Origin: a virus
Taxonomy: Duplodnaviria; Caudoviricetes
Length of the DNA: 58,059 nucleotides
IMG/VR virus record: IMGVR_UViG_3300020591_000001
Span: 1 to 58,059 of that record
Strand: one strand, 5' to 3'
The notes under the pieces were generated by a model that made no database searches, was not told where the DNA came from, and saw only the letters and a program-made list of their open reading frames with translations. How positions within the stretch are numbered: the first letter of the stretch is position 1; every line of letters begins with the position of its first letter. This document shows positions 1 through 58,059 of this stretch, one piece after another. The position numbers were made by a program, and so were the translations under genes.

Positions 1-127
1 GAAGGCGTTCTTCGCCGAGCACAACGACAACCCGCCGTTCGACGTGGCGAAGCGGTTCTTCACCTCTCTCGGCGACGACGTGGACACCTCCAAGCCGCGC
101 GAGGTTCGCGCCTACATGCACACGGTC
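1..127. repeat. Terminal overlap identical to 57933-58059 (circular assembly overlap)
   Basis: Exact 127-nt identity between the two ends. It falls inside one ORF that runs from ATG 57850 across the junction to 676. Confidence 0.95.
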
Positions 128-676
128 GGCAAGTTCCAGCGCGCCTGGATCAAGGCGCACCCGAACGGGCTCGGCGGCGGCAGCTTCGGCACTGGGAGCC
201 CGGAGGTTTCGATCTCCGTGGTCTCGATCCCGGCGGGCAGTTCGCTGGCCGACGTGCTGGACAAGGTGTTCGGCGACGGCACGAGCGTGCCCGACGCGGC
301 TGACCTCATGAAGATCGTCCGCGAGATGCTGATGAACGATCCGAACTACCGTGCCGGGGTCGAGCGCGCTCGCGAGCTGAACCGGGAGGCGGGATACTGC
401 CTCGCCTGCGGCGGCGGCCTGGACGAGGATGGCGCGTGCGACGGAACCGGCGACGAGGACTGGGACGGCAGGCCGGAGACGGCCAAGGGCAACCCGGCGA
501 ACCGGGTTTCGGAAACCCTCACCCGTGAGCAGAAGATCGCCAAGGTGACGCAGCTCCGCGCCCGACTCGATCAGCTCCTGGCTGAGTACAAGGAGCTGCG
601 GGCCCAATCGCCCGAGGCGCAGGCGCAGCTCTCGGAGATCGTCGCCGAGATCGAAGCCCTGGAGAAGAGCCTGTGA
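2..676 (+). CDS. 3' part of a hypothetical protein starting at ATG 57850 (about 252 aa); Cys cluster and C-terminal coiled coil
   Basis: Frame is continuous from 57850 (MGFIGNVKEAVKDA...) through the overlap. Contains CLACGG...C and an RLDQLLAEYKELR coiled coil. Confidence 0.8.
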   Translation, partial: KAFFAEHNDNPPFDVAKRFFTSLGDDVDTSKPREVRAYMHTVGKFQRAWIKAHPNGLGGGSFGTGSPEVSISVVSIPAGSSLADVLDKVFGDGTSVPDAADLMKIVREMLMNDPNYRAGVERARELNREAGYCLACGGGLDEDGACDGTGDEDWDGRPETAKGNPANRVSETLTREQKIAKVTQLRARLDQLLAEYKELRAQSPEAQAQLSEIVAEIEALEKSL

Positions 677-1356
677 GCGCCGCGCCGAGCACCCCGAGCA
701 CGAGGCTTCGCGAGCGCTGGCCGGACAACCAGACCTTCCCCGGCGAGACGAAGGAAAACGCGCTTCGCAGGCGTGTGAAGATGCACGAGTTCCTGATGAC
801 GGGGGGCGTGCAGATCGGATTCGATCCGGCCACCAAGCGCGCGCTCTACTCCGGGCCGGTCGATCCGGCCACCACTCCCGAGTGCCCGTGGCACCCCAAC
901 CACCCCGGCCTCGCTCCGTGCAGCGCGTGGGAGGAGATCAAGGCCGGGCGCGGTTCGGGTGAGGTTGTCAGCCCCACTCTGGCCGAACTTCGCAATCGCA
1001 CCCCCGAGGAACTTCGGGACGCGCGCGAGCGCATCCGGGTGGCTCGCGACCAGGCTGAGGGCGTCTTCGAGCAGACGCGGAACGTGCCCGGCGAAGACCC
1101 GCGCACCGAGCGGCCCGCGACCAAGCCCGCGCCGCGGGTGAGCCTGACCAAGCCCAGCAACAAGATGGCCTGGTACGACAACGACACGGCCATGAAACAG
1201 GAGGCCGATCGCAGCCACGGCTACACCGACCAGCCGGACTTCGACCACCTGGAGGACGCCCGCGACACGGCGGTGGCGAGTCTCGGTGAAGAGGTTCCCG
1301 ACGAGATCATTATCGACGGCGACGAGGACGACGAGGAGGGGGGCGAGGGCATCTAA
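673..1356 (+). CDS. Hypothetical protein with acidic C-terminus
   Basis: 227-aa ORF, GTGA overlap with the upstream stop, phage-like codon use. Confidence 0.75.
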   Translation: MSAAPSTPSTRLRERWPDNQTFPGETKENALRRRVKMHEFLMTGGVQIGFDPATKRALYSGPVDPATTPECPWHPNHPGLAPCSAWEEIKAGRGSGEVVSPTLAELRNRTPEELRDARERIRVARDQAEGVFEQTRNVPGEDPRTERPATKPAPRVSLTKPSNKMAWYDNDTAMKQEADRSHGYTDQPDFDHLEDARDTAVASLGEEVPDEIIIDGDEDDEEGGEGI

Positions 1357-1568
1357 TGGAGTACGCAGGCTACGTCGTGGCGGTCGGGATCATCCTGGTC
1401 GCCGCGGCCCTCGCGATTCGCGACAAGATCACCGAGCACCGCGATCGCAAGCAACAGATCACCGCAATCACGGCGGTGCTGAATCTCGGGCTCTCTGACA
1501 ACACGACGCGCCTGGCGATCAAGGCGATCATCGAGAACCCGGTTTCGGAAACCAGGGCCCGCCGGTAA
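1356..1568 (+). CDS. Small membrane protein
   Basis: N-terminal hydrophobic helix YVVAVGIILVAAALAI; TAATG coupling. Confidence 0.7.
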   Translation: MEYAGYVVAVGIILVAAALAIRDKITEHRDRKQQITAITAVLNLGLSDNTTRLAIKAIIENPVSETRARR

Positions 1569-1623
1569 CCCCGGCATCGGGTAACATACCCATATATCCA
1601 GATATCTAGAAAGGACTAACACC

Positions 1624-2328
1624 ATGCGCAAGCAGGACATCATCATCACGACCCCCAAGAAGAGCACGATCTACGCCTACGGCACCGCCACCCCGACGAC
1701 GCCGGACGTTTTCGCCGACCTGGACAACTGGAAGGCCAAGACCTACGTCCCTGCCTACGTGCTGGACGTGAAGGAGTCGGGCCACGCCCTCATCCTGGTG
1801 GCGGAGAAGCACCCCGACTCCCGCTACGCCAAGGGTGACAACTACGGTCGCAAGCCGCAGGCCACCGTTCTCGACGCCCTCGACTACAGCCTGGCCGACT
1901 ACGAGGCGCGTCAGGAGGTTCTGCGCCGGTTCTCCCACTGGCCGCTGAACGACGAGCAGCGAGAGGAGCGCGAGGCGGCGCTGGCCGAGTTGAAGCCGCT
2001 CCCCGAGCGGTGGGAGGTCAAGATGGTGCGCACGAGCACGATCCGGATGCTCTGGGCCGAGTACCAGGAGCGGCTGGAGGCCGCGATCGGCGCTCGCGCG
2101 CTGAGGCGGGCGAAGGAGCAGGAGGAGCGTGACGCCAACCGCCTCCGCAAGACCATCGCGATCCAGCGCATCGCCGACTTGAAGATCGGCCTGAGCAAGA
2201 AGCAGGTCAAGGAGGCCGCAGACCAGCGCTGGGTGAACGACAAGACCATCGTTCTGCCGGTCGAGCTGTTCGAGAAGCTGCTGACGCTGGCCGAGGCGGC
2301 CCGCGAGGACGCGAAGGGGCAGGCGTGA
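1624..2328 (+). CDS. Hypothetical protein
   Basis: 234-aa ORF preceded by an AGAAAGGA RBS. Confidence 0.8.
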   Translation: MRKQDIIITTPKKSTIYAYGTATPTTPDVFADLDNWKAKTYVPAYVLDVKESGHALILVAEKHPDSRYAKGDNYGRKPQATVLDALDYSLADYEARQEVLRRFSHWPLNDEQREEREAALAELKPLPERWEVKMVRTSTIRMLWAEYQERLEAAIGARALRRAKEQEERDANRLRKTIAIQRIADLKIGLSKKQVKEAADQRWVNDKTIVLPVELFEKLLTLAEAAREDAKGQA

Positions 2329-2495
2329 TGTACGGCGACGACTACGACTACGAGCCCCACTACAGCGATCAGGATCGATTCTTGGACGAGGTCGATCGAG
2401 CCTACGCCGCCAAGAAGGATCAGGACGCCGAGGACTACTTCGACCGCCTCGCCGAGAAGGCCGACGAAGCGCGCAAGAGAGAGAAGGGAGAGTGA
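2328..2495 (+). CDS. Small acidic hypothetical protein (55 aa, not in the ORF track)
   Basis: TGATG coupling; translates as MYGDDYDYEPHYSDQDRFLDEVDRAY...KGE*. Confidence 0.65.
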   Translation: MYGDDYDYEPHYSDQDRFLDEVDRAYAAKKDQDAEDYFDRLAEKADEARKREKGE

Positions 2496-2555
2496 GCGGA
2501 GCCGGGGTTTCGGAAACCTAGGCCATTGGCATGTGGCCACGTATCGAGGAGGTAA

Positions 2556-2780
2556 GTGATGGAGCACGATCCGTTTGAGCCGTTGAATTGGCAGGTTGTT
2601 GAAGTGACGAAGGGCGATAAGCGCTGGTGGGAAGTGCGAGCCCAGGGAAGTTCTCTGGTCGTGTCTAACTCCATGACCGGTGGGGCGTGGCGGTTCCGAA
2701 GCGAGCGTTCCGCCATTCGCTGTCGAGACAAGCGGAACGCGGAGGCGCGAGAGCGTCGAACGGAAAGAGTCGTGGAATGA
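2556..2780 (+). CDS. Hypothetical protein
   Basis: GAGGAGG RBS upstream; 74 aa. Confidence 0.65.
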   Translation: MMEHDPFEPLNWQVVEVTKGDKRWWEVRAQGSSLVVSNSMTGGAWRFRSERSAIRCRDKRNAEARERRTERVVE

Positions 2781-2886
2781 AACGGAGGAGCGCCTGAGAG
2801 GGGGGTGGTCGGGGGTTTCAGAAACCGTTACAACGCAGTAAGATAATCAAGCCACATATCCATAAAACAGAAAGGAAACAATCCAT

Positions 2887-4014
2887 ATGAAGAAGATCAT
2901 CAGCGCGAGCCTCACGGCTGCGCTCCTCGGTAGCGGGCTCGTGCTCGCCACCGCGCTGCCCGCGAGCGCAGCAACCGTGCCCGCAGAGTTCTGCGCGCCC
3001 GTCTACGAGACGCAGCCGAACCCGGACTACATCCCCGAGGTGCCGGAGGTCTCGCACGTCGAGACGGTCGTCATCACCCCGGAGGTGCCGGAGGTCAGCC
3101 ACACCGAGTACCTGTGGAAGAGCTGGAACTGGGACACGTTCAAGTTCGACTACCGATGGTCGGTGAGCAACCCCGGAACGTGGTGGGTGAAGACCGGCGA
3201 CACCAAGACGGTGATCGACGTGCCCTACCAGCCCGCCGTGACCGAGGAGGTCGTCGTCATCGACGTGCCCTACCAGCCTGCCGTCGGCGAGCCGACGATC
3301 CAGGTGCAGACGGGCGAGCACTGCGAGGTCTGGGTGACGTGGGAGACGACGTTCCTCGTTGACAACCCGAAGAACGACCAGGATGTCACCTGGCCGCAGT
3401 CGTTCATCGGGTTCGGCAAGATCGCGCCCGTCTGCGACCAGCAGGTTCAGCAGGATCGCTACGTCGGCAGCCGTGAGGTGATCGACGCGATCCTCGCCGA
3501 CGACAAGCTCGACGGCAATCCCCCAGAGGACTCGGGGGTCGTGAAGGAGTGGCTGCTCGTTGACGGTGGCGAGTGTGCGCCCGCGCCGTTCGAGCCGGAT
3601 GTCGTCGTCACCTACGGCGAGTTCGGCGGAGCCGAGCCCACCTGCGAGACGCCCGAAGTGACATGGACGCGCGAGCGCACCACCGTCACCACCCCGTACA
3701 TCGTGGTCGGCGACCCCCACAGCGGGTGGTCGCAGGTGCTCGACGTGGAGAACGCCGTCACCGTGACGGAGGCGGACGAGGAGACCCTCGTTGTCGAGCA
3801 CGACGGCGACTGCGAACTGACGCCGGTCGAGGAGCCGGAGGAGCCGGTCGAGGAGCCGGAGGAGCCGGTTTCCGAAACCGCACCCCCGAGCGACAAGCTG
3901 GCCTACACCGGAGCCAGTGGTGACAGCGGGCTGTTCACCGCCCTCGCGCTGAGCCTTCTGGTCGTCGGTGGCGGCTTCGTCGCCTTCGCGGCGCGGCGCA
4001 AGCAGCACCAGTAG
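2887..4014 (+). CDS. Secreted, sortase-anchored (LAxTG) cell-surface protein
   Basis: Sec signal (MKKII...ALPASA), Pro/Glu/Val repeats, C-terminal LAYTG followed by a hydrophobic helix and basic tail RRKQHQ. Confidence 0.85.
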   Translation: MKKIISASLTAALLGSGLVLATALPASAATVPAEFCAPVYETQPNPDYIPEVPEVSHVETVVITPEVPEVSHTEYLWKSWNWDTFKFDYRWSVSNPGTWWVKTGDTKTVIDVPYQPAVTEEVVVIDVPYQPAVGEPTIQVQTGEHCEVWVTWETTFLVDNPKNDQDVTWPQSFIGFGKIAPVCDQQVQQDRYVGSREVIDAILADDKLDGNPPEDSGVVKEWLLVDGGECAPAPFEPDVVVTYGEFGGAEPTCETPEVTWTRERTTVTTPYIVVGDPHSGWSQVLDVENAVTVTEADEETLVVEHDGDCELTPVEEPEEPVEEPEEPVSETAPPSDKLAYTGASGDSGLFTALALSLLVVGGGFVAFAARRKQHQ

Positions 4015-4028
4015 TATCCATCTAGACC

Positions 4029-4070
4029 CCAGAGGGGGCGGGACCGGCCTCCCGCCCCCTCTGGCTTTAT
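4029..4070 (+). terminator. Intrinsic terminator-like hairpin
   Basis: CCAGAGGGGGCGGGA / TCCCGCCCCCTCTGG 15-bp stem followed by CTTTAT. Confidence 0.75.
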
Positions 4071-4087
4071 CACGAGAGGACTTCATC

Positions 4088-4678
4088 ATGTCGAAGACGT
4101 TGGGCAACATCGCCTGGATAGACGTTGAGACCGACGGGTTGAAGACCCGCGGCGGTCACCTTCTGGAGGTCGCGTGCCTGGTCACCGACCCCGACCTCAA
4201 CATCTTGGACGAGGCTGGCTACGAGGCCATCGTCCACTACGCCGAGCCGACCGTGCGCCTCATCCGAGAGCGCGCTGACCCCTTCGTTCAGCAGATGCAC
4301 GACAAGACCGGGCTCTGGGCGGAGCTGAGCCGCAAGGAGGCGAAGCCGCTCACCCAGATCGACGCCGAGCTGTTCAAGTACCTGCGCCAGTTCGGTCGCA
4401 CCCGCACGATGCCGCTGGGCGGCAACAGCGTCCGGCTCGACTTCAACTTCGTGGAGGAGTTCCTGCCGAAGACCTACAACCACCTCGACTACCACATGAT
4501 CGACGTGAGCACCGTCGCCGGGCTGGCGCACCGCTGGTACCCCGAGATCGAGCGGATCGAGAAGCGCTCCGACCACACCGCGATGGTGGACATCCGCGAG
4601 TCGATCCGAGAGCTGGCCTACTACCGCGAGCGAGCGTTCCGAGCCCCATCCGGGCCGGTCCGAGGAGAGAGCGAATGA
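4088..4678 (+). CDS. orn: Oligoribonuclease (DEDDh 3'-5' exonuclease)
   Basis: Orn signature blocks: WIDVETDGL, LEVACLVTD, MHDKTGL, GNSVRLD, IDVSTV, HTAMVDIRESIRELAYYR. Start placed after the GAGAGGA RBS. Confidence 0.9.
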   Translation: MSKTLGNIAWIDVETDGLKTRGGHLLEVACLVTDPDLNILDEAGYEAIVHYAEPTVRLIRERADPFVQQMHDKTGLWAELSRKEAKPLTQIDAELFKYLRQFGRTRTMPLGGNSVRLDFNFVEEFLPKTYNHLDYHMIDVSTVAGLAHRWYPEIERIEKRSDHTAMVDIRESIRELAYYRERAFRAPSGPVRGESE

Positions 4679-5097
4679 CCGAGCCCACCTGGCGCACTTC
4701 GACAACGTGCAGCCACCTCAACAGCGAGGTCTGCCCGACCTGTGATTTCGATCGCTACTACGCGACGGCCTACCCCGAGACGTGCCCGTGGGCCGTTTCG
4801 CAGGACTCAGAAGAGGCCGACCCGGCGAGCCCGCGCACTGAGCCGATCGCCCTGATCCAAACTCCGAGCAAGGCGACGGCCCACTACCCGAACGTCGGGC
4901 CGAGGGTCGAGGGTGCCCGCGTCCTCGCCGCCGATGTTTCACGTGAAACGGGACTCCCCAACCCTAGGGAGCTGCGTCGTGGTACTCGGCTCGACCGACT
5001 CGATCGCGGGCTGTGGGTCGCGAGCCTGGTCACGGCGGGCAGCGTGGGCGCGGCGGTCGTGTGGGCTCTGATCGCCGAGCCGATGGGGTGGTTGTGA
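4675..5097 (+). CDS. Hypothetical membrane protein with N-terminal Cys/His cluster
   Basis: ATGA overlap; CSH...CPTC; C-terminal hydrophobic helix. Confidence 0.65.
   Translation: MTEPTWRTSTTCSHLNSEVCPTCDFDRYYATAYPETCPWAVSQDSEEADPASPRTEPIALIQTPSKATAHYPNVGPRVEGARVLAADVSRETGLPNPRELRRGTRLDRLDRGLWVASLVTAGSVGAAVVWALIAEPMGWL
4935..4950. promoter_or_regulatory. parS-like site
   Basis: TGTTTCACGTGAAACG matches the bacterial parS consensus TGTTTCACGTGAAACA at 15/16 positions, with a perfect 14-bp core. Confidence 0.7.
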
Positions 5098-5420
5098 TGG
5101 GTCGCAAGCGCCGCGCGCCGCACAACATCTTCCGCGACGGGAAGGTGCATGTGCTGAGCGAGGAGTGCAAGACCTGCATCTTCAATCCGCACACGCGCCC
5201 GGTCGCCGGAGCCCGCGTGGCAGGCATGGTGCGCGACACGATGAGCACCGACGGTTCCACGGTGGTCTGCCACTCCACGCTCTACGAGCCCGAGGGCGCG
5301 CCGAAGGAGAACGCGGTCTGCCGCGGCTGGTACGACCGGCTCGCCGACCGTGATCCGATCTTCCGACTGGCGCAGGTGATGGGCGTGATCGAAGAGGTGC
5401 CGCCCCCGCCGAAGCTCTAG
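5097..5420 (+). CDS. Cys-rich hypothetical protein
   Basis: TGATG coupling at 5097; CKTC, CH and CRGW motifs. Confidence 0.7.
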   Translation: MGRKRRAPHNIFRDGKVHVLSEECKTCIFNPHTRPVAGARVAGMVRDTMSTDGSTVVCHSTLYEPEGAPKENAVCRGWYDRLADRDPIFRLAQVMGVIEEVPPPPKL

Positions 5421-5488
5421 GGGTTTCCGAAACCACAACCTCATATACAGCAATACATACATTCCCCAGAAAGGGCTATACTTAGATC

Positions 5489-5680
5489 ATGGACTACAGC
5501 GAGATCGAGCTTGCCGAGCGCAAGCCCGGACAGCACGCCTGGGATGCGGGGGCGGCTCGGTGCTTCTGTGGGCACCCGGTCGCCAATCACCACTCCGAGA
5601 CCGACGAATCGAGGTCCTGGTTCGGCGTCGGCCACGACACGCCGACCTGGATCGTGTGCGACGCGCCGGGGTGCGACTGA
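5489..5680 (+). CDS. Small putative Zn-binding protein
   Basis: CFCGH...H...C..C; TATACT hexamer 6 nt before the ATG. Confidence 0.6.
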   Translation: MDYSEIELAERKPGQHAWDAGAARCFCGHPVANHHSETDESRSWFGVGHDTPTWIVCDAPGCD

Positions 5681-5961
5681 TGAGCGTCAACCTCCTCGGC
5701 CCCAAGAAGCTCGCCCGCATCGAAGCGATCGTCGGCGAGAAGCTGGACCGCGTCTGCCTCAACAGCCACCACATGAGGCGCAAGACTCGTCCGCGCGTCT
5801 ATTGGTTCTACACCGCAGACGGGCTCCGCTGCGGAACCTACTCACCCGATACCGGGGAGTGGAGCATTCGCGATATGACCGACGACGAGATCAAGACCGA
5901 AGCCTGGAAGCGTGAGCAGCGAGAGCGAGAGCGAGAGCGAGAGCGAGAGCGAGAGCTGTGA
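5680..5961 (+). CDS. Hypothetical protein with (RE)n tail
   Basis: TGATG coupling; begins MSVNLLGPKK. Confidence 0.65.
   Translation: MSVNLLGPKKLARIEAIVGEKLDRVCLNSHHMRRKTRPRVYWFYTADGLRCGTYSPDTGEWSIRDMTDDEIKTEAWKREQREREREREREREL
5919..5956. repeat. (GCGAGA)6 microsatellite
   Basis: Read directly; encodes RERERE just before the helicase start. Confidence 0.9.
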
Positions 5962-7634
5962 GAATCTTCTACCCCGGCCACCCCGACATCCCCGCAGGAC
6001 TCCAGCCCAACGGCAAGCCCTGGCCCGTGCTGCGGCTCGACCAGTTGGAGGCGATCTACAAGATCAAGCGCGCCGTCGCCGACGGTGTCAAGGTTCCAGG
6101 GATCAAGGAGCCCTATCACTCGGCTCTCGTGGGTGCGGGCATGGGCTCCGGCAAGACCGTTGTGTCCGTCGAGGTCATCCTGCACACCGCTCCCGAGCGG
6201 TGCCTGATCGTGGGCGTGCGCGACGCCTACAAGCAGTGGGCCGAGGCGCTGCGCGACCAGCAGCACGCGGGCAACCTCACCGGCCCTGGGGCGGCCTTCG
6301 GCCAGAAGCGAAAGCTGCATCGCATCGACAAGACCGCCGACGGGATGAAGAACCTGGCGCATCTGGTGAACGGCGATCCCGGCATCTACTACGTGGGCCT
6401 GGAGATGCTGCGAGCCCAGGACTGGGAGACGGTTTCGGAAACCGTCAAGACAGACCCCGCGCTGAAGGCGATCCTCGGCGACGACATCGAAGACGAGATC
6501 GAGATCAAGACCAAGCGCCAGCTCCGCACCTACGCGAATATGCCCGAGCTGGACTTGCTGATCTCCGACGAGAGCCACAAGCACTCCAACCAGAAGAGCG
6601 CATCCATCCAGACCATCCGCACTATCCCGACTCGCGCCAAGGTCGCCCTGAGCGGCACGTTCTTCGGCAACAAGTTCGAGAACGCCTGGTCTCTCACGGT
6701 GTGGCTGTGGGGCAAGGAGGTCGTCGGCAGTAAGGGCGCGTGGGAGGCGCGCTGGGCGATCAAGACGCCGGTCATGAGCAAGGACGGCAAGAAGCAACTC
6801 ACCTCTCGCAACGGGTTCCCGCTGTCGAAGATCACTGGCGAGCGTGAGCCTGGCGAGTTCGTAGAGTCGCTGCCGTGCTACGTCTTCATCGCGACACCGA
6901 TCGGAGACGTGCCAGAGCCGGAGATCGTCAAGATCGATCTGCATCCCGAGCAGCAGCGCCAGTACGAGGAGATGGAGAGCCAGAGCCTCACCTGGATTCC
7001 TTCAACCCGCGAGCGAGAAGAGCCGCTGGTCGCTGACCTGCCGATCACCCAGCGCATCCGGCTGCGCACGGCGGCACTCGGCGGCATGACGCTGGTGCCC
7101 GGCAAGGATGAGGACGACCCCGACTCGATCACCTTCGCCCCCGGAACGCCCTCCAGCACGCTGCGAGCCGCGTATGACGTGTTGCATCGCCCGAGCTGGG
7201 TAGGGAAGAAGGCGCTGATCCTGACGCACTCCAAGCCGTTCGCGATCGAGGCTGCACGCCGAATCGGGCAGAAGTACAGCGTCGCGTTGAAGACGGGCGA
7301 CACTAAGCCGAAGGACTGGGATGACCAGAAGGCGCGCTTCATGCTGCCGGTTTCGGAAACCAACTCGATCCAGTATCTCGTCGCCGTCATCAGCGCTGTC
7401 GGCACCGCAACCGACGGGCTCCAGGCGAACTGCGCGAAGGTGCTGTGGCTGAGCGAGGACGAGAACAACGTCAACAACATCCAGGGCTCCAATCGCATCT
7501 GGCGTGACGGAGTTGATCTGGACGAGTACGAGAGCGTGAAGATCGTCCAGCGCGGCACGATCGCTGAGGGCATCCTGACGAAGAACCGAGCGCACAAGGC
7601 ACATACGATGGACAGCGTAGCTGGACAGAGATAG
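5958..7634 (+). CDS. Superfamily 2 (SNF2-like) DNA helicase
   Basis: Walker A GMGSGKT, motif II DESH, motif III LSGT, C-terminal DGLQ...QGSNRIWR. Confidence 0.88.
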   Translation: MRIFYPGHPDIPAGLQPNGKPWPVLRLDQLEAIYKIKRAVADGVKVPGIKEPYHSALVGAGMGSGKTVVSVEVILHTAPERCLIVGVRDAYKQWAEALRDQQHAGNLTGPGAAFGQKRKLHRIDKTADGMKNLAHLVNGDPGIYYVGLEMLRAQDWETVSETVKTDPALKAILGDDIEDEIEIKTKRQLRTYANMPELDLLISDESHKHSNQKSASIQTIRTIPTRAKVALSGTFFGNKFENAWSLTVWLWGKEVVGSKGAWEARWAIKTPVMSKDGKKQLTSRNGFPLSKITGEREPGEFVESLPCYVFIATPIGDVPEPEIVKIDLHPEQQRQYEEMESQSLTWIPSTREREEPLVADLPITQRIRLRTAALGGMTLVPGKDEDDPDSITFAPGTPSSTLRAAYDVLHRPSWVGKKALILTHSKPFAIEAARRIGQKYSVALKTGDTKPKDWDDQKARFMLPVSETNSIQYLVAVISAVGTATDGLQANCAKVLWLSEDENNVNNIQGSNRIWRDGVDLDEYESVKIVQRGTIAEGILTKNRAHKAHTMDSVAGQR

Positions 7635-7677
7635 ATAACCCTAGTAATATCAAGCCATATCCAAAGAAAGGAACATT

Positions 7678-8043
7678 ATGAGCAACGCAGAAATGGCCGC
7701 GGCCCTGCCCGACCCCGGCGCAGGGCGGTGGTGGAAGGTCGAACTGGTCAAGAACGTCCAGAAGAACCCCATCAAGATCACCCTCATGGAGGAAGCTGTC
7801 GCCGGGCGTCGCGCGCTCTCGACCGCGCTGGCCTTCGGGCGCACCATCGCCGCGCCGTCCAAGGTGGCCGAGGCCGCCGACATGGTGCTGGCGCAAGTCG
7901 GCGAATACGCCAAGGTCATCGGTGAGTACCCGCTGGCCCCGAGCGCAGAGAGGGTGGCGCGGGACCCGAGAGGGGTATCGGCAATGCCGGACCTGCCGAA
8001 ATCAGCCGGTGGTCTGCATCGAATGCGGGAAGTCAATGCATAG
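7678..8043 (+). CDS. Hypothetical protein
   Basis: AGAAAGGA RBS; 121 aa. Confidence 0.7.
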   Translation: MSNAEMAAALPDPGAGRWWKVELVKNVQKNPIKITLMEEAVAGRRALSTALAFGRTIAAPSKVAEAADMVLAQVGEYAKVIGEYPLAPSAERVARDPRGVSAMPDLPKSAGGLHRMREVNA

Positions 8044-8075
8044 GGAATCGATCAAGAGACATGAGAGGTTGATGC

Positions 8076-8360
8076 ATGGACGGTAAGGAGCGGTTGGAAG
8101 CCGCCGCCGAGGAGAAGTACCCGGAACATCGGTTCGAAGGGGGCAAGAGCTATGTGCGCGCTCGCGAGCGTGCCGCCTACATCCAGGGTCGTCTGGATCA
8201 GGCCGAAGCCGACGCGCGGATCGCGGAGGGGTACAGCGAGGAGGCTATGGCGCTGTGTAACGATTCCCTCGACCCCGAGTCGTGGATCGGGATGCAGTAC
8301 CACGGGATGCACCACGGGGCGGCTGATGTCGCTATCCGAATCAGGAAGGGAGTCGAGTGA
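8076..8360 (+). CDS. Hypothetical protein
   Basis: GAGAGG RBS; part of a coupled gene run. Confidence 0.7.
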   Translation: MDGKERLEAAAEEKYPEHRFEGGKSYVRARERAAYIQGRLDQAEADARIAEGYSEEAMALCNDSLDPESWIGMQYHGMHHGAADVAIRIRKGVE

Positions 8361-8656
8361 TGCTAGAGCGAAGCTCTATCTCGCCGCAGGCGAGGAGCAA
8401 GGCACAGCAGGCCGCCGAGGAGCGGTATCGCCACATCGAAGATCGCACGTTCGTGACCGAAATCGCGGTCAAGGCAACGCTCCGACAGGCCTTCCTCGAA
8501 GGCTGGAAGGCCGCTCTCCCCGAGACCCCTGACCCCGCCGTGATCGAAGCGATGGCGAAGGCGATCGACCCTCACGCCCTGGAAATTTTGGTCTACGACT
8601 GGCCCTCGGGCGTCGCCCGTGCTGCGTATGCGGCGCTGAGAGGAGCAATGCAGTGA
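8357..8656 (+). CDS. Hypothetical protein
   Basis: Overlapping start/stop codons with both neighbours. Confidence 0.7.
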   Translation: MMLERSSISPQARSKAQQAAEERYRHIEDRTFVTEIAVKATLRQAFLEGWKAALPETPDPAVIEAMAKAIDPHALEILVYDWPSGVARAAYAALRGAMQ

Positions 8657-9147
8657 TGGACGACGTAACACAGAACCCCGTGGACGAGGCCGCCGACGGC
8701 TGGAGCACGGGATTCCGCAACCCCGGCATCTGGCCTGAACTCGCTCGCGATCAGCAGGCTGCGATGGATGCGACCATCGAGGCCGCGATTCGGTACGGCG
8801 CTCAGCGCGCCCTCGAAGCCGCCCAGCGTCCCCCGGTTAGCCCTGAGGTGCGGGAGGAGCTGGCAACGACGAAGGTGCCCATCATCTATCCGGGCGGAAC
8901 GCGCATGGTCGATCTGGGGTACCCGGTGGCCGACGCCCTCCTCGCCAGGTTCTCGTTCCCGTCGCAGCCCGTCTACGACGAGGAGGCCATCGCGAAATGG
9001 CTGTGCTCACAATCCTGTGCTCGGGTTGACGGGTCATGCTGGCGGGTTGGAACGAGTGCCGAAAGGGATGAACATAGAGCGGACGCCGCTGCTCTCGTTG
9101 CTGCTTTGCAGAGCGGGGAACTGACCCGAGAGGAGACGAACGAATGA
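8653..9147 (+). CDS. Hypothetical protein, paralog of 9317..10210
   Basis: Shares blocks MMDD.TQ..VDEA, LEAAQRPPV, SPEVR.EL, ADALLARFS and ALVAAL with 9317..10210. Confidence 0.75.
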   Translation: MMDDVTQNPVDEAADGWSTGFRNPGIWPELARDQQAAMDATIEAAIRYGAQRALEAAQRPPVSPEVREELATTKVPIIYPGGTRMVDLGYPVADALLARFSFPSQPVYDEEAIAKWLCSQSCARVDGSCWRVGTSAERDEHRADAAALVAALQSGELTREETNE

Positions 9148-9320
9148 GCCTGTCTCGTGAGCTGATTGTGGCTGCGAAGGCCCGAGCAGACGCCGCAACC
9201 GAAGCCTTCAACACGCAGGTTCTTGAGGTTGCGCTCATCGGTGACGGCGCGCCTGGGAACGGGACGTTCGTCGCTGGCGGTCTGCACGGTATCGGGTGGG
9301 CGCTGGAAGGTGACGAATGA
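9144..9320 (+). CDS. Small hypothetical protein (58 aa, not in the ORF track)
   Basis: ATGA overlaps at both ends; MSLSRELIVAAKARADAA... Confidence 0.6.
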   Translation: MSLSRELIVAAKARADAATEAFNTQVLEVALIGDGAPGNGTFVAGGLHGIGWALEGDE

Positions 9321-10210
9321 TGGACGACGCAACACAGAAGCTCGTGGACGAGGCGCGCAAGCGTGCCGACTTCGAGGCGCGCGAAGATCACGGCATCGCC
9401 GTCTTGCTCCGCGACATGGCTGACGCTCTCGAAGCCGCCCAGCGTCCCCCGGTCGAGCTTGCGAAGTCCCCGGAAGATATCGCAGCCGAGTATGCCCCGT
9501 TCGACGGTTCCGACCCGGACACGGTGATCCACGTTCGGGGTCTCATCGCAGCGGCCATTCGTGAGGATCGTACTCAGCGTCCCCCGGTCAGCCCCGAGGT
9601 GCGGGATGAGCTGGTAGCGCACATTCATGCACGCGCAGAGTTCGACTCCGACGAGTGCGACCACGGAACCTACACGGGTGGTGCTTTGCACGGTCAGCCG
9701 TATCGGATGTGCGAGCGCAAGGCCGACGCCCTCCTTGCCCGGTTCTCGTTGCCGGTGCTCGACGTGGAGAGGCTCACACGGTGGTTGGTGGAGAACCGGA
9801 GACTCGTCGCGGGGAGCGCGTGGGAGTACGTGGACTCGGAGGGAACCGCCTCTGCTCTCGTCGCTGCCCTGCCCGCCCTGACCCAGGACGGCAGATCGTC
9901 CGATTCCGAGAGGAGTGGCCCCGAGGTGGATCGCCTTCGCGCACGGGTGCGGGAGTTGGAGGCGCAGCGGGAGGCCGTGCTCGCGCTGCACGCGCCGGAG
10001 GAGCGCGCCCACGACGGGTCGGGCGAATGGTCGGTGCCGCTTGCTGAGTGGGATGACGAGACCCGGAGTCCGGAGACGTTCACGATCTGCTCTCACTGCG
10101 GGTCTATCGAGATGCGCGAGTCGCAGGGCGAGAGCGAGAGCGCGGTCTATTTGGAAGCTCTGTGGCCGTGTTCGACGGTGTGGGCACTCACCGAGAGGAG
10201 CACGACATGA
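9317..10210 (+). CDS. Mosaic hypothetical protein with C-terminal CxxC...WPC motif
   Basis: 297 aa; two QRPPV blocks; C-terminal VLALH...CSHC...WPCST. Confidence 0.75.
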   Translation: MMDDATQKLVDEARKRADFEAREDHGIAVLLRDMADALEAAQRPPVELAKSPEDIAAEYAPFDGSDPDTVIHVRGLIAAAIREDRTQRPPVSPEVRDELVAHIHARAEFDSDECDHGTYTGGALHGQPYRMCERKADALLARFSLPVLDVERLTRWLVENRRLVAGSAWEYVDSEGTASALVAALPALTQDGRSSDSERSGPEVDRLRARVRELEAQREAVLALHAPEERAHDGSGEWSVPLAEWDDETRSPETFTICSHCGSIEMRESQGESESAVYLEALWPCSTVWALTERSTT

Positions 10211-10413
10211 GCGCGAGCGAGAAGATCCGCACGCTCTCCGCGTGGATCGACAACTCATACCCCGAGGACATGATCGGCACCGAGCTCCACGCGCGCCGCC
10301 GTATCGACAAGCTCATGGAGGAGGTCCTCCGCACGATGCACGCCTACGAGGACGAGGCCACGCCGAGCCGGGCGGTTTCCGAAACCACCAGCGGGACGAG
10401 GCTGACCTTATGA
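10207..10413 (+). CDS. Small protein, possibly a truncated MazG-like NTP pyrophosphohydrolase
   Basis: RIDKLMEEV resembles the MazG KLxEEvGE helix, but the rest of the fold is absent. Confidence 0.45.
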   Translation: MSASEKIRTLSAWIDNSYPEDMIGTELHARRRIDKLMEEVLRTMHAYEDEATPSRAVSETTSGTRLTL

Positions 10414-10862
10414 GCACGCCCTACCCCAGGACGGTCGAGCTTCTGATCTCAGAGGGCATCGACCCGAACCTCATCACCGTGGAGGGGATCAACGAGGCGA
10501 GCTATCTCCAGATCGTGCTGGACGCTGACGGCAACAAGATCATGAACTCCAACGGCTCGATCGCCGCCACCCAGCGGGCGTGGCCGCGACCCGGCCTGGG
10601 CGAGCGCGTGATGCAGGCGATGATCGAGGACATGCGCAACACCCCCGGCAACTTCCGCGTCGTTGGCCCCGAGGGCGTGCTGCGCTATCCGATCGATCAC
10701 GTCGTGCTACTGCGGCGGCGCTACGACATGGACCCGACCGAGGAGAACGCGAGGGCGCTCCTGGATGCCGAGCGCTGCCTGACCGAAGCCGAGTTCCCCG
10801 CCTATCAGGCCCTCTACCGCAAGGTCGCCGACGAGCCCGATTCCGCAGAATCGGTTAGTTAG
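10410..10862 (+). CDS. Hypothetical protein
   Basis: ATGA overlap; begins MSTPYPRTVELL. Confidence 0.7.
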   Translation: MSTPYPRTVELLISEGIDPNLITVEGINEASYLQIVLDADGNKIMNSNGSIAATQRAWPRPGLGERVMQAMIEDMRNTPGNFRVVGPEGVLRYPIDHVVLLRRRYDMDPTEENARALLDAERCLTEAEFPAYQALYRKVADEPDSAESVS

Positions 10863-10905
10863 CATTAGACTGAGAAGCCAACACACCCCATAAAGGAGTA
10901 ACACC

Positions 10906-11244
10906 ATGAAGTACGAAGTCAAGGACGAGCTGCCTCCGGGTCGCACGAACCGCGCCACGCCGATCGACTGGGCGGGCGCAAAGAAGGCGATGATCGACCA
11001 CGCGGGTTCGTGGGTGAAGATCGTGGAGAACGTCTCGGCCTCGACCCCGCAGCAACTCCGCCGCGGCGACAACAAGCTCTTCCGCGGTGAGGAGCTGGAG
11101 AGGTTCGAGTTCGCCACGCGCAAGCCCTTCGATCCGGAGGTCGCCTCCAAGTACAAGCCCAACTTCACCGACCTGTGGGGTCGCTACATCGACCCCAACG
11201 GGCCCGACAGCGTCGAGAAGCCCAAGCGATCCCGTCATGCTTGA
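10906..11244 (+). CDS. Hypothetical protein
   Basis: AAAGGAG RBS; 112 aa. Confidence 0.75.
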   Translation: MKYEVKDELPPGRTNRATPIDWAGAKKAMIDHAGSWVKIVENVSASTPQQLRRGDNKLFRGEELERFEFATRKPFDPEVASKYKPNFTDLWGRYIDPNGPDSVEKPKRSRHA

Positions 11245-11482
11245 TCCTGACGAGGTCGCCGACTACGAGGCGTGGAAGCTCGCCAAGCTCAACTCCTCCC
11301 AAGACCTCAGCGTGCGCGCCTACAACATGGAGATGGAGGCGAACGCGCTGAGCTGGGAGGAGGGCTGGCGAGCCCACGCGAACGGTGAGAGCTTCGACTC
11401 CAACCGTTTCCGGAAACCCGGCATGAGAGGAGAGCGGCGTGCCGCTACTGACCTTCCCGCCTCTCCCGGAACCACCACCTGA
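11237..11482 (+). CDS. Hypothetical protein
   Basis: MLDPDEVADYEAWKL...; overlaps the upstream stop. Confidence 0.6.
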   Translation: MLDPDEVADYEAWKLAKLNSSQDLSVRAYNMEMEANALSWEEGWRAHANGESFDSNRFRKPGMRGERRAATDLPASPGTTT

Positions 11483-11516
11483 TCCACCCCGTCAAACCAG
11501 AAAGCAGGAAGAACAC

Positions 11517-12221
11517 ATGACCATCGTCGTCCAGCCGGAGTCCAAGCCGCCCGTCAACCGAGGCGGTCGCCCCAAGGGCAGCCGCGGGAACGGCAAGACC
11601 GCCCGCGAGAAGATCGCGCGCATCGAGAACGCCAGGCTCGTGCGGCAGGCCGAGATCGAGGCACAGGCGCAGGCCGCGCGCGACAAGATCGCCGCCGAGA
11701 TCGAGCTGCGCCGCGAGGCTGCGCAGACGCGCAAGTTCGACCTCTACGACGCCCAGGAGAAGGCGCGCGCCCCGCAGCTCCAGATCGACCAGCGTGGGAC
11801 GCTCTACGTCCTCGGAGCCCTCGCGATCATCACCTTCCTCACTACGGCGATCCTCACTGCCGACGGCACCATCGGTGCCGCCGAGAGCGCTCGCTTCGCG
11901 TTCCCCGCGTTCGGATTCATCCTCTTCGGTGCGTTCGAGGTCGCGATCCTGGCGTTCATGCTCATGTACTACGTCCTCGGCAGCCGAGTGGACTACGACG
12001 GCAACCGCGTCAAGAGCGCCCAGTGGTTCGTCGCGATGATCGCGGCGGCGGGCCTCACGGTGGCGCTGAGCGTCTACCACGTCCTCGACCTCTACAACTA
12101 CGACTGGCTCAACGTCGATATGTGGGTCGGCATCGGCATTCGCCTCGCGGTGGCCGTGTTCTTCGTGCTGACCAGCAAGGGCGTCGCCAACGTGCTCTTC
12201 GCGAAGGCCGTCAAGCTCTGA
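11517..12221 (+). CDS. Membrane protein with basic N-terminus, coiled coil and about 4 TM helices
   Basis: RGGRPKGSRG (AT-hook-like) motif, coiled coil, then four hydrophobic segments. Confidence 0.8.
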   Translation: MTIVVQPESKPPVNRGGRPKGSRGNGKTAREKIARIENARLVRQAEIEAQAQAARDKIAAEIELRREAAQTRKFDLYDAQEKARAPQLQIDQRGTLYVLGALAIITFLTTAILTADGTIGAAESARFAFPAFGFILFGAFEVAILAFMLMYYVLGSRVDYDGNRVKSAQWFVAMIAAAGLTVALSVYHVLDLYNYDWLNVDMWVGIGIRLAVAVFFVLTSKGVANVLFAKAVKL

Positions 12222-12385
12222 TGGGTCGCGTCAAGTCCGGCAAGCCGCCTCGTCGGAGTCGGGAGAAGCGCATCGACGCGCGGGAGAACCGCTCCAGCGC
12301 GGCGTACCTGACCCGGCTGATGTCTGAGGTCGAAGCTGACAAGTCCGCAGCGACACAGCCCAGCCCTAAGAGCAAGAAGCAGTAG
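12221..12385 (+). CDS. Small basic protein
   Basis: TGATG coupling; begins MGRVKSGKPPRRSR. Confidence 0.55.
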   Translation: MGRVKSGKPPRRSREKRIDARENRSSAAYLTRLMSEVEADKSAATQPSPKSKKQ

Positions 12386-12405
12386 AGAGGCATTACCCTA
12401 AGCGC

Positions 12406-12738
12406 ATGGTGCGACGGCCAGATTCAATCCCCGACGCCCGTCGCGCCATGCGCGAAGGACTCCAGAGCCTCAACGCAACCGGCAAGACCACGGCCTGCCA
12501 GGATCGCCCCGTCCCCTACACGGAGGTCGAGCAGAGCCCGGACGATGCCGCCGCGCTGTGCGGGCGCGGTACCGATCAGCCTTGCCCGCTTCTGGAGGTC
12601 TGCGCAGCGTTCGGGTTCACCCAGTCGGTCTACGCCGACAAGATGGTCTACGGCGGCTACTCGTGGCGTCGGGGCCTTCCGCTGGTTTCGGAAACCAGCT
12701 ATCAGCAGCAGATCGCTACCGATCGCGCGAAGACTTGA
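12406..12738 (+). CDS. WhiB-family Fe-S transcription factor
   Basis: Four Cys (ACQ...ALC...CPLLEVC) and VYGG corresponding to the WhiB G(V/I)WGG turn. Confidence 0.7.
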   Translation: MVRRPDSIPDARRAMREGLQSLNATGKTTACQDRPVPYTEVEQSPDDAAALCGRGTDQPCPLLEVCAAFGFTQSVYADKMVYGGYSWRRGLPLVSETSYQQQIATDRAKT

Positions 12739-12763
12739 CAGTCTCCTAGGCTTCCCTTACTAT
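12735..12763 (+). promoter_or_regulatory. SigA/sigma70-type promoter for the replication/recombination operon
   Basis: TTGACA-17 nt-TACTAT, followed by an AGAAAGGA RBS. Confidence 0.8.
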
Positions 12764-12797
12764 ATCCGTATATCTTTTATCTAGAAAGGACTCGACC

Positions 12798-12983
12798 ATG
12801 CTGGTCTTGACCAACTCCGGTGTCGCTCTCGACACCGACCCCGCCCAGGCGGGCGACCCCGTCCTTGACCTCCTACTGGAGATCGCCACGAGCGCCTTCG
12901 GCGGAGCAGTGATGGGCGAGCCAGTGTCGGACGCTCCAGCTACTCTGTGGCAGGACACAGACCTCTTGGAGAACCAGCCATGA
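12798..12983 (+). CDS. Small hypothetical protein
   Basis: Strong RBS; 61 aa. Confidence 0.6.
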   Translation: MLVLTNSGVALDTDPAQAGDPVLDLLLEIATSAFGGAVMGEPVSDAPATLWQDTDLLENQP

Positions 12984-14236
12984 CCGGACGACCCGTAGAC
13001 ATCGAGATCGTGCCTCGCGCTCACGCGATCCTGAGCGCGTCCAGCGCTGAGCGCTGGCTGACCTGCACCCCGAGTGCGCGGATCGAAGAGGCGCTGGCCG
13101 ATGAGGAGAGCGCCTACGCCACCGACGGCACCGCCGCTCACGCCTTCTCGGAGCTGCGACTGCGCTACAAGCTCGGCCAGACCAGCAAGGCCGAGTACGT
13201 CGCCGCCTATGAGGCCGCCAAGACTCTCTTCGCCGAGGCGATCGAGGCGTGGGAGGCGAGCGACTGGGATGCGATCAACTCCTATGTCGAGTACGTGCTG
13301 GACGAGGCCAAGCGGCTCGACGCCGAGGTTCACATCGAGCAGCGGGTGGACTATTCCCGCTACGCCGAGGGGGGCTTCGGAACCTCCGACGCACTGCTGA
13401 TCGGTCGCAAGCAGGGCATCGTCAAGAGCATCGACTTGAAGTTCGGCAAGGGAGTGCCGGTCGATGCCAAGGACAACGCGCAGGCCAAGCTCTACGCGCT
13501 CGGCGGGGTGCTGATGTTCGACCCGACTCTGGCCGGACAGTTCCCCACGATCGAGTGGGCGATCCACCAGCCGCGCCTGAACTACGTCGGCACCGACACC
13601 ACCAGTTTCGATGCGCTCATCGCGTGGGCCGAGGATGTCGTCAAGCCCGCCGCGCGACTCGCGTGGGAGGGCAAGGGCGTCAAGGTGCCGTCCGAGAAGG
13701 CGTGCCGATTCTGCAAGGCCAGGGCGACGTGCCGTGAGCGCGCCGCGGAGAACGTCAACGTCGCGAGGAGGGACTTCGTGGGAGACCCCGATCTGCGTTT
13801 CGACGCGAAGAAGCTGGACGAGCACCTGATGGGCATGGACGAGGTTGCTCGCATCCTGCCCCAGCTCGATGAGTGGATGGCATGGGCTCGCGCGCTACAG
13901 GAGTACGCACTGTCGAGCGTCCGCGACCGCGGCCAGACCATCGAAGGCTACAAGCTCGTGCGCGGGCGCACCACGCGCCAGTGGAACCCAAGCGCTGACG
14001 TGGTCGCCGAACTGCGAGCCGCAGGCGTGGACGACTCCGTGATCTACGAAGACCCCAAGCCTCCCGCAGTGAGGAGCGTCGCCCAGATGGAGAAGAAGCT
14101 CGGCAAGGCGCAGTTCATCGAGAAGGCTCAGCCCCTCGTCGTGCAGTCCCAGGGCACGCCGACGCTGGTTTCGGAAACCGATCCGCGCCCTGCCATCGAC
14201 GCCGCCGCAGAGGCGCGAAAGGCATTCGAGGGATAA
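12980..14236 (+). CDS. Cas4-like PD-(D/E)XK exonuclease (DUF2800 type)
   Basis: HAILSASSAERWLTCTPS, GTAAH, FGTSD, IDLKFGKG, QAKLYALG, HQPR, CRFCKARATC. Confidence 0.88.
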   Translation: MTGRPVDIEIVPRAHAILSASSAERWLTCTPSARIEEALADEESAYATDGTAAHAFSELRLRYKLGQTSKAEYVAAYEAAKTLFAEAIEAWEASDWDAINSYVEYVLDEAKRLDAEVHIEQRVDYSRYAEGGFGTSDALLIGRKQGIVKSIDLKFGKGVPVDAKDNAQAKLYALGGVLMFDPTLAGQFPTIEWAIHQPRLNYVGTDTTSFDALIAWAEDVVKPAARLAWEGKGVKVPSEKACRFCKARATCRERAAENVNVARRDFVGDPDLRFDAKKLDEHLMGMDEVARILPQLDEWMAWARALQEYALSSVRDRGQTIEGYKLVRGRTTRQWNPSADVVAELRAAGVDDSVIYEDPKPPAVRSVAQMEKKLGKAQFIEKAQPLVVQSQGTPTLVSETDPRPAIDAAAEARKAFEG

Positions 14237-14344
14237 ACGGATAAGCCCCTAGACTTCGTGCCCAAGATCGGGTACGATGAGAAAGTCCCCAACCCAGGGA
14301 CTCGACAAGGTAACGCAGTAACCCAGAAGAAAAGAGAAACAGAA

Positions 14345-14980
14345 ATGTCGAAGGTCACCACCAAGTCCGAGGTCCGCCTGTCCTACACGAACCTGCTCAC
14401 CCCCCGTGCGCAGAACGCGGACAAGCCCGAGGAGCTGTCGTACAGCACGGCGATCCTCATCCCGAAGACCGACACCGAGACGATCGACGCCATCAAGGCC
14501 GCGATCAAGGAGGCGCTGGCCGAGGGTGTCGTCAAGAAGTGGGGGGGCAAGACCCCCAAGGGTCTGAAGAACCCGCTGCGCGACGGCGACGAGGAGCGCG
14601 AGGACGACGAGAACTACAAGGGTCACTACTTCATCAACGCCAAGGGCCCGCGAGGTGGCAAGGAGCAGCCGATCCTGCTCGACGGCTCGCGCAACGCGGA
14701 GGAGACGAAGGACCCGGCGGTCATCTACTCGGGCGTGTACGCCCGTGTCAGCCTCCAGTTCTACCCGTTCGACGTGAACGGCAACCGCGGCGTCGCGTGC
14801 GGCATCTCGTCGGTGCTCTCGATGGGCCACGGCGAACCGCTGGCGAACACGGTCACCGCGGCCAGCGCGCGTGACGAGTTCGGGGTCTCGACCCCGGCCT
14901 CCGACGCCGCCAAGGAGTTCGGCGGGAGCGCCGCGGCCTCCGAGTCGTCCTCGGACGACGACGACCCCTGGGAGAGCTAA
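14345..14980 (+). CDS. Single-stranded DNA-binding protein (DUF2815 / gp2.5-like)
   Basis: VRLSY, YSTAILIPK, PLRDGD, YSGVYARVS, NGNRGV; acidic tail DDDDPWES. Confidence 0.88.
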   Translation: MSKVTTKSEVRLSYTNLLTPRAQNADKPEELSYSTAILIPKTDTETIDAIKAAIKEALAEGVVKKWGGKTPKGLKNPLRDGDEEREDDENYKGHYFINAKGPRGGKEQPILLDGSRNAEETKDPAVIYSGVYARVSLQFYPFDVNGNRGVACGISSVLSMGHGEPLANTVTAASARDEFGVSTPASDAAKEFGGSAAASESSSDDDDPWES

Positions 14981-14992
14981 CAACTCTCCCGA

Positions 14993-15102
14993 CCGCAAGG
15001 CGTCGCGCCTAGGGAACGCGACACAAGGGGCAGGGCCCAAATAGCCCACCTTGCGGCACCGGAAGGGGCGTGTCGGGATAGCACCCGGCACGCCCCCTCC
15101 GG
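14993..15102 (+). other. Structured intergenic element: three-way junction plus long hairpin
   Basis: CCGCAAGG/CCTTGCGG encloses GTCGCG/CGCGAC and GGGC/GCCC, followed by a ~19-bp hairpin at 15059-15102. Confidence 0.5.
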
Positions 15103-15187
15103 ACTAGACTCAGCACTACCCTCTACCGCAGCACCGGCCCCCAGCCCCAATGACGGGGTGGCCGCTATCCAGAAGGGCACAACCCAA

Positions 15188-15991
15188 ATGTCGAAGGCCC
15201 CTAAGCCGCTCTCGAAGAGCCAGCAGGAACTCATCAACGTCGTCAAGGCCGCGCACAAGACCCTCATGGTCGCCCGCCGAACGAAGACCGCGGAGGTCGA
15301 GCGCCGCCTGGCCGAAGCCCGCATCCAGGCCCAGCGCGAATGGGATCGCATCGAGGCTGGCATCCGTCTGGATGTCGCCGCCGAGATCGCCCAACACGAG
15401 GCCGCCGAGGACGAGGCGATCATCGCCGCCTACAACGCAGGCATCCCCGTGAGGCGCATCGCACTCGACGGTTTCGGAAACCGACTCGACGGAGCCGTCC
15501 ACGCCAAGCTCCGTGACCTCCGAGCTGACGGGCGCGTCGGCAATGCTCTGGACTACCAGCGTCGAGGCGACGACGCCGAGCGAGCCGTCGAGTTCCCCCG
15601 CCCCGTCGAGATCGACGCCGTGCTCGCCGAGCGCACCGAGATCGCCGCCCCCGCCTTCACCTTTATGGATGAGCCCCTGGTGCTGGTCGAAGAATCGGCT
15701 CCTGGCGCTGGGGACGGCGTCACCGTCGCAGCGTGCTTGCTGACGATGGACGATCGCGATCCCTACTTCAAGCAGATCGCGCCCAACGCCCGCAGGGGCA
15801 CCCCGCACGTCGGGGCCACGACGGCGACGCTCTATCTTCACCCCGCCACCGGCGAACTGATCGTCCACGAGTCGAAGGAGACTGGCGACCTGCTCTGGGA
15901 TCACCCCGTTGCTCGCTGGGTGAAGGATCATCCGGAAGAGGCCGCCCGCGGCTTCGCGGATGCCATGTCCGGCCACCTCCCTGAAGCCTGA
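15188..15991 (+). CDS. Hypothetical protein (coiled coil and possible HTH)
   Basis: IIAAYNAGIPVRRIAL is HTH-like; coupled to the primase gene. Confidence 0.7.
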   Translation: MSKAPKPLSKSQQELINVVKAAHKTLMVARRTKTAEVERRLAEARIQAQREWDRIEAGIRLDVAAEIAQHEAAEDEAIIAAYNAGIPVRRIALDGFGNRLDGAVHAKLRDLRADGRVGNALDYQRRGDDAERAVEFPRPVEIDAVLAERTEIAAPAFTFMDEPLVLVEESAPGAGDGVTVAACLLTMDDRDPYFKQIAPNARRGTPHVGATTATLYLHPATGELIVHESKETGDLLWDHPVARWVKDHPEEAARGFADAMSGHLPEA

Positions 15992-18507
15992 TGGCTGACG
16001 TGACCAGCGACGAGGGCGCAGTCCAGCCTAAGCCGATGGACAACGTCACGAAGGCGCTCGCGCTCGCCAGGCTCGGTATCAAGGTCTTCCCCGTTCACGT
16101 CTCCAACCGCGCTCCCGCGATTCCCGAGAAGGAGGGCGGGCGAGGCTTCTACGACGCCACCAGCGACGACTTCGAGCTGATCGCAACGTGGTTCAGTCTC
16201 GACTACGTCGGCGACAAGTACGCTGTCGGCTACTGGACAGGCGGCTCGGGGCTGCTGACTCTCGACATCGACCGCAAGCACGGCAAGGACGGCTTCGCTC
16301 GCATCTCCGAGCGCGGCCTGAGCGCGGGCGACACGCACGCCTACCCGACCGCCAGCGGTGGCGAGCACCGCGTCTTCCAGACGGATCGCCTCGACCTCAC
16401 CCTGGGTCGGGACGTAACGGTGGACGGCGTCAAGCTCGAAGGCGTCGATATTCGAGCGGGCGGCTCCTACGCCGTGTGGTGGGGTGACACCGTTCCGGAG
16501 TCGCGCGAGGCGTTCAGTTCCGACATCCCCCAGTGGATCATCGACGCCGCGACCGCGGAAACGCTGCCCAGCGGCGAGGGCTTCGAGGGCAATGTCGCGG
16601 AGTGGCTGGAGCACATCCCCGACGACGTGCTCCCGAGTGGTCGAGTTCGCGAGTTCTTGGGGCGCATCCCAACGGGCGACTTCGGCCACAACGAGATGGT
16701 CGATCTCGTGTGGAGCATCGTGCGCATGGGCTCCGAGCGCGAGACCGGCGTCAAGACCGCTCTGGAGAAGCTGCGTGCTGAGTGGCTGCGCCCGCCCTAC
16801 GACACCCCGAAGAACCGGAAGGACTTCTACACGGCGCTACTCGGAGCGATCAACAAGGGCGGGCGCGTGCAGAAGCCTGTCCCGGCAATGACCAGCCTCA
16901 GTGCGGGACTCGCCAAGGCCGACGCCTGTGGCGTGGGTGACGCCCTGAAGGCAATGGAGCGCAAGGTTTCGGAAACCGACACCGAGATCGACCTGGCGCG
17001 CGTTCGCCGCGAGATGTTCAAGATCGCCGCGGAGGGGCATGTGCCGCCCGGTCATGCGCTCGGGATCGTGACCGGATCGAAGGCGTTCAAGCTCTCGAAG
17101 GTCTCTGTCGAGAGTGCCTGGTTCGGCGACGGTGAGGCCGCCTACCACGACTACGTCGAGACGCCGGTCGAGGATGAGGAAGACCCCGACCTCGCTCCCG
17201 TGCCGCACGATGTCGAGTTGGCGAACCTGATGCAGCGCCTCAGTAGCGACGCCGAGGCGTTCACCTTCCTCTCGGACGCCGAGCGTGCGCTGGTCGATGG
17301 ATACGACTGGTTCGGCAAGGAGTACCTGGCCTGGGTGCAGACGCGACTGAAGCACTTCAACAAGCCCTACCACGTCGGCGCGCTGTGGGCGGCGCTGAGC
17401 GTGATCGCGAGCCCGTGGGGAAAGGTGCCACTCCAGGGCTACAAGCCGACCGACGTGAACCTCTACCTCCAGGTGCTCGGTGAGTCCTCGTCCGGCAAGA
17501 GCGAAGCGTTCGGCTTCGCCAAGGCGTTTATCGACGCCTACTACGGCATCGAGGGCTCGCCGATCCTGGGCGACACGAAGAAGGTGTCGGCGCTCAGCCT
17601 GCATCGTGCGCTGATCCTGCGTGACGGCCAGCCGAGCATGGTCTACTCCGACGAGGTTCAGGGCTTCTACAAAGACCTCCAGACGAGCCACTGGCAGGGC
17701 TCGATCCTGGCAGACCTCTCGGACTACTACGGCGGCGACATCCCGCCCAAGAACACGATGAACGACAAGGAGATTTCGGGCAAGCGCGCCAAGGGCCAGC
17801 TCACCGGGTACTTCACCGGCATCGCCGACATGAGCCTCGACGCGCTCAGCCTCGACAACTGGCGCAGCGGTCTGCTGTACCGCTACCTGTGGGGCTTCGG
17901 CCATCCGCGCACCACGGGCGACTTCGAGATCGTCTTCGAGACCAGCGCTTCCTCCTACACGGCGCAGATGGAGACCTGGGCTCGGGAGTTCAAGCGCGTC
18001 GGCGCGCTCCAAGAGACCAAGTGGGGAGCCGGGCGCATCGTGGAGTGGGAGGAGGATGCGCGCAAGCGGATGATCGAGTTCAACCGCCAGATCGATGACG
18101 CCGTCAAGAAGAGCCCGCTCTACGACAACGTCTTCATCCCCGCCAATGGCCGCTTCCTGGTGAGCATCATGAAGTGCGCCACGATCATCGCGCTCACCGA
18201 GGCTGCCGAGAAGGTCACCCTCCGCCACGTCCTGATCGCCCTTGACTACGCGGGCCCCTGGCACCGCAGCATGGTTCTGGCGGTTTCGGAAACCGGACGC
18301 GAGGCGTTCGATCGTGACGTAGAGCGCGCGCTGACATGGATCAAGCGCAACGCGATCCGACAGGTCGGCAAGGCCGCATGGATTCAGCGCAGCGCCGTAA
18401 TGCGAGCCTTCAAGCCCAACGAGGTCGCCGACCGTCTGCTGAGACAGCTCACCGAGGAAGGGTGGCTGGTCAAGCACGGAGACGTATACGAGATCGCCCC
18501 AGAGTAG
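15991..18507 (+). CDS. Bifunctional primase-polymerase fused to a P-loop helicase domain
   Basis: N-terminal GIKVFPV, GFYDAT, LDIDRKHG, TASGGEH, VDIR (Prim-Pol); C-terminal GESSSGKS and YSDE. Confidence 0.85.
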   Translation: MADVTSDEGAVQPKPMDNVTKALALARLGIKVFPVHVSNRAPAIPEKEGGRGFYDATSDDFELIATWFSLDYVGDKYAVGYWTGGSGLLTLDIDRKHGKDGFARISERGLSAGDTHAYPTASGGEHRVFQTDRLDLTLGRDVTVDGVKLEGVDIRAGGSYAVWWGDTVPESREAFSSDIPQWIIDAATAETLPSGEGFEGNVAEWLEHIPDDVLPSGRVREFLGRIPTGDFGHNEMVDLVWSIVRMGSERETGVKTALEKLRAEWLRPPYDTPKNRKDFYTALLGAINKGGRVQKPVPAMTSLSAGLAKADACGVGDALKAMERKVSETDTEIDLARVRREMFKIAAEGHVPPGHALGIVTGSKAFKLSKVSVESAWFGDGEAAYHDYVETPVEDEEDPDLAPVPHDVELANLMQRLSSDAEAFTFLSDAERALVDGYDWFGKEYLAWVQTRLKHFNKPYHVGALWAALSVIASPWGKVPLQGYKPTDVNLYLQVLGESSSGKSEAFGFAKAFIDAYYGIEGSPILGDTKKVSALSLHRALILRDGQPSMVYSDEVQGFYKDLQTSHWQGSILADLSDYYGGDIPPKNTMNDKEISGKRAKGQLTGYFTGIADMSLDALSLDNWRSGLLYRYLWGFGHPRTTGDFEIVFETSASSYTAQMETWAREFKRVGALQETKWGAGRIVEWEEDARKRMIEFNRQIDDAVKKSPLYDNVFIPANGRFLVSIMKCATIIALTEAAEKVTLRHVLIALDYAGPWHRSMVLAVSETGREAFDRDVERALTWIKRNAIRQVGKAAWIQRSAVMRAFKPNEVADRLLRQLTEEGWLVKHGDVYEIAPE

Positions 18508-18527
18508 ATAGAAAGAGACATATCCAG

Positions 18528-18848
18528 ATGAAGCGCATCGTTCCCGTCTACCCGTGGCCCATGCACCCGAAGGTGGCCGAGGTCGTCAACGCGATCCCTG
18601 ACATCACGCCCGTCGAGGCGCTGCCCGCTGGCCCCGGCCCGATCCTCGCGATCCGCAAGCCGCCGCCGTTCGTGGCAGATGCGATCGTCGTCATGCAGCC
18701 CGACCGGATTCCCGAGGCCGTGAAGATCGTCGTGGGTGACGGCATCGAGCTGGTCACCGTGCGCGACGCGATCTCGAAGGCGATGGGCGGCAAGGAGATC
18801 ATCGAGTACGCCCCCGAGAAGATCGAGAGCAAGGTGAGGTTCCGATGA
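18528..18848 (+). CDS. Hypothetical protein
   Basis: GAAAGAG RBS; begins MKRIVPVYPW. Confidence 0.7.
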   Translation: MKRIVPVYPWPMHPKVAEVVNAIPDITPVEALPAGPGPILAIRKPPPFVADAIVVMQPDRIPEAVKIVVGDGIELVTVRDAISKAMGGKEIIEYAPEKIESKVRFR

Positions 18849-19321
18849 GCGCCAAGGCCGAGGAAGAGGCTGTTGCAGGTGGCGAGATCACCATCCTGGA
18901 GCGCCTGGACGCGAACACGGAGATCGAGGACATCATCCTGAAGACGCCGTCGGCTGTGAGGTTTCGGAAACTCGGCAACGACCTGGGGCTCGTTGTCCAC
19001 GCCCAGGGGACGCGCTGTCGTCTCGGGCCGACCCGCTACCTCTCCAAGAGCAAGAACCACAACATCGGCGACGTGAAGGACGCGGCGTTCGAGTACCGGA
19101 TGATCTCGATCACCATCACCAACGGCTTCGACTTCGGCGCTCAGGCGACGTGGTACGAGCGCTTCCCCAAGTTCCGCGACGGCACCCCCAAGCCGCCTGT
19201 GTTCGAGTTCGACTCGGTGCTCATCGGCGGCAAGAAAAGCGGCCACCGCCCAGCCGCACGCATCACCCAGTCCACCAAGATGATCGAGGAGATCAACCGA
19301 TGCCTGGCCCCGACCGAATGA
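18845..19321 (+). CDS. Hypothetical protein
   Basis: ATGA overlap; 158 aa. Confidence 0.7.
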   Translation: MSAKAEEEAVAGGEITILERLDANTEIEDIILKTPSAVRFRKLGNDLGLVVHAQGTRCRLGPTRYLSKSKNHNIGDVKDAAFEYRMISITITNGFDFGAQATWYERFPKFRDGTPKPPVFEFDSVLIGGKKSGHRPAARITQSTKMIEEINRCLAPTE

Positions 19322-19779
19322 GCATCCCCGCCCTGGCGTCGCTGGACGGTCGTGGCTACATCACGGTGATGAAGAGCCGCCTGCGTGATGACGAGGCGTG
19401 GGACGAGCTGCTTGACCCGATCCTCGTGGAGCGCACCCGGTGGGGCCTCACCCGACTCATCGAGAGCATCGATGACCAGAAGGAGAGGGCCGTGCGCGAA
19501 CACGATGCCGATCCGTCGTGGCTGCGATCCGTGAACACGCTCCAGCGACTCGCCAAGGGCCGCCTGGAGGCGCTGGAGGCGCTGGAGGGCACCGGAAGCC
19601 CCGCGACGCTTGCCAGCAGCCGCGAGGCGCGCGCCTGGAGAGGCTTCGCGGCTCGCCTGGCGCGCATTCTCGCCGAGGCCGACCCAGAAGCCCTCCAGCG
19701 GCTCCGGACGCCCTACGGGGGACTCACGGCTGCGGAGTGGCTGTCTGCGCGCGAGGAGAAGCAGGAGGGGCTGCGATGA
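19318..19779 (+). CDS. Hypothetical protein
   Basis: ATGA overlap; begins MSIPALASLDGRG. Confidence 0.7.
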   Translation: MSIPALASLDGRGYITVMKSRLRDDEAWDELLDPILVERTRWGLTRLIESIDDQKERAVREHDADPSWLRSVNTLQRLAKGRLEALEALEGTGSPATLASSREARAWRGFAARLARILAEADPEALQRLRTPYGGLTAAEWLSAREEKQEGLR

Positions 19780-20342
19780 GCCAGTATCTCGGCCTCTCCA
19801 TCGACCCCGGCATGTCGAACGGGCTGTGCGAGTTCACCTGGGGCGACGACGAGCCCTTCAAGCCGGTTCGGCTGCTCCAGTTCTCCGGAGGAGCGCCCAT
19901 GCTGGCGAAGGTGCTCGACAAGCTCAACGTGCGCGTCACCGGCGACGACGACGAGATGGCGATGGGCTCTCGTACCCTGCACGCGCTCGTGGTCGAGAAG
20001 TTCACTCCCCGATCCGCCAGAGCTGGTACCGAGTTCTCTCTGACGCGCGCCAGTGCGGAGCCGCTACGCGGGGAGGGCGTGCTCATCGGTCGAGACCTGG
20101 AGCGCTTCATCCAGTGGGGCGAGCCCAGCCAGCAATACTTCATGGGGGGCGAGAGCCTGCCCGACAAGAAGAAGCGAGCCCGCGAGTTTCTGAAACTCCA
20201 CGGGCTCTATCTGACCGGCTCGATGGTCGGACAGCAAGACGCAGACGACGCGATCTCCGCGGAGCTGCACGCAATCGCCTGGCTCCGTCGGCAACGTCAC
20301 GCACCGACGATCGAGGCGCTATTCAAGAAGGGAACTCGATGA
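19776..20342 (+). CDS. RuvC-like Holliday junction resolvase
   Basis: LSIDPGMSNG, LVVEKF and DADDAISA..H give an RNase H-fold catalytic pattern. Confidence 0.75.
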   Translation: MSQYLGLSIDPGMSNGLCEFTWGDDEPFKPVRLLQFSGGAPMLAKVLDKLNVRVTGDDDEMAMGSRTLHALVVEKFTPRSARAGTEFSLTRASAEPLRGEGVLIGRDLERFIQWGEPSQQYFMGGESLPDKKKRAREFLKLHGLYLTGSMVGQQDADDAISAELHAIAWLRRQRHAPTIEALFKKGTR

Positions 20343-20692
20343 CTACCAAGACCGTTGACAGGGTGATCCGCGAACCGGCCACGTTCTGCGACATCTGCGG
20401 GGGTGAGATCGTGAAGACCGAAGAGGACAAGAAGGACCCCGAGTTCGCCTTCAGCCTCAGCTTCTCTCACCGTCGCCAGGAGAAGCCGATCTCCGAGACC
20501 AGGCTCGTCAAGTTCCGATGGCCCTCCAAGCGCCGCGCTCAGGAGATGCGCGACGAACGAGCGGCCAGAGGCGAGAGCGAATACGTCAAGACCAACTGGT
20601 ATGACTTCCACGGCGAGTGCCTGGCGAATCTCGTGGAAGCAGCGGTCGCGCTGCGCCTGAAGAGCGAAGCCGAGGCGGAGGAGGAATCGTGA
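20339..20692 (+). CDS. Hypothetical protein with CxxC...HxxC
   Basis: FCDICG...FHGEC; ATGA overlap. Confidence 0.7.
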   Translation: MTTKTVDRVIREPATFCDICGGEIVKTEEDKKDPEFAFSLSFSHRRQEKPISETRLVKFRWPSKRRAQEMRDERAARGESEYVKTNWYDFHGECLANLVEAAVALRLKSEAEAEEES

Positions 20693-21132
20693 CCACCCGC
20701 CACTGGACGATCTCGACGGAGTTGAGCGGCGTGCCCCGGCAGATCGACGTGTATCTCTACGACGATCCCGGAACCATGCGCCGAGCTGCGATGAGCTTCG
20801 GCAAGAGGATCGGCGAAGAGATCGAACGTGGTCACTTCAATGGCGCGCTCGCCGTCACCCACGGTTTCCGCCGCTACCACATCGACGCCGACGGCACCGA
20901 GACCGAACTACCCGATGTGGCAGTGCTGCGGCTCACGCGCGGCCACACGACCCCGGAGATCGTGAGTCATGAGGTCGGCCACCTGGCGCAGTGGCTCTAC
21001 CGGCTTGACGTACTGAACGAAGACCCGTTTCCGCTGGCGATTGAGCACTACAACGCCGACAACGAGCTGTTCTGCTACATGCTGGGCGGGCTCTTCGCGA
21101 CCGTGTGGGAGATGCTGGCCGAAGAGCGCTAG
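20689..21132 (+). CDS. HExxH-motif protein (possible metallopeptidase)
   Basis: IVSHEVGH...NE; GAGGAGG RBS with GTG start. Confidence 0.65.
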   Translation: MTTRHWTISTELSGVPRQIDVYLYDDPGTMRRAAMSFGKRIGEEIERGHFNGALAVTHGFRRYHIDADGTETELPDVAVLRLTRGHTTPEIVSHEVGHLAQWLYRLDVLNEDPFPLAIEHYNADNELFCYMLGGLFATVWEMLAEER

Positions 21133-21165
21133 GCTGAGCGCGACAGGGGAATCACGGGGGACAGG

Positions 21166-21200
21166 CGAGAGGCCCGGAGCATTGCGCTCCGGGCCTCTCG
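21166..21200. terminator. Hairpin between the convergent transcription units
   Basis: Perfect 15-bp stem CGAGAGGCCCGGAGC / GCTCCGGGCCTCTCG. Confidence 0.8.
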
Positions 21201-21221
21201 TGGTTTCTGGAAACCGAGCTG

Positions 21222-21776
21222 CTAGCTGGTCGCCTTCTTCGTGGTAGCACGCTTGGTCGTGGTCGTCTTGGCGACCGGAACCTCGGCGAGCCTCTTCTCC
21301 ACGACCGCCGTCGCCACGTTCTCGGCGACGCGAGACGCGACAGCCTCGGTGCTGGCGTTGCGAGCGGCGATCGTGTCACGGTACGCCTCGGCGGCGGCCT
21401 GCGCCGCCTCGCGCTCCCGCTGCGGATCGGCAGGGATGAGACTCACGCCAGCGGTCTGCGCCTTCTCAGCCTGGCCGGTGGGCTTGATGATGCCCTGGTA
21501 GACGCCCTGCGCCAGGAAGAACGTCAGCGCGGCGTTCACGACCACGTTGATGAAGGCCGTCCAGTCGAGCGTTGCCCATGCCTGGGCGATCGCCACGTCC
21601 AGCAGCCAGGTGAGGGCCGCACCGATGACGTTGAGCACGCCGAGCAGGATCACCTTGTAGGCGGCCTTGGCGAGGCGGTCCGACACGAGGCCGGTGAGAA
21701 GCGGGAGGAGGTACGCCAGCGCGAGCTGGATGATCGCGACCCAGGGGTTGTTGAAGTCGAAGACGGGGATGTCCAC
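21222..21776 (-). CDS. Holin-like membrane protein
   Basis: Three hydrophobic helices, basic tail, end of the lysis cassette, AGAAAGGA RBS. Confidence 0.7.
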   Translation of the reverse strand: MDIPVFDFNNPWVAIIQLALAYLLPLLTGLVSDRLAKAAYKVILLGVLNVIGAALTWLLDVAIAQAWATLDWTAFINVVVNAALTFFLAQGVYQGIIKPTGQAEKAQTAGVSLIPADPQREREAAQAAAEAYRDTIAARNASTEAVASRVAENVATAVVEKRLAEVPVAKTTTTKRATTKKATS

Positions 21777-21806
21777 GATGGTTCCTTTCTGTGTGTTGGG
21801 ATACTG

Positions 21807-22253
21807 CTAGCCCGCACGCGCGGGCCGAGCCCGACGACGCGGAGGGCGAGGCTTGGTCATCTCGAACTCGTGCTGCTCGTCGGGGGTCAGGGTGATGTTA
21901 CTGCGCGCCACGACGCGCTTGAAGAGGTCACGGGTCTGCACGAGCATCGCGCGAAGCTCTTCGACATCGCTAGTCAGCTCGGCGCGCTGATCGCGGGACT
22001 CCTTCAGCTCGGTACGAACCTCGCCCAGTTCGGCAATAGCTCGCGCGGTGATCTCGCGCTGCTCGCGCAGCAGGTCGTTGAACGCCTGGCGCTGCGCCTC
22101 GAACTGATCGACCTGGAGGCCGCCCTCTTCGACAACGAGCTTGCGGTTGGCGTCCTTGCGCTGGAGAAAGCCCCAGATGAGGCCGGTGGGCCCGGCAATG
22201 AAGGCCAGAATCAGCATGATGTCGCTGACCCAGCTCGGGAGGAAGCTGAGCAT
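21807..22253 (-). CDS. Membrane protein with coiled coil (lysis cassette)
   Basis: One N-terminal TM helix followed by a coiled coil. Confidence 0.7.
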   Translation of the reverse strand: MLSFLPSWVSDIMLILAFIAGPTGLIWGFLQRKDANRKLVVEEGGLQVDQFEAQRQAFNDLLREQREITARAIAELGEVRTELKESRDQRAELTSDVEELRAMLVQTRDLFKRVVARSNITLTPDEQHEFEMTKPRPPRRRARPARAG

Positions 22254-22792
22254 CAGGCGGTCTCGCCGTCCGAGTCAGACTGTGCTAGCGCCGCCTTACG
22301 TTGCTTGGCCTGCCGCAGCAGGAAGTACACAATGATGGCCGTCCGCGCGAGCGGCATGACGACCACGGACAGCAGGAGCATGATCCCGGCGAAGCCGCCG
22401 CCGCGGGTGATGATGTCGGCAATGAGGAGGTAGAAGTAGACCGCCATCAGGGCTACGAACCCCGCCCCGGAGAAGAGTTCCGTGCGCGCCATCTGAGGGA
22501 AGAACGTGGCCCCGATGCACGCGGGAGCCGCCAGCAGGAGAACGAAGGCGGCGAAGATGGTCGTCCACTGATCTCCCTGTTGGCGCACGAGACTCGGAAC
22601 GCCGTTGAAGATGACCATGATGGCCCAGGTCGAGTAGATGAGGTAGGTGGTGGCTGCGAGGCGGTGGAAGAGGGCCGCGAATACATCCGACATCGTGAAG
22701 TCGTCGGGCATCTTGCGGAAGACGGATGCGTTGTACACCCGCTTGGTCCAGCTCACCATGAACTTCATGCTACTCGCCGCCAACCGCATCAC
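22253..22792 (-). CDS. 4-TM membrane protein (lysis cassette)
   Basis: Four hydrophobic segments; start codon uncertain. Confidence 0.7.
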   Translation of the reverse strand: MMRLAASSMKFMVSWTKRVYNASVFRKMPDDFTMSDVFAALFHRLAATTYLIYSTWAIMVIFNGVPSLVRQQGDQWTTIFAAFVLLLAAPACIGATFFPQMARTELFSGAGFVALMAVYFYLLIADIITRGGGFAGIMLLLSVVVMPLARTAIIVYFLLRQAKQRKAALAQSDSDGETA

Positions 22793-22872
22793 GAAACCGC
22801 AGTTTCCGGAAACGCAGCAGCCCCGGAGACACGCCTCCGAGGCTGCTGCGTGTGTGAGTGACGCGGCTCAGT

Positions 22873-24498
22873 CTAGCTGGGCCAGCCGAAGATTGCCGCC
22901 AGCGCCGCAGCGATGATCGCGATGACGCCTCCCGCGATGATGCCAGGCCACGGCACCTTCGGCTTGTTCGGCTCGACCGGGTCGGTTGGCTCTTCCGGAT
23001 CGACCGGCGGGTCCACCGTGACCTCCTCGTAGCGCGCGACGAGGAGGATGTCCGAGTCGATCGGCGTAGCGAAGTCGAAGGGCTGATCTTCGCCCTCGCG
23101 GAACCACCCCACGAACTCCTCGCCGACGCCAGGCACCGGCGCGCCAGGGCTCGGGGCCTTGTCGCCCTCCTTCACGCGAACGGAGAGGACTGCGCCGTGG
23201 CCGTCATCGAAGGTGACGGTGTGCCGCACGATCTCTCGCCACTGCGCCACCAGCTCGATGTCGGACTTGACCTTCGTGGCGAAGTCGAAGGGCGCGTCCT
23301 GACCGCTGGCGAACCAGCCCGTGAACTCGTGGTCGTCGTCCCACATCGGGTCGGCGGGCTTGGCGACGGTGGCCCCGTCTGCGACTTCCACAGCGCTCAG
23401 CAGCTCGCTCGTGTTGTTGGGGTCGAACGTCACCAGCCACTCGTTCGTGAGCACCTTCAGCGTGTCTGCCATCACCCAGCCACCGGCCTTGCCCGGCGTC
23501 TTGGAGATGTTGACGGCCTGGCCGTAGACCTTGTAGACGGTGTAGGAGCCCGGCTGATAGGTCGCGGTGGAGCCCTCCGCCTTCTTGGCCTTCGCGCTGG
23601 AGGGGTAGACCGGGATCGCACTGGTGAGCGCAACGGTCGAGCCCTCGGTGACGACGGTCGGGGCGGGCGGCGTCTGGCCGGGAGCGGTGCCAGCCGCGAC
23701 GAGGTCGCGGATGATCTGCTCGACCCGGCGAGTTGTCGGGCCGACGATCCCATCGATGGAGTTCGCCGTCGTGTAGATGTCCGGGCGGAACTTGCGGCCC
23801 CACATCTGCACGAGATGGTAGTAGCGGCTGTAGGTCTCACCCGGATCGATCGGGATGCCGTCCTGCGCGGCTGCCGTGGTGAAGTCGGCCAGGCCGAACT
23901 CCGGCGGCAGGTGCAGCGTGTTCAGGTACGTGCCGACCGCGCGAACCGCAGCCTTCTCGCGCTCGACCGCAGCCGGGTCGAGCAGGGATTTCGCCATCGC
24001 GAGGATGCGGTCGATGTCCATGCCACCAGGGCAGGCCGTGGCATAGGACGCTCCCCAGCGGATGTACAGCTCCCGGTGTCCGACGTGGTGGTCACGGTCG
24101 AGCGGGATGCCGTAGCGCTGGTAGAAGTCCACCGCGAGTCGCGCCGCGATGTTGTAGAACGCCTCGGACTGGAGCCAGGTCGGCGCTCCCGTGGAGTTGA
24201 CGCACTCCAGCGTGTTGCTGCGCCGGTCGAACGCCGCGCCCTTGCCGCCGTCGGTGGTGGAGCCGGAGGTCCAGGCGCGATAGTCCTCGTCCACGACGCA
24301 CCACACGTAGCCGTCGGACCCGATGACGTAGTTGGCCGAGACCTCACGGGTCTTGTTGACCATCATCGCTACGACGCCCTCACCACGACCTGAGACGGAG
24401 GCGGTGTGGTGCCAGAGCACCATATCCCGCTTCACGCCGTTGCGCGAGCTGTACTGAGGCGAGAGCCTGATCTGGTTGGTGAGCGGGGAGTGAGTCAT
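22873..24498 (-). CDS. Endolysin: N-acetylmuramoyl-L-alanine amidase, two InlB-B/Flg_new-like repeats and C-terminal TM helix
   Basis: WHHTA, SANYVIG, AWTSG, GHRE, TACPG (Amidase_2); two VTFD...P.....F.GWF....FDF.T....DI.L.A.(W/Y) repeats; terminal hydrophobic helix. Confidence 0.85.
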   Translation of the reverse strand: MTHSPLTNQIRLSPQYSSRNGVKRDMVLWHHTASVSGRGEGVVAMMVNKTREVSANYVIGSDGYVWCVVDEDYRAWTSGSTTDGGKGAAFDRRSNTLECVNSTGAPTWLQSEAFYNIAARLAVDFYQRYGIPLDRDHHVGHRELYIRWGASYATACPGGMDIDRILAMAKSLLDPAAVEREKAAVRAVGTYLNTLHLPPEFGLADFTTAAAQDGIPIDPGETYSRYYHLVQMWGRKFRPDIYTTANSIDGIVGPTTRRVEQIIRDLVAAGTAPGQTPPAPTVVTEGSTVALTSAIPVYPSSAKAKKAEGSTATYQPGSYTVYKVYGQAVNISKTPGKAGGWVMADTLKVLTNEWLVTFDPNNTSELLSAVEVADGATVAKPADPMWDDDHEFTGWFASGQDAPFDFATKVKSDIELVAQWREIVRHTVTFDDGHGAVLSVRVKEGDKAPSPGAPVPGVGEEFVGWFREGEDQPFDFATPIDSDILLVARYEEVTVDPPVDPEEPTDPVEPNKPKVPWPGIIAGGVIAIIAAALAAIFGWPS

Positions 24499-24656
24499 TC
24501 GCCGCGACCCCCCTCGTGCTCCCCGTTGTACGGGTCGTTGGGGTCGCGCATCTTCTCGATGAGCGCCTGGACCTCGGCTGCGCGTTCGGCCTGGCCGGGC
24601 TCGCCGACGCGCCCCGTAGTGTGGTCGGGCTCGGCGAGCGGATCGAAGTTGGACAT
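24495..24656 (-). CDS. Small hypothetical protein (53 aa, not in the ORF track)
   Basis: AGAAAGGA RBS; MSNFDPLAEPDH...; ATGA overlap with the endolysin. Confidence 0.65.
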   Translation of the reverse strand: MSNFDPLAEPDHTTGRVGEPGQAERAAEVQALIEKMRDPNDPYNGEHEGGRGE

Positions 24657-24727
24657 GGGGTTCCTTTCTGGATGCCGCCTCGGGGGCGCAGCGTCAGTCT
24701 ACGCCGAGGTTTTCAGAAACCAGAGCG

Positions 24728-24928
24728 CTAGCTGGCCCCTTCGGCTCCATGAAGTTCGACGTAGAGGTCGGTCAGAAAGGCGGTTAGCGCCGGAAGGTCC
24801 TCGACCGAGAGGCTGGCCGGGTCGAAGCCAAGCCAGAGAGAGTCGCCCGTGAGGGTTGCCGAAAATCCGGACTCGGTATCGGTGAACGTCGTCACCGTGG
24901 GTGGCGTCGTAGTGCTTGTCTCGATCAT
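24728..24928 (-). CDS. Small hypothetical protein
   Basis: ATGA overlap with the tail gene; 66 aa. Confidence 0.65.
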   Translation of the reverse strand: MIETSTTTPPTVTTFTDTESGFSATLTGDSLWLGFDPASLSVEDLPALTAFLTDLYVELHGAEGAS

Positions 24929-26970
24929 GTGTCGCCTGTCTTCTTAGGGTAAACCGCGATGTTCAGCTTCGGCTTGTGCATTGCAACAACATTGGTGGCG
25001 TTGGCCTGCGCGCGGAGCTTGAATGTGATCGAGCTTCCGGCTGCAATGTCGTAGTGGACTTGGGCCCACCCCGGCCAGCGAGTGTTATTCACGCCGTCCG
25101 CGCCTATCGCGTAGATTGAGTCGATGATCGTGTCGTCGCTCAGGCAGAGGTACAGCTCGCCCTGGTAGCCCTGGTTGCACTGGATGATCGCTCCCCAGTC
25201 GATCACGGCGATGCGATCAATTGCGGCATAGGGAATCGTAATACTCATGTTCGCGTAGTCGGTTATCCTGGAGGGAACAGGCGACCAGGAGGCACCACTC
25301 ACGGAGCGGAATCGGGGGAGCGTTGCCGCGAGACCCGCCGGAGTCACGGCCCTCTCCGGGTCAGTACCCGCTGCCGTTTCGGCGCTGGTGGCAAGCTCAA
25401 CGATGCCGCGGGCGGTCGTGGATGCCACATCGCCCACATCGACAACGGCATTGCCATCCAGAGTGATGTCGCCACCCTCCACGGCGATGCCGTCCTTGAC
25501 CTGAAGACGCGCGCCGGTGCCGGTGTGGTACTGGCCCAGGCCGATCCCGATGTCCTCGTTCCAGTCCATGAAGACGGACTCGGAGGGGACGTTGATCGTG
25601 AGCGTCTTGATCGTTTTGCCGGTGTCGAAGCTGTTCTTGCCGAACAGGTCACGGATTGAGACCTCGACCTCGTACTCGTTGGAAGCCGCGTAGCCGCCGA
25701 TCACCTTCGGCGTCGTCCAGGTGTTTCCGGAAACCGTCGCAGCGGTCCAGTCCTGCACCGTCGTCCACGAGCCCGCACCCTTCAGGCGGGTGCGGATGCG
25801 CCACTCCAGCAAGTTCTTCTCACCGTCGCCGAAGTTCAGGCTCGACACGCTCGCCGCGGGCGTGATGCGCAGGTAGGTGCCCGTGGGGCTCGGCGTCGCG
25901 CCGCCAGCGTCAGACGTGCGCGTCACAACAGGCGTCGGCAGGTTCGGGTAGTTGTACGCCTTGACCGCGACGGTGTCGTAGAACGGGTCAGAGTTGCGCA
26001 GGCGAGAGTCAGTGGCGATCGCGGCGTAGGGCACCGCGCCCGAGGAGTTGATCGGGTTTGCGAACGCCACGCCACTGTTGGTGGTCTGGCCCGCCTGAGT
26101 GACCGTCGCGCCCGTGACGCTTGAACCGCCCGCCCCCGAGGACGTGACGGTGGGCTTCAGCTTGCTCCAGCGCTGCACGAAGCGCCCCGCGCCACCCATG
26201 AGGGTCGGGATGTCGGGGCCGGAGGTCTGCGCGTCTTCCCAGGCCACCGACGACACGGTCGGCTTGACGCTGGAGGGCACCGTGAGCGGCAGGTTGACCG
26301 TCTTGGTGCCGATGATTGTGCCGCCCGCGGAGGCGCGCGTGATGAGCCGAATGATGGCCGTAGCGGACGTGGAGTTCGGCAGGAGGGTGTGCGCCGGAGT
26401 CCAGTCGGTTGACACGTCGGTGCCGACGATGCCCGTCTGGATGTTGGTGTAGGTGCTGCCTCCGTCAAGGCTGTACGCAACATCGTGGTAGAAGCTGCTC
26501 GACGCGGGCGCGTGGCCGATGGTGAAGGTCTCGCCGGTCTGGCCGCTAGTGGGGGAGACCGTGGGCTGCGTGGCGCGCGCGATGGTCGGCAGGGCCCAGG
26601 TTGTGCTGAAGCTGGCGTCTCCAAGAGGACTTCCGCCCGAGTAGGCGGCACCGACCGAGATCGTCTTAGTGCCGTCGGCATTGTGGGCAATGACCGTGGT
26701 TCCCGAGGCGACGCTCACTGTGGCGTTCGTGCTGCGGAAGTCATACGACAGTCCGCCCGCGCTGTAGACGAGGCCGCCAACCGTAGCGTTTGCCGACGCC
26801 ACGTTGTTGAGGTTGTACGGACTCGCGTTGACGCGCTCCTCCATGCGGAGGTGCCAGTTGAGCGTGCTCGTGTTGTTCGGGATGCTCTGGCTGACGAGGT
26901 CAACCTGGAGCACCAGCCAGATGCGCGCGCTGGTGCCCGGAGTGCTGAACTCACTTTCCCACGTCGCCAC
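24925..26970 (-). CDS. Minor tail protein / probable receptor-binding protein
   Basis: QSIPNNTS...HNADGTKTI...LPTIARAT siphovirus tail domain; GIVELAT fibre repeat; divergent C-terminus. Confidence 0.8.
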   Translation of the reverse strand: MATWESEFSTPGTSARIWLVLQVDLVSQSIPNNTSTLNWHLRMEERVNASPYNLNNVASANATVGGLVYSAGGLSYDFRSTNATVSVASGTTVIAHNADGTKTISVGAAYSGGSPLGDASFSTTWALPTIARATQPTVSPTSGQTGETFTIGHAPASSSFYHDVAYSLDGGSTYTNIQTGIVGTDVSTDWTPAHTLLPNSTSATAIIRLITRASAGGTIIGTKTVNLPLTVPSSVKPTVSSVAWEDAQTSGPDIPTLMGGAGRFVQRWSKLKPTVTSSGAGGSSVTGATVTQAGQTTNSGVAFANPINSSGAVPYAAIATDSRLRNSDPFYDTVAVKAYNYPNLPTPVVTRTSDAGGATPSPTGTYLRITPAASVSSLNFGDGEKNLLEWRIRTRLKGAGSWTTVQDWTAATVSGNTWTTPKVIGGYAASNEYEVEVSIRDLFGKNSFDTGKTIKTLTINVPSESVFMDWNEDIGIGLGQYHTGTGARLQVKDGIAVEGGDITLDGNAVVDVGDVASTTARGIVELATSAETAAGTDPERAVTPAGLAATLPRFRSVSGASWSPVPSRITDYANMSITIPYAAIDRIAVIDWGAIIQCNQGYQGELYLCLSDDTIIDSIYAIGADGVNNTRWPGWAQVHYDIAAGSSITFKLRAQANATNVVAMHKPKLNIAVYPKKTGDT

Positions 26971-26972
26971 GC

Positions 26973-29900
26973 CTAGTCCTCCTGATACCTGATGACGAGC
27001 CTACTGCCGCTGGACTTGGTCTCTCGCAGCATCTCGTAATCGCCGATGCGGAATCGCTCGTCCACACGAGCGCGCGGGCTCACGAAGTTCACCAGGCTCG
27101 CATCGGAGGCGTCAGCCTCCCACCACGACAGCGGCGTCTGGTCGTTGCGAATCTGCACGCCCGAAGGGTGGATGAAGGTGTTGAAGCTGGAGCCCTCCGA
27201 GGAGATCGCCACGCCCGTTGTCGGGTTACCAGTCTCAGCCTCGACTCCGTCCGCCCCGAACTCGAAGACGGCGTCGTAGGGCGCGATCCAGACCTCGCCG
27301 GTGGTCGCGTCGAGGATGAAGCTCGGGTTTCCAGAAACATCGTAGGCCGTCAGCGCAGCGTCGGTGATCTTGATGCCGGTGTTCGCCAGAGGGCTCGTCT
27401 GGATCGTGACGCCCGTGATCGGCAGCAGCTCGATCGGCCCAGCCTCGGGGGACTCGGAAGTCTGACCGCGCTCGTCCACCATGACGATCTTCGCCCAGTA
27501 GTTTCCGGGAGCCAGTCCCGGAACGACAACCTCGCCAGCGCCGGTGAGCGGCATTCCGGCGCGGACGAACGTGCCGCCGGAGCTGGTAGAGATCGCCGCG
27601 TAGACGTATTTGATCTGCGGCAGCATCCCGCCGCCGCTCCAGCGGATGCGCAGCAGGCCAGCGTACTGATCCAGCGTCGGCGCGTCCGGCGCGGGTGCCG
27701 CGGAGATCGTTGCGTCAGCGACCGCAACGACGGGGCCGGTGAGGTCGCTCTGGCCGCCGAAGCCGGAGACAGCCCGAACCTGGAAGCTCCACTCCTCCCC
27801 ATCCGCAACGCCGTAGCGCACGCTCGGCACCAGCGACGACGTGAGGTAACGCGCGTCGGTCTCGTCGCTTCGCTTGCCCCACAGGTCGTAGCCGGTGATG
27901 TCGATCGGATCGCCGTCGATATCCTCGGTGGGCGCGGTCCACTCCAGGTCGAACCAGGCAGTCGGGAAGTAGCCGGAGGCGTCCCATCCCGCTCCGGCAG
28001 TCGCCGTGAGGTCGGTGGGAACCTTCGGCTTGGGCGGGTCGAGATGAGGGTCGGTGAGGGTGATCGCTTCGGGGTCGGACGCATCTCCCGCATTGCCCAG
28101 GCGGTCGTAGCCGCGCAGGCGCACGAGGTAGTCACCCCAGAGGCCACCCTTGTTCAGGACGATCGTGCCAGCGCCAGGGATCGGCGTCCCCTCGGTGGTG
28201 TACGTGAGGCCGCCGTCGGTGCTGACTTCAGCAACGACGTAGGCCAGGCGAGCTGGTGCCGGGTCGGTGCCAAGAATGCCAGCCCAGACGATGTAGATGC
28301 CGCCGACGCCATCCGTGTAGAGGTCGGCGATCTGAGGGCCGTCCAGGTCTACGGCAGGTGCGAGAGTGGTGTGGTCGATGTCCTCGGAAAACTCGCCGTA
28401 GACGCCCGCAGAGCTTCGCCCGCGCACGCGGAACTCCACGTCCGCCAGAACATCCCAGTCGGGCATCTCCAGGCTTGTGTCGGCGGTCGCGCCGCGGAAG
28501 GCCCACTCGCCGCCGACAGCGGGCCGCCACCAGACCTCGTAAAGATCGACGGTGATGGGCGCGCCGTTCATGGCTTCGGTGATCGCGGCCCAGCTCAGAG
28601 TGACCTCGCTGCGGGCTGCACCATCACTGTTCCAGTAGCCCACACTCGTGACGGTGTCGAGCACGGGAGCGCTGGGGATGCGAGAGTCCAGCGGCGAGGG
28701 CGTCAAGCCATTGCCGCCGGAGATCGAGCCACCATTCTGCGCGCTCTGCCGCTTGGCAAGGCTCGCGGTTCCCGAGAGGATTCGATCCCCCGTCAGGGCC
28801 GTGATCGTGAAGGAGTCCGTGCGCTTGTCGATGGTGACCTGGCTGAGCCGGTCGGTGACGGGCTCGCTGTCGCCGGGAATGAGCACCCAGTCGCCAGGGC
28901 GGAACACGACGTAGGGGAAGAACTGCGCTGCGGCATCCTGAGCCGTGTACTCGAAGGTGCGCTCAGAGATGGCAGAGGAGTTGTCACGCAGCGCGTTGTC
29001 GCCGATCGTGTTGGCCTCGCCGGGGGTTGTGACGCCCTGCGCCGAGACCCAGCCCTCCATCTGGCCGAACACGTTCGCATCGAACGCCGCCTTCTCTCGG
29101 GTGACCTGCACGTCCTCGTCGCCGGTGACCGTGACGCGAGTGAGGCGCTTCTCCACGGTGCTGCGCCGCGGCGCACGCGAGAGGGTCGCGAGCGAGAAGT
29201 TCACGACGGGGCTCGCCCCCACGTCCGCGAAGCTGGAGCCGGTGCCGGGGTTGAGCAACACGAGCCACGCCTTCTCGGTGTGGTAGGCGGTGGTGTATTC
29301 CGCGTAGCCGTCAGTGACGAGCCCTTCGAGCACCTGTGAGATTGGGGTGCCCTTGCTCACCTTGCGGTCGATGGTCGTGTTCAGCCAGGTCTCGCCGAGG
29401 CTGGTCCGCGAGGCGCTGAACGCCTTGTCGATGCGAGGGCCCCAGCCGCGACCCTTGGCGTCGTTGATGAGGTCGGCGAGGATGCGCCCCGGTGTGACCC
29501 CCGTCCACTCGTAGTCCTTCTGTGCGTAGGCGAAGGCAAGCGAGAAGTCCACGAACTCGGTGCCGGTATAACTGTTCGCCTTCGTGGGGTCAACATCATC
29601 GCCCTCGACGCGCGAGAGCACGAGGCGGTGGTTGGTGAAGTACCAGTCGAAGCCGTCCGACACGTCGATATCCACGATGCTGAAGTCGGCGAAGTCGGTC
29701 GCGTTGAGGCGGCTCATGGCGATGGTGCAGGTCGTGGTCGCGCTGGAGGGATCGACCAGGCTGATCGTGTCAGCGGGAACGATCTTGCCGGGTCGCCACT
29801 CGCCGCCCGAGAACTCGACCACGCGAGCGCGGATGTCGAAGCTCTGGTCGGGAGTGCGCTGCACGATCTCGGGAGCCGCGGGAGGGTTCTTGGCGAAGAG

Positions 29901-30578
29901 GGTGACCTGCTTCGAGCCCAGCACGGTCGCGCCGCTCTTCGTGACGGCAGTGATGACGATGGGGGCTTGGCTCTGGCCGGGGAACTCGCTCATCACGTCT
30001 GGCACTGTCCAAGTGGCGCTCGCGCCGATGCCAGTTCCGATGGTGCCGCTCTCGGAGCCCGAGGCCCACGTCACGTCGTGCGTGTAGCTGCTGACTGCGC
30101 GAGGCAGGGTGATCGTGACGGTCGCGCCGACCGCCGCCGGGCTCGGGCTGACCTTGGGGGTGGTTGCTCGCGGGATCGCCGTCAGCGCCACGGTCCCCGA
30201 GACGGACATGGTGCCGGGCGCGTAGCCGAGAGGACTGCGCTCCCAGGAGCCCGACACCGCGATCGACTTGGTGCCATCGGTGCCGTGGGTGATCGTCCGG
30301 CTGCCCGAGGCGACAATGTGTTCGCTCCAGCCGTTCCACGGGGCGGTGGGGTTCTGGTTGTACTGGTTGAAGACCTCCACGCCGTCGATGGTGACCTTCT
30401 GGGTAGCGAAGTAGTCGTAGAAGCCCTGGTAGCTGCGATCCTTCTGGATAGCCATCGCCCAGTTGACTGTGCTCTGGTTCGCCGCGACGTTCTGCGAGGC
30501 GAGATTGACCGTCAGGCGCAGGCGGTACTTCGCTCCACCGTTGGGAACCGAGTGCCACCCCGAGTAGAAGTCGGCCAT
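26973..30578 (-). CDS. Large minor tail protein with FN3-like domains
   Basis: 1201 aa; HGTDGTKSI...IPRAT domain and FN3-like LxWxAP...GY...F.VRA repeats. Confidence 0.82.
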   Translation of the reverse strand: MADFYSGWHSVPNGGAKYRLRLTVNLASQNVAANQSTVNWAMAIQKDRSYQGFYDYFATQKVTIDGVEVFNQYNQNPTAPWNGWSEHIVASGSRTITHGTDGTKSIAVSGSWERSPLGYAPGTMSVSGTVALTAIPRATTPKVSPSPAAVGATVTITLPRAVSSYTHDVTWASGSESGTIGTGIGASATWTVPDVMSEFPGQSQAPIVITAVTKSGATVLGSKQVTLFAKNPPAAPEIVQRTPDQSFDIRARVVEFSGGEWRPGKIVPADTISLVDPSSATTTCTIAMSRLNATDFADFSIVDIDVSDGFDWYFTNHRLVLSRVEGDDVDPTKANSYTGTEFVDFSLAFAYAQKDYEWTGVTPGRILADLINDAKGRGWGPRIDKAFSASRTSLGETWLNTTIDRKVSKGTPISQVLEGLVTDGYAEYTTAYHTEKAWLVLLNPGTGSSFADVGASPVVNFSLATLSRAPRRSTVEKRLTRVTVTGDEDVQVTREKAAFDANVFGQMEGWVSAQGVTTPGEANTIGDNALRDNSSAISERTFEYTAQDAAAQFFPYVVFRPGDWVLIPGDSEPVTDRLSQVTIDKRTDSFTITALTGDRILSGTASLAKRQSAQNGGSISGGNGLTPSPLDSRIPSAPVLDTVTSVGYWNSDGAARSEVTLSWAAITEAMNGAPITVDLYEVWWRPAVGGEWAFRGATADTSLEMPDWDVLADVEFRVRGRSSAGVYGEFSEDIDHTTLAPAVDLDGPQIADLYTDGVGGIYIVWAGILGTDPAPARLAYVVAEVSTDGGLTYTTEGTPIPGAGTIVLNKGGLWGDYLVRLRGYDRLGNAGDASDPEAITLTDPHLDPPKPKVPTDLTATAGAGWDASGYFPTAWFDLEWTAPTEDIDGDPIDITGYDLWGKRSDETDARYLTSSLVPSVRYGVADGEEWSFQVRAVSGFGGQSDLTGPVVAVADATISAAPAPDAPTLDQYAGLLRIRWSGGGMLPQIKYVYAAISTSSGGTFVRAGMPLTGAGEVVVPGLAPGNYWAKIVMVDERGQTSESPEAGPIELLPITGVTIQTSPLANTGIKITDAALTAYDVSGNPSFILDATTGEVWIAPYDAVFEFGADGVEAETGNPTTGVAISSEGSSFNTFIHPSGVQIRNDQTPLSWWEADASDASLVNFVSPRARVDERFRIGDYEMLRETKSSGSRLVIRYQED

Positions 30579-30579
30579 C

Positions 30580-31386
30580 TCAGTTCATCCTGTAGGCGCG
30601 CTTGGCGCGAACGCGCAGCGTCGTGCTCGTCTGGGTGAGGGTGGTCAGCGACAGCTCGACCTCGCGATCTGCCGGGTTTCCGGAAACCAGCTTCGGAGTC
30701 AGGCGGAAGCCACCATGCGGCGAGACATCGACGTAGCTGCTGGCATCCGATACCGGCACCCAGGGGTTCGACTCGTTCGCCAGGAACGCCTGCTGCGTGG
30801 CCCCGACGTAGAGCAGGCCGGTACTGGATGAGCCCGACCATGCGCGCGTCGTCTTCAGCCAGGAGCCGCCCGAGTCCGTCAAAACGAACTCGCCGAAGAC
30901 GCCTCGGATGAACACGTCGGCGTCGAAGATCGGAGCACTGAGGTCATCCAGCATCGTGAAGGTCTGAGTCGGGCCGGTGATGTTGGTCGGGCCGACGACG
31001 ACAGCGCTCACGTCTCGCCAGACCCCCTCGTAGGCGCTGATGGTGATGGTGACATCGTGAACAGCATCGAAGGGGGTGTTGCTCGGCGACGGGATCGCAG
31101 AGGCGACCTCGATGTACGCCTCCTTCGTGGGGTCGTCCGTGCGGCTGAGCGTCGTTGCACTCGCGCACAGCGCCAGAAGCTCCTCCAGGCGCTCCCTTGG
31201 GGTGCGCACGTTGAGGACGATGATCTGCTCGGTGTAGGTGCTCGGCGCGGGCTTGTAGCCAGGGCGGTTCGGGTTGGGCACCTTGTTGAGCTGGTTCGTG
31301 ATCCCGCCCTGGGTGTTCGTGCCGTCCCGCAGGATGCGCCACCCCGAGTGCCCCTCGTTCAGGGGGATGCCATTCAGGCTGTACAT
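30580..31386 (-). CDS. Minor tail protein (distal-tail position)
   Basis: Directly downstream of the tape measure gene; begins MYSLNGIPL. Confidence 0.7.
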   Translation of the reverse strand: MYSLNGIPLNEGHSGWRILRDGTNTQGGITNQLNKVPNPNRPGYKPAPSTYTEQIIVLNVRTPRERLEELLALCASATTLSRTDDPTKEAYIEVASAIPSPSNTPFDAVHDVTITISAYEGVWRDVSAVVVGPTNITGPTQTFTMLDDLSAPIFDADVFIRGVFGEFVLTDSGGSWLKTTRAWSGSSSTGLLYVGATQQAFLANESNPWVPVSDASSYVDVSPHGGFRLTPKLVSGNPADREVELSLTTLTQTSTTLRVRAKRAYRMN

Positions 31387-31387
31387 C

Positions 31388-34300
31388 TCAGTCTCCCCAG
31401 ATTCCTGCGGCCACGTTCTCCGAGTCCTCTCGGAGCTGCTTCAGCGGGTCGCGCGTCAACGGGTTGTTCTGCTGCACCGTGACGTAGGCCACTCGCTCGG
31501 GCCCGCGGTTTCCGGAAACCGCCGCGGCACCCAGCATATTCAGGAAGTTCGTGGGGAGCATCTTCCGGTTCAGAGACTCGAAGAAGTCCGGCCCCCAGAA
31601 CTTCGTAGCGGCGGCGGTGGAGATGTACTCTCCGGCACTCACGCGCGCGAGGATCGAGTCGGAGATGCCCGAACCGGGACCGCGGAACATGCCGTAGCCG
31701 CCGCCACTTGCGAAGCCCGGAAGAGCATCTCGACCGATGATTCCGCCGTCGCGCTTCTTGGGCTGGTTGCCCGACGCCGAGAACAGGGAGCCGTTGAAGT
31801 AGGGCGTGTTTGGCAGGATGGTCGCGCGGATGGTGATGTTGCCGTGGGCGGCTCGCCACGCATCCAGGCTCGCGCTGAGACCGTCTTCGTTGAGCTTGGC
31901 GGCGATCTCTTCCGGGCTCGCGGACTGGTCCTGCTTCCAGATGTCCAGGCTGCTGCTCAGTGCCGCACCATCCAGACTCGCCGGGAGAGTGATCTTCGCT
32001 CCCGTGACGTTATCCGTGTAGGTGTTGCTGTCGGTGTACGGCTGGCCAGTGGGGGAGTAGACGATCTTCGGCGTGACGGTGATGCGCCCCGAGAGCTGAT
32101 CCTGGAAGTAGGCGATCTGATCCTCAGTCGGGTCTTTCAGCTCGGGCGTGACGTTCAGCGGCAGGTTCGGGTGATCGACAGCCCACTGCTTCTCCCACGC
32201 CTCGCCGACCCCCGCAACCTGCGCCGCGATGTAGCTCTGCACATCTGCGAGGTTGCCCGTTTCTCCGAAGATGATGCCATACGCCTCATTGGAGTCCTGC
32301 ATGTTGGCTTCGAGTGCATTCTTGAAGGCGTCGCTCGCCAGGAACGCCGCGAAGCGCGCTGCCGCCTCCAGTCGCGCCTGACCGTCGCTGTCCAGCTCCA
32401 GCGACGACGAGAGGATGCCCTGTGCTTCGGGCCCCAGCTCGGCGAGCTGGAGCGCGAAAGAGGTGTTACCCCCTTCGGCGAGCTTCATGATGCCCTGGTA
32501 GAAGTTGAGGGCGTCCGTCGTGGCCGACTCCAGCGCCTCGCCGAACTTGGCGGCATCGATCGGCGCAGCGTCGATGCCAGCGTCCTTGTGCAGCTTGTTG
32601 TAGGCGTCGGCGGCTTCCTGCGCGGTCTCCTTGGCGCGATCGAGCACGCTGTCGAAGCTGACCGTGCCACTGATCGCACCCTGGAGCGCGTCGCGAAGAT
32701 CATCCAACCGATCGGTGACGCCGGAGAAGGTGACATCGACATCCGTTCCAGCCTCCGAGAGGGTGCGGAAGTCTGCCGCGCTCGCAGCGACCACCTCGCC
32801 GGTGTCGCTGATCGAAGACCCGGCGAGAGCCGCCTGGAACGCTGCGTCTCGATACGCGTCGGTGACGGAGCTGAGGATTTTCGGCAGAACGACGCTCCGG
32901 AAGACCGTCGCGCCCGCCAGGTCGGCGTTCGGGTCGGCCTTGGCGTAGCCCTCCTGCCAGGCGTCATAGGCGGCGTAAGCGGCCTCCTCGCCCTGTTCGA
33001 TCGCGATCTGGCTGATCTGGTTCACGTCGAGTCCGCCCATGATGAGCTTCTCGAACGTGTCGCGACTGACGAACTCGTCGGCGCTTCCCGGCTGGAAGAT
33101 CGTCTCCCAGAGGGTTTCCCAGAAGTCGGAACCGTCGATGATGTCCTTGATGTCTTCCTGGTTCTTCAGCGCGTCAGCGATCCACGCCTTGCTCGTCTCG
33201 CCAAGCGAGAACGCCTGGGCGTCGATCGCGCCGCTCGTGCTGTTGATCTGCCCCTCGGCCTGCTTCTGGACCTGGATGGCGGTGAGGATCGACTGGTTGA
33301 AGTCGCTGAGCTTGGGGACGATCTTGGTGCTGGAGTCCCCGACCTGCTCGATCCCGCGCCGGAACGCATTGGGGTTGTCCGAGATCAGCGCATCCTTCAG
33401 GCCCGAGATGTCGTCCGTGAGGCGCTTGCTCGGGTTGATGGCCTTGTCGATCGCACCGGCCCACTGGTCGATAAGGGCGATGGCCGCGGTGATCGCGATG
33501 ATGGGGAGCGCGATCTTCAGCGCGTTCATGGCGATCGTGAGGCCCTTTGTCGCCACAGTGCTCGCGGTGATCCCCGAAGCCGACTGCTTGACGGCGGTGC
33601 TGAATGCGGTAGTGCTCAGGGCCGCGGAGCGGGTTGCCTTGTCGGTGGAGACCAGCGCCATGACCCAGCTCTTCAGGCCCGTGGTGGCCGACTCCCATCC
33701 GAGTTGGCGCACGGCGAAGCTCAGCACGACGAGGCTGGCCTTGGTGAGCGCCAGCACGCCCACGAGGGCGGTGAGCCCGGCCAGCACGATTCCGGCGGCG
33801 GTGGCGAACTTCAGGAACGCCTGGCCGATGGGGGAGTCCGAGACCTTGTCGAGAGTGACCAGCAGGCTCGTCAGCGCCTCCAGCACGGCCCCGGCGGCGG
33901 GTGCGAACTCGTCTCCGACGGCAGCCGCGACGTTCTGCACGGCGTTCTGGAACTCCTGCCACTTGGCCGAGAGGGTTGCCTGGATGATGCCGTACTGGTT
34001 GGTGATCTCTGTGTTCTCTCGGAAGGCGCGGTTTGCACCTTCAAGGCTCTGCGTGACGAGGGGAACGTTCTGCGAGAGCGCTCGCATCGTCTGGTCCACG
34101 CGGATCGTGCTAAGACCGAGAGTGTCGAGGGCGCTCGTCTTGGCGACGGTGTCGAGCTGACTGAGGCCCGAGATGAAGGCAGTGAAGACCTCCTGGCCCC
34201 TGTTCTCGCGCACGAGGCGGTTGAGCTGGTCGGCGGTCATGTTCGTCAGTTCGGCGAACGCCGCGAGCTTGGGGCCACCCTCTGCAACCGCCGTGTTGAG

Positions 34301-35650
34301 GGCCCCGAAGTAGAGCGACAGGGCACCGCGCGCTCGTTCCGGCGGGATCGCCAGAGACGACAGCGCGCCAGCGAGGCCGACGATCGCATCTGCACTGAAG
34401 CCTGCGCCAGAGGCAAGCGCCGTGATCTCCTTGGCGGTGTTCTGGATCGTGGACTCGGTTGCGACGGTTGTGCGAGCGGTGTAGGTGATGGCCGACGCGA
34501 GGTTGCTGTACTGACTGGCCGCCAGGCCCGTCAGGTTCGAGATGCGACCGAAGGCGGTGGCGGCATCTTCGGCGCTCTGGCCCGAGACCGCCGTGTACAT
34601 GGCGATGACCCGGGTGAAGGACTCGATGTCCTCTGCGGCGATGCCGAGCTGGTTACCCAGGGTCGCGATCTGAGCCAGGTCGATGACGGAGATCGGAGTT
34701 GAGGTGCTCAGCTCGAAGAGTCGATCCTGGAGCGAGGAGAGCTGAGCATCGGTGCCCTCAAAGGTGCGCTCCACGTCGGCGAAGCTGCGCTCGATCTCGG
34801 TCGAGGCGGTGATGGATGCCGTGCCGAGGTTGATGATCGACTGGCTGGCCTTTGTGGCGAGACCGGCGAGGATGAAGTACGAGTACGAGGACTGGAAGGC
34901 GTTGTTCTCGTTCGCCACGCCCGCGTGCGCCTCGCGCTCTTGCGCAGTGGCGAGGCCGTTCTTGGCGGTCTGGTAGTCGCGAGTGGCGGCGGTGAGTCGC
35001 TGCGTGGCCGCGGTCTGGGCGTTGAGGTTCGCTGCGGTGGGGTTGGCCGCGGCGCGCTCGTTCGTGACATTCACCAGCCGTGTCGCGGTGGCGAGTTCCT
35101 GGGTGGCGCGGATGAGGCGAGCCTTGGCCGCCTCCACCGGAGTCATGGCAGCCAGTTCGCGCTCCCACTGCGCGCGCGCTAGCTCGCCCTGCGCGGTGAC
35201 GACTCGACCTCGTGCAGCCAGGAGCGCCTGCTCCTCCTGCTCGACGGCGATGAGATCGCGCACAGGGTCAGCGTTGAACGCCTCCTGCTGAAGGCGAATC
35301 ATCTCGGCGGCGCTGCGGCCACGCGCCGCGCCGCCGAACGCCCCCGCCAGGCGCTCTGCCGGGGTTGCCCCCACGCGCAGAGAAGCGTACTGCTGGTAGG
35401 CGCGCTTTTGGACCTCCAGCGAGGTCGTGAGGTGCTGCACGGCGGTGGCTGCGCCCTCGTAGGATCGCGATGTGCCAGCCATCGCCCGCATCTGGTCGGC
35501 GATCGCCTGCGTGGCCCGACCGCTCTCCGTGGAGAGCTTCCCCATCGCGGCGGCGGTGGTCAGGCCCTTGTTGGTGAGGTTTTCGAGCTGGGCGATTGCC
35601 GCCTGGACGCCAGTAGACGTGACTGCTACAGAAAGGTCAACGTCCGCCAT
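31388..35650 (-). CDS. Tape measure protein
   Basis: 1420 aa, Ala-rich helical, TMP core (FADVERT, GNQLGI), C-terminal GPGSGISDSILARVSAGEY. Confidence 0.92.
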   Translation of the reverse strand: MADVDLSVAVTSTGVQAAIAQLENLTNKGLTTAAAMGKLSTESGRATQAIADQMRAMAGTSRSYEGAATAVQHLTTSLEVQKRAYQQYASLRVGATPAERLAGAFGGAARGRSAAEMIRLQQEAFNADPVRDLIAVEQEEQALLAARGRVVTAQGELARAQWERELAAMTPVEAAKARLIRATQELATATRLVNVTNERAAANPTAANLNAQTAATQRLTAATRDYQTAKNGLATAQEREAHAGVANENNAFQSSYSYFILAGLATKASQSIINLGTASITASTEIERSFADVERTFEGTDAQLSSLQDRLFELSTSTPISVIDLAQIATLGNQLGIAAEDIESFTRVIAMYTAVSGQSAEDAATAFGRISNLTGLAASQYSNLASAITYTARTTVATESTIQNTAKEITALASGAGFSADAIVGLAGALSSLAIPPERARGALSLYFGALNTAVAEGGPKLAAFAELTNMTADQLNRLVRENRGQEVFTAFISGLSQLDTVAKTSALDTLGLSTIRVDQTMRALSQNVPLVTQSLEGANRAFRENTEITNQYGIIQATLSAKWQEFQNAVQNVAAAVGDEFAPAAGAVLEALTSLLVTLDKVSDSPIGQAFLKFATAAGIVLAGLTALVGVLALTKASLVVLSFAVRQLGWESATTGLKSWVMALVSTDKATRSAALSTTAFSTAVKQSASGITASTVATKGLTIAMNALKIALPIIAITAAIALIDQWAGAIDKAINPSKRLTDDISGLKDALISDNPNAFRRGIEQVGDSSTKIVPKLSDFNQSILTAIQVQKQAEGQINSTSGAIDAQAFSLGETSKAWIADALKNQEDIKDIIDGSDFWETLWETIFQPGSADEFVSRDTFEKLIMGGLDVNQISQIAIEQGEEAAYAAYDAWQEGYAKADPNADLAGATVFRSVVLPKILSSVTDAYRDAAFQAALAGSSISDTGEVVAASAADFRTLSEAGTDVDVTFSGVTDRLDDLRDALQGAISGTVSFDSVLDRAKETAQEAADAYNKLHKDAGIDAAPIDAAKFGEALESATTDALNFYQGIMKLAEGGNTSFALQLAELGPEAQGILSSSLELDSDGQARLEAAARFAAFLASDAFKNALEANMQDSNEAYGIIFGETGNLADVQSYIAAQVAGVGEAWEKQWAVDHPNLPLNVTPELKDPTEDQIAYFQDQLSGRITVTPKIVYSPTGQPYTDSNTYTDNVTGAKITLPASLDGAALSSSLDIWKQDQSASPEEIAAKLNEDGLSASLDAWRAAHGNITIRATILPNTPYFNGSLFSASGNQPKKRDGGIIGRDALPGFASGGGYGMFRGPGSGISDSILARVSAGEYISTAAATKFWGPDFFESLNRKMLPTNFLNMLGAAAVSGNRGPERVAYVTVQQNNPLTRDPLKQLREDSENVAAGIWGD

Positions 35651-35706
35651 GTCAGCATCCTACCGGCGTTTCGGGGCCACTTTCCGAGCCTCCGGTTTCC
35701 GGAAAC

Positions 35707-36180
35707 CTACTCTCGCTCGGCATCATCCAAGTCCGGAATGAGCCCCATCTTCCTCGCGCGGTCGATGAGGTAGGGCCGCCGGAAGTCGCTCAGCTCCAAC
35801 CCCTCAGCGACAGCGTCTTCGGTCAAGAACGGCTCCGCGAAGATGCGCGTCCCGTACTGCGGGTTCTTGTCGTCCTTCGCGAGACGAGCCTGCTCACGCT
35901 CGGCCATCTGCGTTCCGGCGCATTCATCCCGCGCGAGCTTGAACTGGATGCGGTTGTCGTCGGTGTGGCAGACGTACTTCGGCAGGCCGCACTGGCTGCA
36001 TAGCTCGCTGAGGAAGCGCTGGTACGCCTTCGCAAGGGTGATGTCGATGCGTGTCCACGGCTTCTTCGAGTCCTTCCCCAGGATCAGGGCGCTCGGCCTG
36101 ACTCCGTGCGCGATAGACGCCTTCATCAGGTCGATGTACCCCGACCCCGCCGTCGAGGAGAAGAACTCTACGAGAAATCC
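35707..36180 (-). CDS. Tail assembly chaperone, -1 frameshift extension
   Basis: Open -1 frame entered at GGATTTC (36180-36174) just before the upstream stop. Confidence 0.75.
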   Translation of the reverse strand, partial: GFLVEFFSSTAGSGYIDLMKASIAHGVRPSALILGKDSKKPWTRIDITLAKAYQRFLSELCSQCGLPKYVCHTDDNRIQFKLARDECAGTQMAEREQARLAKDDKNPQYGTRIFAEPFLTEDAVAEGLELSDFRRPYLIDRARKMGLIPDLDDAERE

Positions 36181-36908
36181 TCCTGGCTCTCGATGCTGCG
36201 CGAGATCGCGTCGGTGAACTGCACTTCGCCGATCTTCGCATCCAGTCGGGCCCACTGGCTCGGCGGCAGGAAGTCCATCAGCGCAGTCGCATCCTCATAG
36301 GTCACGTCGTTGTTCACGTAGCCGGTCTGGTTGTCGGTGATCGTCTGGAACATGACGCTCATCAGGTGCGCCGTCTCGGCCAGCACCAGCGCCTCCTTCA
36401 GGTCGTCCGGCACCTTCTTGGTCTCGATCCCGAGGGTCTGCTTCGCCTTGCGGTGGCAGTCCTTGTGGATGACCGGCGGAACCGCGCGCATGTGGATCGT
36501 GATGCCGGTCTTGGTCAGCTCTGCGACCATCTCGTCACGCTTAGCCTCCAGCTCGGCGATGCGCTCATCGAACCCCGCGATGACGCCCTTCAGCTTGATA
36601 CGGTCGGCCTCCGGCATGTCGGGGTTCTTCTCGATGGTCTTGTCCCACTCAGAGACCGCCGCCGCACGCGCTTCGGTGATCTTGTCGAGTTCCCCGATAA
36701 GACCGCTTCGCTCGCGACCGACCACGATGCCGAGGTTGTTGCGGATGTCGTGCGCGTCGCCCAGCTCGGCACCAAGCTCCTCGTCCAGGTAGAGGGTGAT
36801 GCTCGCTCGGCGCAGCCCGCGCCCCTCCAGCCGTGCCTTCAGGTCGAAGCCCTTCTTGGTGATCTTGGCGATGCGCTCCACCTCGGCCTGGTCGATGATC
36901 TCAGCCAT
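36168..36908 (-). CDS. Tail assembly chaperone
   Basis: Lies between tail tube and TMP genes; ends ...QEDFS at the slippery site. Confidence 0.8.
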   Translation of the reverse strand: MAEIIDQAEVERIAKITKKGFDLKARLEGRGLRRASITLYLDEELGAELGDAHDIRNNLGIVVGRERSGLIGELDKITEARAAAVSEWDKTIEKNPDMPEADRIKLKGVIAGFDERIAELEAKRDEMVAELTKTGITIHMRAVPPVIHKDCHRKAKQTLGIETKKVPDDLKEALVLAETAHLMSVMFQTITDNQTGYVNNDVTYEDATALMDFLPPSQWARLDAKIGEVQFTDAISRSIESQEDFS

Positions 36909-36975
36909 GTCCTCGTGTCCTTTCGATCTTTGTGGCTACGTGGGTTTCTGGAAACCCAGCATGAGTCTATACGCG

Positions 36976-37015
36976 CCAAGACCCCCAGCTCCGGGGGAGG
37001 AGCCAGGGGTCTTGG
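36976..37015 (-). terminator. Hairpin after the tail tube genes
   Basis: CCAAGACCCC...GGGGTCTTGG stem. Confidence 0.65.
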
Positions 37016-37033
37016 TTGCGGTAGCGACGTGCG

Positions 37034-37786
37034 CTACGTGGCGATCGTGATGGTGCTGGTGGACGAGTCCGTCGCGCCGGGGTACTGCGCCTTCAGCGTC
37101 GGCGTTCCGTCCGCGACGGCCTGGAAGATGCCGGGGTGAACCTGGATCAGCAGGCTCTCGTCGGACGAGACCCACACGACCTCCTTCGTCACGTCCCAGC
37201 CCTCGTAGGCCGCGCTCGCGAAGACGAGGTCACCCGGCTCTACCGTGGCAGAGGCCACCGTGACGGTGATGGTGCTCGGCGACGCCGCCGGGACGATGTA
37301 TCCGGGGAGGATGTCGTCGCGGGCGATGAGGTTGACGCTGTAGAACTTCGACACGTCGCCCTGGCCGAACGCCACCGCATCGGTGATGACGTGGTAGATC
37401 GTGAACCGATCCCCCGCCGCCGGGCCGAGGCTGTTCTGCTTGCCGTACCGCACGGCGACCACCAGCTCGACGCGGGGCGTCGAGAAGATGTCGTAGGCGG
37501 TGCGGTAGATGCTGGCCGTGTCGTCCACGCGCGGGTTCACGAACTGGAGGGTGCCTCCGAAGTTCGTGTAGCCGCGGCTCTGGGCACCCGCGCCGTCCGT
37601 CAGCGTCCGGTCGTCGCTCTGTTGCGACGCCTGGATGTTGAGGTCGAACGAAGCCCAGTTGATCGCGCCGGAGACGTTGGTCAGGGCGTTGAGTTCGGCC
37701 AGGGTGGGCTCGGACCAGTCCGAGATGCCCGAGGCCAGGCCCGCCAGGACCGTGACTCGCTGGTTGGAAAGAACCTTCGTGCTCAT
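37034..37786 (-). CDS. Major tail (tube) protein with C-terminal Ig-like domain
   Basis: PTLAELN, SDDRTL, VRYGK; C-terminal VVWVSSDES (Big_2-like). Confidence 0.78.
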   Translation of the reverse strand: MSTKVLSNQRVTVLAGLASGISDWSEPTLAELNALTNVSGAINWASFDLNIQASQQSDDRTLTDGAGAQSRGYTNFGGTLQFVNPRVDDTASIYRTAYDIFSTPRVELVVAVRYGKQNSLGPAAGDRFTIYHVITDAVAFGQGDVSKFYSVNLIARDDILPGYIVPAASPSTITVTVASATVEPGDLVFASAAYEGWDVTKEVVWVSSDESLLIQVHPGIFQAVADGTPTLKAQYPGATDSSTSTITIAT

Positions 37787-37789
37787 GGG

Positions 37790-38380
37790 TTAGGCCGCCA
37801 GTTCGTACTTGAAGTTGATGATGCCCTTCGGGATGAAGGTCTGCCCGAGGGTCTGGTTCGAGCCGTCCGCCGCCGCGGGAACCGCGTGGTCGGTCCAGAC
37901 GTAGTAGAAGTGCCACTCCTGGCCGATCGCCGCCGCCACGTCGCGCTTGTAGCCGATGCGGTGCGCGATGACGTAGGCGAGGTCCGGGGCGCTCACGAGG
38001 TTCGCCGGGAGGTTGAACTCGCTGGTCGCGTCCTTGGGGTCGAGGTCGCGCAGGAAGTTCATCACCGCGTCGTAGTTGTAGAACGTGAGGTCCTGGCTCT
38101 GGCCCACCGAGCACAGCGTCCGCGTGTCGTCGGTCGCGCTGTCCGTGAGGGCGAGGTTCCAGTCGTCCACGACGGCGCAGGTGATGTTGCCACCCCAGTG
38201 CGCGCCAGTGTCGCCGGGAGTGGTCGCCGCGATGTAGTGATTCAGCAGCGCGACTGTCGGAGCGGTGATCGGCACCGGGTCCGGCGAGGCGGAGTACGCC
38301 ATCTGGGGCACTCCGCCGATCTCGAAGGCGGGGATCAGCAGGACGGTGTCCTTGTCGCCCACCAGCATCTTCTGGGCCAT
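37790..38380 (-). CDS. Second tail-tube-like protein (paralog)
   Basis: APTVALLN, NITCAV, DSATDDTRTLC and HRIGY align with the downstream tube protein. Confidence 0.72.
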   Translation of the reverse strand: MAQKMLVGDKDTVLLIPAFEIGGVPQMAYSASPDPVPITAPTVALLNHYIAATTPGDTGAHWGGNITCAVVDDWNLALTDSATDDTRTLCSVGQSQDLTFYNYDAVMNFLRDLDPKDATSEFNLPANLVSAPDLAYVIAHRIGYKRDVAAAIGQEWHFYYVWTDHAVPAAADGSNQTLGQTFIPKGIINFKYELAA

Positions 38381-38694
38381 TACTGGTCCCCTTCCTGCTT
38401 CTTGGTGTCCCCGGCCTTGCTGCCGGTGGTCTTGGTGGCGGCTCGCTTGGCAGTGGCGGCCTGCTTTCCGGCTTCGACCACGGCCTGTGCGGCGGCGGTC
38501 TCGATGGACGTGCCGGAGTTGTCCTTCAGGAGGGCCTTGGCGCGGCGCATCTCGTCGGCGGAGGGGGCCAGGGAGGTACGCGGCTTGACGGGCTTTCCGT
38601 CTTCCGCGATCTCGGTCGAGCCGAGAGACTTGCCGATGCCGGACTTGGGGTGGAACTGCACCTTGCCGGTTTCGTTGTTGCGATAGAACGCCAC
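38380..38694 (-). CDS. Hypothetical basic protein
   Basis: GGAGGG RBS, GTG start, TAATG coupling to the next gene. Confidence 0.7.
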   Translation of the reverse strand: MAFYRNNETGKVQFHPKSGIGKSLGSTEIAEDGKPVKPRTSLAPSADEMRRAKALLKDNSGTSIETAAAQAVVEAGKQAATAKRAATKTTGSKAGDTKKQEGDQ

Positions 38695-38795
38695 GTCTCA
38701 GCCCTCCGTCTTGCGGGAATGGGTCATCATGCCTGCGACTTTACCGTCCGCGAAGTCGAAACCAAAACGGCCTCCGCATGAACTAACATAGAAAT

Positions 38796-39257
38796 ATGAC
38801 GGAACGTACACTGCGTAAGTGCACTTACAAGAACTGCACCAATCCCTCGAACAGCCCTAGTGGAGGAATGTGCGGGATGCATTATCGTCGCCGCGCGAAG
38901 GGTCAAGATATGGACGCGCCGCGACAGCGTGCTGCACGCGGAACCCGGTCACCGGAGAACCCTGGCGAATGGGGCAAGTGGCGCACCATGCCCAGCGGAT
39001 ACGTGAAGCGAGAGCGGTATATCGGCAACGGTAGATTCGAGACGCAGCTTCAGCACCGACACGTCATGGAGCAAAAGCTTGGCCGTCCTCTTCTCCGGAA
39101 CGAAGAAGTTCATCACAAGAACGGACACCGCGATGACAACAGCATCGAGAACCTGGAGCTATGGGTGAAGAGCCAGCCTTCGGGTCAGCGCGTCATCGAC
39201 ATGGTGGCCTGGGCTCGTGAGTTTCTGGAAACCTACGCCCCCGAGCTGCTTGCATAA
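38796..39257 (+). CDS. HNH homing endonuclease
   Basis: HRHVMEQKLGRPL..EEVHHKNGHRDDNSIENLELW; N-terminal C..C...CGMHY Zn finger; antisense to the operon. Confidence 0.92.
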   Translation: MTERTLRKCTYKNCTNPSNSPSGGMCGMHYRRRAKGQDMDAPRQRAARGTRSPENPGEWGKWRTMPSGYVKRERYIGNGRFETQLQHRHVMEQKLGRPLLRNEEVHHKNGHRDDNSIENLELWVKSQPSGQRVIDMVAWAREFLETYAPELLA

Positions 39258-39260
39258 CCT

Positions 39261-39336
39261 TGGCTGGTCCGGCAGGGCTCGAACCTGCGACATCCCACTT
39301 AACAGGCGGGCGCTCTGCCGACTGAGCTACAGACCA
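39261..39336 (-). tRNA. tRNA-Asn (GTT)
   Basis: 76-nt cloverleaf: acceptor TGGTCTG/CGGACCA, D arm GCTC/GAGC, anticodon arm CCCGC-CTGTTAA-GTGGG, T loop TTCGAGC, encoded CCA. Confidence 0.95.
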
Positions 39337-39420
39337 AAGAACGCGACCCCAGCTCGACCTCCGTCCGGAGGCCTGCCAGGGCCACTTCTCCCCGCTATTG
39401 CGGGTCGCGAGATCAGGCTA

Positions 39421-39879
39421 TCACAACGTCAGGTCAGGGTTCATCCCCAGGGTCATCTCGTAGAAGCGGGTGGCGATGTAGCCGACGCGCTCACCGCTCT
39501 TGGAGAACTCGTCGTACATCGTGAAGTAGAAGGTGCTGATCGGGCTCGCCGCTGTGCTCGGGGCCCATCCCATCAGCGCCTTGTCGGTCGCGATCGCCAG
39601 GAGATTGACCTGCTCGCGCGTGGGCGCGTAGTGATGCACCTGGAACGCCCAGATGTGCGGCTGTGCCTGCTCGCCTCCCGCGATGGTGCGCCCCCCGGAG
39701 GCCGGGATCAGGCCACCCGGCTCGAAGTCGCGGTACGGTGCCTTCTTGCCCCACTTGTCCCTCGGAAGCTCGAACCCCTGGGGGATGCCCATATAGGTCG
39801 CGGCGTCGGTCAGCGCATCCAGGCGCGACTTGATTGCGGCGATCTCCGCCGTGGGGTCAACGCTCGACACTCCACTCAT
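39421..39879 (-). CDS. Tail terminator (by synteny)
   Basis: MSGVSSVDP..., ATGA overlap; last gene of the neck cluster. Confidence 0.65.
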   Translation of the reverse strand: MSGVSSVDPTAEIAAIKSRLDALTDAATYMGIPQGFELPRDKWGKKAPYRDFEPGGLIPASGGRTIAGGEQAQPHIWAFQVHHYAPTREQVNLLAIATDKALMGWAPSTAASPISTFYFTMYDEFSKSGERVGYIATRFYEMTLGMNPDLTL

Positions 39880-40562
39880 CGCTTCAGCCCTGCCAGTTCC
39901 TTCTTCAGATGCTCGCGCACAACCACGATGGACTTGCCAAGCGAGTTCGCCGCCGGGACGCCGGGGTGGTTCAGCGCCGTGCGCTGTCCGGCGGCCTTGC
40001 GGCTGCGCTTGTTGGGAGACCTGTACAGCGAGCCCGACGCGGCGGATTCCGCCTTGCTCGCGCCGCCACGGCCCTTGGTTCCGCGCTCTTGGTACTCGAA
40101 GTAGTTGCGCCCCTCGGTCGGCCATCCATGCCAGCCCGTGATCTGCGTGGCAGAGCCATCCTTGTAGGTCTCGACGTTCGTCGCGATCCCGGCAATCATG
40201 CTGCCGGTAACCTCTCGACCCGGCCCCTTGCGCCCCTTGGGCTGGCCGGAAAGTCCCGTCTTGGTCGTCGCGTCTCGAAGGGCCTGCGCCTGGACGCGCT
40301 TGCCAAGAGCCATCGCACTCGCCATCGCGCGCTGAGTGCTCGCCTGCACGCGACCCTCCAAGTCGTCCATCTTCGACACGAAGATGTCCCTGCCGCCGAG
40401 GTTCGCTCCGATGGTGACCGTCGGCACCGTGGGAGAGTAGTTGGCCTTGCGCAGCCGCGCGATGGTCGCATCAAGCCTTGCCAGCTCAGCGCGAGTGCGG
40501 TCGATCCCCGTGATGTTCACGTTGTAGGAGGCGACCATCTCCTCGTTCAGTGTGTCGGCCAT
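39876..40562 (-). CDS. Neck/tail completion protein (HK97 gp10-like)
   Basis: GREVTGSM and YFEYQERGT motifs; synteny. Confidence 0.65.
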   Translation of the reverse strand: MADTLNEEMVASYNVNITGIDRTRAELARLDATIARLRKANYSPTVPTVTIGANLGGRDIFVSKMDDLEGRVQASTQRAMASAMALGKRVQAQALRDATTKTGLSGQPKGRKGPGREVTGSMIAGIATNVETYKDGSATQITGWHGWPTEGRNYFEYQERGTKGRGGASKAESAASGSLYRSPNKRSRKAAGQRTALNHPGVPAANSLGKSIVVVREHLKKELAGLKR

Positions 40563-40972
40563 CAGGGCTCCACAATGCGAGGCGTAGCGCTGACCTCCGT
40601 GCCCAGGGTGACCTCACGCTCTGCGGCGAACTGGCTAGAGAGGCTGGACTGCACCACGAAGTTGACGTGATTGATCGCGGGGTCTCCGTCCGGCGTGGAG
40701 ACCTGGACGATGAGCCCCTTGCGAATAACGCCGGTGGTGGCGTTCAGCGGCACCTTCATCACGACGACACGCTTGGTAGCCCACTCGGTCTCGTTGCCCG
40801 CATCGAACGCGCTGGGGCGCGGCTTCTTAACGCGACACGTCGTCGTCAGAACGGGAGTGGGGTTGCCGTCTTCATAGAACTTGGCCTCGCCGGTCTGAAA
40901 CGTCTCGGCGAGGGGCTTGGCCTGCTCTACCGCGGCGCGCACGGCGGCCAGCTCGCGGCTGAAATCTGCCAT
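40562..40972 (-). CDS. Head-to-tail stopper (by synteny)
   Basis: 136 aa, beta-rich; follows the adaptor gene. Confidence 0.6.
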   Translation of the reverse strand: MADFSRELAAVRAAVEQAKPLAETFQTGEAKFYEDGNPTPVLTTTCRVKKPRPSAFDAGNETEWATKRVVVMKVPLNATTGVIRKGLIVQVSTPDGDPAINHVNFVVQSSLSSQFAAEREVTLGTEVSATPRIVEP

Positions 40973-40973
40973 G

Positions 40974-41399
40974 TCACATCACCGCATCCCACGGCTCCCG
41001 CGTCCCCTGCGGGCGGCGATATGCCGGGTGAGTGGTGAGGCCGACCACGCTGAACGCGGTGGCGGCGTCGCTGGCCTCTTCGCCAGAGGCGAGCCGGTCG
41101 GAGTGCTCGATGAAGAGCTTCGCGCGCTCGATGGTCTTGATCCGGATGTCGTCCACCTGGATGTCCTGCGCCTGGATGATGAGCTTGCGGCCCATCGTCT
41201 GAAGCGCCCTCGACATCGCCATGTCGAGAGTGTCGTTGCTGGCGATGTACGCCTCGATCGCGGCGTCGCTGAAGAACTCGTACTCAGCGGTCTGATTCGG
41301 CGCAGTGCCACTGATCTCCGACGCCGTGTCGTCGCCGATCTCCGTGCGGAAGAACCCGACGGGTGTGCTCGGATCGACGGGGTACTTTCCGGTAGCCAT
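40974..41399 (-). CDS. Head-to-tail adaptor
   Basis: VGFFRTEIGD...FFSDAAIEAYI pattern; follows the capsid gene. Confidence 0.7.
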   Translation of the reverse strand: MATGKYPVDPSTPVGFFRTEIGDDTASEISGTAPNQTAEYEFFSDAAIEAYIASNDTLDMAMSRALQTMGRKLIIQAQDIQVDDIRIKTIERAKLFIEHSDRLASGEEASDAATAFSVVGLTTHPAYRRPQGTREPWDAVM

Positions 41400-41442
41400 G
41401 AGGGCAGTCTAGGGCGTGGTGGTCGGTTCCTGAAACCGCGTG

Positions 41443-41501
41443 GGAGCGCGTCGAGCCGGGCCACCCGCAGCAGGGCCTCTCCTCACGGCTCGACGCGCTC
41501 C
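41443..41501. other. Perfect 16-bp stem with 27-nt loop in the capsid-adaptor intergenic region
   Basis: GGAGCGCGTCGAGCCG / CGGCTCGACGCGCTCC. Confidence 0.7.
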
Positions 41502-41568
41502 GGCGACAGAAAGGACTAAGGCCGCCACTTGAAACTGTAACTGCTTGTTGCCTTGGTTTCCAGAAACC

Positions 41569-41602
41569 ACAACACCCCCCGACCGAAGCCGGGGGGTATT
41601 GT
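41569..41602 (-). terminator. Terminator after the major capsid gene
   Basis: CCCCCCG...CGGGGGG stem followed on the minus strand by TGTTGTGGTTTC. Confidence 0.7.
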
Positions 41603-41619
41603 GTGTGAGCGGTTCAGGC

Positions 41620-42714
41620 TCAGGCGTTGCCATCGCCCTCGCTGTAGACCACGGCCTCGTTGAACCAGAGGGCACCGCCGACCACGAGACGGAGTCGCAT
41701 GGACGCCGAGTCCGCGTCGAACGAGAAGCCGTCTCCGCCGTTGGCCTGGACCCGGAGCTGGGGCTGCTCGTAGCCGCGGAGGCGGAGCAGGTCCACCACC
41801 GGGCGACGGTACGCACCGGGCTTCGGGAGCAGGTACCAGGCGGTGCCGGTGACCTTCTCGTGCTCGATGACCTCCACGGTGTTGAGCACCGAGTTGTCCG
41901 GGCCGAGGTAGGCCGGGCCACCCGCGCTGCCCGGCAGGATCGCGGTGATCCCGAGGGCCTTGCGGATGTCGTAGTCCACCGCCAGCTTCTTGCCCACCGG
42001 AACGACCACGTTGTAGCCGCTCAGGGAGCCGATCTTGCGACCGTGAACCGTGCGGAGCGCGAGGTCCTGGATGGCCGCCATGATCGCGTTGGCCGAGACC
42101 GGGGCGTTGACCGGGACCGACGTGCCGTCGGGAAGGACCTGCGCCGTCAGCTCGGTCGTCGCAGCCGTGATGGCCTCACCGACCTCGTTCCACTCGGTGT
42201 CGAGTGCGATCGTGCGGAGCATCTGAGGAATGCCGTCGAGGACACCGATGGTGTCGTTGACGAAGTCCTCGAAGTCCCAGTTGACCCGGTTGCCTCGCTT
42301 GGCGAGCTTGGCGTAGGCCGACTCCTGCCCCTTGACCGTGACGACGGGGTACGGAGTGCCCTGCGGGACGCGCGGCGCGGAGCCGTCCGCCTCGATGCCG
42401 GGGCCCTCCGGGTCGCCGTACAGCCCGTACAGAACCGCCGGACGGAAGTCCGGCACGGTACGGATACCGGCCAGCTTCGAGACCGGGCGGTCCTTGTCGT
42501 CGGGGAGCTGGGGGATGGTGATGACGTTCAGGAAGTGCGTGATCGAAGACGCGAGGTCTCCGCTCATCAGCGACTCCTTGAGCTGCGCCTCCGCCAGGTA
42601 CGAGCCACGCTTCGCGTGCTCGACCAGCTTCGCCACCTTCGCGACCGAATCGACGGTCACGCCCTTGGGCACCCGGAGGAGCCCGTCGAGGGTGAACTTG
42701 TCCTTGAACTCCAT
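41620..42714 (-). CDS. Major capsid protein
   Basis: 364 aa, strongly biased codon use, follows protease and decoration genes; VPDFRP...KRG...WDFEDFVND. Confidence 0.82.
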   Translation of the reverse strand: MEFKDKFTLDGLLRVPKGVTVDSVAKVAKLVEHAKRGSYLAEAQLKESLMSGDLASSITHFLNVITIPQLPDDKDRPVSKLAGIRTVPDFRPAVLYGLYGDPEGPGIEADGSAPRVPQGTPYPVVTVKGQESAYAKLAKRGNRVNWDFEDFVNDTIGVLDGIPQMLRTIALDTEWNEVGEAITAATTELTAQVLPDGTSVPVNAPVSANAIMAAIQDLALRTVHGRKIGSLSGYNVVVPVGKKLAVDYDIRKALGITAILPGSAGGPAYLGPDNSVLNTVEVIEHEKVTGTAWYLLPKPGAYRRPVVDLLRLRGYEQPQLRVQANGGDGFSFDADSASMRLRLVVGGALWFNEAVVYSEGDGNA

Positions 42715-42719
42715 GTCGA

Positions 42720-43178
42720 TCAGCTCCCTGCCGCGATGTTGTTGGTGGCACCGATCTTCACGCAGGCGACGCCGCTCTCGGCGACGTAGTCCTGCGGGTT
42801 GTTCACGACGCCCCAGGGGGTGTTGGTGCCCGCGGTGAGAGTGAGCCCGGTGATCTTGCCAGAGGCGACGACGGCGTAGACCATCGTGCCGTTGGCCGTG
42901 CTCGGGCCAGCTCCCGTGACCGGGAACTCGTAGGTGCCGTCGGTCGCCACGGAGACCTGCTTCGCGTCGAGGCCGACGCCGCCGTCCGCGATGCCGCTCA
43001 CGGTCATGCCCGCGATCGTCTCCGACGACGTGTGGCCGCCCGAGGCGGTGTACGCGACACCGGCTCGCCCGCCGTTAATGAGGGCCGTGCCGACCGCGAC
43101 CTCATCGGTGACGGTCCAGACTTCGCGCTGGGCGTCGGTGGAGCTGAACGCCTCACCAGTCGAAACCACGTCGGCCAT
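42720..43178 (-). CDS. Capsid decoration/cement protein (DUF2190-like)
   Basis: Gly-rich beta protein with VATDGTYEF and G..VY...LT motifs. Confidence 0.65.
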   Translation of the reverse strand: MADVVSTGEAFSSTDAQREVWTVTDEVAVGTALINGGRAGVAYTASGGHTSSETIAGMTVSGIADGGVGLDAKQVSVATDGTYEFPVTGAGPSTANGTMVYAVVASGKITGLTLTAGTNTPWGVVNNPQDYVAESGVACVKIGATNNIAAGS

Positions 43179-43179
43179 G

Positions 43180-44172
43180 TCAGTTCACCACCCGTCCGAA
43201 TCCGGGCACGTCGAACGACAGATCGCCCGAGCCGGAGCCCGAGCCACCCGCGCCGATGTGCAGGGCGGCGTCGTCGCTGCCGCCGCGACCCTGACGGGCC
43301 TCCGCGAGCACCTTCTTCGCCGTCTCGATCGCCCCGGTGATGTCCTCGCCCTTGCGGGCGCGAGCCCGCAGGTCGCTGGACTGCGACTCGGTCAGCTTGG
43401 CCTCCGAGATGAGGTCCACCGCCTTGTCGTAGTCGGCCAGGGCCTTGTCCACGGCCTTATCGACCGTTTCCTTGTCCACCTTGGCCTGGACATCGGCGTC
43501 CTTGGCGGCCACCGTGCCCTTCAGCGTGTCGGCGAGAGCATTCAGCGCGGACGTGAAGTCCGAGGCCAGCTTGTTGAAGCGCTCCTCGATGTCCTTGTCC
43601 ATGTGAGTCTCCTCTTCCTTCTCCTGCGGGATTGCAGAAGTCTCCCCGAGACGGCGGTGGCTCTCGGCCAGCCGCTTCTCGAACTTGCCACCCCGACCGG
43701 CAACGATGACCACGTCAACGCTGCGGTAGGGGTCAGTCGGGTCGAAACTGACCGCTTCGTCGCGGCCCGTCTCCAGATTGCGCCGGGTCTCGCCTTCGCA
43801 GAAGACAGAGACGCCGAGAATGTCGCCGAACTCCTCCAGGTGCTCGGCGACGCCGGGGCGGCGCGACGGAATGTAGTCGGCCCAGAAGCCCAGCTTGCCA
43901 TTGTGCTCTTCGATGGTGACCTCGTCGCCGATGCGCCCGATCGCAGTCATGGGGTCGCGCTCTTCGGGACGGTCATAGTCCTTGGGGTGGTTGGGGAACG
44001 AGATCACGCCCTTCAGCGCGTCGGCGTTCGCGCGCCCGCGCGCGCCCTCGAAGAAGTCGCGCGGCCAGTCGGCAGAACTGCCCCTGCCCTCGTCCACGAT
44101 GCAGATGCGGAAGGAGCCGTCGTCCTGTCGGACGACCCGGCCCGCCGACTCGCTCAGCACTCGCTTGGTCAT
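43180..44172 (-). CDS. Capsid maturation protease / scaffold fusion
   Basis: IVDEGRGSS, FPNHP, GVSV and SVDVVIVAGRGG followed by a coiled-coil scaffold region. Confidence 0.78.
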   Translation of the reverse strand: MTKRVLSESAGRVVRQDDGSFRICIVDEGRGSSADWPRDFFEGARGRANADALKGVISFPNHPKDYDRPEERDPMTAIGRIGDEVTIEEHNGKLGFWADYIPSRRPGVAEHLEEFGDILGVSVFCEGETRRNLETGRDEAVSFDPTDPYRSVDVVIVAGRGGKFEKRLAESHRRLGETSAIPQEKEEETHMDKDIEERFNKLASDFTSALNALADTLKGTVAAKDADVQAKVDKETVDKAVDKALADYDKAVDLISEAKLTESQSSDLRARARKGEDITGAIETAKKVLAEARQGRGGSDDAALHIGAGGSGSGSGDLSFDVPGFGRVVN

Positions 44173-44247
44173 GTCTGGAACTCTAGGGCAAAGTTTCGGA
44201 TGCACAAAACGACAAGCCACGACGGCCTCGTGGGGTTTCTGAAACCC

Positions 44248-44481
44248 CTACAGCTCGTCCGTGCGCTCCCAGCCGCATCCGGCATGGCAGATGTAGCGAC
44301 GCTTGACTTCCAGCTCACCGATCCCGCTGATGAGCATGTCGCCCAGGCTCCCCGCTTCGCCGAGGTACTGGTAGTACGGAACCTGAACCAGGCTTGGCAG
44401 AAAGCACGATGGGCACAGCTCGCCCTCCACTCGACGCGGAGTGCCGACCCAGTACCCGACCGGGGCGGACGCGGCAGCCAT
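44248..44481 (-). CDS. Small Zn-finger protein
   Basis: CPSC...CHAGC; TAATG coupling to the portal stop. Confidence 0.6.
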   Translation of the reverse strand: MAAASAPVGYWVGTPRRVEGELCPSCFLPSLVQVPYYQYLGEAGSLGDMLISGIGELEVKRRYICHAGCGWERTDEL

Positions 44482-46049
44482 TAGCTCTCAGCGGCGGGAA
44501 GGTCGTTGGCGTGACCCGCGCCGCCGGTTCCGTCAGCCCGCCCCTGGTTGGGGCTCGGGGTGGATGTGGGCGTGGCGTCACTGGCGGAGTCGGTGTCGAT
44601 GTCCTTGCGCGGCAGCGACTTCTTGTTGTTCGGCAGCAGCACGCCGGTCGGGATCGGGCCCAGGAACTTGCGCCCGTAGATGATCTCCAGCTCGTTGCGG
44701 AAGCCCTCCGGCGAGAGGGTGCCGCTCTGCCAAGCCAGGTACGCCGCCTGCACCGAGCGGTACTCGTCGGTGGCGTCGTCGTAGTTGTTGAAGTAGGGCG
44801 TGGCATCCTTTGCGCCCAGCCACGCCAGAAGGCGCTTGTCGAACTCGACGTGCTCCTGGCGGCGGGTCTGCATCGCCATCCGGTTCGGCAGGTCGAGGGT
44901 CTTCGCCGCGCCATAGGACGAACCGGCCAGTGCGGTGTTGGCACTGAGGGCGATGCCGGGAACGTGCAGGCTCGCAGCCATCGTGGACACGACGAAGCCG
45001 ATCGAGGCGAAGTCGTAGCCCTTGCCCGCCGAGTTCAGGGGCACGAGATCGGCGTCGCCCGCAAGGGTCGCGGCGCTTCCCGCGTCGTGCGCCTTGCCAA
45101 GCTCCAGGGCTTGCGTTTGCTGGCCCGCCTTGTTCTTGGCGGTCGCCTTGAATGCGAACATCGCCAGAGCGTCCTGCATCTTGACGCCGTTCATGATGAG
45201 GTCGCGGATGATGCGCGCCCACACGACCGCGGCGATCGCGTCGGGGGAGCCGAACGCCTGCCCGTCGGGTCGGTTGGCGTGCATGTCGAAGGCGGTGTGC
45301 CCCTTCAGTACGGGCTCCGCCTGCCCCTTGTAGATGATCTTCGAGGGCTGGACTCCGTCGTACCAGTCCACGTAGACCCAGTAGCTCTTGGACTGGCGCT
45401 GGCCGTCGTTGAGAACCTTGCCGCGCCCGTCGAACTCGACCTCGTTGCGCGTCCAGCGGTAGGCGATGATCTCGTCTTCGTAGATCGGATCGCGGTAGGT
45501 GTCGGTGATCTCGTGGAGCGGCACGGGCCGCAGGGTCTTCTTGCGGTTGTCGCCGACGAGCAGGTAGATGCCGTCGGCGTACAGCGCGTGCTCGCGGCGG
45601 CGGCGCGCGGGCGGGCTGAACACGAGGCGGTGGTTGATGCCGCTGTTTATCAGCTCATCGACGCTGCGGCGGCCCTGACTCTTCTCGGGGATGCCCTCGT
45701 AGTGCATCCCGCCGTCCCAGATGAAGCTGTGGCGCAGCATGAGGCCGTTGCGCATGTGGGGGTTCGGGGCCTTCTTGCCATCGGAGCTGCCAGTGAGGGA
45801 GGCGCGGATGTCGTTCGACCACTTCTTCAGCTCCTCCAGGCCGAGTCCGCGGTAGTCCGCGCCTAGATCGCCACCCGCCCAGCCGATGTCCTCCTGCCGG
45901 AGCATCATGACCGCGTTGCTCAGCGCTTCCGCCAGCCGCTCGTGGTCGTTGCGTACCATCTCCAGCTCGTCACGCAGCCCCTCGTTGATCTCGCGAAGCG
46001 TCGGACGCTTCGCAGTGGTCGCGAGCTGCTTGCCGGTGGAGGTTGCCAT
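44481..46049 (-). CDS. Portal protein
   Basis: 522 aa between terminase and protease; NPH.R, DG..LL and FGSPD motifs. Confidence 0.8.
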   Translation of the reverse strand: MATSTGKQLATTAKRPTLREINEGLRDELEMVRNDHERLAEALSNAVMMLRQEDIGWAGGDLGADYRGLGLEELKKWSNDIRASLTGSSDGKKAPNPHMRNGLMLRHSFIWDGGMHYEGIPEKSQGRRSVDELINSGINHRLVFSPPARRRREHALYADGIYLLVGDNRKKTLRPVPLHEITDTYRDPIYEDEIIAYRWTRNEVEFDGRGKVLNDGQRQSKSYWVYVDWYDGVQPSKIIYKGQAEPVLKGHTAFDMHANRPDGQAFGSPDAIAAVVWARIIRDLIMNGVKMQDALAMFAFKATAKNKAGQQTQALELGKAHDAGSAATLAGDADLVPLNSAGKGYDFASIGFVVSTMAASLHVPGIALSANTALAGSSYGAAKTLDLPNRMAMQTRRQEHVEFDKRLLAWLGAKDATPYFNNYDDATDEYRSVQAAYLAWQSGTLSPEGFRNELEIIYGRKFLGPIPTGVLLPNNKKSLPRKDIDTDSASDATPTSTPSPNQGRADGTGGAGHANDLPAAES

Positions 46050-46162
46050 GAAGTGCAGACTACCTGAGCCGAATGTTGCCGCAAAGCGGATGGGCCGAAT
46101 CGACTACACCCCGAGGTGGTGCTGAAGTTGGGGGTAGGTTTCTGGAAACCCGCCCCGAGAGG

Positions 46163-46390
46163 TCACAGCACGAAACGCTCTTCGCCCTCCTGCGGCGTCG
46201 GCGGCACGTAGGGCTCGGGCGCGGTGCCTGGCTCGATTGCGAAGATGACCCAGTCCTCCGGGCACTGCGCGAGGTAGGCGATGCGGGCAGACTCCTCGTC
46301 GGGGGCCTGCACGAACCCGTCGCGCTCGCCTTCCTTGCCGCCGGGAACTCCGGCGTCGATCGTCCACCACGGGTCGGCGCTCTCGGTCAT
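46163..46390 (-). CDS. Small hypothetical protein
   Basis: ATGA-coupled; AAGGAG RBS. Confidence 0.6.
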   Translation of the reverse strand: MTESADPWWTIDAGVPGGKEGERDGFVQAPDEESARIAYLAQCPEDWVIFAIEPGTAPEPYVPPTPQEGEERFVL

Positions 46391-46551
46391 GCGACCTTCT
46401 CCTTCTGCTCGGTGTCGGGCTCGTCCCAGGCTGATTCGTATCCGGGGCGCTCGCAGGAGTGCCTACTCCGCACGGGGTGATAGTGCCCCGGTCGCTTGGT
46501 GCAGCGCTGCCCCGTCTTCGGGTCGATCGAGCCGCAGACCTTGTGTGCCAT
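46387..46551 (-). CDS. Small Cys/His protein (54 aa, not in the ORF track)
   Basis: MAHKVCGSIDPKTGQRCTKRPGHYHPVRSRHSC...; coupled at both ends. Confidence 0.6.
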   Translation of the reverse strand: MAHKVCGSIDPKTGQRCTKRPGHYHPVRSRHSCERPGYESAWDEPDTEQKEKVA

Positions 46552-46733
46552 CAGCGCCGTCCTCGAATGAAGTCGGCGATCCGACGCCAGGGGGAGTGGT
46601 TCCGCGCGTGGCGAGGCTGGTAGCCGTCGGGCCGCTCGGCGTCGCTCGCCCTCGGGGCGATGATCGCGTCGAACTCTGCCCGCTTGGCCTTCTGGTCGGC
46701 AGAGCGTTGCTGGTCAGCAGAGCGTGGCATCAT
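46551..46733 (-). CDS. Small basic protein
   Basis: AGAAAGGA RBS. Confidence 0.6.
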   Translation of the reverse strand: MMPRSADQQRSADQKAKRAEFDAIIAPRASDAERPDGYQPRHARNHSPWRRIADFIRGRR

Positions 46734-46780
46734 GGCAACAGTCCTTTCTGGCTATATGGGTTTATCGTATCACGGCACGG

Positions 46781-48547
46781 TCACAGCGGGTAGTCGTCGT
46801 CCATCCGCGACGCCGCCAGCATCTCCCACGGGTCCATCAGCACGATGTCGCCCGGCTGGATCGCGCCCTCCGGAACGAAGAGGCTCGACGTGTCGATCGT
46901 GGCGTAGATGAGAGCGTCGAGGCGGTCGGGGGAGCCGTCCATCTCGGTGCGCATCTCATCCTTCGGCGTGATCTGGATCGCGCCCTGGCTCTTGGAGAAG
47001 CGGAAGGTGACGTTGAGGAGCTGGTCGGCAAGCTCGCGGTCGTCGTAGTCGAGGTCGATCGCACCCGTCGCCATGAGCGTGCGGAGCTGGTCGTGATTGT
47101 AGGCGCGGCTGTTCGCCCACCGCCGCGGATCGGGGCTGCGCTTCGCGCCGTCCACACCGATGACGACGTAGACCTTGTTCTTGAACTCGTCCAACTGCGT
47201 CAGCATGTCGTACACGCCGCCGCCGACGCCAGTGGCGTCGATGCGAACCTCGGCAGCTCCGATCGCCTGGGCGTGCTCGTGAATCTTGCGCGCCGACTCC
47301 ACAGTGTCGGTGCGCCCCCACGAGTCCAGCAGGCGGCACCGCCCGCCGCGGTTGATGTAGATGACGCTCTCGTCCGCGCCGAACCGCGCGATATCGACCC
47401 CCAGCACCGGCTTGACGCTCAGGTCTTCGGTGATCTCGTGCTCGTGTGCCTGGGTGATGACCGCCTGCGGGAAGAACGCGAAGTCGGCGTCGCCGGGGAA
47501 CTCCCCGAGAACCTTGCTCAGGCCCCGCGCGTCCCACTTGACCGGGCTGCGCTCCACCACGACATGCTGCTCGCCATCGACCCAGATGATCTCGCGACCA
47601 AGCTGCTCGGGGTCGCCCTCAACCAGCGGCTCCGTGACGACCTTGTCCACGCGCCGGTCGTAACGCCGATCGTCCGGGAAGTCGGGGTCGGGGACGATCT
47701 CGCCACCAGTAGCCCAGATGCGGGACTTGTGCGCCACCCAGCGCTTGCTCGTCAAGGCCCGAAGCAGCCGCTCCTCCATTCGGTCGCCCTCTTCGGTGCG
47801 CGGATACACCCGCTCGCCCGTGAAGACAGGAGTGTCGAACACGGAGATCGTGTGCAGGTTGAACTCCTTGGCCTTGTCCTTGTCGGTGAAGGAGAACTGG
47901 AACTCGGTGCCCGCGTTGTCCGGGTTGCCGATGCCGCCGAAGCGAGAATCCTCACCCGTCTGCACGGCCTCGGCGGCAGTGAACATCGCACGGCTCATAC
48001 CGCCCGCCTCATCGAACCAGACATACGTCATGCCGTTGGGCGACCGGAGGCCCTGGAACATCGACACCGCGTCCTGGTCCGGTGGCTTGCGCCCCGTCGC
48101 GAGCCAAATCTTGCCGTTCGGGGTTTCTGAAACCCAGCCCAGGTTCTCGTCAATGCGACCGGGCACGCGGAAGTCGCGGGGCGACAGGGTTTCGGAAACC
48201 CGCCCGTGGTACTCCTTCAGATACTTGAACGTCACCTTCTGGAGCTGAGGAATCGACGGCGCGGAGATGATTGAGACGGTGTCGCCTTCGGGCCAGACCG
48301 AGCCCGCCCACAGAATGAGCTGGCTCACCAGCGCCGACTTGCCGACACCGTTGCCCGACTTGACCAGCGTGCGCTCCTTCTTGGCGAAGAGCATGTCGTA
48401 GGCGATCTCGCGCATCTTCTCGTAGTTGCGCAGTCGCAGCACGTCCCACGCCCAGGCGTCGAAGTCGCGCTGGTAGATCGTGAGCTGGCTGCGACGACGC
48501 AGCTCCGCCATCGCCGCCTCGAAGACCGTTGGGTCGATCGTGCTCAT
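46781..48547 (-). CDS. terL: Terminase large subunit
   Basis: Walker A SGNGVGKS, Walker B WFDEA, IGNP; nuclease motifs LGVDIARFGAD, IDATGVGGG, SPDRLDA. Confidence 0.93.
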   Translation of the reverse strand: MSTIDPTVFEAAMAELRRRSQLTIYQRDFDAWAWDVLRLRNYEKMREIAYDMLFAKKERTLVKSGNGVGKSALVSQLILWAGSVWPEGDTVSIISAPSIPQLQKVTFKYLKEYHGRVSETLSPRDFRVPGRIDENLGWVSETPNGKIWLATGRKPPDQDAVSMFQGLRSPNGMTYVWFDEAGGMSRAMFTAAEAVQTGEDSRFGGIGNPDNAGTEFQFSFTDKDKAKEFNLHTISVFDTPVFTGERVYPRTEEGDRMEERLLRALTSKRWVAHKSRIWATGGEIVPDPDFPDDRRYDRRVDKVVTEPLVEGDPEQLGREIIWVDGEQHVVVERSPVKWDARGLSKVLGEFPGDADFAFFPQAVITQAHEHEITEDLSVKPVLGVDIARFGADESVIYINRGGRCRLLDSWGRTDTVESARKIHEHAQAIGAAEVRIDATGVGGGVYDMLTQLDEFKNKVYVVIGVDGAKRSPDPRRWANSRAYNHDQLRTLMATGAIDLDYDDRELADQLLNVTFRFSKSQGAIQITPKDEMRTEMDGSPDRLDALIYATIDTSSLFVPEGAIQPGDIVLMDPWEMLAASRMDDDYPL

Positions 48548-48559
48548 TCCGGGACGCCC

Positions 48560-49072
48560 CTACGCTGCCGGAAGTTCGTGCGCACCCTCGTGGCGCGCGA
48601 CCTCCATCTGCGCGAAGCGCAAGGCCTCGGTCAGGGCTGCATCCCACTCGATCGGGTCGAGCTTGTCGGCGGCGGTGAGGCTCTTCTTCATGTGGGCCAG
48701 CGCCTTCTCGATCGCATCCAGCATCACGGTGCCCTGGAAGGCGTAGAGCGTGGACAGGTCGCGCTCGATCGCGGCGGCGCGTTTGTCGAGTCGGTTGCCG
48801 ACGGCTTCGAGGGCTCGCACCAGAACCTCGGCGTTGCGGGTGGAGCGCGGCATCTCCTCCAGCTCCACGACGAGCTGGCGCATCTTCAGCGTCACGAGCT
48901 GATCCTGCTGAGCCGCGGTGAGCCAGTCGGGGCTTTCGAGCAGTTGGCCGATCCGCACCATGACCTGCTCGGGAGAGAGGGCCCCTTCGAGCTTGAAACT
49001 GATCTGGGTGGGGCTCATCGAGTCGGCATACCGCACGATGAGTGCGTCGATCTCAGAGAGCTTCATGACCAT
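48560..49072 (-). CDS. Probable terminase small subunit
   Basis: Immediately upstream of terL; helical, with an HTH-like N-terminus. Confidence 0.55.
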   Translation of the reverse strand: MVMKLSEIDALIVRYADSMSPTQISFKLEGALSPEQVMVRIGQLLESPDWLTAAQQDQLVTLKMRQLVVELEEMPRSTRNAEVLVRALEAVGNRLDKRAAAIERDLSTLYAFQGTVMLDAIEKALAHMKKSLTAADKLDPIEWDAALTEALRFAQMEVARHEGAHELPAA

Positions 49073-49193
49073 ACGGGGATGTTAGCAGAGCGGTTTCCAG
49101 AAACCGGGGAGAAAAAAATATAGGCAGATAGGGATTGGGTGGGGTCGATGGCGCTGAGGCAGATGTTTCGGTAGGAAGGCAAGAAAGTAGACC

Positions 49194-49276
49194 ACTGTTA
49201 GAGCCTCTGGGGAGGCAAGAATCTGGAGGACTGTTAGAGCCTCTGGGGAGGCAAGAATCTGGAGGACTGTTAGAGC
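49194..49276. repeat. 36-bp tandem repeat (2.3 copies)
   Basis: ACTGTTAGAGCCTCTGGGGAGGCAAGAATCTGGAGG at 49194 and 49230, partial copy at 49266, degenerate half copy at 49174-49193. Confidence 0.9.
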
Positions 49277-49650
49277 GATGGCGGCCCGCGTACCCGCTCC
49301 CCCGAAACTTCCTCAAAAACTTCGAGGTTTCCCACAAGCTCGCTTATTTCTCTTGACATTTCCGCCGTTGTGTGCATGTGCCCATATCCTCCTCCCTATA
49401 CCCCTATCCCTGCGGTATCCGTCGTTTGTGCCTATGTATTGTGCGGATTCCGTACCATGCATAGCTATCTATGTATGTCAATACCTATCTACTGTCTTTG
49501 TAGGTCTCCACAATCTTTCGCGGATGCCCCCCGTGTCCTATCCCTATATGGCATTGTGTCTCTATGGCCTTATGTCTGGCCTGCCCTGCCACGCGCCCGC
49601 GTGGCGCGGCTCACGTTCCGACGTCGGAACACAACGAAACGGAGACACCA

Positions 49651-50283
49651 ATGACCAAGCGAAACGACACCATTGCCGCCCCTGCCGACGTGACCACGGC
49701 GCGCGCTGCCGCTGCCACGGTCGCGGCGGAACGACTGGCCGATGCGCTCACCACGGCATCCGCCGCGCGCGTCGGCGTGATCGTCAAGCGCTACGGCGCG
49801 GACGCTACGCCCGCCGCGGTCACGCTCGCCAAACGAGCCGCCGACGAGATGAGCGGCGCGACGAAGTCGCGGGGCGGTCAGCGCGCGCGCGTGCTCGCCG
49901 TGCTGGATGCCGTGCCTGCGGACGTTACGCCTACGGATGCCGTTATGGTTGCCGCGGCGCTCGCCGTGCTCGACCGCGAGGCTACCGCGGCGCGTGAGCG
50001 GCGCGAGCGCAAGCGCGCGCTCGCGGATGCCGTGAATGACGCGAGCGCGTCGATTCAGTCGCGAGCCGCCGCGCTCGACGTGCTCGCGAGCATGGATGCC
50101 GCCGACGCCGACGCCAAGCGCGACGCCGTGCGTCGTCGTATCGCCGACGTGCTTGCGGCATCCGTTTCCGCCGGTATCGCGGCGGATGACGTGGCGCGGA
50201 TGCTGGCGGATGCCTACGGCGTGAGCGTCGCCGTCGAGTACCCCGCCGCGGTTCCCGCCGACGCCGAAACGGTCGCGGCATGA
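49651..50283 (+). CDS. Ala-rich hypothetical protein
   Basis: CGGAG RBS; begins MTKRNDTIAAPADV; CGCG-rich atypical codon use. Confidence 0.7.
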   Translation: MTKRNDTIAAPADVTTARAAAATVAAERLADALTTASAARVGVIVKRYGADATPAAVTLAKRAADEMSGATKSRGGQRARVLAVLDAVPADVTPTDAVMVAAALAVLDREATAARERRERKRALADAVNDASASIQSRAAALDVLASMDAADADAKRDAVRRRIADVLAASVSAGIAADDVARMLADAYGVSVAVEYPAAVPADAETVAA

Positions 50284-50408
50284 GCGCCGTGGCCATCCTG
50301 GCGCGGCCGCTCATGCTGGCGCGCGTGGCGCGCGTCATGCGTGACCGCTACGGATACGCGCGCCCATATCGGCGCGCGTGGCACGAGCTCCGGGCGGTCG
50401 GCGCGTGA
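50280..50408 (+). CDS. Tiny basic protein (42 aa)
   Basis: ATGA overlap; MSAVAILARPLMLARVARVMRDRYGY... Confidence 0.45.
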   Translation: MSAVAILARPLMLARVARVMRDRYGYARPYRRAWHELRAVGA

Positions 50409-50497
50409 CGTGCTCGACATGCGCCTATCGCGCCGCGCGCGGATATCCCGTGCCGCCGGTATGCCCTCACGATGATCCGTGGCACGGCGCGCGCTAG
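50405..50497 (+). CDS. Tiny Cys/His peptide (30 aa)
   Basis: GTGA overlap; MTCSTCAY...VCPHDDPWH; followed by a terminator hairpin. Confidence 0.4.
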   Translation: MTCSTCAYRAARGYPVPPVCPHDDPWHGAR

Positions 50498-50509
50498 CGC
50501 GCCGACCCT

Positions 50510-50552
50510 GCACCCCCCGTGCCTGATGCGGCACGGGGGGTGCCCCCGTTTT
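50510..50552 (+). terminator. Intrinsic terminator-like hairpin
   Basis: GCACCCCCCGTGC / GCACGGGGGGTGC stem followed by CCCCGTTTT. Confidence 0.7.
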
Positions 50553-50610
50553 CCCGCTTGACGTTTCACGCGCCCGCGTGACGCGCCTATCGAGAGAAAC
50601 GGAGACTGAA

Positions 50611-50787
50611 ATGAGCGAGAACCGCGCATGGGGGGCTGTTTCGTTGGAGCAGCTCGCAGCCGACGACTGGGAGCGGCAGCAGCGCCGCGCCGCCCTGGTC
50701 GCAAACGTGAAGCGCCGCCGCGGAAACAAGGGCTCGCGGGTGTGGGGATTCCAGACCGCGGGAGCGGGCAAGCGCCGCCGCAAGTAG
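50611..50787 (+). CDS. Small basic protein
   Basis: GAAACGGAGA RBS; begins MSENRAWG. Confidence 0.6.
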   Translation: MSENRAWGAVSLEQLAADDWERQQRRAALVANVKRRRGNKGSRVWGFQTAGAGKRRRK

Positions 50788-50873
50788 ACCCGATCGCCCC
50801 GTGGCGGGGTTGAGGATACGCTCCTCCCCCGCCGCGGGTGCCCCGGTTTCCGGAAACCGAACCGCCCCAGGAC

Positions 50874-50889
50874 TCGAACGTCTGTTCGA
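50874..50889. promoter_or_regulatory. LexA (SOS) box, perfect match
   Basis: TCGAAC-GTCT-GTTCGA matches the actinobacterial consensus TCGAAC-N4-GTTCGA. Confidence 0.75.
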
Positions 50890-51036
50890 GTCTTTTTTCA
50901 CGCGCCTCGTTTTCTTAGGGGGCGGCGAGGGGATGGAAAACGCGCGAAGAGCCGACGGGGGGGTTTCTGGGGGCTCGACCGGCCTGAACAGTGCATATAG
51001 AGCTTCTCGAAAGTGAGGGAATGTGTATGTGTGCTA

Positions 51037-51052
51037 TTGGACATCTGTTCGA
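51037..51052. promoter_or_regulatory. LexA box, degenerate
   Basis: TTGGAC-ATCT-GTTCGA. Confidence 0.5.
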
Positions 51053-51187
51053 GTTTCGGGGCGATGCTGCACGAGTCCGACCGGAAGTATGACCAACGTG
51101 AGTGCTGGTCAATACCAAGAAGCCTGTATTTACGGGGAAGTTAGGGTTACCTAAGTAGAGCTGACGAGGGGGTACCCCCTCACTACG

Positions 51188-51262
51188 CATATACATAGAG
51201 AAACAGTGTCTACTTTCCATACTTTTAAATACACAAATAGACACTGTTTCTATATGTGTATG
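51188..51262. repeat. 25-bp imperfect inverted repeat around an AT-rich 25-nt spacer
   Basis: CATATACATAGAGAAACAGTGTCTA ... TAGACACTGTTTCTATATGTGTATG (2 mismatches); adjacent perfect palindrome GAGGGGGTACCCCCTC at 51166-51181. Confidence 0.85.
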
Positions 51263-51286
51263 GTGTGTAGAGGGAGGGGGAGGGGG

Positions 51287-51302
51287 GAGAACATTTGTTC
51301 GA
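51287..51302. promoter_or_regulatory. LexA box
   Basis: GAGAAC-ATTT-GTTCGA with an intact GAAC-N4-GTTC core. Confidence 0.65.
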
Positions 51303-51523
51303 GTGTTATCGCGTTGGCACCCCTAGCCCTCTATTCCACAAATCCACAAATCCATAAAGGCGAACCATCCGGCCTACCACTCCATCCCTCCCCATTCAGC
51401 TCACGGTTTCCGAAACCGCCGCTCCCCGTGAGCCCCGAAACAATCCACGACTCACCACCCCCGGCGCGTTCCAACGTCGGAACGCGCCACCAATCCACGC
51501 CCTATCCAGAAACGGAGTACGTC

Positions 51524-51838
51524 ATGACCGACCCCGAAGCCACCGAGTTTCAGCCCCGCTCGGATCACATCTATGAGCCCAAGGGCTCGGCGCTGTTCTT
51601 CTGCGCCATGATCGCCCTCGGCGCTTTCGCGTTCGGAATCTTGATCGCGACTCCCGATCCCGTACAAATCCGGAATCGAAATCTGACCCCGAGTGACGTG
51701 CTCCCGGCGTGCGCCACGGAGGACTCCTCCAACTGCTACTGGGATGCGAGCGCCCGCGGAAACCGCGAGGGCCGATCCTTCATCGACATCGGCGGGGTCG
51801 TCTACTACACCGACTACAAGGGCACTCTGAACCCCTGA
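51524..51838 (+). CDS. Small membrane protein with extracellular Cys-pair domain
   Basis: CGGAG RBS; TM helix followed by LPACATEDSSNCYWDA...GN..G.SF. Confidence 0.75.
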   Translation: MTDPEATEFQPRSDHIYEPKGSALFFCAMIALGAFAFGILIATPDPVQIRNRNLTPSDVLPACATEDSSNCYWDASARGNREGRSFIDIGGVVYYTDYKGTLNP

Positions 51839-51874
51839 ACCCCTGAACCCCTGAACCCCTGAACCCCTGAACCC
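51827..51874. repeat. (CTGAACCC)6 octamer tandem repeat
   Basis: Read directly; overlaps the stop codon of 51524..51838. Confidence 0.92.
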
Positions 51875-51925
51875 CGATCCAGCGCCCGCTGGGTCGGTTT
51901 CTAGAAACCAGAAACGGAGAACACC

Positions 51926-52456
51926 ATGACCACGACAACGCCGCTGAAGCCGCTGCTGAAGCCTTCGACGTTGGCCTACGCGACCCTGCTCCAGAGGGCG
52001 GGTTTCACGATCTACGTGCCGAACCCCGCCATCGATCACTCGACCCAAGTTCCGCAGGGCTGGTTCCACTACAGCCGCGACCTCTACAACGGCACCTTCT
52101 ACGGAACCGCGTACATCGAGAACACCTTCGGCTCCAGCCTGTACTACGAGCCCTGCCACCTGATGCCGATCAAGCCGAGCCGTGAGTTCGGGTCGGCGAT
52201 CACGGTGGGGCGTCGCAGCAACGGGCTCGACCGGCCCCAGACGGTGTGGTCGGTTGAGGCCGCCGAGTACACGGCGCAGCCGCAGAACACCGCCGAGTAC
52301 ATTCCCGGTGTGAGCTTCCACAATCACAAGCCCTGGGGCGTCTCCCGTGACAGCGGCGGGGTGTACATCCCGATGGAGCCGATGCACCGCGCGTTCGGAA
52401 TCGCCGCGCCGAGTCCGGTCATCGTGGGCATCGAAACCGAAGAGGGGGGTCTGTGA
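51926..52456 (+). CDS. Hypothetical protein
   Basis: CGGAGA RBS; 176 aa. Confidence 0.75.
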   Translation: MTTTTPLKPLLKPSTLAYATLLQRAGFTIYVPNPAIDHSTQVPQGWFHYSRDLYNGTFYGTAYIENTFGSSLYYEPCHLMPIKPSREFGSAITVGRRSNGLDRPQTVWSVEAAEYTAQPQNTAEYIPGVSFHNHKPWGVSRDSGGVYIPMEPMHRAFGIAAPSPVIVGIETEEGGL

Positions 52457-52764
52457 TGGATGCCGGATTCGGCCCGCGGGAGACGACTCGCCAGTCGCGG
52501 CGACTCGTGATCGACCTGCCGCTGAACATCGACCCGGACACCACTGCCGTCGTCTTCGATCCGGAAACGGGCGAGGAGTGCGACGAGGTGAGCGGGTGGG
52601 AGACGGCGATCCAGTATGCCCATGACGGGTATCTGGTGATCGTGATGAACCCGAGCGGCTTCCCCTACGACACGGTGGAGAAGCTTCAGGCGGCGGTGAG
52701 TTACGAGCACGCGCTGGTGGCGGACTGCTTCGGTCGGGAGATTCCCGAGCTGCTGGCGAGCTAG
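52453..52764 (+). CDS. Hypothetical acidic protein
   Basis: Coupled start; 103 aa. Confidence 0.7.
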   Translation: MMDAGFGPRETTRQSRRLVIDLPLNIDPDTTAVVFDPETGEECDEVSGWETAIQYAHDGYLVIVMNPSGFPYDTVEKLQAAVSYEHALVADCFGREIPELLAS

Positions 52765-52865
52765 GACTTCGCCGAGATGGCGACGATCCCGGTTTCCAGA
52801 AACCCTCAACCCCAACAAACCCACAAACCCCAAATATCCAAGAAACTAGAGAGGACGGTAACAAT

Positions 52866-53669
52866 ATGAGCAAGTCCACCCCCAAGGAGTACACGCTCCC
52901 GAACGGACGCACCTACGTGCCCCGAGCGCTCGGCGGCTTCGAGGACGACGTGACCGGACTGCGCGAGCTGGCGAAGATGGGCAAGCACACGCTGCTGCTG
53001 GGCGAGCCCGGCGTCGGCAAGACGGCGCTGTTCCAGGCGGCGTTCCCCGACTCCGAGAACGAGATCGGCCACTCCAAGCTCACGGCCTTCGACATGCTGT
53101 GGCGGCCCCGGCCCCTGCCCGACGGCACGATCCAGTTCGACCCGAGTCCGCTGACGCGAGCCGTGATGCACGGCAAGCCGTTCTACTTCGATGAGATCAT
53201 GCGGTGTTCCGAGGATGCCCTCACGCCGCTCTACAGCGCGATGGACGGTCGCGGCTTCATCGTCGGGGGAAATCTCGACGGCACCGACCTGCCCGTGAAG
53301 GAGGGCTTCACGGTGATCGCGGCGTCGAACCCGCTGGTGCGTGGCGCGTTCCTGCCGGACGCGATCGCGAGCCGGTTCCACATCATCGACGTGCAGGTCT
53401 CCGAAGAGCTGCTGGTCAAGCTGGGCCTCCACGACCGGCTCATGACCGCATGGCGGAACCTGTCCAGCCAGGAGGGCGGCGACGTGTGGCGACCGAGCGT
53501 CCGCGAGATGCTGGCGGCGCAGGAGTTCATCGACGTGGGCAACTGGGCTCAGGCTGCCTACGCCCTGACCGGCTGGCGAGTGCCTGCCCGCGACCGCGCC
53601 ACGGTCGCCGGAGTAATCGGGCCCCTGTTCGGGGTGCGTGTTTCGGACCTCGGCGGGGTTATCAAATAG
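52866..53669 (+). CDS. MoxR-type (CbbQ/CobS-like) AAA+ ATPase
   Basis: Walker A GEPGVGKT, Walker B FYFDEI, GFTVIAASNP, Arg finger AIASRF, sensor PSVRE. Confidence 0.88.
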   Translation: MSKSTPKEYTLPNGRTYVPRALGGFEDDVTGLRELAKMGKHTLLLGEPGVGKTALFQAAFPDSENEIGHSKLTAFDMLWRPRPLPDGTIQFDPSPLTRAVMHGKPFYFDEIMRCSEDALTPLYSAMDGRGFIVGGNLDGTDLPVKEGFTVIAASNPLVRGAFLPDAIASRFHIIDVQVSEELLVKLGLHDRLMTAWRNLSSQEGGDVWRPSVREMLAAQEFIDVGNWAQAAYALTGWRVPARDRATVAGVIGPLFGVRVSDLGGVIK

Positions 53670-53910
53670 TGGTGTGATCAAGTAGCAGTACCGGATCGGC
53701 GGGGTTCGACTCCCCCGTCAGGCCCGTAGCAATCCAACTTCACCTAGGGTCGGGCGGCCCGAGGATGGTGGAGTTTCCAGAAACCGGGGGAGCCTGTGTT
53801 GCTCTCCGTTTCCGGGCTCTCCCGGTTTCGCTTCTGGGCTTCATAGCACACAAAGGGCTATGCTGATAAAAGCAGTAACGTACCTATCCATCAACGAAAG
53901 GAGCATCATC

Positions 53911-54480
53911 ATGGCTGCCAAGAGCACCAGCACCACCAACACCAAGAAGGCCGCACCCGAGCCGCAGTTCTCCGAGATCGCCGCGACCCTGGCCGCGGCG
54001 GAGCAGCAGGCGAAGGCGGCGTCCGCCGACGCGACCCAGGCCCGAGCCGCGCGTCAGCAGGCGGCGGTCGGAGCGATCCGGTCGGCGTTCGCGCAGGTCA
54101 TCGACGGCTCCATCGTCCGCAAGACCCTGCTGGACGCGGGAGTCCTGAAGGGCACGGTCTCCAAGATCGTGACCGTCATCGACGCGCTCCACGAGGGCAT
54201 CATCGCGCTGGACGACGTGAAGAGCCTCAACGGGGCGTACAGCTCCGTCCGTGCGGTGCGAGCTGTCGCCGCGGGAACCCACCCCGCCGCCGCGCCGATC
54301 CCCGCCCCGGTGCCCGTGGCACCCCCCACGACCCCGGACGAGGCCCTGGACATCATCCTGAACTCGATCCGCACCGCGGGCAGTGACGACGCGATCTTCA
54401 AAGCTGCGGGGGACTGGATCAGCAAGATCACCGACGCGATCTCGGCGATCACGAAGGCGGTCGGTTCGGAGGAGGAGTAA
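53911..54480 (+). CDS. Hypothetical protein, shared C-terminal domain family member 1
   Basis: GAAAGGAG RBS; ends TPDEALDIILNSIR...FKAAGDWISKITDAISAI. Confidence 0.8.
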   Translation: MAAKSTSTTNTKKAAPEPQFSEIAATLAAAEQQAKAASADATQARAARQQAAVGAIRSAFAQVIDGSIVRKTLLDAGVLKGTVSKIVTVIDALHEGIIALDDVKSLNGAYSSVRAVRAVAAGTHPAAAPIPAPVPVAPPTTPDEALDIILNSIRTAGSDDAIFKAAGDWISKITDAISAITKAVGSEEE

Positions 54481-54484
54481 CCAG

Positions 54485-56386
54485 ATGAGCACCGATCCGA
54501 TCATCCTGGCCGCGCAGGCCCGTGAAATCCTCGCGGGCCTACACCAGCGCAACGACACCGTCGTGCGCTTCAAGACCAACCTCTCCGGCCACGCCGAGGA
54601 CGCCACCGACGCGCTGGATGAGCGAGCGCCGGGGCACTTCCGCGCCGACAAGAAGATTCTGACCCTCAACCTCGACACGCTGCTGAACGGCAAGGGCATA
54701 CCCGACTCGCTGGCGACGATCGAGGACTGGCGCAAGTACCCGGTGCTGGCAGGGGTGGCGGCGCACGAGAGTGCCCACGCCCGTTTCAGCCTGTGGGACT
54801 CGGACGGGAACGAGATTCCCGAGACGATTCCGAACCCGGACTACGATCCGGCTGACCCCGAGTCAGGCCCGGAGGAGTTCAAGGTTTCCGAAACCGGTAA
54901 GCTCCTCGACATCGCGAAGCTTCTCGAAGAGCCCCGTGTCGAGCGCCTGGGGGTGAAGACCTTCACGAAGACCTGGCGGCGGGCGATGCAGTTCTCGGCG
55001 ACGCACCTCATTCTGGAGCGTGTTGACGAGGACGACGCCGACGGCAGGGACTCCCTCGACGCGGCGCTGAACCTCGTGATCCTGGTCGGGGGCCGACTCG
55101 CGGCGGGAACGCTGGGGGTCTCCTACAACTCCCGACAGGGCGTCAAGAAGGTGCTGGAGAGCGCGCAGAAGATCATCGAGACGGCGCTGTCCGAGAGGAT
55201 GGCAGCCGACCCGAAGTTCGACCCGTACCACGAGATCATGAAGATCGTCACGGATGCCGTGTTCGATGACAACCACACCGACGCAACGTCTCGCCTGGAG
55301 GCGGCGCGCCAAATCCTGAAGATCGTCCGCCCCGAGGGGGCGGATAACCCTGACGGGTCGGGCTCGGGCGACGGTGAGGGAGGCGAGGGCGCTGGCAAGC
55401 CGAGCCCTGGCGAAGAGGGGGGCGAGGGCGGCAAGTCCGAGGCGCAACAGGCGGCGGAGGCGGCAGCCGAAGCGGCGATGAACGCCATGAAGGACGCCAT
55501 GCGCGAAGCGATGGACAATCTCGTCACTGAGATGCGCAAGGAGGTCGTCTCCGAGGAGTCGCAGCCCGAGGCTGAGGGCGGCGGCGGATTCGGTGCGACG
55601 ATCTACGCCGACCCGCGCGCTCCGGGGCTCGACCACTACGAGCAGCCCAACGCCGACGACCGGGAACTGTACCGGCGTGCGGTGGATTGGATGGAGCGAC
55701 AGGTGCAGCCGACGGTGACCGAGGCCGAGATCGGCCAGTGGCACCCTGGCGGCGGCGCGCGACTGGATGTGCGATCCTACGTCCGCGACAACCTCGCCAA
55801 CCATCGAGTGAACCAGCGCACCGACTGGAACCGGGTTTCGGAAACCGTCAAGCCCGCCCCGCCCGTCAAGGTCGCGGTGATGCTGGACGGCTCCGGCTCG
55901 ATGCGCCCGAAGGCGCGGCTGAGCGCGTCGATCGGCTGGGCGGCGGCGAACGCCGCGGCGCAGCTTCCGGAGTCGCGCACGGTGTCCGTGGTGTACGGAG
56001 CAGCCGCAACGGTCACCCAGAAGCCGGGCGGCGACCCGATCCGTCAGGTGGCGGTATCCAAGACCAACGGGCCGTTCGAGAACTTCGGACATGCTGCCGA
56101 GCTGGTCGAGGAGGCGCTGTGGCTGGACGAGCCGACCGAGGAAGGGGAGCCGACCAACGTGCTCATCGTGATCGTCTCCGATCTGATGTACGGCGGATCG
56201 GCACCGTTCCGCGGCGAGCACCGCGCCCAGGGCGAGGTCTTCACGGAGGTCACGCGCGAGTGGGCCGACAAGGGCTACCAGATTCTCGTGGTGGGGGCTG
56301 ATCCCAAGCGCGAGCGGGAGCGCGCCACCTGGGGCGTGCGGATTGACGCCGTGCAACTCGTTACCCCCGACGAGCTGTTCCGGTAG
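54485..56386 (+). CDS. VWA-domain protein (CobT/NorD-like) with N-terminal HExxH domain
   Basis: AAHESAH...LEEPRVE; acidic Gly-rich linker; MIDAS motif MLDGSGSM; VIVSD. Confidence 0.85.
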   Translation: MSTDPIILAAQAREILAGLHQRNDTVVRFKTNLSGHAEDATDALDERAPGHFRADKKILTLNLDTLLNGKGIPDSLATIEDWRKYPVLAGVAAHESAHARFSLWDSDGNEIPETIPNPDYDPADPESGPEEFKVSETGKLLDIAKLLEEPRVERLGVKTFTKTWRRAMQFSATHLILERVDEDDADGRDSLDAALNLVILVGGRLAAGTLGVSYNSRQGVKKVLESAQKIIETALSERMAADPKFDPYHEIMKIVTDAVFDDNHTDATSRLEAARQILKIVRPEGADNPDGSGSGDGEGGEGAGKPSPGEEGGEGGKSEAQQAAEAAAEAAMNAMKDAMREAMDNLVTEMRKEVVSEESQPEAEGGGGFGATIYADPRAPGLDHYEQPNADDRELYRRAVDWMERQVQPTVTEAEIGQWHPGGGARLDVRSYVRDNLANHRVNQRTDWNRVSETVKPAPPVKVAVMLDGSGSMRPKARLSASIGWAAANAAAQLPESRTVSVVYGAAATVTQKPGGDPIRQVAVSKTNGPFENFGHAAELVEEALWLDEPTEEGEPTNVLIVIVSDLMYGGSAPFRGEHRAQGEVFTEVTREWADKGYQILVVGADPKRERERATWGVRIDAVQLVTPDELFR

Positions 56387-56395
56387 GCGGGTGTC

Positions 56396-56812
56396 ATGAA
56401 TCGCCACCGGGTGAAGCGCCACCGGCACGCCTGGACGGGAGGCTCTGACATCTGCGAGTGCGGCGCTCGCCGTGACGCACGTCAGAGCCTCCCGAGCAAC
56501 CCCGTCGTGACCCAGGAGACCCTGCGGAATCTGGTCGCGTCAAGCTCTGCGAGCACACTGGCGATGAGCGACTTCAGCGAGGCGATCCAACGAATCGGGG
56601 CCAGCCTGGGTGACGGGGCTAGTTTCCGAAACCCCGCCCCAGTCAGGACTCGTGAGCCGACGCCAGAGGAGGCGCTTCAGGTGATCTTCGACTACCTGGA
56701 GCGGGTCGCCGCCGAGCGCCCGGACGCCCTGGTCGAGACCGCGGGGAAGTGGATCAGCCAGGTCACGAACGGCATCGCTGATATACTTAGAAAGCACGAA
56801 GACGATATCTAG
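56396..56812 (+). CDS. Hypothetical protein, shared C-terminal domain family member 2
   Basis: N-terminal H.H.W...CECG; ends TPEEALQVIFDYLER...VETAGKWISQVTNGIADI. Confidence 0.75.
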   Translation: MNRHRVKRHRHAWTGGSDICECGARRDARQSLPSNPVVTQETLRNLVASSSASTLAMSDFSEAIQRIGASLGDGASFRNPAPVRTREPTPEEALQVIFDYLERVAAERPDALVETAGKWISQVTNGIADILRKHEDDI

Positions 56813-56841
56813 ACAAGACATATACAGAAAGGGGGCAGGAC

Positions 56842-57336
56842 ATGAACCCCGAGGAGAATGCCTACCCATACCCCAGCGTTCAGTTCGGTGCCAGGCGAGT
56901 GCCGGACCCGAAAGACCCTGACTACTCTGTCGTGTTGAGCATTGCGCCCGTCCACGAGCAGATCACCTTCGCGAGCCGCGACCGGCTTACGCAGGTCGTC
57001 GTGCCGTGGGAAGACCTACCCAGGCATCAGGATCGGATGACGGTTCGAGAGTGGGACGGGATTGTGAACATGCTGAAGCGGCACGTCGGGCAGCACGGCA
57101 GCACCACTAGCACCTTCTCGGTTTCGGAAACCTCTCGCGGCTCGCTGCGGAACTCGGCGCAGGAAGTGCTCAACGCACTGGCTCAGTTGGGGGCGTCCAG
57201 TGACGACGCGCTAGCGATCATCCTGTCCGAAATCACAGCCTCCGACGATCCGTTCAAGACCGGCGGAGACTGGATCGCGAGATTCACGAACGCCGTCAAC
57301 GCCATCATCAAGGAGGCCGAGGCGAACGATGGCTGA
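56842..57336 (+). CDS. Hypothetical protein, shared C-terminal domain family member 3
   Basis: Ends SSDDALAIILSEITASDDPFKTGGDWIARFTNAVNAI. Confidence 0.75.
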   Translation: MNPEENAYPYPSVQFGARRVPDPKDPDYSVVLSIAPVHEQITFASRDRLTQVVVPWEDLPRHQDRMTVREWDGIVNMLKRHVGQHGSTTSTFSVSETSRGSLRNSAQEVLNALAQLGASSDDALAIILSEITASDDPFKTGGDWIARFTNAVNAIIKEAEANDG

Positions 57337-57775
57337 CGACTGGTTCGCCGCGGCGGCCAGCGAAGCTGCCAAGACCGAGGCTGCCAAGAAGGTCGCAGCG
57401 CGCAGCAGTGTAATCGATCGACTGCGCCAGGAGGCGGCGGCACAGCGTGAGCGGATCGAGGCCGAGAAGCGTCGCATGGCGGCGTCGAGCCAGAAGAGCC
57501 GGGGCGAGGTCGCCAGCGCGGCTGGGGAGTTCTTCGCAGCAGTGGCGGCGGGCGTGCGGCCCCCTCACGCGCCGGGCTACGCTTCCGGCGGCTACGCTTC
57601 CGGCGGCGGCGCTTCCGGCGGCGGCGCGGCGCGGATGACCCCGGACGCGGCACTCGGGGTTATCGAGGATGCGGTGCGCAGGAGCGCCGATCCGTATCTC
57701 GCGGCGGGTGAGTGGATTTCCAAGATCACCAACGCGCTGAGCGCGATCGCACGAGAGTACGCCGACGAGGGCTAG
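57329..57775 (+). CDS. Hypothetical protein, shared C-terminal domain family member 4
   Basis: Coiled coil, GYASG linker repeats, ends TPDAALGVIEDAVRRSADPYLAAGEWISKITNALSAI. Confidence 0.75.
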   Translation: MADDWFAAAASEAAKTEAAKKVAARSSVIDRLRQEAAAQRERIEAEKRRMAASSQKSRGEVASAAGEFFAAVAAGVRPPHAPGYASGGYASGGGASGGGAARMTPDAALGVIEDAVRRSADPYLAAGEWISKITNALSAIAREYADEG

Positions 57776-57849
57776 ACTGCCTCACTACTAGCCAAACCAA
57801 CAAACCAGCAGTACCATATATCCATATACCCAGAAGGGAGCATCACAAC

Positions 57850-58059
57850 ATGGGCTTCATCGGCAACGTCAAGGAGGCGGTCAAGGACGCGCGCGAGGGC
57901 GTCCGCAAGGGCCGCCGCGACATCGATCTTGCGAAGGCGTTCTTCGCCGAGCACAACGACAACCCGCCGTTCGACGTGGCGAAGCGGTTCTTCACCTCTC
58001 TCGGCGACGACGTGGACACCTCCAAGCCGCGCGAGGTTCGCGCCTACATGCACACGGTC
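57850..58059 (+). CDS. 5' part of the junction-spanning hypothetical protein (continues at 128..676)
   Basis: GAAGGGAG RBS, ATG at 57850, frame open through the overlap. Confidence 0.8.
   Translation, partial: MGFIGNVKEAVKDAREGVRKGRRDIDLAKAFFAEHNDNPPFDVAKRFFTSLGDDVDTSKPREVRAYMHTV

What the first reader, a model, noticed from the sequence alone, without database searches (positions are those of the whole stretch)
505..57132. About 43 copies of a palindrome, GGTTTC-N(1-2)-GAAACC, tile the whole genome, including coding sequence in several frames
Seen: the site occurs about once per 1.3 kb in two classes. About 26 have a 1-nt centre (mostly GGTTTCGGAAACC, dominant in the plus-strand arm). About 17 have a 2-nt centre that is always pyrimidine-purine (CG, CA, TG, TA; dominant in the virion arm and in intergenic regions). 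Inside genes it is read as VSET (helicase twice, DUF2800, primase twice, terminase twice, VWA twice), VSGN (tail genes, TMP), GFGN, FRK, FLK and FLET, so the constraint is on the DNA and not the protein. A rough estimate at about 67% GC predicts far fewer than one chance copy. Intergenic copies lie near inferred promoters or terminators (2814, 5422, 21202, 35694, 36943, 41555, 44234, 46137, 49092, 51896, 52791). Known: the half-sites match those of parS (GTTTC-ACGT-GAAAC) with a shorter spacer. Cluster A mycobacteriophage stoperators are a precedent for genome-wide operators, but they are asymmetric and come with a repressor. Inference: a dimeric protein marks the genome for silencing, condensation or segregation, protection from host defence, or packaging. 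No repressor is recognisable. Candidate binders are 15188..15991, 53911..54480, 10906..11244, terS, or a host factor.
Basis: partly seen in the sequence, partly recalled or inferred. Interest (0 to 1): 0.9.

Follow-up and report, generated by a model that had tools for sequence, protein, structure and literature searches.

The report
Evenly spaced palindrome lattice in phage genome
This uncultured actinobacterial phage has written one short DNA palindrome into its genome about every 1.4 kb, even changing its own proteins to do so, most likely as docking sites for a DNA-binding protein that has not been identified.

Summary
The window is a complete 58,059-bp phage record. It holds 41 copies of GTTTC-N(1-2)-GAAAC: 24 with a 1-nt centre and 17 with a 2-nt centre. 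Thirty-two of them also carry the outer G/C. Dinucleotide shuffles give 0 copies. Synonymous-codon shuffles give a mean of 0.36 against 24 copies inside genes.

- The sites are nearly all-or-none and are spaced more evenly than chance.
- They are enriched between genes, and the 2-nt centre is always pyrimidine-purine.
- The same word tiles at least ten other viral contigs from two phage lineages. By sequence clustering those lineages share only five gene families (replication/recombination and MoxR/VWA).
- New sites arise by point substitution, including synonymous changes, and not by insertion.
- None of 401 sampled actinobacterial genomes holds more than 2 copies.

My best reading is an array of docking sites on DNA for a sequence-specific protein that acts on the whole genome and may be linked to replication. 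A weak candidate is the helix-turn-helix protein at 15188-15991, encoded next to the primase. The reader protein and the function remain unproven.

This scan had already noted the same word on another phage genome (e1-6240632). The closest published analogue is the 17-bp repeat of Cluster O mycobacteriophages, whose function is also unknown.

The parts
506..516 (.). N1 site (centre G), in CDS 2-676(+), read VSET
1542..1552 (.). N1 site (G), in CDS 1356-1568(+), VSET
2507..2517 (.). N1 site (G), intergenic, 12 nt after a stop
2815..2825 (.). N1 site (A), intergenic, 62 nt before the start at 2887
3868..3878 (.). N1 site (C), in CDS 2887-4014(+), VSET
5423..5433 (.). N1 site (C), intergenic, 3 nt after the stop at 5420
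6432..6442 (.). N1 site (G), in SNF2-like helicase 5958-7634(+), VSET
7350..7360 (.). N1 site (G), in SNF2-like helicase, VSET
10375..10385 (.). N1 site (C), in CDS 10162-10413(+), VSET
11406..11417 (.). N2 site (CG), between genes 10906-11244 and 11439-12221; only a doubtful 55-aa ORF overlaps it
12685..12695 (.). N1 site (G), in CDS 12406-12738(+), VSET
14168..14178 (.). N1 site (G), in DUF2800 nuclease 12947-14236(+), VSET
15471..15481 (.). N1 site (G), in the candidate HTH gene, read GFGN; kept in relative G003
16966..16976 (.). N1 site (G), in the primase, VSET; absent in G003 (VTGS there, same length)
18283..18293 (.). N1 site (G), in the primase, VSET; kept in G003
18961..18971 (.). N1 site (G), in CDS 18845-19321(+), read RFRK; outer flank G/T
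20186..20196 (.). N1 site (T), in CDS 19518-20342(+), read EFLKL; kept in G003
21203..21214 (.). N2 site (TG), intergenic where the two arms converge, beside a long hairpin
22802..22813 (.). N2 site (CG), intergenic, 10 nt before the start at 22792(-)
25723..25734 (.). N2 site (CG), in CDS 24925-26970(-), read TVSGN; kept in G003
27327..27338 (.). N2 site, in tail gene 26973-30578(-), VSGN; G003 has ASGN with other codons
30676..30687 (.). N2 site (CG), in CDS 30580-31386(-), VSGN; absent in G003
31508..31519 (.). N2 site (CG), in the 1420-aa tape-measure-like gene 31388-35650(-), VSGN; kept in G003
35695..35706 (.). N2 site (CG), intergenic just after a stop; the matching site in G003 is N1
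36944..36955 (.). N2 site (TG on +), intergenic
39221..39232 (.). N2 site (TG on +), intergenic, 29 nt from tRNA-Asn 39261-39336(-)
41556..41567 (.). N2 site (CA on +), intergenic, next to hairpin 41574-41597
44235..44245 (.). N1 site (T on +), intergenic just after a stop; the matching site in G003 is N2
46138..46149 (.). N2 site (TG on +), intergenic
48123..48133 (.). N1 site, in large terminase 46781-48547(-), VSET; kept in G003 with another centre base
48189..48199 (.). N1 site, in large terminase, VSET; G003 has VNEE there
49093..49104 (.). N2 site (CA on +), intergenic, 21 nt before the first minus-arm gene
50846..50857 (.). N2 site (CG), in the long non-coding early region
51406..51416 (.). 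N1 site (C), in the non-coding early region
51897..51908 (.). N2 site (TA), 18 nt before the start at 51926
52792..52803 (.). N2 site (CA), intergenic before the MoxR-like gene
53773..53784 (.). N2 site (CA), intergenic; outer flank A/C
54884..54894 (.). N1 site (C), in VWA gene 54383-56386(+), VSET
55835..55845 (.). N1 site (G), in the VWA gene, VSET
56622..56632 (.). N1 site (C), in CDS 56396-56812(+), read SFRN
57121..57131 (.). N1 site (G), in CDS 56842-57336(+), VSET
15188..15991 (+). Weak candidate reader: 267-aa protein with one long helix, then a helix-turn-helix, then an alpha/beta domain. Its stop overlaps the start of the primase gene.
   Evidence: AlphaFold2 model pLDDT 66.5. Residues 65-124 best match the DeoR DNA-binding domain, Z 7.2, rmsd 3.4, 56 aligned. 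Self-pairing score 0.57 against a best control of 0.01. No Pfam or PHROG family.
15991..18507 (+). Primase-polymerase (Prim-Pol) fused to a DUF3987 region. Prim-Pol is one of five protein families shared with the second motif-bearing lineage.

Best explanation
The palindrome is a lattice of docking sites on the phage DNA for one sequence-specific protein that reads GTTTC(Y) half-sites in head-to-head pairs. Selection keeps one intact site roughly every 0.3-3 kb along the whole chromosome. Sites sit in the gaps between genes where possible and are otherwise written into genes, at the cost of amino-acid and codon changes. The array therefore serves a process that runs along the entire DNA molecule and not the control of single promoters.

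My leading guess for that process is recruitment or retention of the phage replication machinery (primase-helicase) at Okazaki-fragment-like intervals, or bridging and compaction of the replicating genome.

Shown: the array exists, selection acts at the DNA level, the spacing is even, the array occurs in two lineages, and it is absent from sampled host-class genomes. Inferred: that a protein binds it, which protein, and what for.
For: - Not chance: 41 sites against 0 in shuffles. In genes, 24 sites against a mean of 0.36 in synonymous-codon shuffles.
- All-or-none: only 3 one-mismatch variants beside the 41 perfect sites.
- Strict centre rule: YR in 17 of 17 sites here and in 266 of 266 sites in lineage B.
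- Even spacing: CV 0.33-0.60. No more than 1 of 20,000 placements stratified by coding versus intergenic was as even, in each of 6 genomes. Long gaps were rarer than in the simulations in 5 of 6 genomes and short gaps in 4 of 6 (P<0.01); both were marginal in this window (0.055, 0.079).
- Intergenic enrichment: 17 of 41 sites lie in the 17% of the genome that is non-coding, p=2e-4.
- Sites are made in place by substitution. An example is GAT GTT TCT GGA AAC in this window against GAC GCC TCG GGC AAC in G003. Six of 10 coding sites of the window in genes shared with G003 are kept in G003, at 47-73% protein identity.
- The same word occurs at 1 per 1.1-1.4 kb in the lineage-B records G001, G002, G411, G412, G413 and G414, and at 1 per 2.7 kb in G003. 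The reversed control word gave 0.
- The two lineages share only the Prim-Pol, SSB, DUF2800, VWA and MoxR families.
- Both lineages encode a long-helix-plus-HTH protein directly upstream of the Prim-Pol gene. Both models have the same top structural match, DeoR DNA-binding domain 7bhy_A, at Z 7.2 and Z 5.7.
- The window's protein is predicted to pair with itself: score 0.57, best of 3 controls 0.01. That mark was reached by 20 of 30 solved pairs and 1 of 23 single chains. Run agreement was at least 98% and partner pLDDT at least 79.
- The bare hairpin is too weak to act alone: -4 kcal/mol with G/C flanks and -0.1 kcal/mol for the bare core as RNA.
Against: - No binding has been shown and no reader identified.
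- The two HTH proteins show no detectable sequence relation (hhalign probability 0.2). Their structural matches lie below the level the tool itself calls safe (Z under 8), and the models are of low confidence (pLDDT 66.5 and 63.8).
- The predicted self-pairing is antiparallel. That would put the two HTH units at opposite ends of a long helix and not side by side on one 12-bp site.
- A rigid dimer should not accept both 1-nt and 2-nt centres, yet the two forms replace each other at matching sites.
- Two lineages use the identical word without a detectably shared reader gene, which fits a host-encoded reader better.
- Phages with the nearest primase (WaterT, 50 kb read), terminase (CN1A, whole record for the motif, 29.7 kb for other palindromes) or MoxR (GMA2 and DSL-LC01, about 41 kb each) have neither the motif nor any other palindrome lattice.
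- Intergenic sites show an unexplained polarity relative to transcription: centre CA 65 against TG 26 on the sense strand.
Confidence: 0.45

Rival explanations
1. A host protein reads the word. Two unrelated phage lineages of the same or related actinobacterial hosts have each converged on the recognition site of one host DNA-binding protein and use it to recruit that protein along their DNA.
For: The two lineages use the identical 10 fixed bases and the same YR rule, yet by sequence clustering they share only five protein families, none of which is a known sequence-specific duplex-DNA binder. The candidate HTH proteins are not detectably related. Contigs of both lineages carry the same sample number in their record names. 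Lineage A also carries one perfect host-type parS core per genome, so it does use host DNA signals.
Against: No sampled host-class genome uses the word. Of 401 genomes, 66 have any copy and the maximum is 2. Five further genomes match their reversed-word controls. A host protein with no chromosomal targets is odd. Lineage B never uses the 1-nt centre (0 against 266 N2 sites) whereas lineage A uses it in 31 of 62 sites. That suggests different readers.
Confidence: 0.2
2. The array is a genome-wide set of operators for a global repressor, working like the stoperators of Cluster A mycobacteriophages. It would silence both arms during a non-integrated carrier or plasmid-like state.
For: Published precedent: stoperators are compared with dispersed repeats in the discussion passages of PMC4351075 that I read. 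Sites are enriched between genes. Lineage A has a parS core, and other notes of this scan report LexA boxes, which I did not test. No integrase was found among the ORFs I scanned.
Against: No repressor is recognisable. The sites are symmetric, so they cannot be oriented with transcription as stoperators are; only a weak centre polarity exists. Even spacing and sites deep inside long genes are not needed for silencing promoters. Lineage B has the lattice but no parS, and it has a separate, ordinary-looking 18-bp operator-type palindrome.
Confidence: 0.12
3. The word is a priming or primosome-assembly signal read directly on unwound single strands, as a small hairpin, by the Prim-Pol primase. 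This would give programmed starts for lagging-strand synthesis on either strand.
For: Prim-Pol is one of the few shared families. The spacing of 1.1-1.4 kb and the absence of gaps above about 4.2 kb match the usual size of bacterial Okazaki fragments (established knowledge). A palindrome puts the same signal on both strands. A stem with a 3- or 4-nt loop explains why 1-nt and 2-nt centres are interchangeable.
Against: The full-length primase is closer to that of WaterT, which has no lattice, than to the lineage-B Prim-Pol. The hairpin is very weak without the G/C flanks, which lineage B often lacks. To my knowledge no primase uses a 12-nt signal genome-wide. The YR rule for the centre is not explained.
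Confidence: 0.1
4. The word is the substrate of a site-specific enzyme (nickase, endonuclease or base-modifying enzyme) encoded by the phage or the host, and not a passive docking site.
For: All-or-none conservation of a contiguous 12-bp palindrome with abutting half-sites 6 bp apart is typical of enzymes that wrap the DNA (inference). A flexible YR step lies at the dyad.
Against: No nuclease other than the DUF2800 family protein and an RNase_T-type exonuclease, and no methyltransferase, was found in the plus arm. An enzyme target need not be enriched or evenly spaced. Only assembled contigs were available, so nicks, ends and modifications could not be seen.
Confidence: 0.08
5. The word acts in RNA as a small hairpin that punctuates the long operons as a processing, stability or termination signal.
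For: Sites are enriched between genes. The centre shows polarity relative to transcription in intergenic sites, 65 CA against 26 TG. A few sites adjoin real hairpins.
Against: More than half of the sites lie inside genes. The stem is weak, -4.3 to -0.1 kcal/mol. There are no compensatory or G-U variants; the sequence itself is fixed. Terminator-like sites are not enriched, 12 against 10.1 expected. No Rfam family covers any site.
Confidence: 0.04

Closest known systems
17-bp dyad repeat of Cluster O mycobacteriophages (TGTTCGG-N3-CCGAACA; Cresawn et al. 2015, PMC4351075; abstract and passages read)
   Same: The centre is variable. The copies are spread through the genome, many intergenic and about a third inside genes. 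They show no useful orientation and are not tied to promoters. The authors predict a dimeric binder. The function is unknown.
   Different: The word and geometry differ (7+3+7 against 5+1/2+5). The repeats are sparser and denser towards one genome end, and they occur in one closely related cluster only. Here the spacing is demonstrably even, more than half of the sites are in genes, two spacings are interchangeable, and two lineages that share only five protein families by sequence clustering use the same word.
Stoperators of Cluster A mycobacteriophages (as described in the discussion passages of PMC4351075; other details recalled)
   Same: Dozens of copies of a short word across a phage genome act beyond promoters.
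   Different: Stoperators are asymmetric, are oriented with transcription, and come with a known immunity repressor in temperate phages. Here the sites are symmetric and no repressor is known.
18-bp inverted repeat of Cluster EG Microbacterium phages (GATCAACC-NN-GGTTGATC; Jacobs-Sera et al. 2020, PMC7302621, and PMC9224216; passages read)
   Same: Two short inverted arms are separated by 2 bp and are conserved across diverged genomes. These are actinophages of about 62 kb. The capsid protein of lineage B is about 34% identical to that of 61-62 kb Microbacterium phages; that these belong to Cluster EG is my inference from their size.
   Different: There are only 8-10 copies, confined to one genome end. 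Nearly all (one exception noted) lie 14-22 bp upstream of start codons, and none is described inside genes.
parS/ParB-type centromeres and their dispersed relatives, such as KorB operators on plasmid RK2 and dispersed centromere sites of phage N15 (recalled, not from a call)
   Same: These are perfect short palindromes that are strictly conserved. The arm pentamers are identical to the parS core present once in this window. In the RK2 and N15 cases the sites are dispersed around a replicon of similar size.
   Different: The spacer is 1-2 bp and not 4 bp, so the half-sites are 2-3 bp closer. No ParB-type protein or ParB box lies in any called ORF. There are 41 sites and not a handful.
Chromosome-organising site families of bacteria (SlmA, MatP, Noc, RacA sites) and DNA uptake sequences (recalled, not from a call)
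   Same: These are 12-14-bp palindromes, or short words, present in tens to thousands of copies. They serve a process that acts on the whole DNA molecule. Uptake sequences are also written into genes at about 1 per kb and are evenly spaced.
   Different: Those belong to cellular chromosomes and have known readers.

Membership tests
Cluster O-type dispersed dyad repeats of actinophages (a descriptive class of unknown function) | Invariant inverted arms around a short variable centre, more than 30 copies per genome | tested here: met
   41 perfect copies and 3 one-mismatch variants. The definition comes from PMC4351075.
Cluster O-type dispersed dyad repeats of actinophages (a descriptive class of unknown function) | Sites both between and inside genes, not tied to promoters, without orientation | tested here: met
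   17 intergenic and 24 in called ORFs. There were 0 promoter-like sites in 19.5 kb. Only a weak centre polarity exists.
Cluster O-type dispersed dyad repeats of actinophages (a descriptive class of unknown function) | Same word, or phage related to Cluster O | tested here: not met
   The word is different. The nearest terminase and primase relatives are Clavibacter, Arthrobacter and Microbacterium phages.
Stoperator/repressor system (Cluster A) | Asymmetric site oriented with transcription | tested here: not met
   The arms are perfectly symmetric in 41 of 41 sites. The centre is oriented only 65:26 in intergenic sites.
Stoperator/repressor system (Cluster A) | Cognate immunity repressor and temperate life style | tested here: inconclusive
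   No repressor or integrase family appeared among the ORFs scanned. Most proteins have no family at all.
parS/ParB partition site | 16-bp palindrome with a 4-bp centre between the GTTTC and GAAAC pentamers | tested here: not met
   The lattice sites have 1- or 2-bp centres. Only the site at 4936 has the 4-bp centre.
parS/ParB partition site | A ParB-family protein (CTPase box plus HTH) encoded with it | tested here: inconclusive
   There was no ParBc hit in Pfam on the plus-arm ORFs and no ParB-box pattern in a called ORF. Host ParB could not be tested.
Intrinsic terminator or structured RNA element | Stable G+C-rich stem followed by a T run, or covariation that keeps a structure | tested here: not met
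   Folding energy is -4.3 to -0.1 kcal/mol. The sequence is fixed and does not covary. The terminator scan gave 12 against 10.1 expected. The only Rfam hit is a tRNA.
Miniature mobile element, or its footprint | Present as an insertion relative to orthologues that lack it | tested here: not met
   In 4 of 4 coding sites that G000 has and G003 lacks, the orthologue has the same length there and differs by substitutions.
Host genome-wide word (Chi-, KOPS- or uptake-sequence-like) | Frequent in the host chromosome | tested here: not met
   In those searched there were 0-2 copies per genome in 401 genomes of the class of a Streptomyces genome. The true host is unknown.

The most novel reading that the evidence does not exclude
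A sequence-addressed phage chromosome. Two actinophage lineages that share only five protein families by sequence clustering have each written the same 12-bp address every 1.1-1.4 kb (more sparsely, about 2.7 kb, in G003), recoding their own proteins to do so. A small HTH protein encoded with the Prim-Pol primase, or a shared host protein, would load the replication machinery or bridge the DNA at fixed intervals. That would amount to programmed, site-specific organisation of replication along a whole viral genome, a mechanism not described for any phage.
Probability: 0.15. Interest if true: 0.85.

Novelty: new variant of a known kind. Interest (0 to 1): 0.66.

Why it matters
Dispersed palindromes in actinophages have been described for a decade without a function. 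This case is the cleanest so far, for four reasons.
- The word is nearly invariant.
- Its even spacing can be shown statistically.
- Its cost to the proteins is visible codon by codon.
- Two phage lineages that share only five protein families use it.

Together these say that something reads the whole DNA molecule at a length scale of about 1 kb. It would also supply a portable 12-bp tag and binder pair.

Tried and rejected
Chance or composition: rejected.

Mobile element or footprint: rejected.

Stand-alone hairpin, terminator or promoter element: rejected. I looked by eye for a fixed -35/-10 geometry downstream of intergenic sites and found none that was consistent.

Host genome-wide signal: not found in those searched.

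Link to one shared gene family. Phages with the nearest primase, terminase or MoxR were checked and had no lattice: WaterT over 50 of 61 kb; CN1A over the whole record for the motif and 29.7 kb for other palindromes; GMA2 and DSL-LC01 over about 41 kb each.

Search for a shared small reader gene. phmmer at E<=1 and six-frame tblastn at E<=0.05 between the lineages found only known shared families plus short hits at E 0.05-1e-4 that I take for noise. An all-against-all hhalign was given up as too slow after one timing run. hhalign of the two HTH proteins gave probability 0.2.

Candidate protein 15188-15991:
- The ESM Atlas gave no usable hit.
- Foldseek against the PDB gave nothing with E below 0.1. 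About 15 of 44 rows shown were LAGLIDADG nucleases at E 0.2-1.0, which I do not count as evidence.
- The profile of the lineage-B protein against PDB sequences gave only E above 1.

Population test. Among the rows shown, five changes lie within 15 nt of the core at 50846-50857 and none lies inside it; one hits the outer C at 50858. This is an anecdote only. No read ends, nicks or RNA ends could be seen.

Other ideas. A ParB-box pattern search found nothing in called ORFs. A crude pattern search for a RuvC-like resolvase found one only in lineage A, so I dropped the idea of a resolvase site.

Literature. The exact words (six variants) do not occur in a phage context in the held library; 8 unrelated papers hold them. 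A wider word search gave only the Cluster O paper as relevant. Supplementary figures of PMC7302621 (S10, S13) could not be seen beyond their legends.

Full report
WHAT IS THERE

The window is a whole IMG/VR virus record of 58,059 bp whose ends repeat 127 nt. G+C is 65%. Genes run on the plus strand from about 49.1 kb, through the record's end and start, to 21.1 kb. They run on the minus strand from 21.2 to 49.07 kb; these are the virion genes, including the large terminase at 46781-48547.

- With 6-bp arms there are 21 copies with a 1-nt centre and 11 with a 2-nt centre. Each gave 0 in 100 dinucleotide-preserving shuffles.
- With 5-bp arms (GTTTC..GAAAC) there are 24 and 17, 41 in all.
- No other spacer from 0 to 7 occurs, except one 4-nt spacer at 4936, which is a perfect parS core.
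- The everted arrangement never occurs.
- Single half-sites outside palindromes number about 10-12 of each, from 42 and 44 in all. By my arithmetic from the base composition that is about the chance level. Only the paired form is selected.

SELECTION IS ON THE NUCLEIC ACID

Shuffling synonymous codons within each called gene keeps the proteins and the codon usage. It leaves a mean of 0.36 sites (maximum 2 in 200 shuffles) where 24 are observed. Three relatives gave the same result. All 15 VSET tetrapeptides in the window's called genes are encoded by the motif.

Codon alignments with the relative G003 (47-73% protein identity) show how sites arise.
- A tail gene reads GAT GTT TCT GGA AAC (DVSGN) here and GAC GCC TCG GGC AAC (DASGN) there.
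- The primase reads KVSETD here and AVTGSY there.
- The terminase reads RVSETL here and RVNEEL there.

The orthologues have the same length at these places. So sites are made by point substitutions, some synonymous and some changing residues, and not by insertion. This rules out a mobile element.

Six of the 10 G000 coding sites in genes shared with G003 are kept at the same codons in G003, and 6 of 7 the other way round. Six intergenic sites lie in the same gene gaps in both genomes. Two of these I checked by alignment.

PROPERTIES OF THE ARRAY

- The sites are almost all-or-none. Beside the 41 perfect copies there are only 3 one-mismatch variants.
- The 2-nt centre is pyrimidine-purine in 17 of 17 sites here and in 266 of 266 sites of the second lineage. 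Lineage A as a whole has 1 exception in 31. Each half can therefore be read as GTTTCY, with the two halves abutting.
- The outer G/C is kept in 32 of 41 sites here, but in only about half of the arms in the second lineage.
- Spacing is more even than chance. The coefficient of variation is 0.60 here and 0.33-0.50 in five relatives. No more than 1 of 20,000 random placements was as even in any of the six genomes, even when the simulated sites kept the observed split between coding and non-coding DNA. Long gaps were rarer than in the simulations in 5 of the 6 genomes and short gaps in 4 of 6 (P<0.01); in this window both were only marginal (P=0.055 and 0.079).
- Sites prefer the gaps between genes: 17 of 41 lie in the 17% of the genome outside my called ORFs, p=2e-4. 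The relatives gave p from 1e-3 to 2e-7. The distance to the next start codon varies from 2 nt to several hundred.
- The 1-nt and 2-nt forms are interchangeable. The site after the stop codon upstream of the tape-measure-like gene is N2 here and N1 in G003. The site at 44235 is N1 here and N2 in G003.

RELATIVES

Scanning the viral collection with two exact 14-mers brought in mostly single chance hits. It also found contigs on which the word recurs about once per 1.1-1.4 kb. Whole-record counts of GTTTC-N(1-2)-GAAAC are below; the reversed control word gave 0 in every one.

| Record | Length | Copies |
|---|---|---|
| G001 | 49 kb | 37 |
| G002 | 61 kb | 53 |
| G412 | 62 kb | 50 |
| G414 | 64 kb | 48 |
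| G413 | 41 kb | 29 |
| G411 | 15.6 kb | 12 |
| G003 | 37.5 kb | 14 |
| G004 | 13 kb | 9 |
| G005 | 12 kb | 5 |

By protein comparison all of these fall into two lineages. Lineage A holds the window, G003 and three smaller contigs. Lineage B holds the rest; its members are only 48-73% identical to one another.

The two lineages share just five protein clusters: Prim-Pol, an Enc34-type single-strand-binding protein, a DUF2800 nuclease, a MoxR-type AAA+ ATPase and a VWA protein. Both also have an SNF2-type helicase by Pfam. Lineage B uses only the 2-nt centre (266 sites, no N1). Lineage A uses both (31 and 31).

Both lineages are actinophages by their nearest cultured relatives. These are Clavibacter, Arthrobacter and Microbacterium phages for A, and Microbacterium phages of 61-62 kb, at 34% capsid identity, for B.

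WHO READS IT

Host chromosome. In those searched, 401 genomes drawn evenly from the class of a Streptomyces genome hold 0-2 copies of GTTTCYRGAAAC each, and 66 have any. Five further genomes equal their reversed-word controls. A Chi-, KOPS- or uptake-sequence-like host word is therefore unlikely. A host protein with few sites of its own is not excluded. The identity of the word in two lineages that lack a shared binder gene speaks for such a protein. The different tolerance for the 1-nt centre speaks against it.

Shared phage genes. None of them predicts the lattice.
- WaterT has the nearest full-length primase at 28% identity. I read 50 of its 61 kb.
- CN1A has the nearest terminase.
- GMA2 and DSL-LC01 carry MoxR. 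I read about 41 kb of each.

All four have neither the word nor any other over-represented palindrome. No ParB box occurs in a called ORF.

The HTH candidate. In both lineages the gene directly upstream of, and overlapping, the Prim-Pol gene encodes a protein with one long helix followed by a helix-turn-helix.
- For the window's protein (15188-15991), the AlphaFold2 model has pLDDT 66.5. Residues 65-124 best match the DeoR DNA-binding domain bound to its operator (7bhy_A; Z 7.2, rmsd 3.4, 56 aligned). SorC, Lrp/AsnC and resolvase-type HTH domains follow.
- For the lineage-B protein (215 aa), the model has pLDDT 63.8 and the same chain ranks first (Z 5.7, rmsd 2.1, 48 aligned).
- These Z values are below the level the tool calls safe, and hhalign sees no relation between the two proteins (probability 0.2).
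- The window's protein is predicted to pair with itself. The score is 0.57 against a best of 3 controls of 0.01. That mark was reached by 20 of 30 solved pairs and 1 of 23 single chains. The runs agree in at least 98% of contacts, and partner pLDDT is at least 79. The model supports self-pairing but does not show it.
- The pairing is antiparallel, which would place the two HTH units far apart.

WHAT IT IS NOT

- The hairpin that the word could form is weak: -4.3 to -3.8 kcal/mol as RNA with G/C flanks, and -0.1 kcal/mol for the bare core.
- Terminator-like sites are not enriched (12 against 10.1 expected), and no promoter-like site was found in 19.5 kb.
- Rfam finds only a tRNA.
- The arms never show compensating or wobble changes.
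- The resemblance to parS is limited to the pentamers. The half-sites are 2-3 bp closer together than in parS.

MECHANISM

I commit to a DNA-level docking-site lattice for a sequence-specific protein that serves a process running along the whole molecule. The length scale fits Okazaki-fragment-sized replication units or a bridging or compacting protein: one site per 1.1-1.4 kb (about 2.7 kb in G003), largest gaps 2.5-4.2 kb in the six genomes tested (5.8 kb in G003), and few sites closer than 0.3 kb. Placement is independent of the direction of transcription. The gene families common to both lineages are mostly for replication and recombination, the other two being MoxR and VWA. An HTH gene is coupled to the primase gene in both. 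Together these make a replication-linked role my leading guess, but no step of it is shown. The rivals are a host reader, stoperator-like silencing, direct priming signals, an enzyme substrate and an RNA hairpin. They are listed with their tests in the Rival explanations section.

One observation remains unexplained. In intergenic sites of seven genomes the centre reads CA on the sense strand 65 times and TG 26 times (p=5e-5, or p=5e-4 against the local dinucleotide background).

KNOWN AND NEW

The exact word is not in the held literature in a phage context. The kind is known.
- Cluster O mycobacteriophages carry 34 invariant copies of a 17-bp dyad repeat, about a third of them in genes, of unknown function (PMC4351075).
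- Cluster EG Microbacterium phages carry 8-10 copies of an 18-bp inverted repeat upstream of genes (PMC7302621 and PMC9224216).
- This scan had already noted the same 12-bp word on another phage genome of about 62 kb with 50 copies (note e1-6240632). Record G412 has that size and copy number.

New here:
- the statistical proof of even spacing;
- the codon-level view of how sites are made;
- the interchangeable 1-nt and 2-nt centres in lineage A;
- use of one word by two lineages that share only five protein families;
- absence of the word from sampled host-class genomes;
- an HTH gene coupled to the primase gene in both lineages as a testable candidate reader.

LIMITS

- The gene calls are my own, from third-position G+C and ORF length, and some small genes may be wrong.
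- The host is unknown.
- The structural models are of low confidence.
- No experimental or read-level data bear on binding, nicks or modification.

Noticed in passing
window 4936-4949; L128:7594-7607 (G003): One perfect 14-bp parS core (the same pentamers with a 4-nt centre) occurs in the window, and one occurs, at a different place, in the relative G003. None occurs in any lineage-B genome. Two independent single copies are far above chance.
   Followed up: partly
G002 and G412 (loci L124-L126, L371-L373): Lineage B carries a second, ordinary-looking palindrome, GGTGCTA-N4-TAGCACC. With 5-6-bp arms it has 13-19 copies per genome. Those I saw lie in intergenic DNA of the early region. It is probably a conventional operator set, separate from the lattice.
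   Followed up: no
intergenic lattice sites of G000, G003, G001, G002, G412, G413 and G414: The asymmetric centre is oriented relative to transcription. CA stands on the sense strand 65 times against TG 26 times (p=5e-5), more than the local dinucleotide bias (1.12) explains.
   Followed up: partly
window 39261-39336 (-): A tRNA-Asn (anticodon GTT) lies among the virion genes, 29 nt from the lattice site at 39221.
   Followed up: no
window 5013-5420 (+); L376:14414-14677 (G414): A Cys-rich protein of 135 aa, whose ORF starts just downstream of the parS core, has a 46%-identical homologue (92 aa, E=5e-17) in one lineage-B genome only. This suggests gene exchange between the two lineages.
   Followed up: no
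L144:5759-5772 and L180:1105-1118 (two Streptomyces genomes): The full 14-mer with CG centre sits in a conserved stretch between rplL and rpoB in L144, and in a near-identical flanking context in L180. It may be a leader hairpin or operator. It is unrelated to the phage as far as I can tell.
   Followed up: partly
window 52866-53669 and 54383-56386: The MoxR-type ATPase has relatives in only 21 of 50,697 phage records, all from Gordonia, Microbacterium or Actinomycetia phages of 103-195 kb. By eye, the partner VWA protein has an HExxH motif near its N-terminus.
   Followed up: partly
window 53860-54480, 56396-56812, 56842-57336: Three small proteins end in a similar two-helix segment (GDWI/GKWI..I..I.K, then an acidic tail) behind unrelated N-terminal parts, as another note of this scan says. 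I saw this by eye only.
   Followed up: no
window 12406-12738 and 19518-20342: By eye, the first looks like a WhiB-type Cys pattern, with no Pfam hit at E<=0.01. The second looks like a RuvC-type resolvase (an IDPG-like start motif and a D-A-x-D-A-like end motif; PHROG 1981, function unknown). Both labels are recalled and untested.
   Followed up: no
L384 (Actinomycetia phage DSL-LC01, 41 kb read): This unrelated MoxR-bearing phage has 15-18 copies of a long direct repeat (two 10-12-mers, one ending in an RBS-like GAAAGGA). It is probably a promoter-plus-RBS cassette.
   Followed up: no

Follow-up and report, generated by a model that had tools for sequence, protein, structure and literature searches.

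Pairs of a MoxR-class ATPase and a VWA protein are common in phages and plasmids, where they are often annotated as CobS/CobT or 'porphyrin biosynthesis'. In the literature surveyed on these mobile pairs, there is an experimental handle for two only: one concerns the tail development of ATV and the other a phage MoxR gene (Bas54) that the phage is reported to require when facing a predicted defence system (bioRxiv 10.1101/2025.11.20.689424). Several accounts describe how such motors hold a third protein. The MIDAS of CbbO is described as binding a carboxylate of the substrate, whose C-terminus is also required (PMC4660213), NorD as engaging NorQ via a finger and its C-terminus while its MIDAS stays free for the target (PMC13036017), and CobN as sitting on the VWA and N-terminal domains of CobT (bioRxiv 10.64898/2026.07.21.739949, 10.64898/2026.10.09.757910). 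Also close to the present case are a MoxR plus metallopeptidase-vWA pair described in jumbo phages (Iyer et al. 2021, PMC7824862) and bacterial MoxR-vWA ternary systems described with small adaptor domains (Kaur et al. 2020, PMC7159879).

The locus studied here occupies positions 52866-57775 of the window, that is, of the whole stretch of viral DNA analysed (58,059 nucleotides). It comprises six genes, all on the plus strand and all judged to be real (GC3 of 0.79-0.92, an ATG start in each and a purine-rich Shine-Dalgarno-like stretch 5' of each). A MoxR-class AAA+ ATPase of 267 aa (52866..53669) is followed by a small protein, g1 (53911..54480, 189 aa), by the VWA protein gene (54485..56386), which lies 816 bases 3' of the MoxR gene with this one small gene between them, and by three further small proteins, g2 (56396..56812, 138 aa), g3 (56842..57336, 164 aa) and g4 (57329..57775, 148 aa). 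A sequence-only reading of this DNA had given the same order, with one gene of the small family between the ATPase and VWA genes and three after the latter. The gap between g1 and the VWA gene is 4 bases, g3 and g4 overlap by 8 bases, and the intergenic gaps from g1 to g4 otherwise measure 4-29 bases, which suggests that these genes are co-translated. The structural genes of the phage (21.2-49.1 kb) are on the minus strand; the MoxR-VWA module, on the opposite strand, heads an arm that runs into exonuclease, helicase, SSB and PrimPol genes. This layout bears on the proposal that the module is a virion-assembly chaperone and the small proteins are assembly factors or scaffolds. Precedents for it are offered by the accounts of ATV p618/p892 (PMC4124505) and of the jumbo-phage pair (PMC7824862). 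Yet the module opens the early/replication arm, on the strand opposite the structural genes, and the small proteins have no match to any structural PHROG; we consider this proposal very improbable.

The four small proteins had been suspected of sharing their C-terminal domain, and this is borne out: g1, g2, g3 and g4 are homologous over about 50 residues. All six of their pairwise BLASTP alignments are restricted to the C-terminal 38-80 residues (E from 2e-4 to 6e-11). This region, hereafter the tag, corresponds to residues 141-189 of g1 (54331..54477), 89-138 of g2 (56660-56809), 119-164 of g3 (57196-57333) and 104-148 of g4 (57638-57772). The pattern put forward for it matches all four proteins and no other six-frame ORF, but its spacer range of 10-16 residues was too narrow: the actual spacers are of 16, 18, 13 and 13 residues, and that of g2 (18) falls outside. 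An HMM built from the four tails, as had been suggested, was run against the 985 six-frame ORFs of the 58-kb genome; it recovers its own members with E from 1e-24 to 1e-28 (7.7e-28 for g1) and the next ORF with E 2.7, leaving no fifth copy of the tag among these ORFs.

Among 1.84 billion proteins, the four-tail profile retrieves 146 true clusters at 50% identity, and no relatives of the tag were found in Pfam, PHROG, NCBIfam or PDB. The proteins of this family are small (44-294 aa) and the tag ends at most 3 residues from the C-terminus in 143 of the 149 matches listed. It is internal in one of the 146 family members (P0131), so a free terminal carboxylate is not obligatory. Its consensus reads TP(D/E)(E/D)AL..IL..I....D(P)...F(K)AAGEWITK(I/V)TN.I..I.RE, followed by 3-7 acidic residues. 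Core positions hardly vary (W34 and T39 in 144/146, I14 in 138/146) and the end of the proteins is strongly acidic: Asp and Glu make up 46.6% of the last 8 residues versus 13.1% elsewhere, at least 3 of these 8 residues are acidic in 129/145 proteins, and the final residue is E or D in 95/145. The four proteins of the window conform to this description, each being shorter than 300 aa and ending in a helical hairpin of about 50 residues. Their tags share a peculiarity, as they have S/A where 107/146 family members have T; no matching private change was found in the VWA protein of the window at positions conserved at 93% or more. Compared at the sequence level, the tails make up a real family of conserved domains, nearly always placed at the extreme C-terminus and carried by unrelated N-termini.

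The differences between these N-termini, which the sequence-only reading had pointed out, recur across the family as unrelated classes. Class A, to which g1 belongs, has 34 clusters, and class B, to which g4 belongs, has 32 according to BLAST. The His/Cys-rich N-terminus of g2 is present in the sequence as described and has relatives in P0007 and P0012, while that of g3 is related to P0011, P0073 and P0096. The N-terminus of g4 has a DDWF motif. The low-complexity linkers that had been noticed in g1 (PAPVPVAPP) and g4 (GYASGGYASGG) are likewise present, the former being a Pro/Ala linker and the latter a Gly/Ser/Tyr linker that precedes the tag. In the AF2 model of g1 (pLDDT 91), a five-helix bundle (helices at 20-122) is joined by a linker (123-141) to a helical hairpin (142-187), i.e. 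the modelled tag is a bare two-helix hairpin. Such a structure could serve for homotypic or heterotypic oligomerisation, with two hairpins forming a four-helix bundle that joins the small proteins together, in which case the MoxR-VWA motor would act on the assembly via another surface, for example the class-A N-domain. This would agree with the presence of at least two tagged proteins in every examined phage that shows the whole module, and with the conserved hydrophobic positions of the tag (10/11/13/14/15/18 and 34/35/38/42/45/46 in our reading of the columns), which exceed what a single helix-helix interface would use. There is also a published parallel in the effector-associated domains (EADs), described as small terminal domains that couple homotypically in MoxR-vWA systems (PMC7159879). 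Nevertheless, the MoxR and VWA proteins have no copy of the tag (the HMM finds its four matches only, and hhalign gives the tag a probability of 0.3% against the VWA alignment), and it is not obvious what the conserved acidic tail would do in a helical bundle. Unlike EADs, which are reported to be closest to lineage-specific paralogues, tags from the same genome are no more alike than others: their identity is 0.359 within genomes versus 0.369 between genomes (permutation p = 0.77). We find oligomerisation rather unlikely on these grounds. The same lack of lineage-specific drift fits a slowly evolving common partner, and the tag identity between N-terminal classes (0.358) nearly equals that within a class (0.412), which suggests one common constraint on the tag.

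The two proteins of the putative motor were also characterized. The ATPase is a bare AAA_5 module: Pfam AAA_5 matches its residues 41-171 over profile positions 1-139 of 139 (1.6e-14, 54.5 bits, cut-off 22), while the bpMoxR match is below the Pfam cut-off (E 0.035). Its PHROG matches are phrog_16448 'ATPase' (4e-25) and phrog_249 'porphyrin biosynthesis' (2.7e-10), its PDB sequence matches include the Midasin AAA (1e-10) and NorQ (7e-6), and the Walker A (GEPGVGKT) and Walker B (FYFDE) motifs are intact in its translation. Judged from these matches, it is a MoxR-class motor of the NorQ/CbbQ/CobS type. In the VWA protein, the MIDAS motif DGSGS (DxSxS; residues 468-472, 55886..55900) belongs to a site (D468, S470, S472, T499, D566) that shows no variation in 60 homologues. 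The assignment to VWA also rests on the fold: although the model is poor overall (pLDDT 53), residues 457-633 of this low-confidence model match 9doc_A (Z 11.4, rmsd 2.8 over 136 residues), the NorD VWA domain 9qh8_G (Z 8.1) and many further VWA chains. The Pfam VWA_2 score of the protein itself is below the cut-off (19.8 bits versus 27), and 32 and 13 of the 60 homologues match VWA_2 and VWA_CoxE, respectively, at E <= 0.01. At the same threshold, Pfam CobT (PF06213), CobT_C (PF11775) and a NorD-type family match 0/60 homologues. In the ESM Atlas, residues 1-300 look like CobT clusters (score 0.95, 181 shared features), which we take as a lead only; 53% of the members of the look-alike cluster carry PF06213. 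The protein ends with its VWA domain, without a C-terminal effector, and L631 and F632 at its C-terminus are invariant in the 60 homologues. Given the pLDDT of 53, no binding surface can be named on this model.

The N-terminal part of the VWA protein contains the HExxH motif HESAH (residues 94-98, 54764..54778). Conservation among the 60 homologues is complete at H94 and at least 90% at E95 and H98; downstream of the motif it is complete at E149 and at least 90% at E148 and E153. This near-invariance would suit another function for the small proteins, namely that they are clients and that the tag is a recognition signal or degron for unfolding, linker cleavage or timed removal, processing serving to activate or switch off early proteins. 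The flexible Pro/Ala or Gly-rich linkers before the tag would be compatible with such a role. So would the peptidolytic processing proposed for the jumbo-phage MoxR and metallopeptidase-vWA pair (PMC7824862), as would the requirement of CbbQO for the C-terminus of its own substrate, as described (PMC4660213). Yet the peptidase is a putative one: the model has a pLDDT below 50 at residues 1-87 and 96-102, around the motif, and a Pfam peptidase family is matched by 0/60 homologues. The initial T-P-D/E-E of the tag has, in our reading, the look of a common helix N-cap and not of a site for cleavage; the class-A gene, universally conserved and located between the motor genes, is more reminiscent of a subunit than of a substrate. 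The hypothesis of client proteins appears distinctly unlikely.

The genomic context of the tag was studied in 16 related loci, which were retrieved by the tag alone and not from the VWA side. A homologous VWA gene adjoins the tag in 13 of them, and the other three are cut off upstream, beginning at or inside tagged genes with the downstream synteny kept; MoxR is found in all 7 loci where it could be visible. The genes follow a fixed order, with MoxR first, then the class-A protein, VWA and finally 1 to 4 variable tagged genes. The gene between MoxR and VWA is of class A in the window and likewise in 11 related loci, all those in which the class-A motif was found; L010 has this gene split across two frames. 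Class B, assigned by BLAST or by a DWF motif, closes the series of tagged genes in the window, as it does in 7 of the 9 related loci whose sequence extends to the gene behind that series. Identity is highest for MoxR (69-76%, measured in five related loci) and decreases through VWA (55-64%) and class A (42-50% between g1 and its relatives) to variable genes that are not homologous. The number and kind of the tagged genes after VWA differ between related phages, which fits interchangeable modules. The co-occurrence of the tag with MoxR-VWA genes, which the sequence-only reading had proposed to verify, holds in this sense, but all these loci come from one phage clade, as the VWA identities indicate, and do not constitute independent evidence. 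A related pair in Gordonia phage GMA2, with an ATPase about 35% identical and a protein having HExxH and DxSxS, has no tagged neighbours.

The adjacency of tag and VWA may therefore be inherited rather than functional. If so, the tag could bind a partner outside the motor, be it a host hub or another phage component. The synteny of this clade indeed extends to whole genomes, L012 having the same order of terminase, small-terminase and exonuclease genes. Nevertheless, the tag is conserved in phages whose G+C content ranges from 54 to 65%, which suggests differing hosts and favors a phage-encoded partner. Moreover, the class-A gene is wedged between MoxR and VWA, so close to the latter, and the tag is missing from 50,697 records of cultured phages as well as from the viral contigs of IMG/VR, in which no relative of the VWA gene of the window was found either. 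A partner unrelated to the motor seems improbable to us.

The reading that we prefer, and whose chances we see as about even, makes the tag a docking device by which interchangeable subunits attach to the VWA adaptor. The machine would have three parts: a MoxR-class AAA+ ring of the NorQ/CbbQ/CobS type; one VWA adaptor with the architecture of NorD, CbbO or CobT, its N-terminal HExxH domain being joined by a long acidic linker to a VWA domain whose MIDAS is complete, and its C-terminus being conserved; and the small proteins, whose helical hairpin and acidic tail would be their handle on the adaptor. Contact would be made with the MIDAS face of the VWA domain, and possibly with the N-domain of the adaptor too, where an Asp or Glu from the acidic segment would complete the metal site of the VWA domain. 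This docking would mirror that of CobN on CobT or the holding of Rubisco by CbbO. Speaking against it are the S/A of the tags in the window, for which the VWA protein showed no counterpart change at its conserved positions, the internal tag of P0131 and the GMA2 pair with its untagged neighbours. The class-A protein would be a constitutive subunit, usually accompanied by class B, and the genes between them would be swappable modules whose N-domains pick the target of the motor. ATP hydrolysis would then twist or pull the bound protein, with or without cleavage by the HExxH domain. Since the module heads the early/replication arm, its likely targets would be host or phage proteins handled early in infection. 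A bolder version, which we hold to be doubtful, makes of it a programmable remodelling or proteolysis machine, in which a CobST/NorQD-like motor and a peptidase-bearing adaptor are directed to host defence complexes or hubs by swappable, tag-plugged adaptors, much as eukaryotic viruses redirect ubiquitin ligases by swappable adaptors.

The sequence-only reading had already cast the four proteins as interchangeable adaptors or clients. The conserved tag family, its adjacency to VWA and the variable modules speak for part of this view; calling the locus an undescribed multi-gene system was an overstatement, because the jumbo-phage pair and the bacterial ternary systems had been described. What is new is the tagged third component, the phage pair of MoxR and peptidase-VWA being already known. 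The locus supplies candidate partners for the motor, in the form of co-encoded and probably co-translated small proteins with a defined tag, and these offer a route to the function of phage MoxR-VWA motors. It also defines families so far without names for the annotation of metagenomic phages: the tag, class A, class B and the GGIV class. If docking is true, the motor-adaptor-client scheme of NorQD and CobSTN would extend to exchangeable clients.

Compared with the virus-encoded systems, the module resembles the jumbo-phage pair and ATV p618/p892 in combining MoxR with a vWA partner. The jumbo-phage vWA protein is described with an N-terminal metallopeptidase domain, and the HExxH of our phage suggests the same. 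In contrast, the available parts of that description (PMC7824862) include no family of tagged small proteins, and propose a role in virion assembly, whereas the module of the window lies in the early/replication arm. As in the ternary systems of Kaur et al. 2020, a MoxR-vWA core is accompanied by a third conserved component, and small terminal domains link variable, rapidly renewed modules to the core; the systems in that account belong to cellular defence, whereas this one belongs to a phage. The module does not match the VMAP type: VMAP-C, by its published definition (PMC7159879), is mixed alpha/beta and the vWA protein of such systems has C-terminal effector domains, while the third component here is all-helical in the g1 model and the vWA protein has no C-terminal effector. 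Nor does the tag match EADs. These, as described, have a copy in the core protein and their closest paralogues in the same genome, neither of which is true of the tag. The likeness to NorQ-NorD, CbbQ-CbbO and CobS-CobT(-CobN) lies in the short AAA_5 ATPase of about 270 aa and, as far as those systems are described (PMC13036017, PMC4660213), in the three tiers of motor, adaptor and held protein. Unlike them, the phage adaptor carries HExxH, the module belongs to a 58-kb tailed phage without cNOR, Rubisco or CobN, and the held partner would be not one large enzyme but a set of 2-6 small tagged proteins per phage.

The four small proteins g1 to g4, encoded with a MoxR ATPase and its VWA partner, can be aligned with each other only at their C-termini, where all six pairwise BLASTP comparisons are significant (E between 2e-4 and 6e-11). 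The sequence-only reading of this DNA had proposed that they share a C-terminal domain, hereafter the tag (about 50 residues, a helical hairpin and an acidic tail), and this is borne out: among the 985 six-frame ORFs, an HMM of the four tails matches exactly g1 to g4 (E 1e-24 to 1e-28; the next ORF has E = 2.7). The residue pattern offered in that reading likewise matches the four proteins and nothing else in the genome, but its spacer of 10-16 residues does not accommodate g2, where the spacer is 18 residues long. The locus lies on the plus strand: the MoxR gene (52866-53669) is followed by the genes of g1 (53911-54480), the VWA protein (54485-56386), g2 (56396-56812), g3 (56842-57336) and g4 (57329-57775). 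Each of the six begins with ATG behind a Shine-Dalgarno-like leader, and their GC3 values are 0.79-0.92. A comparison by hhalign showed no hidden copy of the tag in the VWA protein (probability 0.3%). The tags of the window carry a window-specific T-to-S/A change; we looked for a compensating private change in the window's VWA protein, found none and dropped the idea as post hoc.

The tag defines a protein family. A search of 1.84 billion representatives with the four-tail profile returned 149 matches at E <= 1e-3, 25 of them at E <= 1e-10. P0047, P0135 and P0137, which are long repeat proteins, each with many matches to stretches of 14-30 profile positions, were set aside as spurious, leaving 146 proteins of 44-294 aa. 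In 143 of the 149 listed matches, no more than three residues separate the end of the tag from the C-terminus. Conserved columns (n = 146) include W34 and T39 (144 each), I14 (138), G32 (128) and D23 (120). Asp and Glu make up 46.6% of the last eight residues but 13.1% of the residues elsewhere in the proteins; at least three of these eight are acidic in 129 of 145 members, and 95 of 145 end in E or D. The last two counts leave out P0131 (232 aa), the sole member with an internal tag (residues 61-101), which is followed by an acidic stretch and then by a Cys/His-rich C-terminal part.

Upstream of the tag, BLAST clustering of the 138 N-terminal parts of at least 25 aa yields recurrent classes that are unrelated to one another: class A, which is g1-like (34 clusters), class B, g4-like with a DDWF start (32 clusters), a 'GGIV.YD' class in which a His/Cys knuckle is often present (16 clusters), smaller groups including the relatives of g3 (4) and g2 (3), and 32 singletons. 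Pfam, PHROGs and NCBIfam contain no match for either the tag or the small proteins; a Pfam scan of the 146 members gave only six weak matches, never more than one per member, and PDB sequence searches with the tag and class-A profiles returned none. The end of a complete class-A gene in the metagenomic locus L004 (5-604) and the 52-aa 'tag-only' record P0026 are 98% identical, which suggests that the tag-only records are probably truncated gene calls.

AlphaFold, run on a 35-row alignment, models g1 at pLDDT 91 with five helices in the N-domain (residues 20-122), which a linker (123-141) joins to a helical hairpin (142-154 and 159-187). Foldseek searches of this model against PDB and BFVD gave no match at E <= 1e-3, and a wide fold search (VIA) reached a top Z of 7.1, with generic helical bundles only, which leaves the helix-turn-helix reading of class A putative. 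We propose, with about an even chance of being right, that the tag would be a handle holding small, partly interchangeable proteins on the VWA adaptor. One alternative, which we consider rather unlikely, is that the tags bundle with each other instead of docking on that adaptor.

The genomic context of the tag bears on the handle proposal. No relative was found among the 50,697 cultured phage records of INPHARED by megablast of the locus, tblastn of the VWA protein or tblastn of g1 (E <= 1), nor among the IMG/VR viral contigs searched with the VWA protein, the class-A alignment and the tag alignment. Sixteen related loci were gathered: L003, a 6-kb MAG contig from a genome collection fetched via the class-A motif, and 15 metagenomic loci (L004-L018) fetched via the tag motif, the metagenome scan using a 32-row subset of the 146-row tag alignment as query. 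MoxR and VWA played no part in this choice, and the set contains near-duplicates (L007/L008, L014/L015, L004/L005). The earlier reading had suggested looking for co-occurrence of the tag with MoxR/VWA pairs, and in 13 of the 16 loci a tagged gene indeed adjoins a homologue of the VWA gene of the window. L014, L015 and L017 start at or within tagged genes and retain the downstream genes. MoxR is present in seven loci; the other nine start after the class-A gene or extend no more than 738 bases beyond its upstream end. The gene order is constant, MoxR being followed by class A, VWA and one to four more tagged genes (one in L010; two in L003, L011, L012 and L016; three in the window; four in L018), the last of which is usually of class B. 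Identity to the window decreases from MoxR (69-76%) to VWA (55-64%) and class A (42-50%), and the N-domains in the variable slots are non-homologous. A word-based search recovered 60 further full-length VWA homologues (43-69% identity), all metagenomic and several on contigs of 57-64 kb. In L010, the class-A gene (2134-2988) matches g1 across two reading frames, for which a frameshift or an error in the assembly would account. L005, L011, L012 and L018 have CxCGH...H zinc-finger-like motifs in the reading frame upstream of MoxR; nothing similar precedes the MoxR gene of the window.

Four points of this comparison suggest that the tag has a common, conserved, phage-encoded partner. Tag identity between N-terminal classes (0.358) is only slightly under that within a class (0.412), even though the tags track their own class, which the nearest neighbour shares in 74 of 82 cases (29 expected). 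The tags of a genome do not drift together (p = 0.77), which led us to drop the idea of their concerted evolution and also points to such a partner. The two remaining points are the conservation of the tag across phages of 54-65% G+C and the tight packing of the genes. A partner unrelated to the motor would be a further reading of the tag, and we regard it as improbable.

The window is the entire one-contig assembly of a tailed phage (58,059 bp, 65% G+C). An open gene at 57712-58059 resumes at 1-676, and the assembly is judged circular or circularly permuted because both pieces match a single ORF of L017 (1138-1917). The minus strand carries the structural and lysis genes between 21.2 and 49.1 kb (terminase, portal, protease, tape measure, tail proteins, endolysin and holin). 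A plus-strand arm begins at about 49.5 kb, passes through the MoxR-VWA/tag locus and runs on past the end of the window, where it comprises exonuclease, SNF2 helicase, DUF2800 nuclease, Enc34-type SSB and PrimPol genes. That the module, lying on this arm, has a role in virion assembly seems very improbable. Scanning 49-58 kb for promoters and terminators turned up fewer sites than were obtained with shuffled sequence. Between early genes, some 1.1 kb (about 50800-51900) contains no high-GC3 ORF and may be regulatory or non-coding; Rfam at the gathering threshold gave no match there. The structural arm also includes a tRNA-Asn (GTT) at 39261-39336 (minus strand) and two adjacent minus-strand tail genes (24925-26970 and 26973-30578) that have an N-terminal module in common, each matching the N-terminal part of phrog_372 (1.4e-68 and 1.5e-42).

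The window ATPase is a bare AAA_5 module whose nearest PDB sequences are Midasin AAA domains and NorQ. In the VWA protein, the MIDAS residues (D468, S470, S472, T499 and D566), H94 and the L631-F632 pair at the extreme end are invariant in the 60 homologues, E95 and H98 are kept in at least 90% of them and an acidic cluster at 148-153 is conserved. The model of this protein is poor (pLDDT 53), and over the first 110 residues too poor for a peptidase-fold comparison, but its residues 457-633 still match VWA domains (Z 11.4), that of NorD among them (Z 8.1). A PDB sequence search with the protein and its profile gave no match. Residues 1-300 resemble CobT-bearing ESM Atlas clusters; the CobT profile is not matched by the homologues of the VWA protein. 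The tag might instead be a degron or a processing signal for the HExxH domain of this protein, which we hold to be unlikely. If the tag is a handle, its contact would be placed at the MIDAS face of the VWA domain, and its acidic segment would supply the carboxylate.

The locus had been put forward as an undescribed multi-gene system. This appears to hold for the tag, since a literature search mainly of listings and abstracts found no comparable family, but not for the motor: passages of PMC7824862 already report a phage pair of MoxR and metallopeptidase-vWA, and those of PMC7159879 MoxR-vWA ternary systems with small adaptor domains. In Gordonia phage GMA2 (L001, Orf48-Orf45), a distantly related ATPase, about 35% identical to that of the window, is followed by two small genes and then by a 731-aa HExxH and DxSxS protein; no common tail was found in the small neighbours of these genes. 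The VWA protein itself is built as NorD, CbbO and CobT. In published accounts of these systems, the VWA finger and the adaptor C-terminus of NorD contact the ring (PMC13036017), the MIDAS of the CbbO system binds a carboxylate of the target, the C-terminus of which matters (PMC4660213), and two bioRxiv preprints place CobN on CobT, at the VWA and N-domains of the latter.
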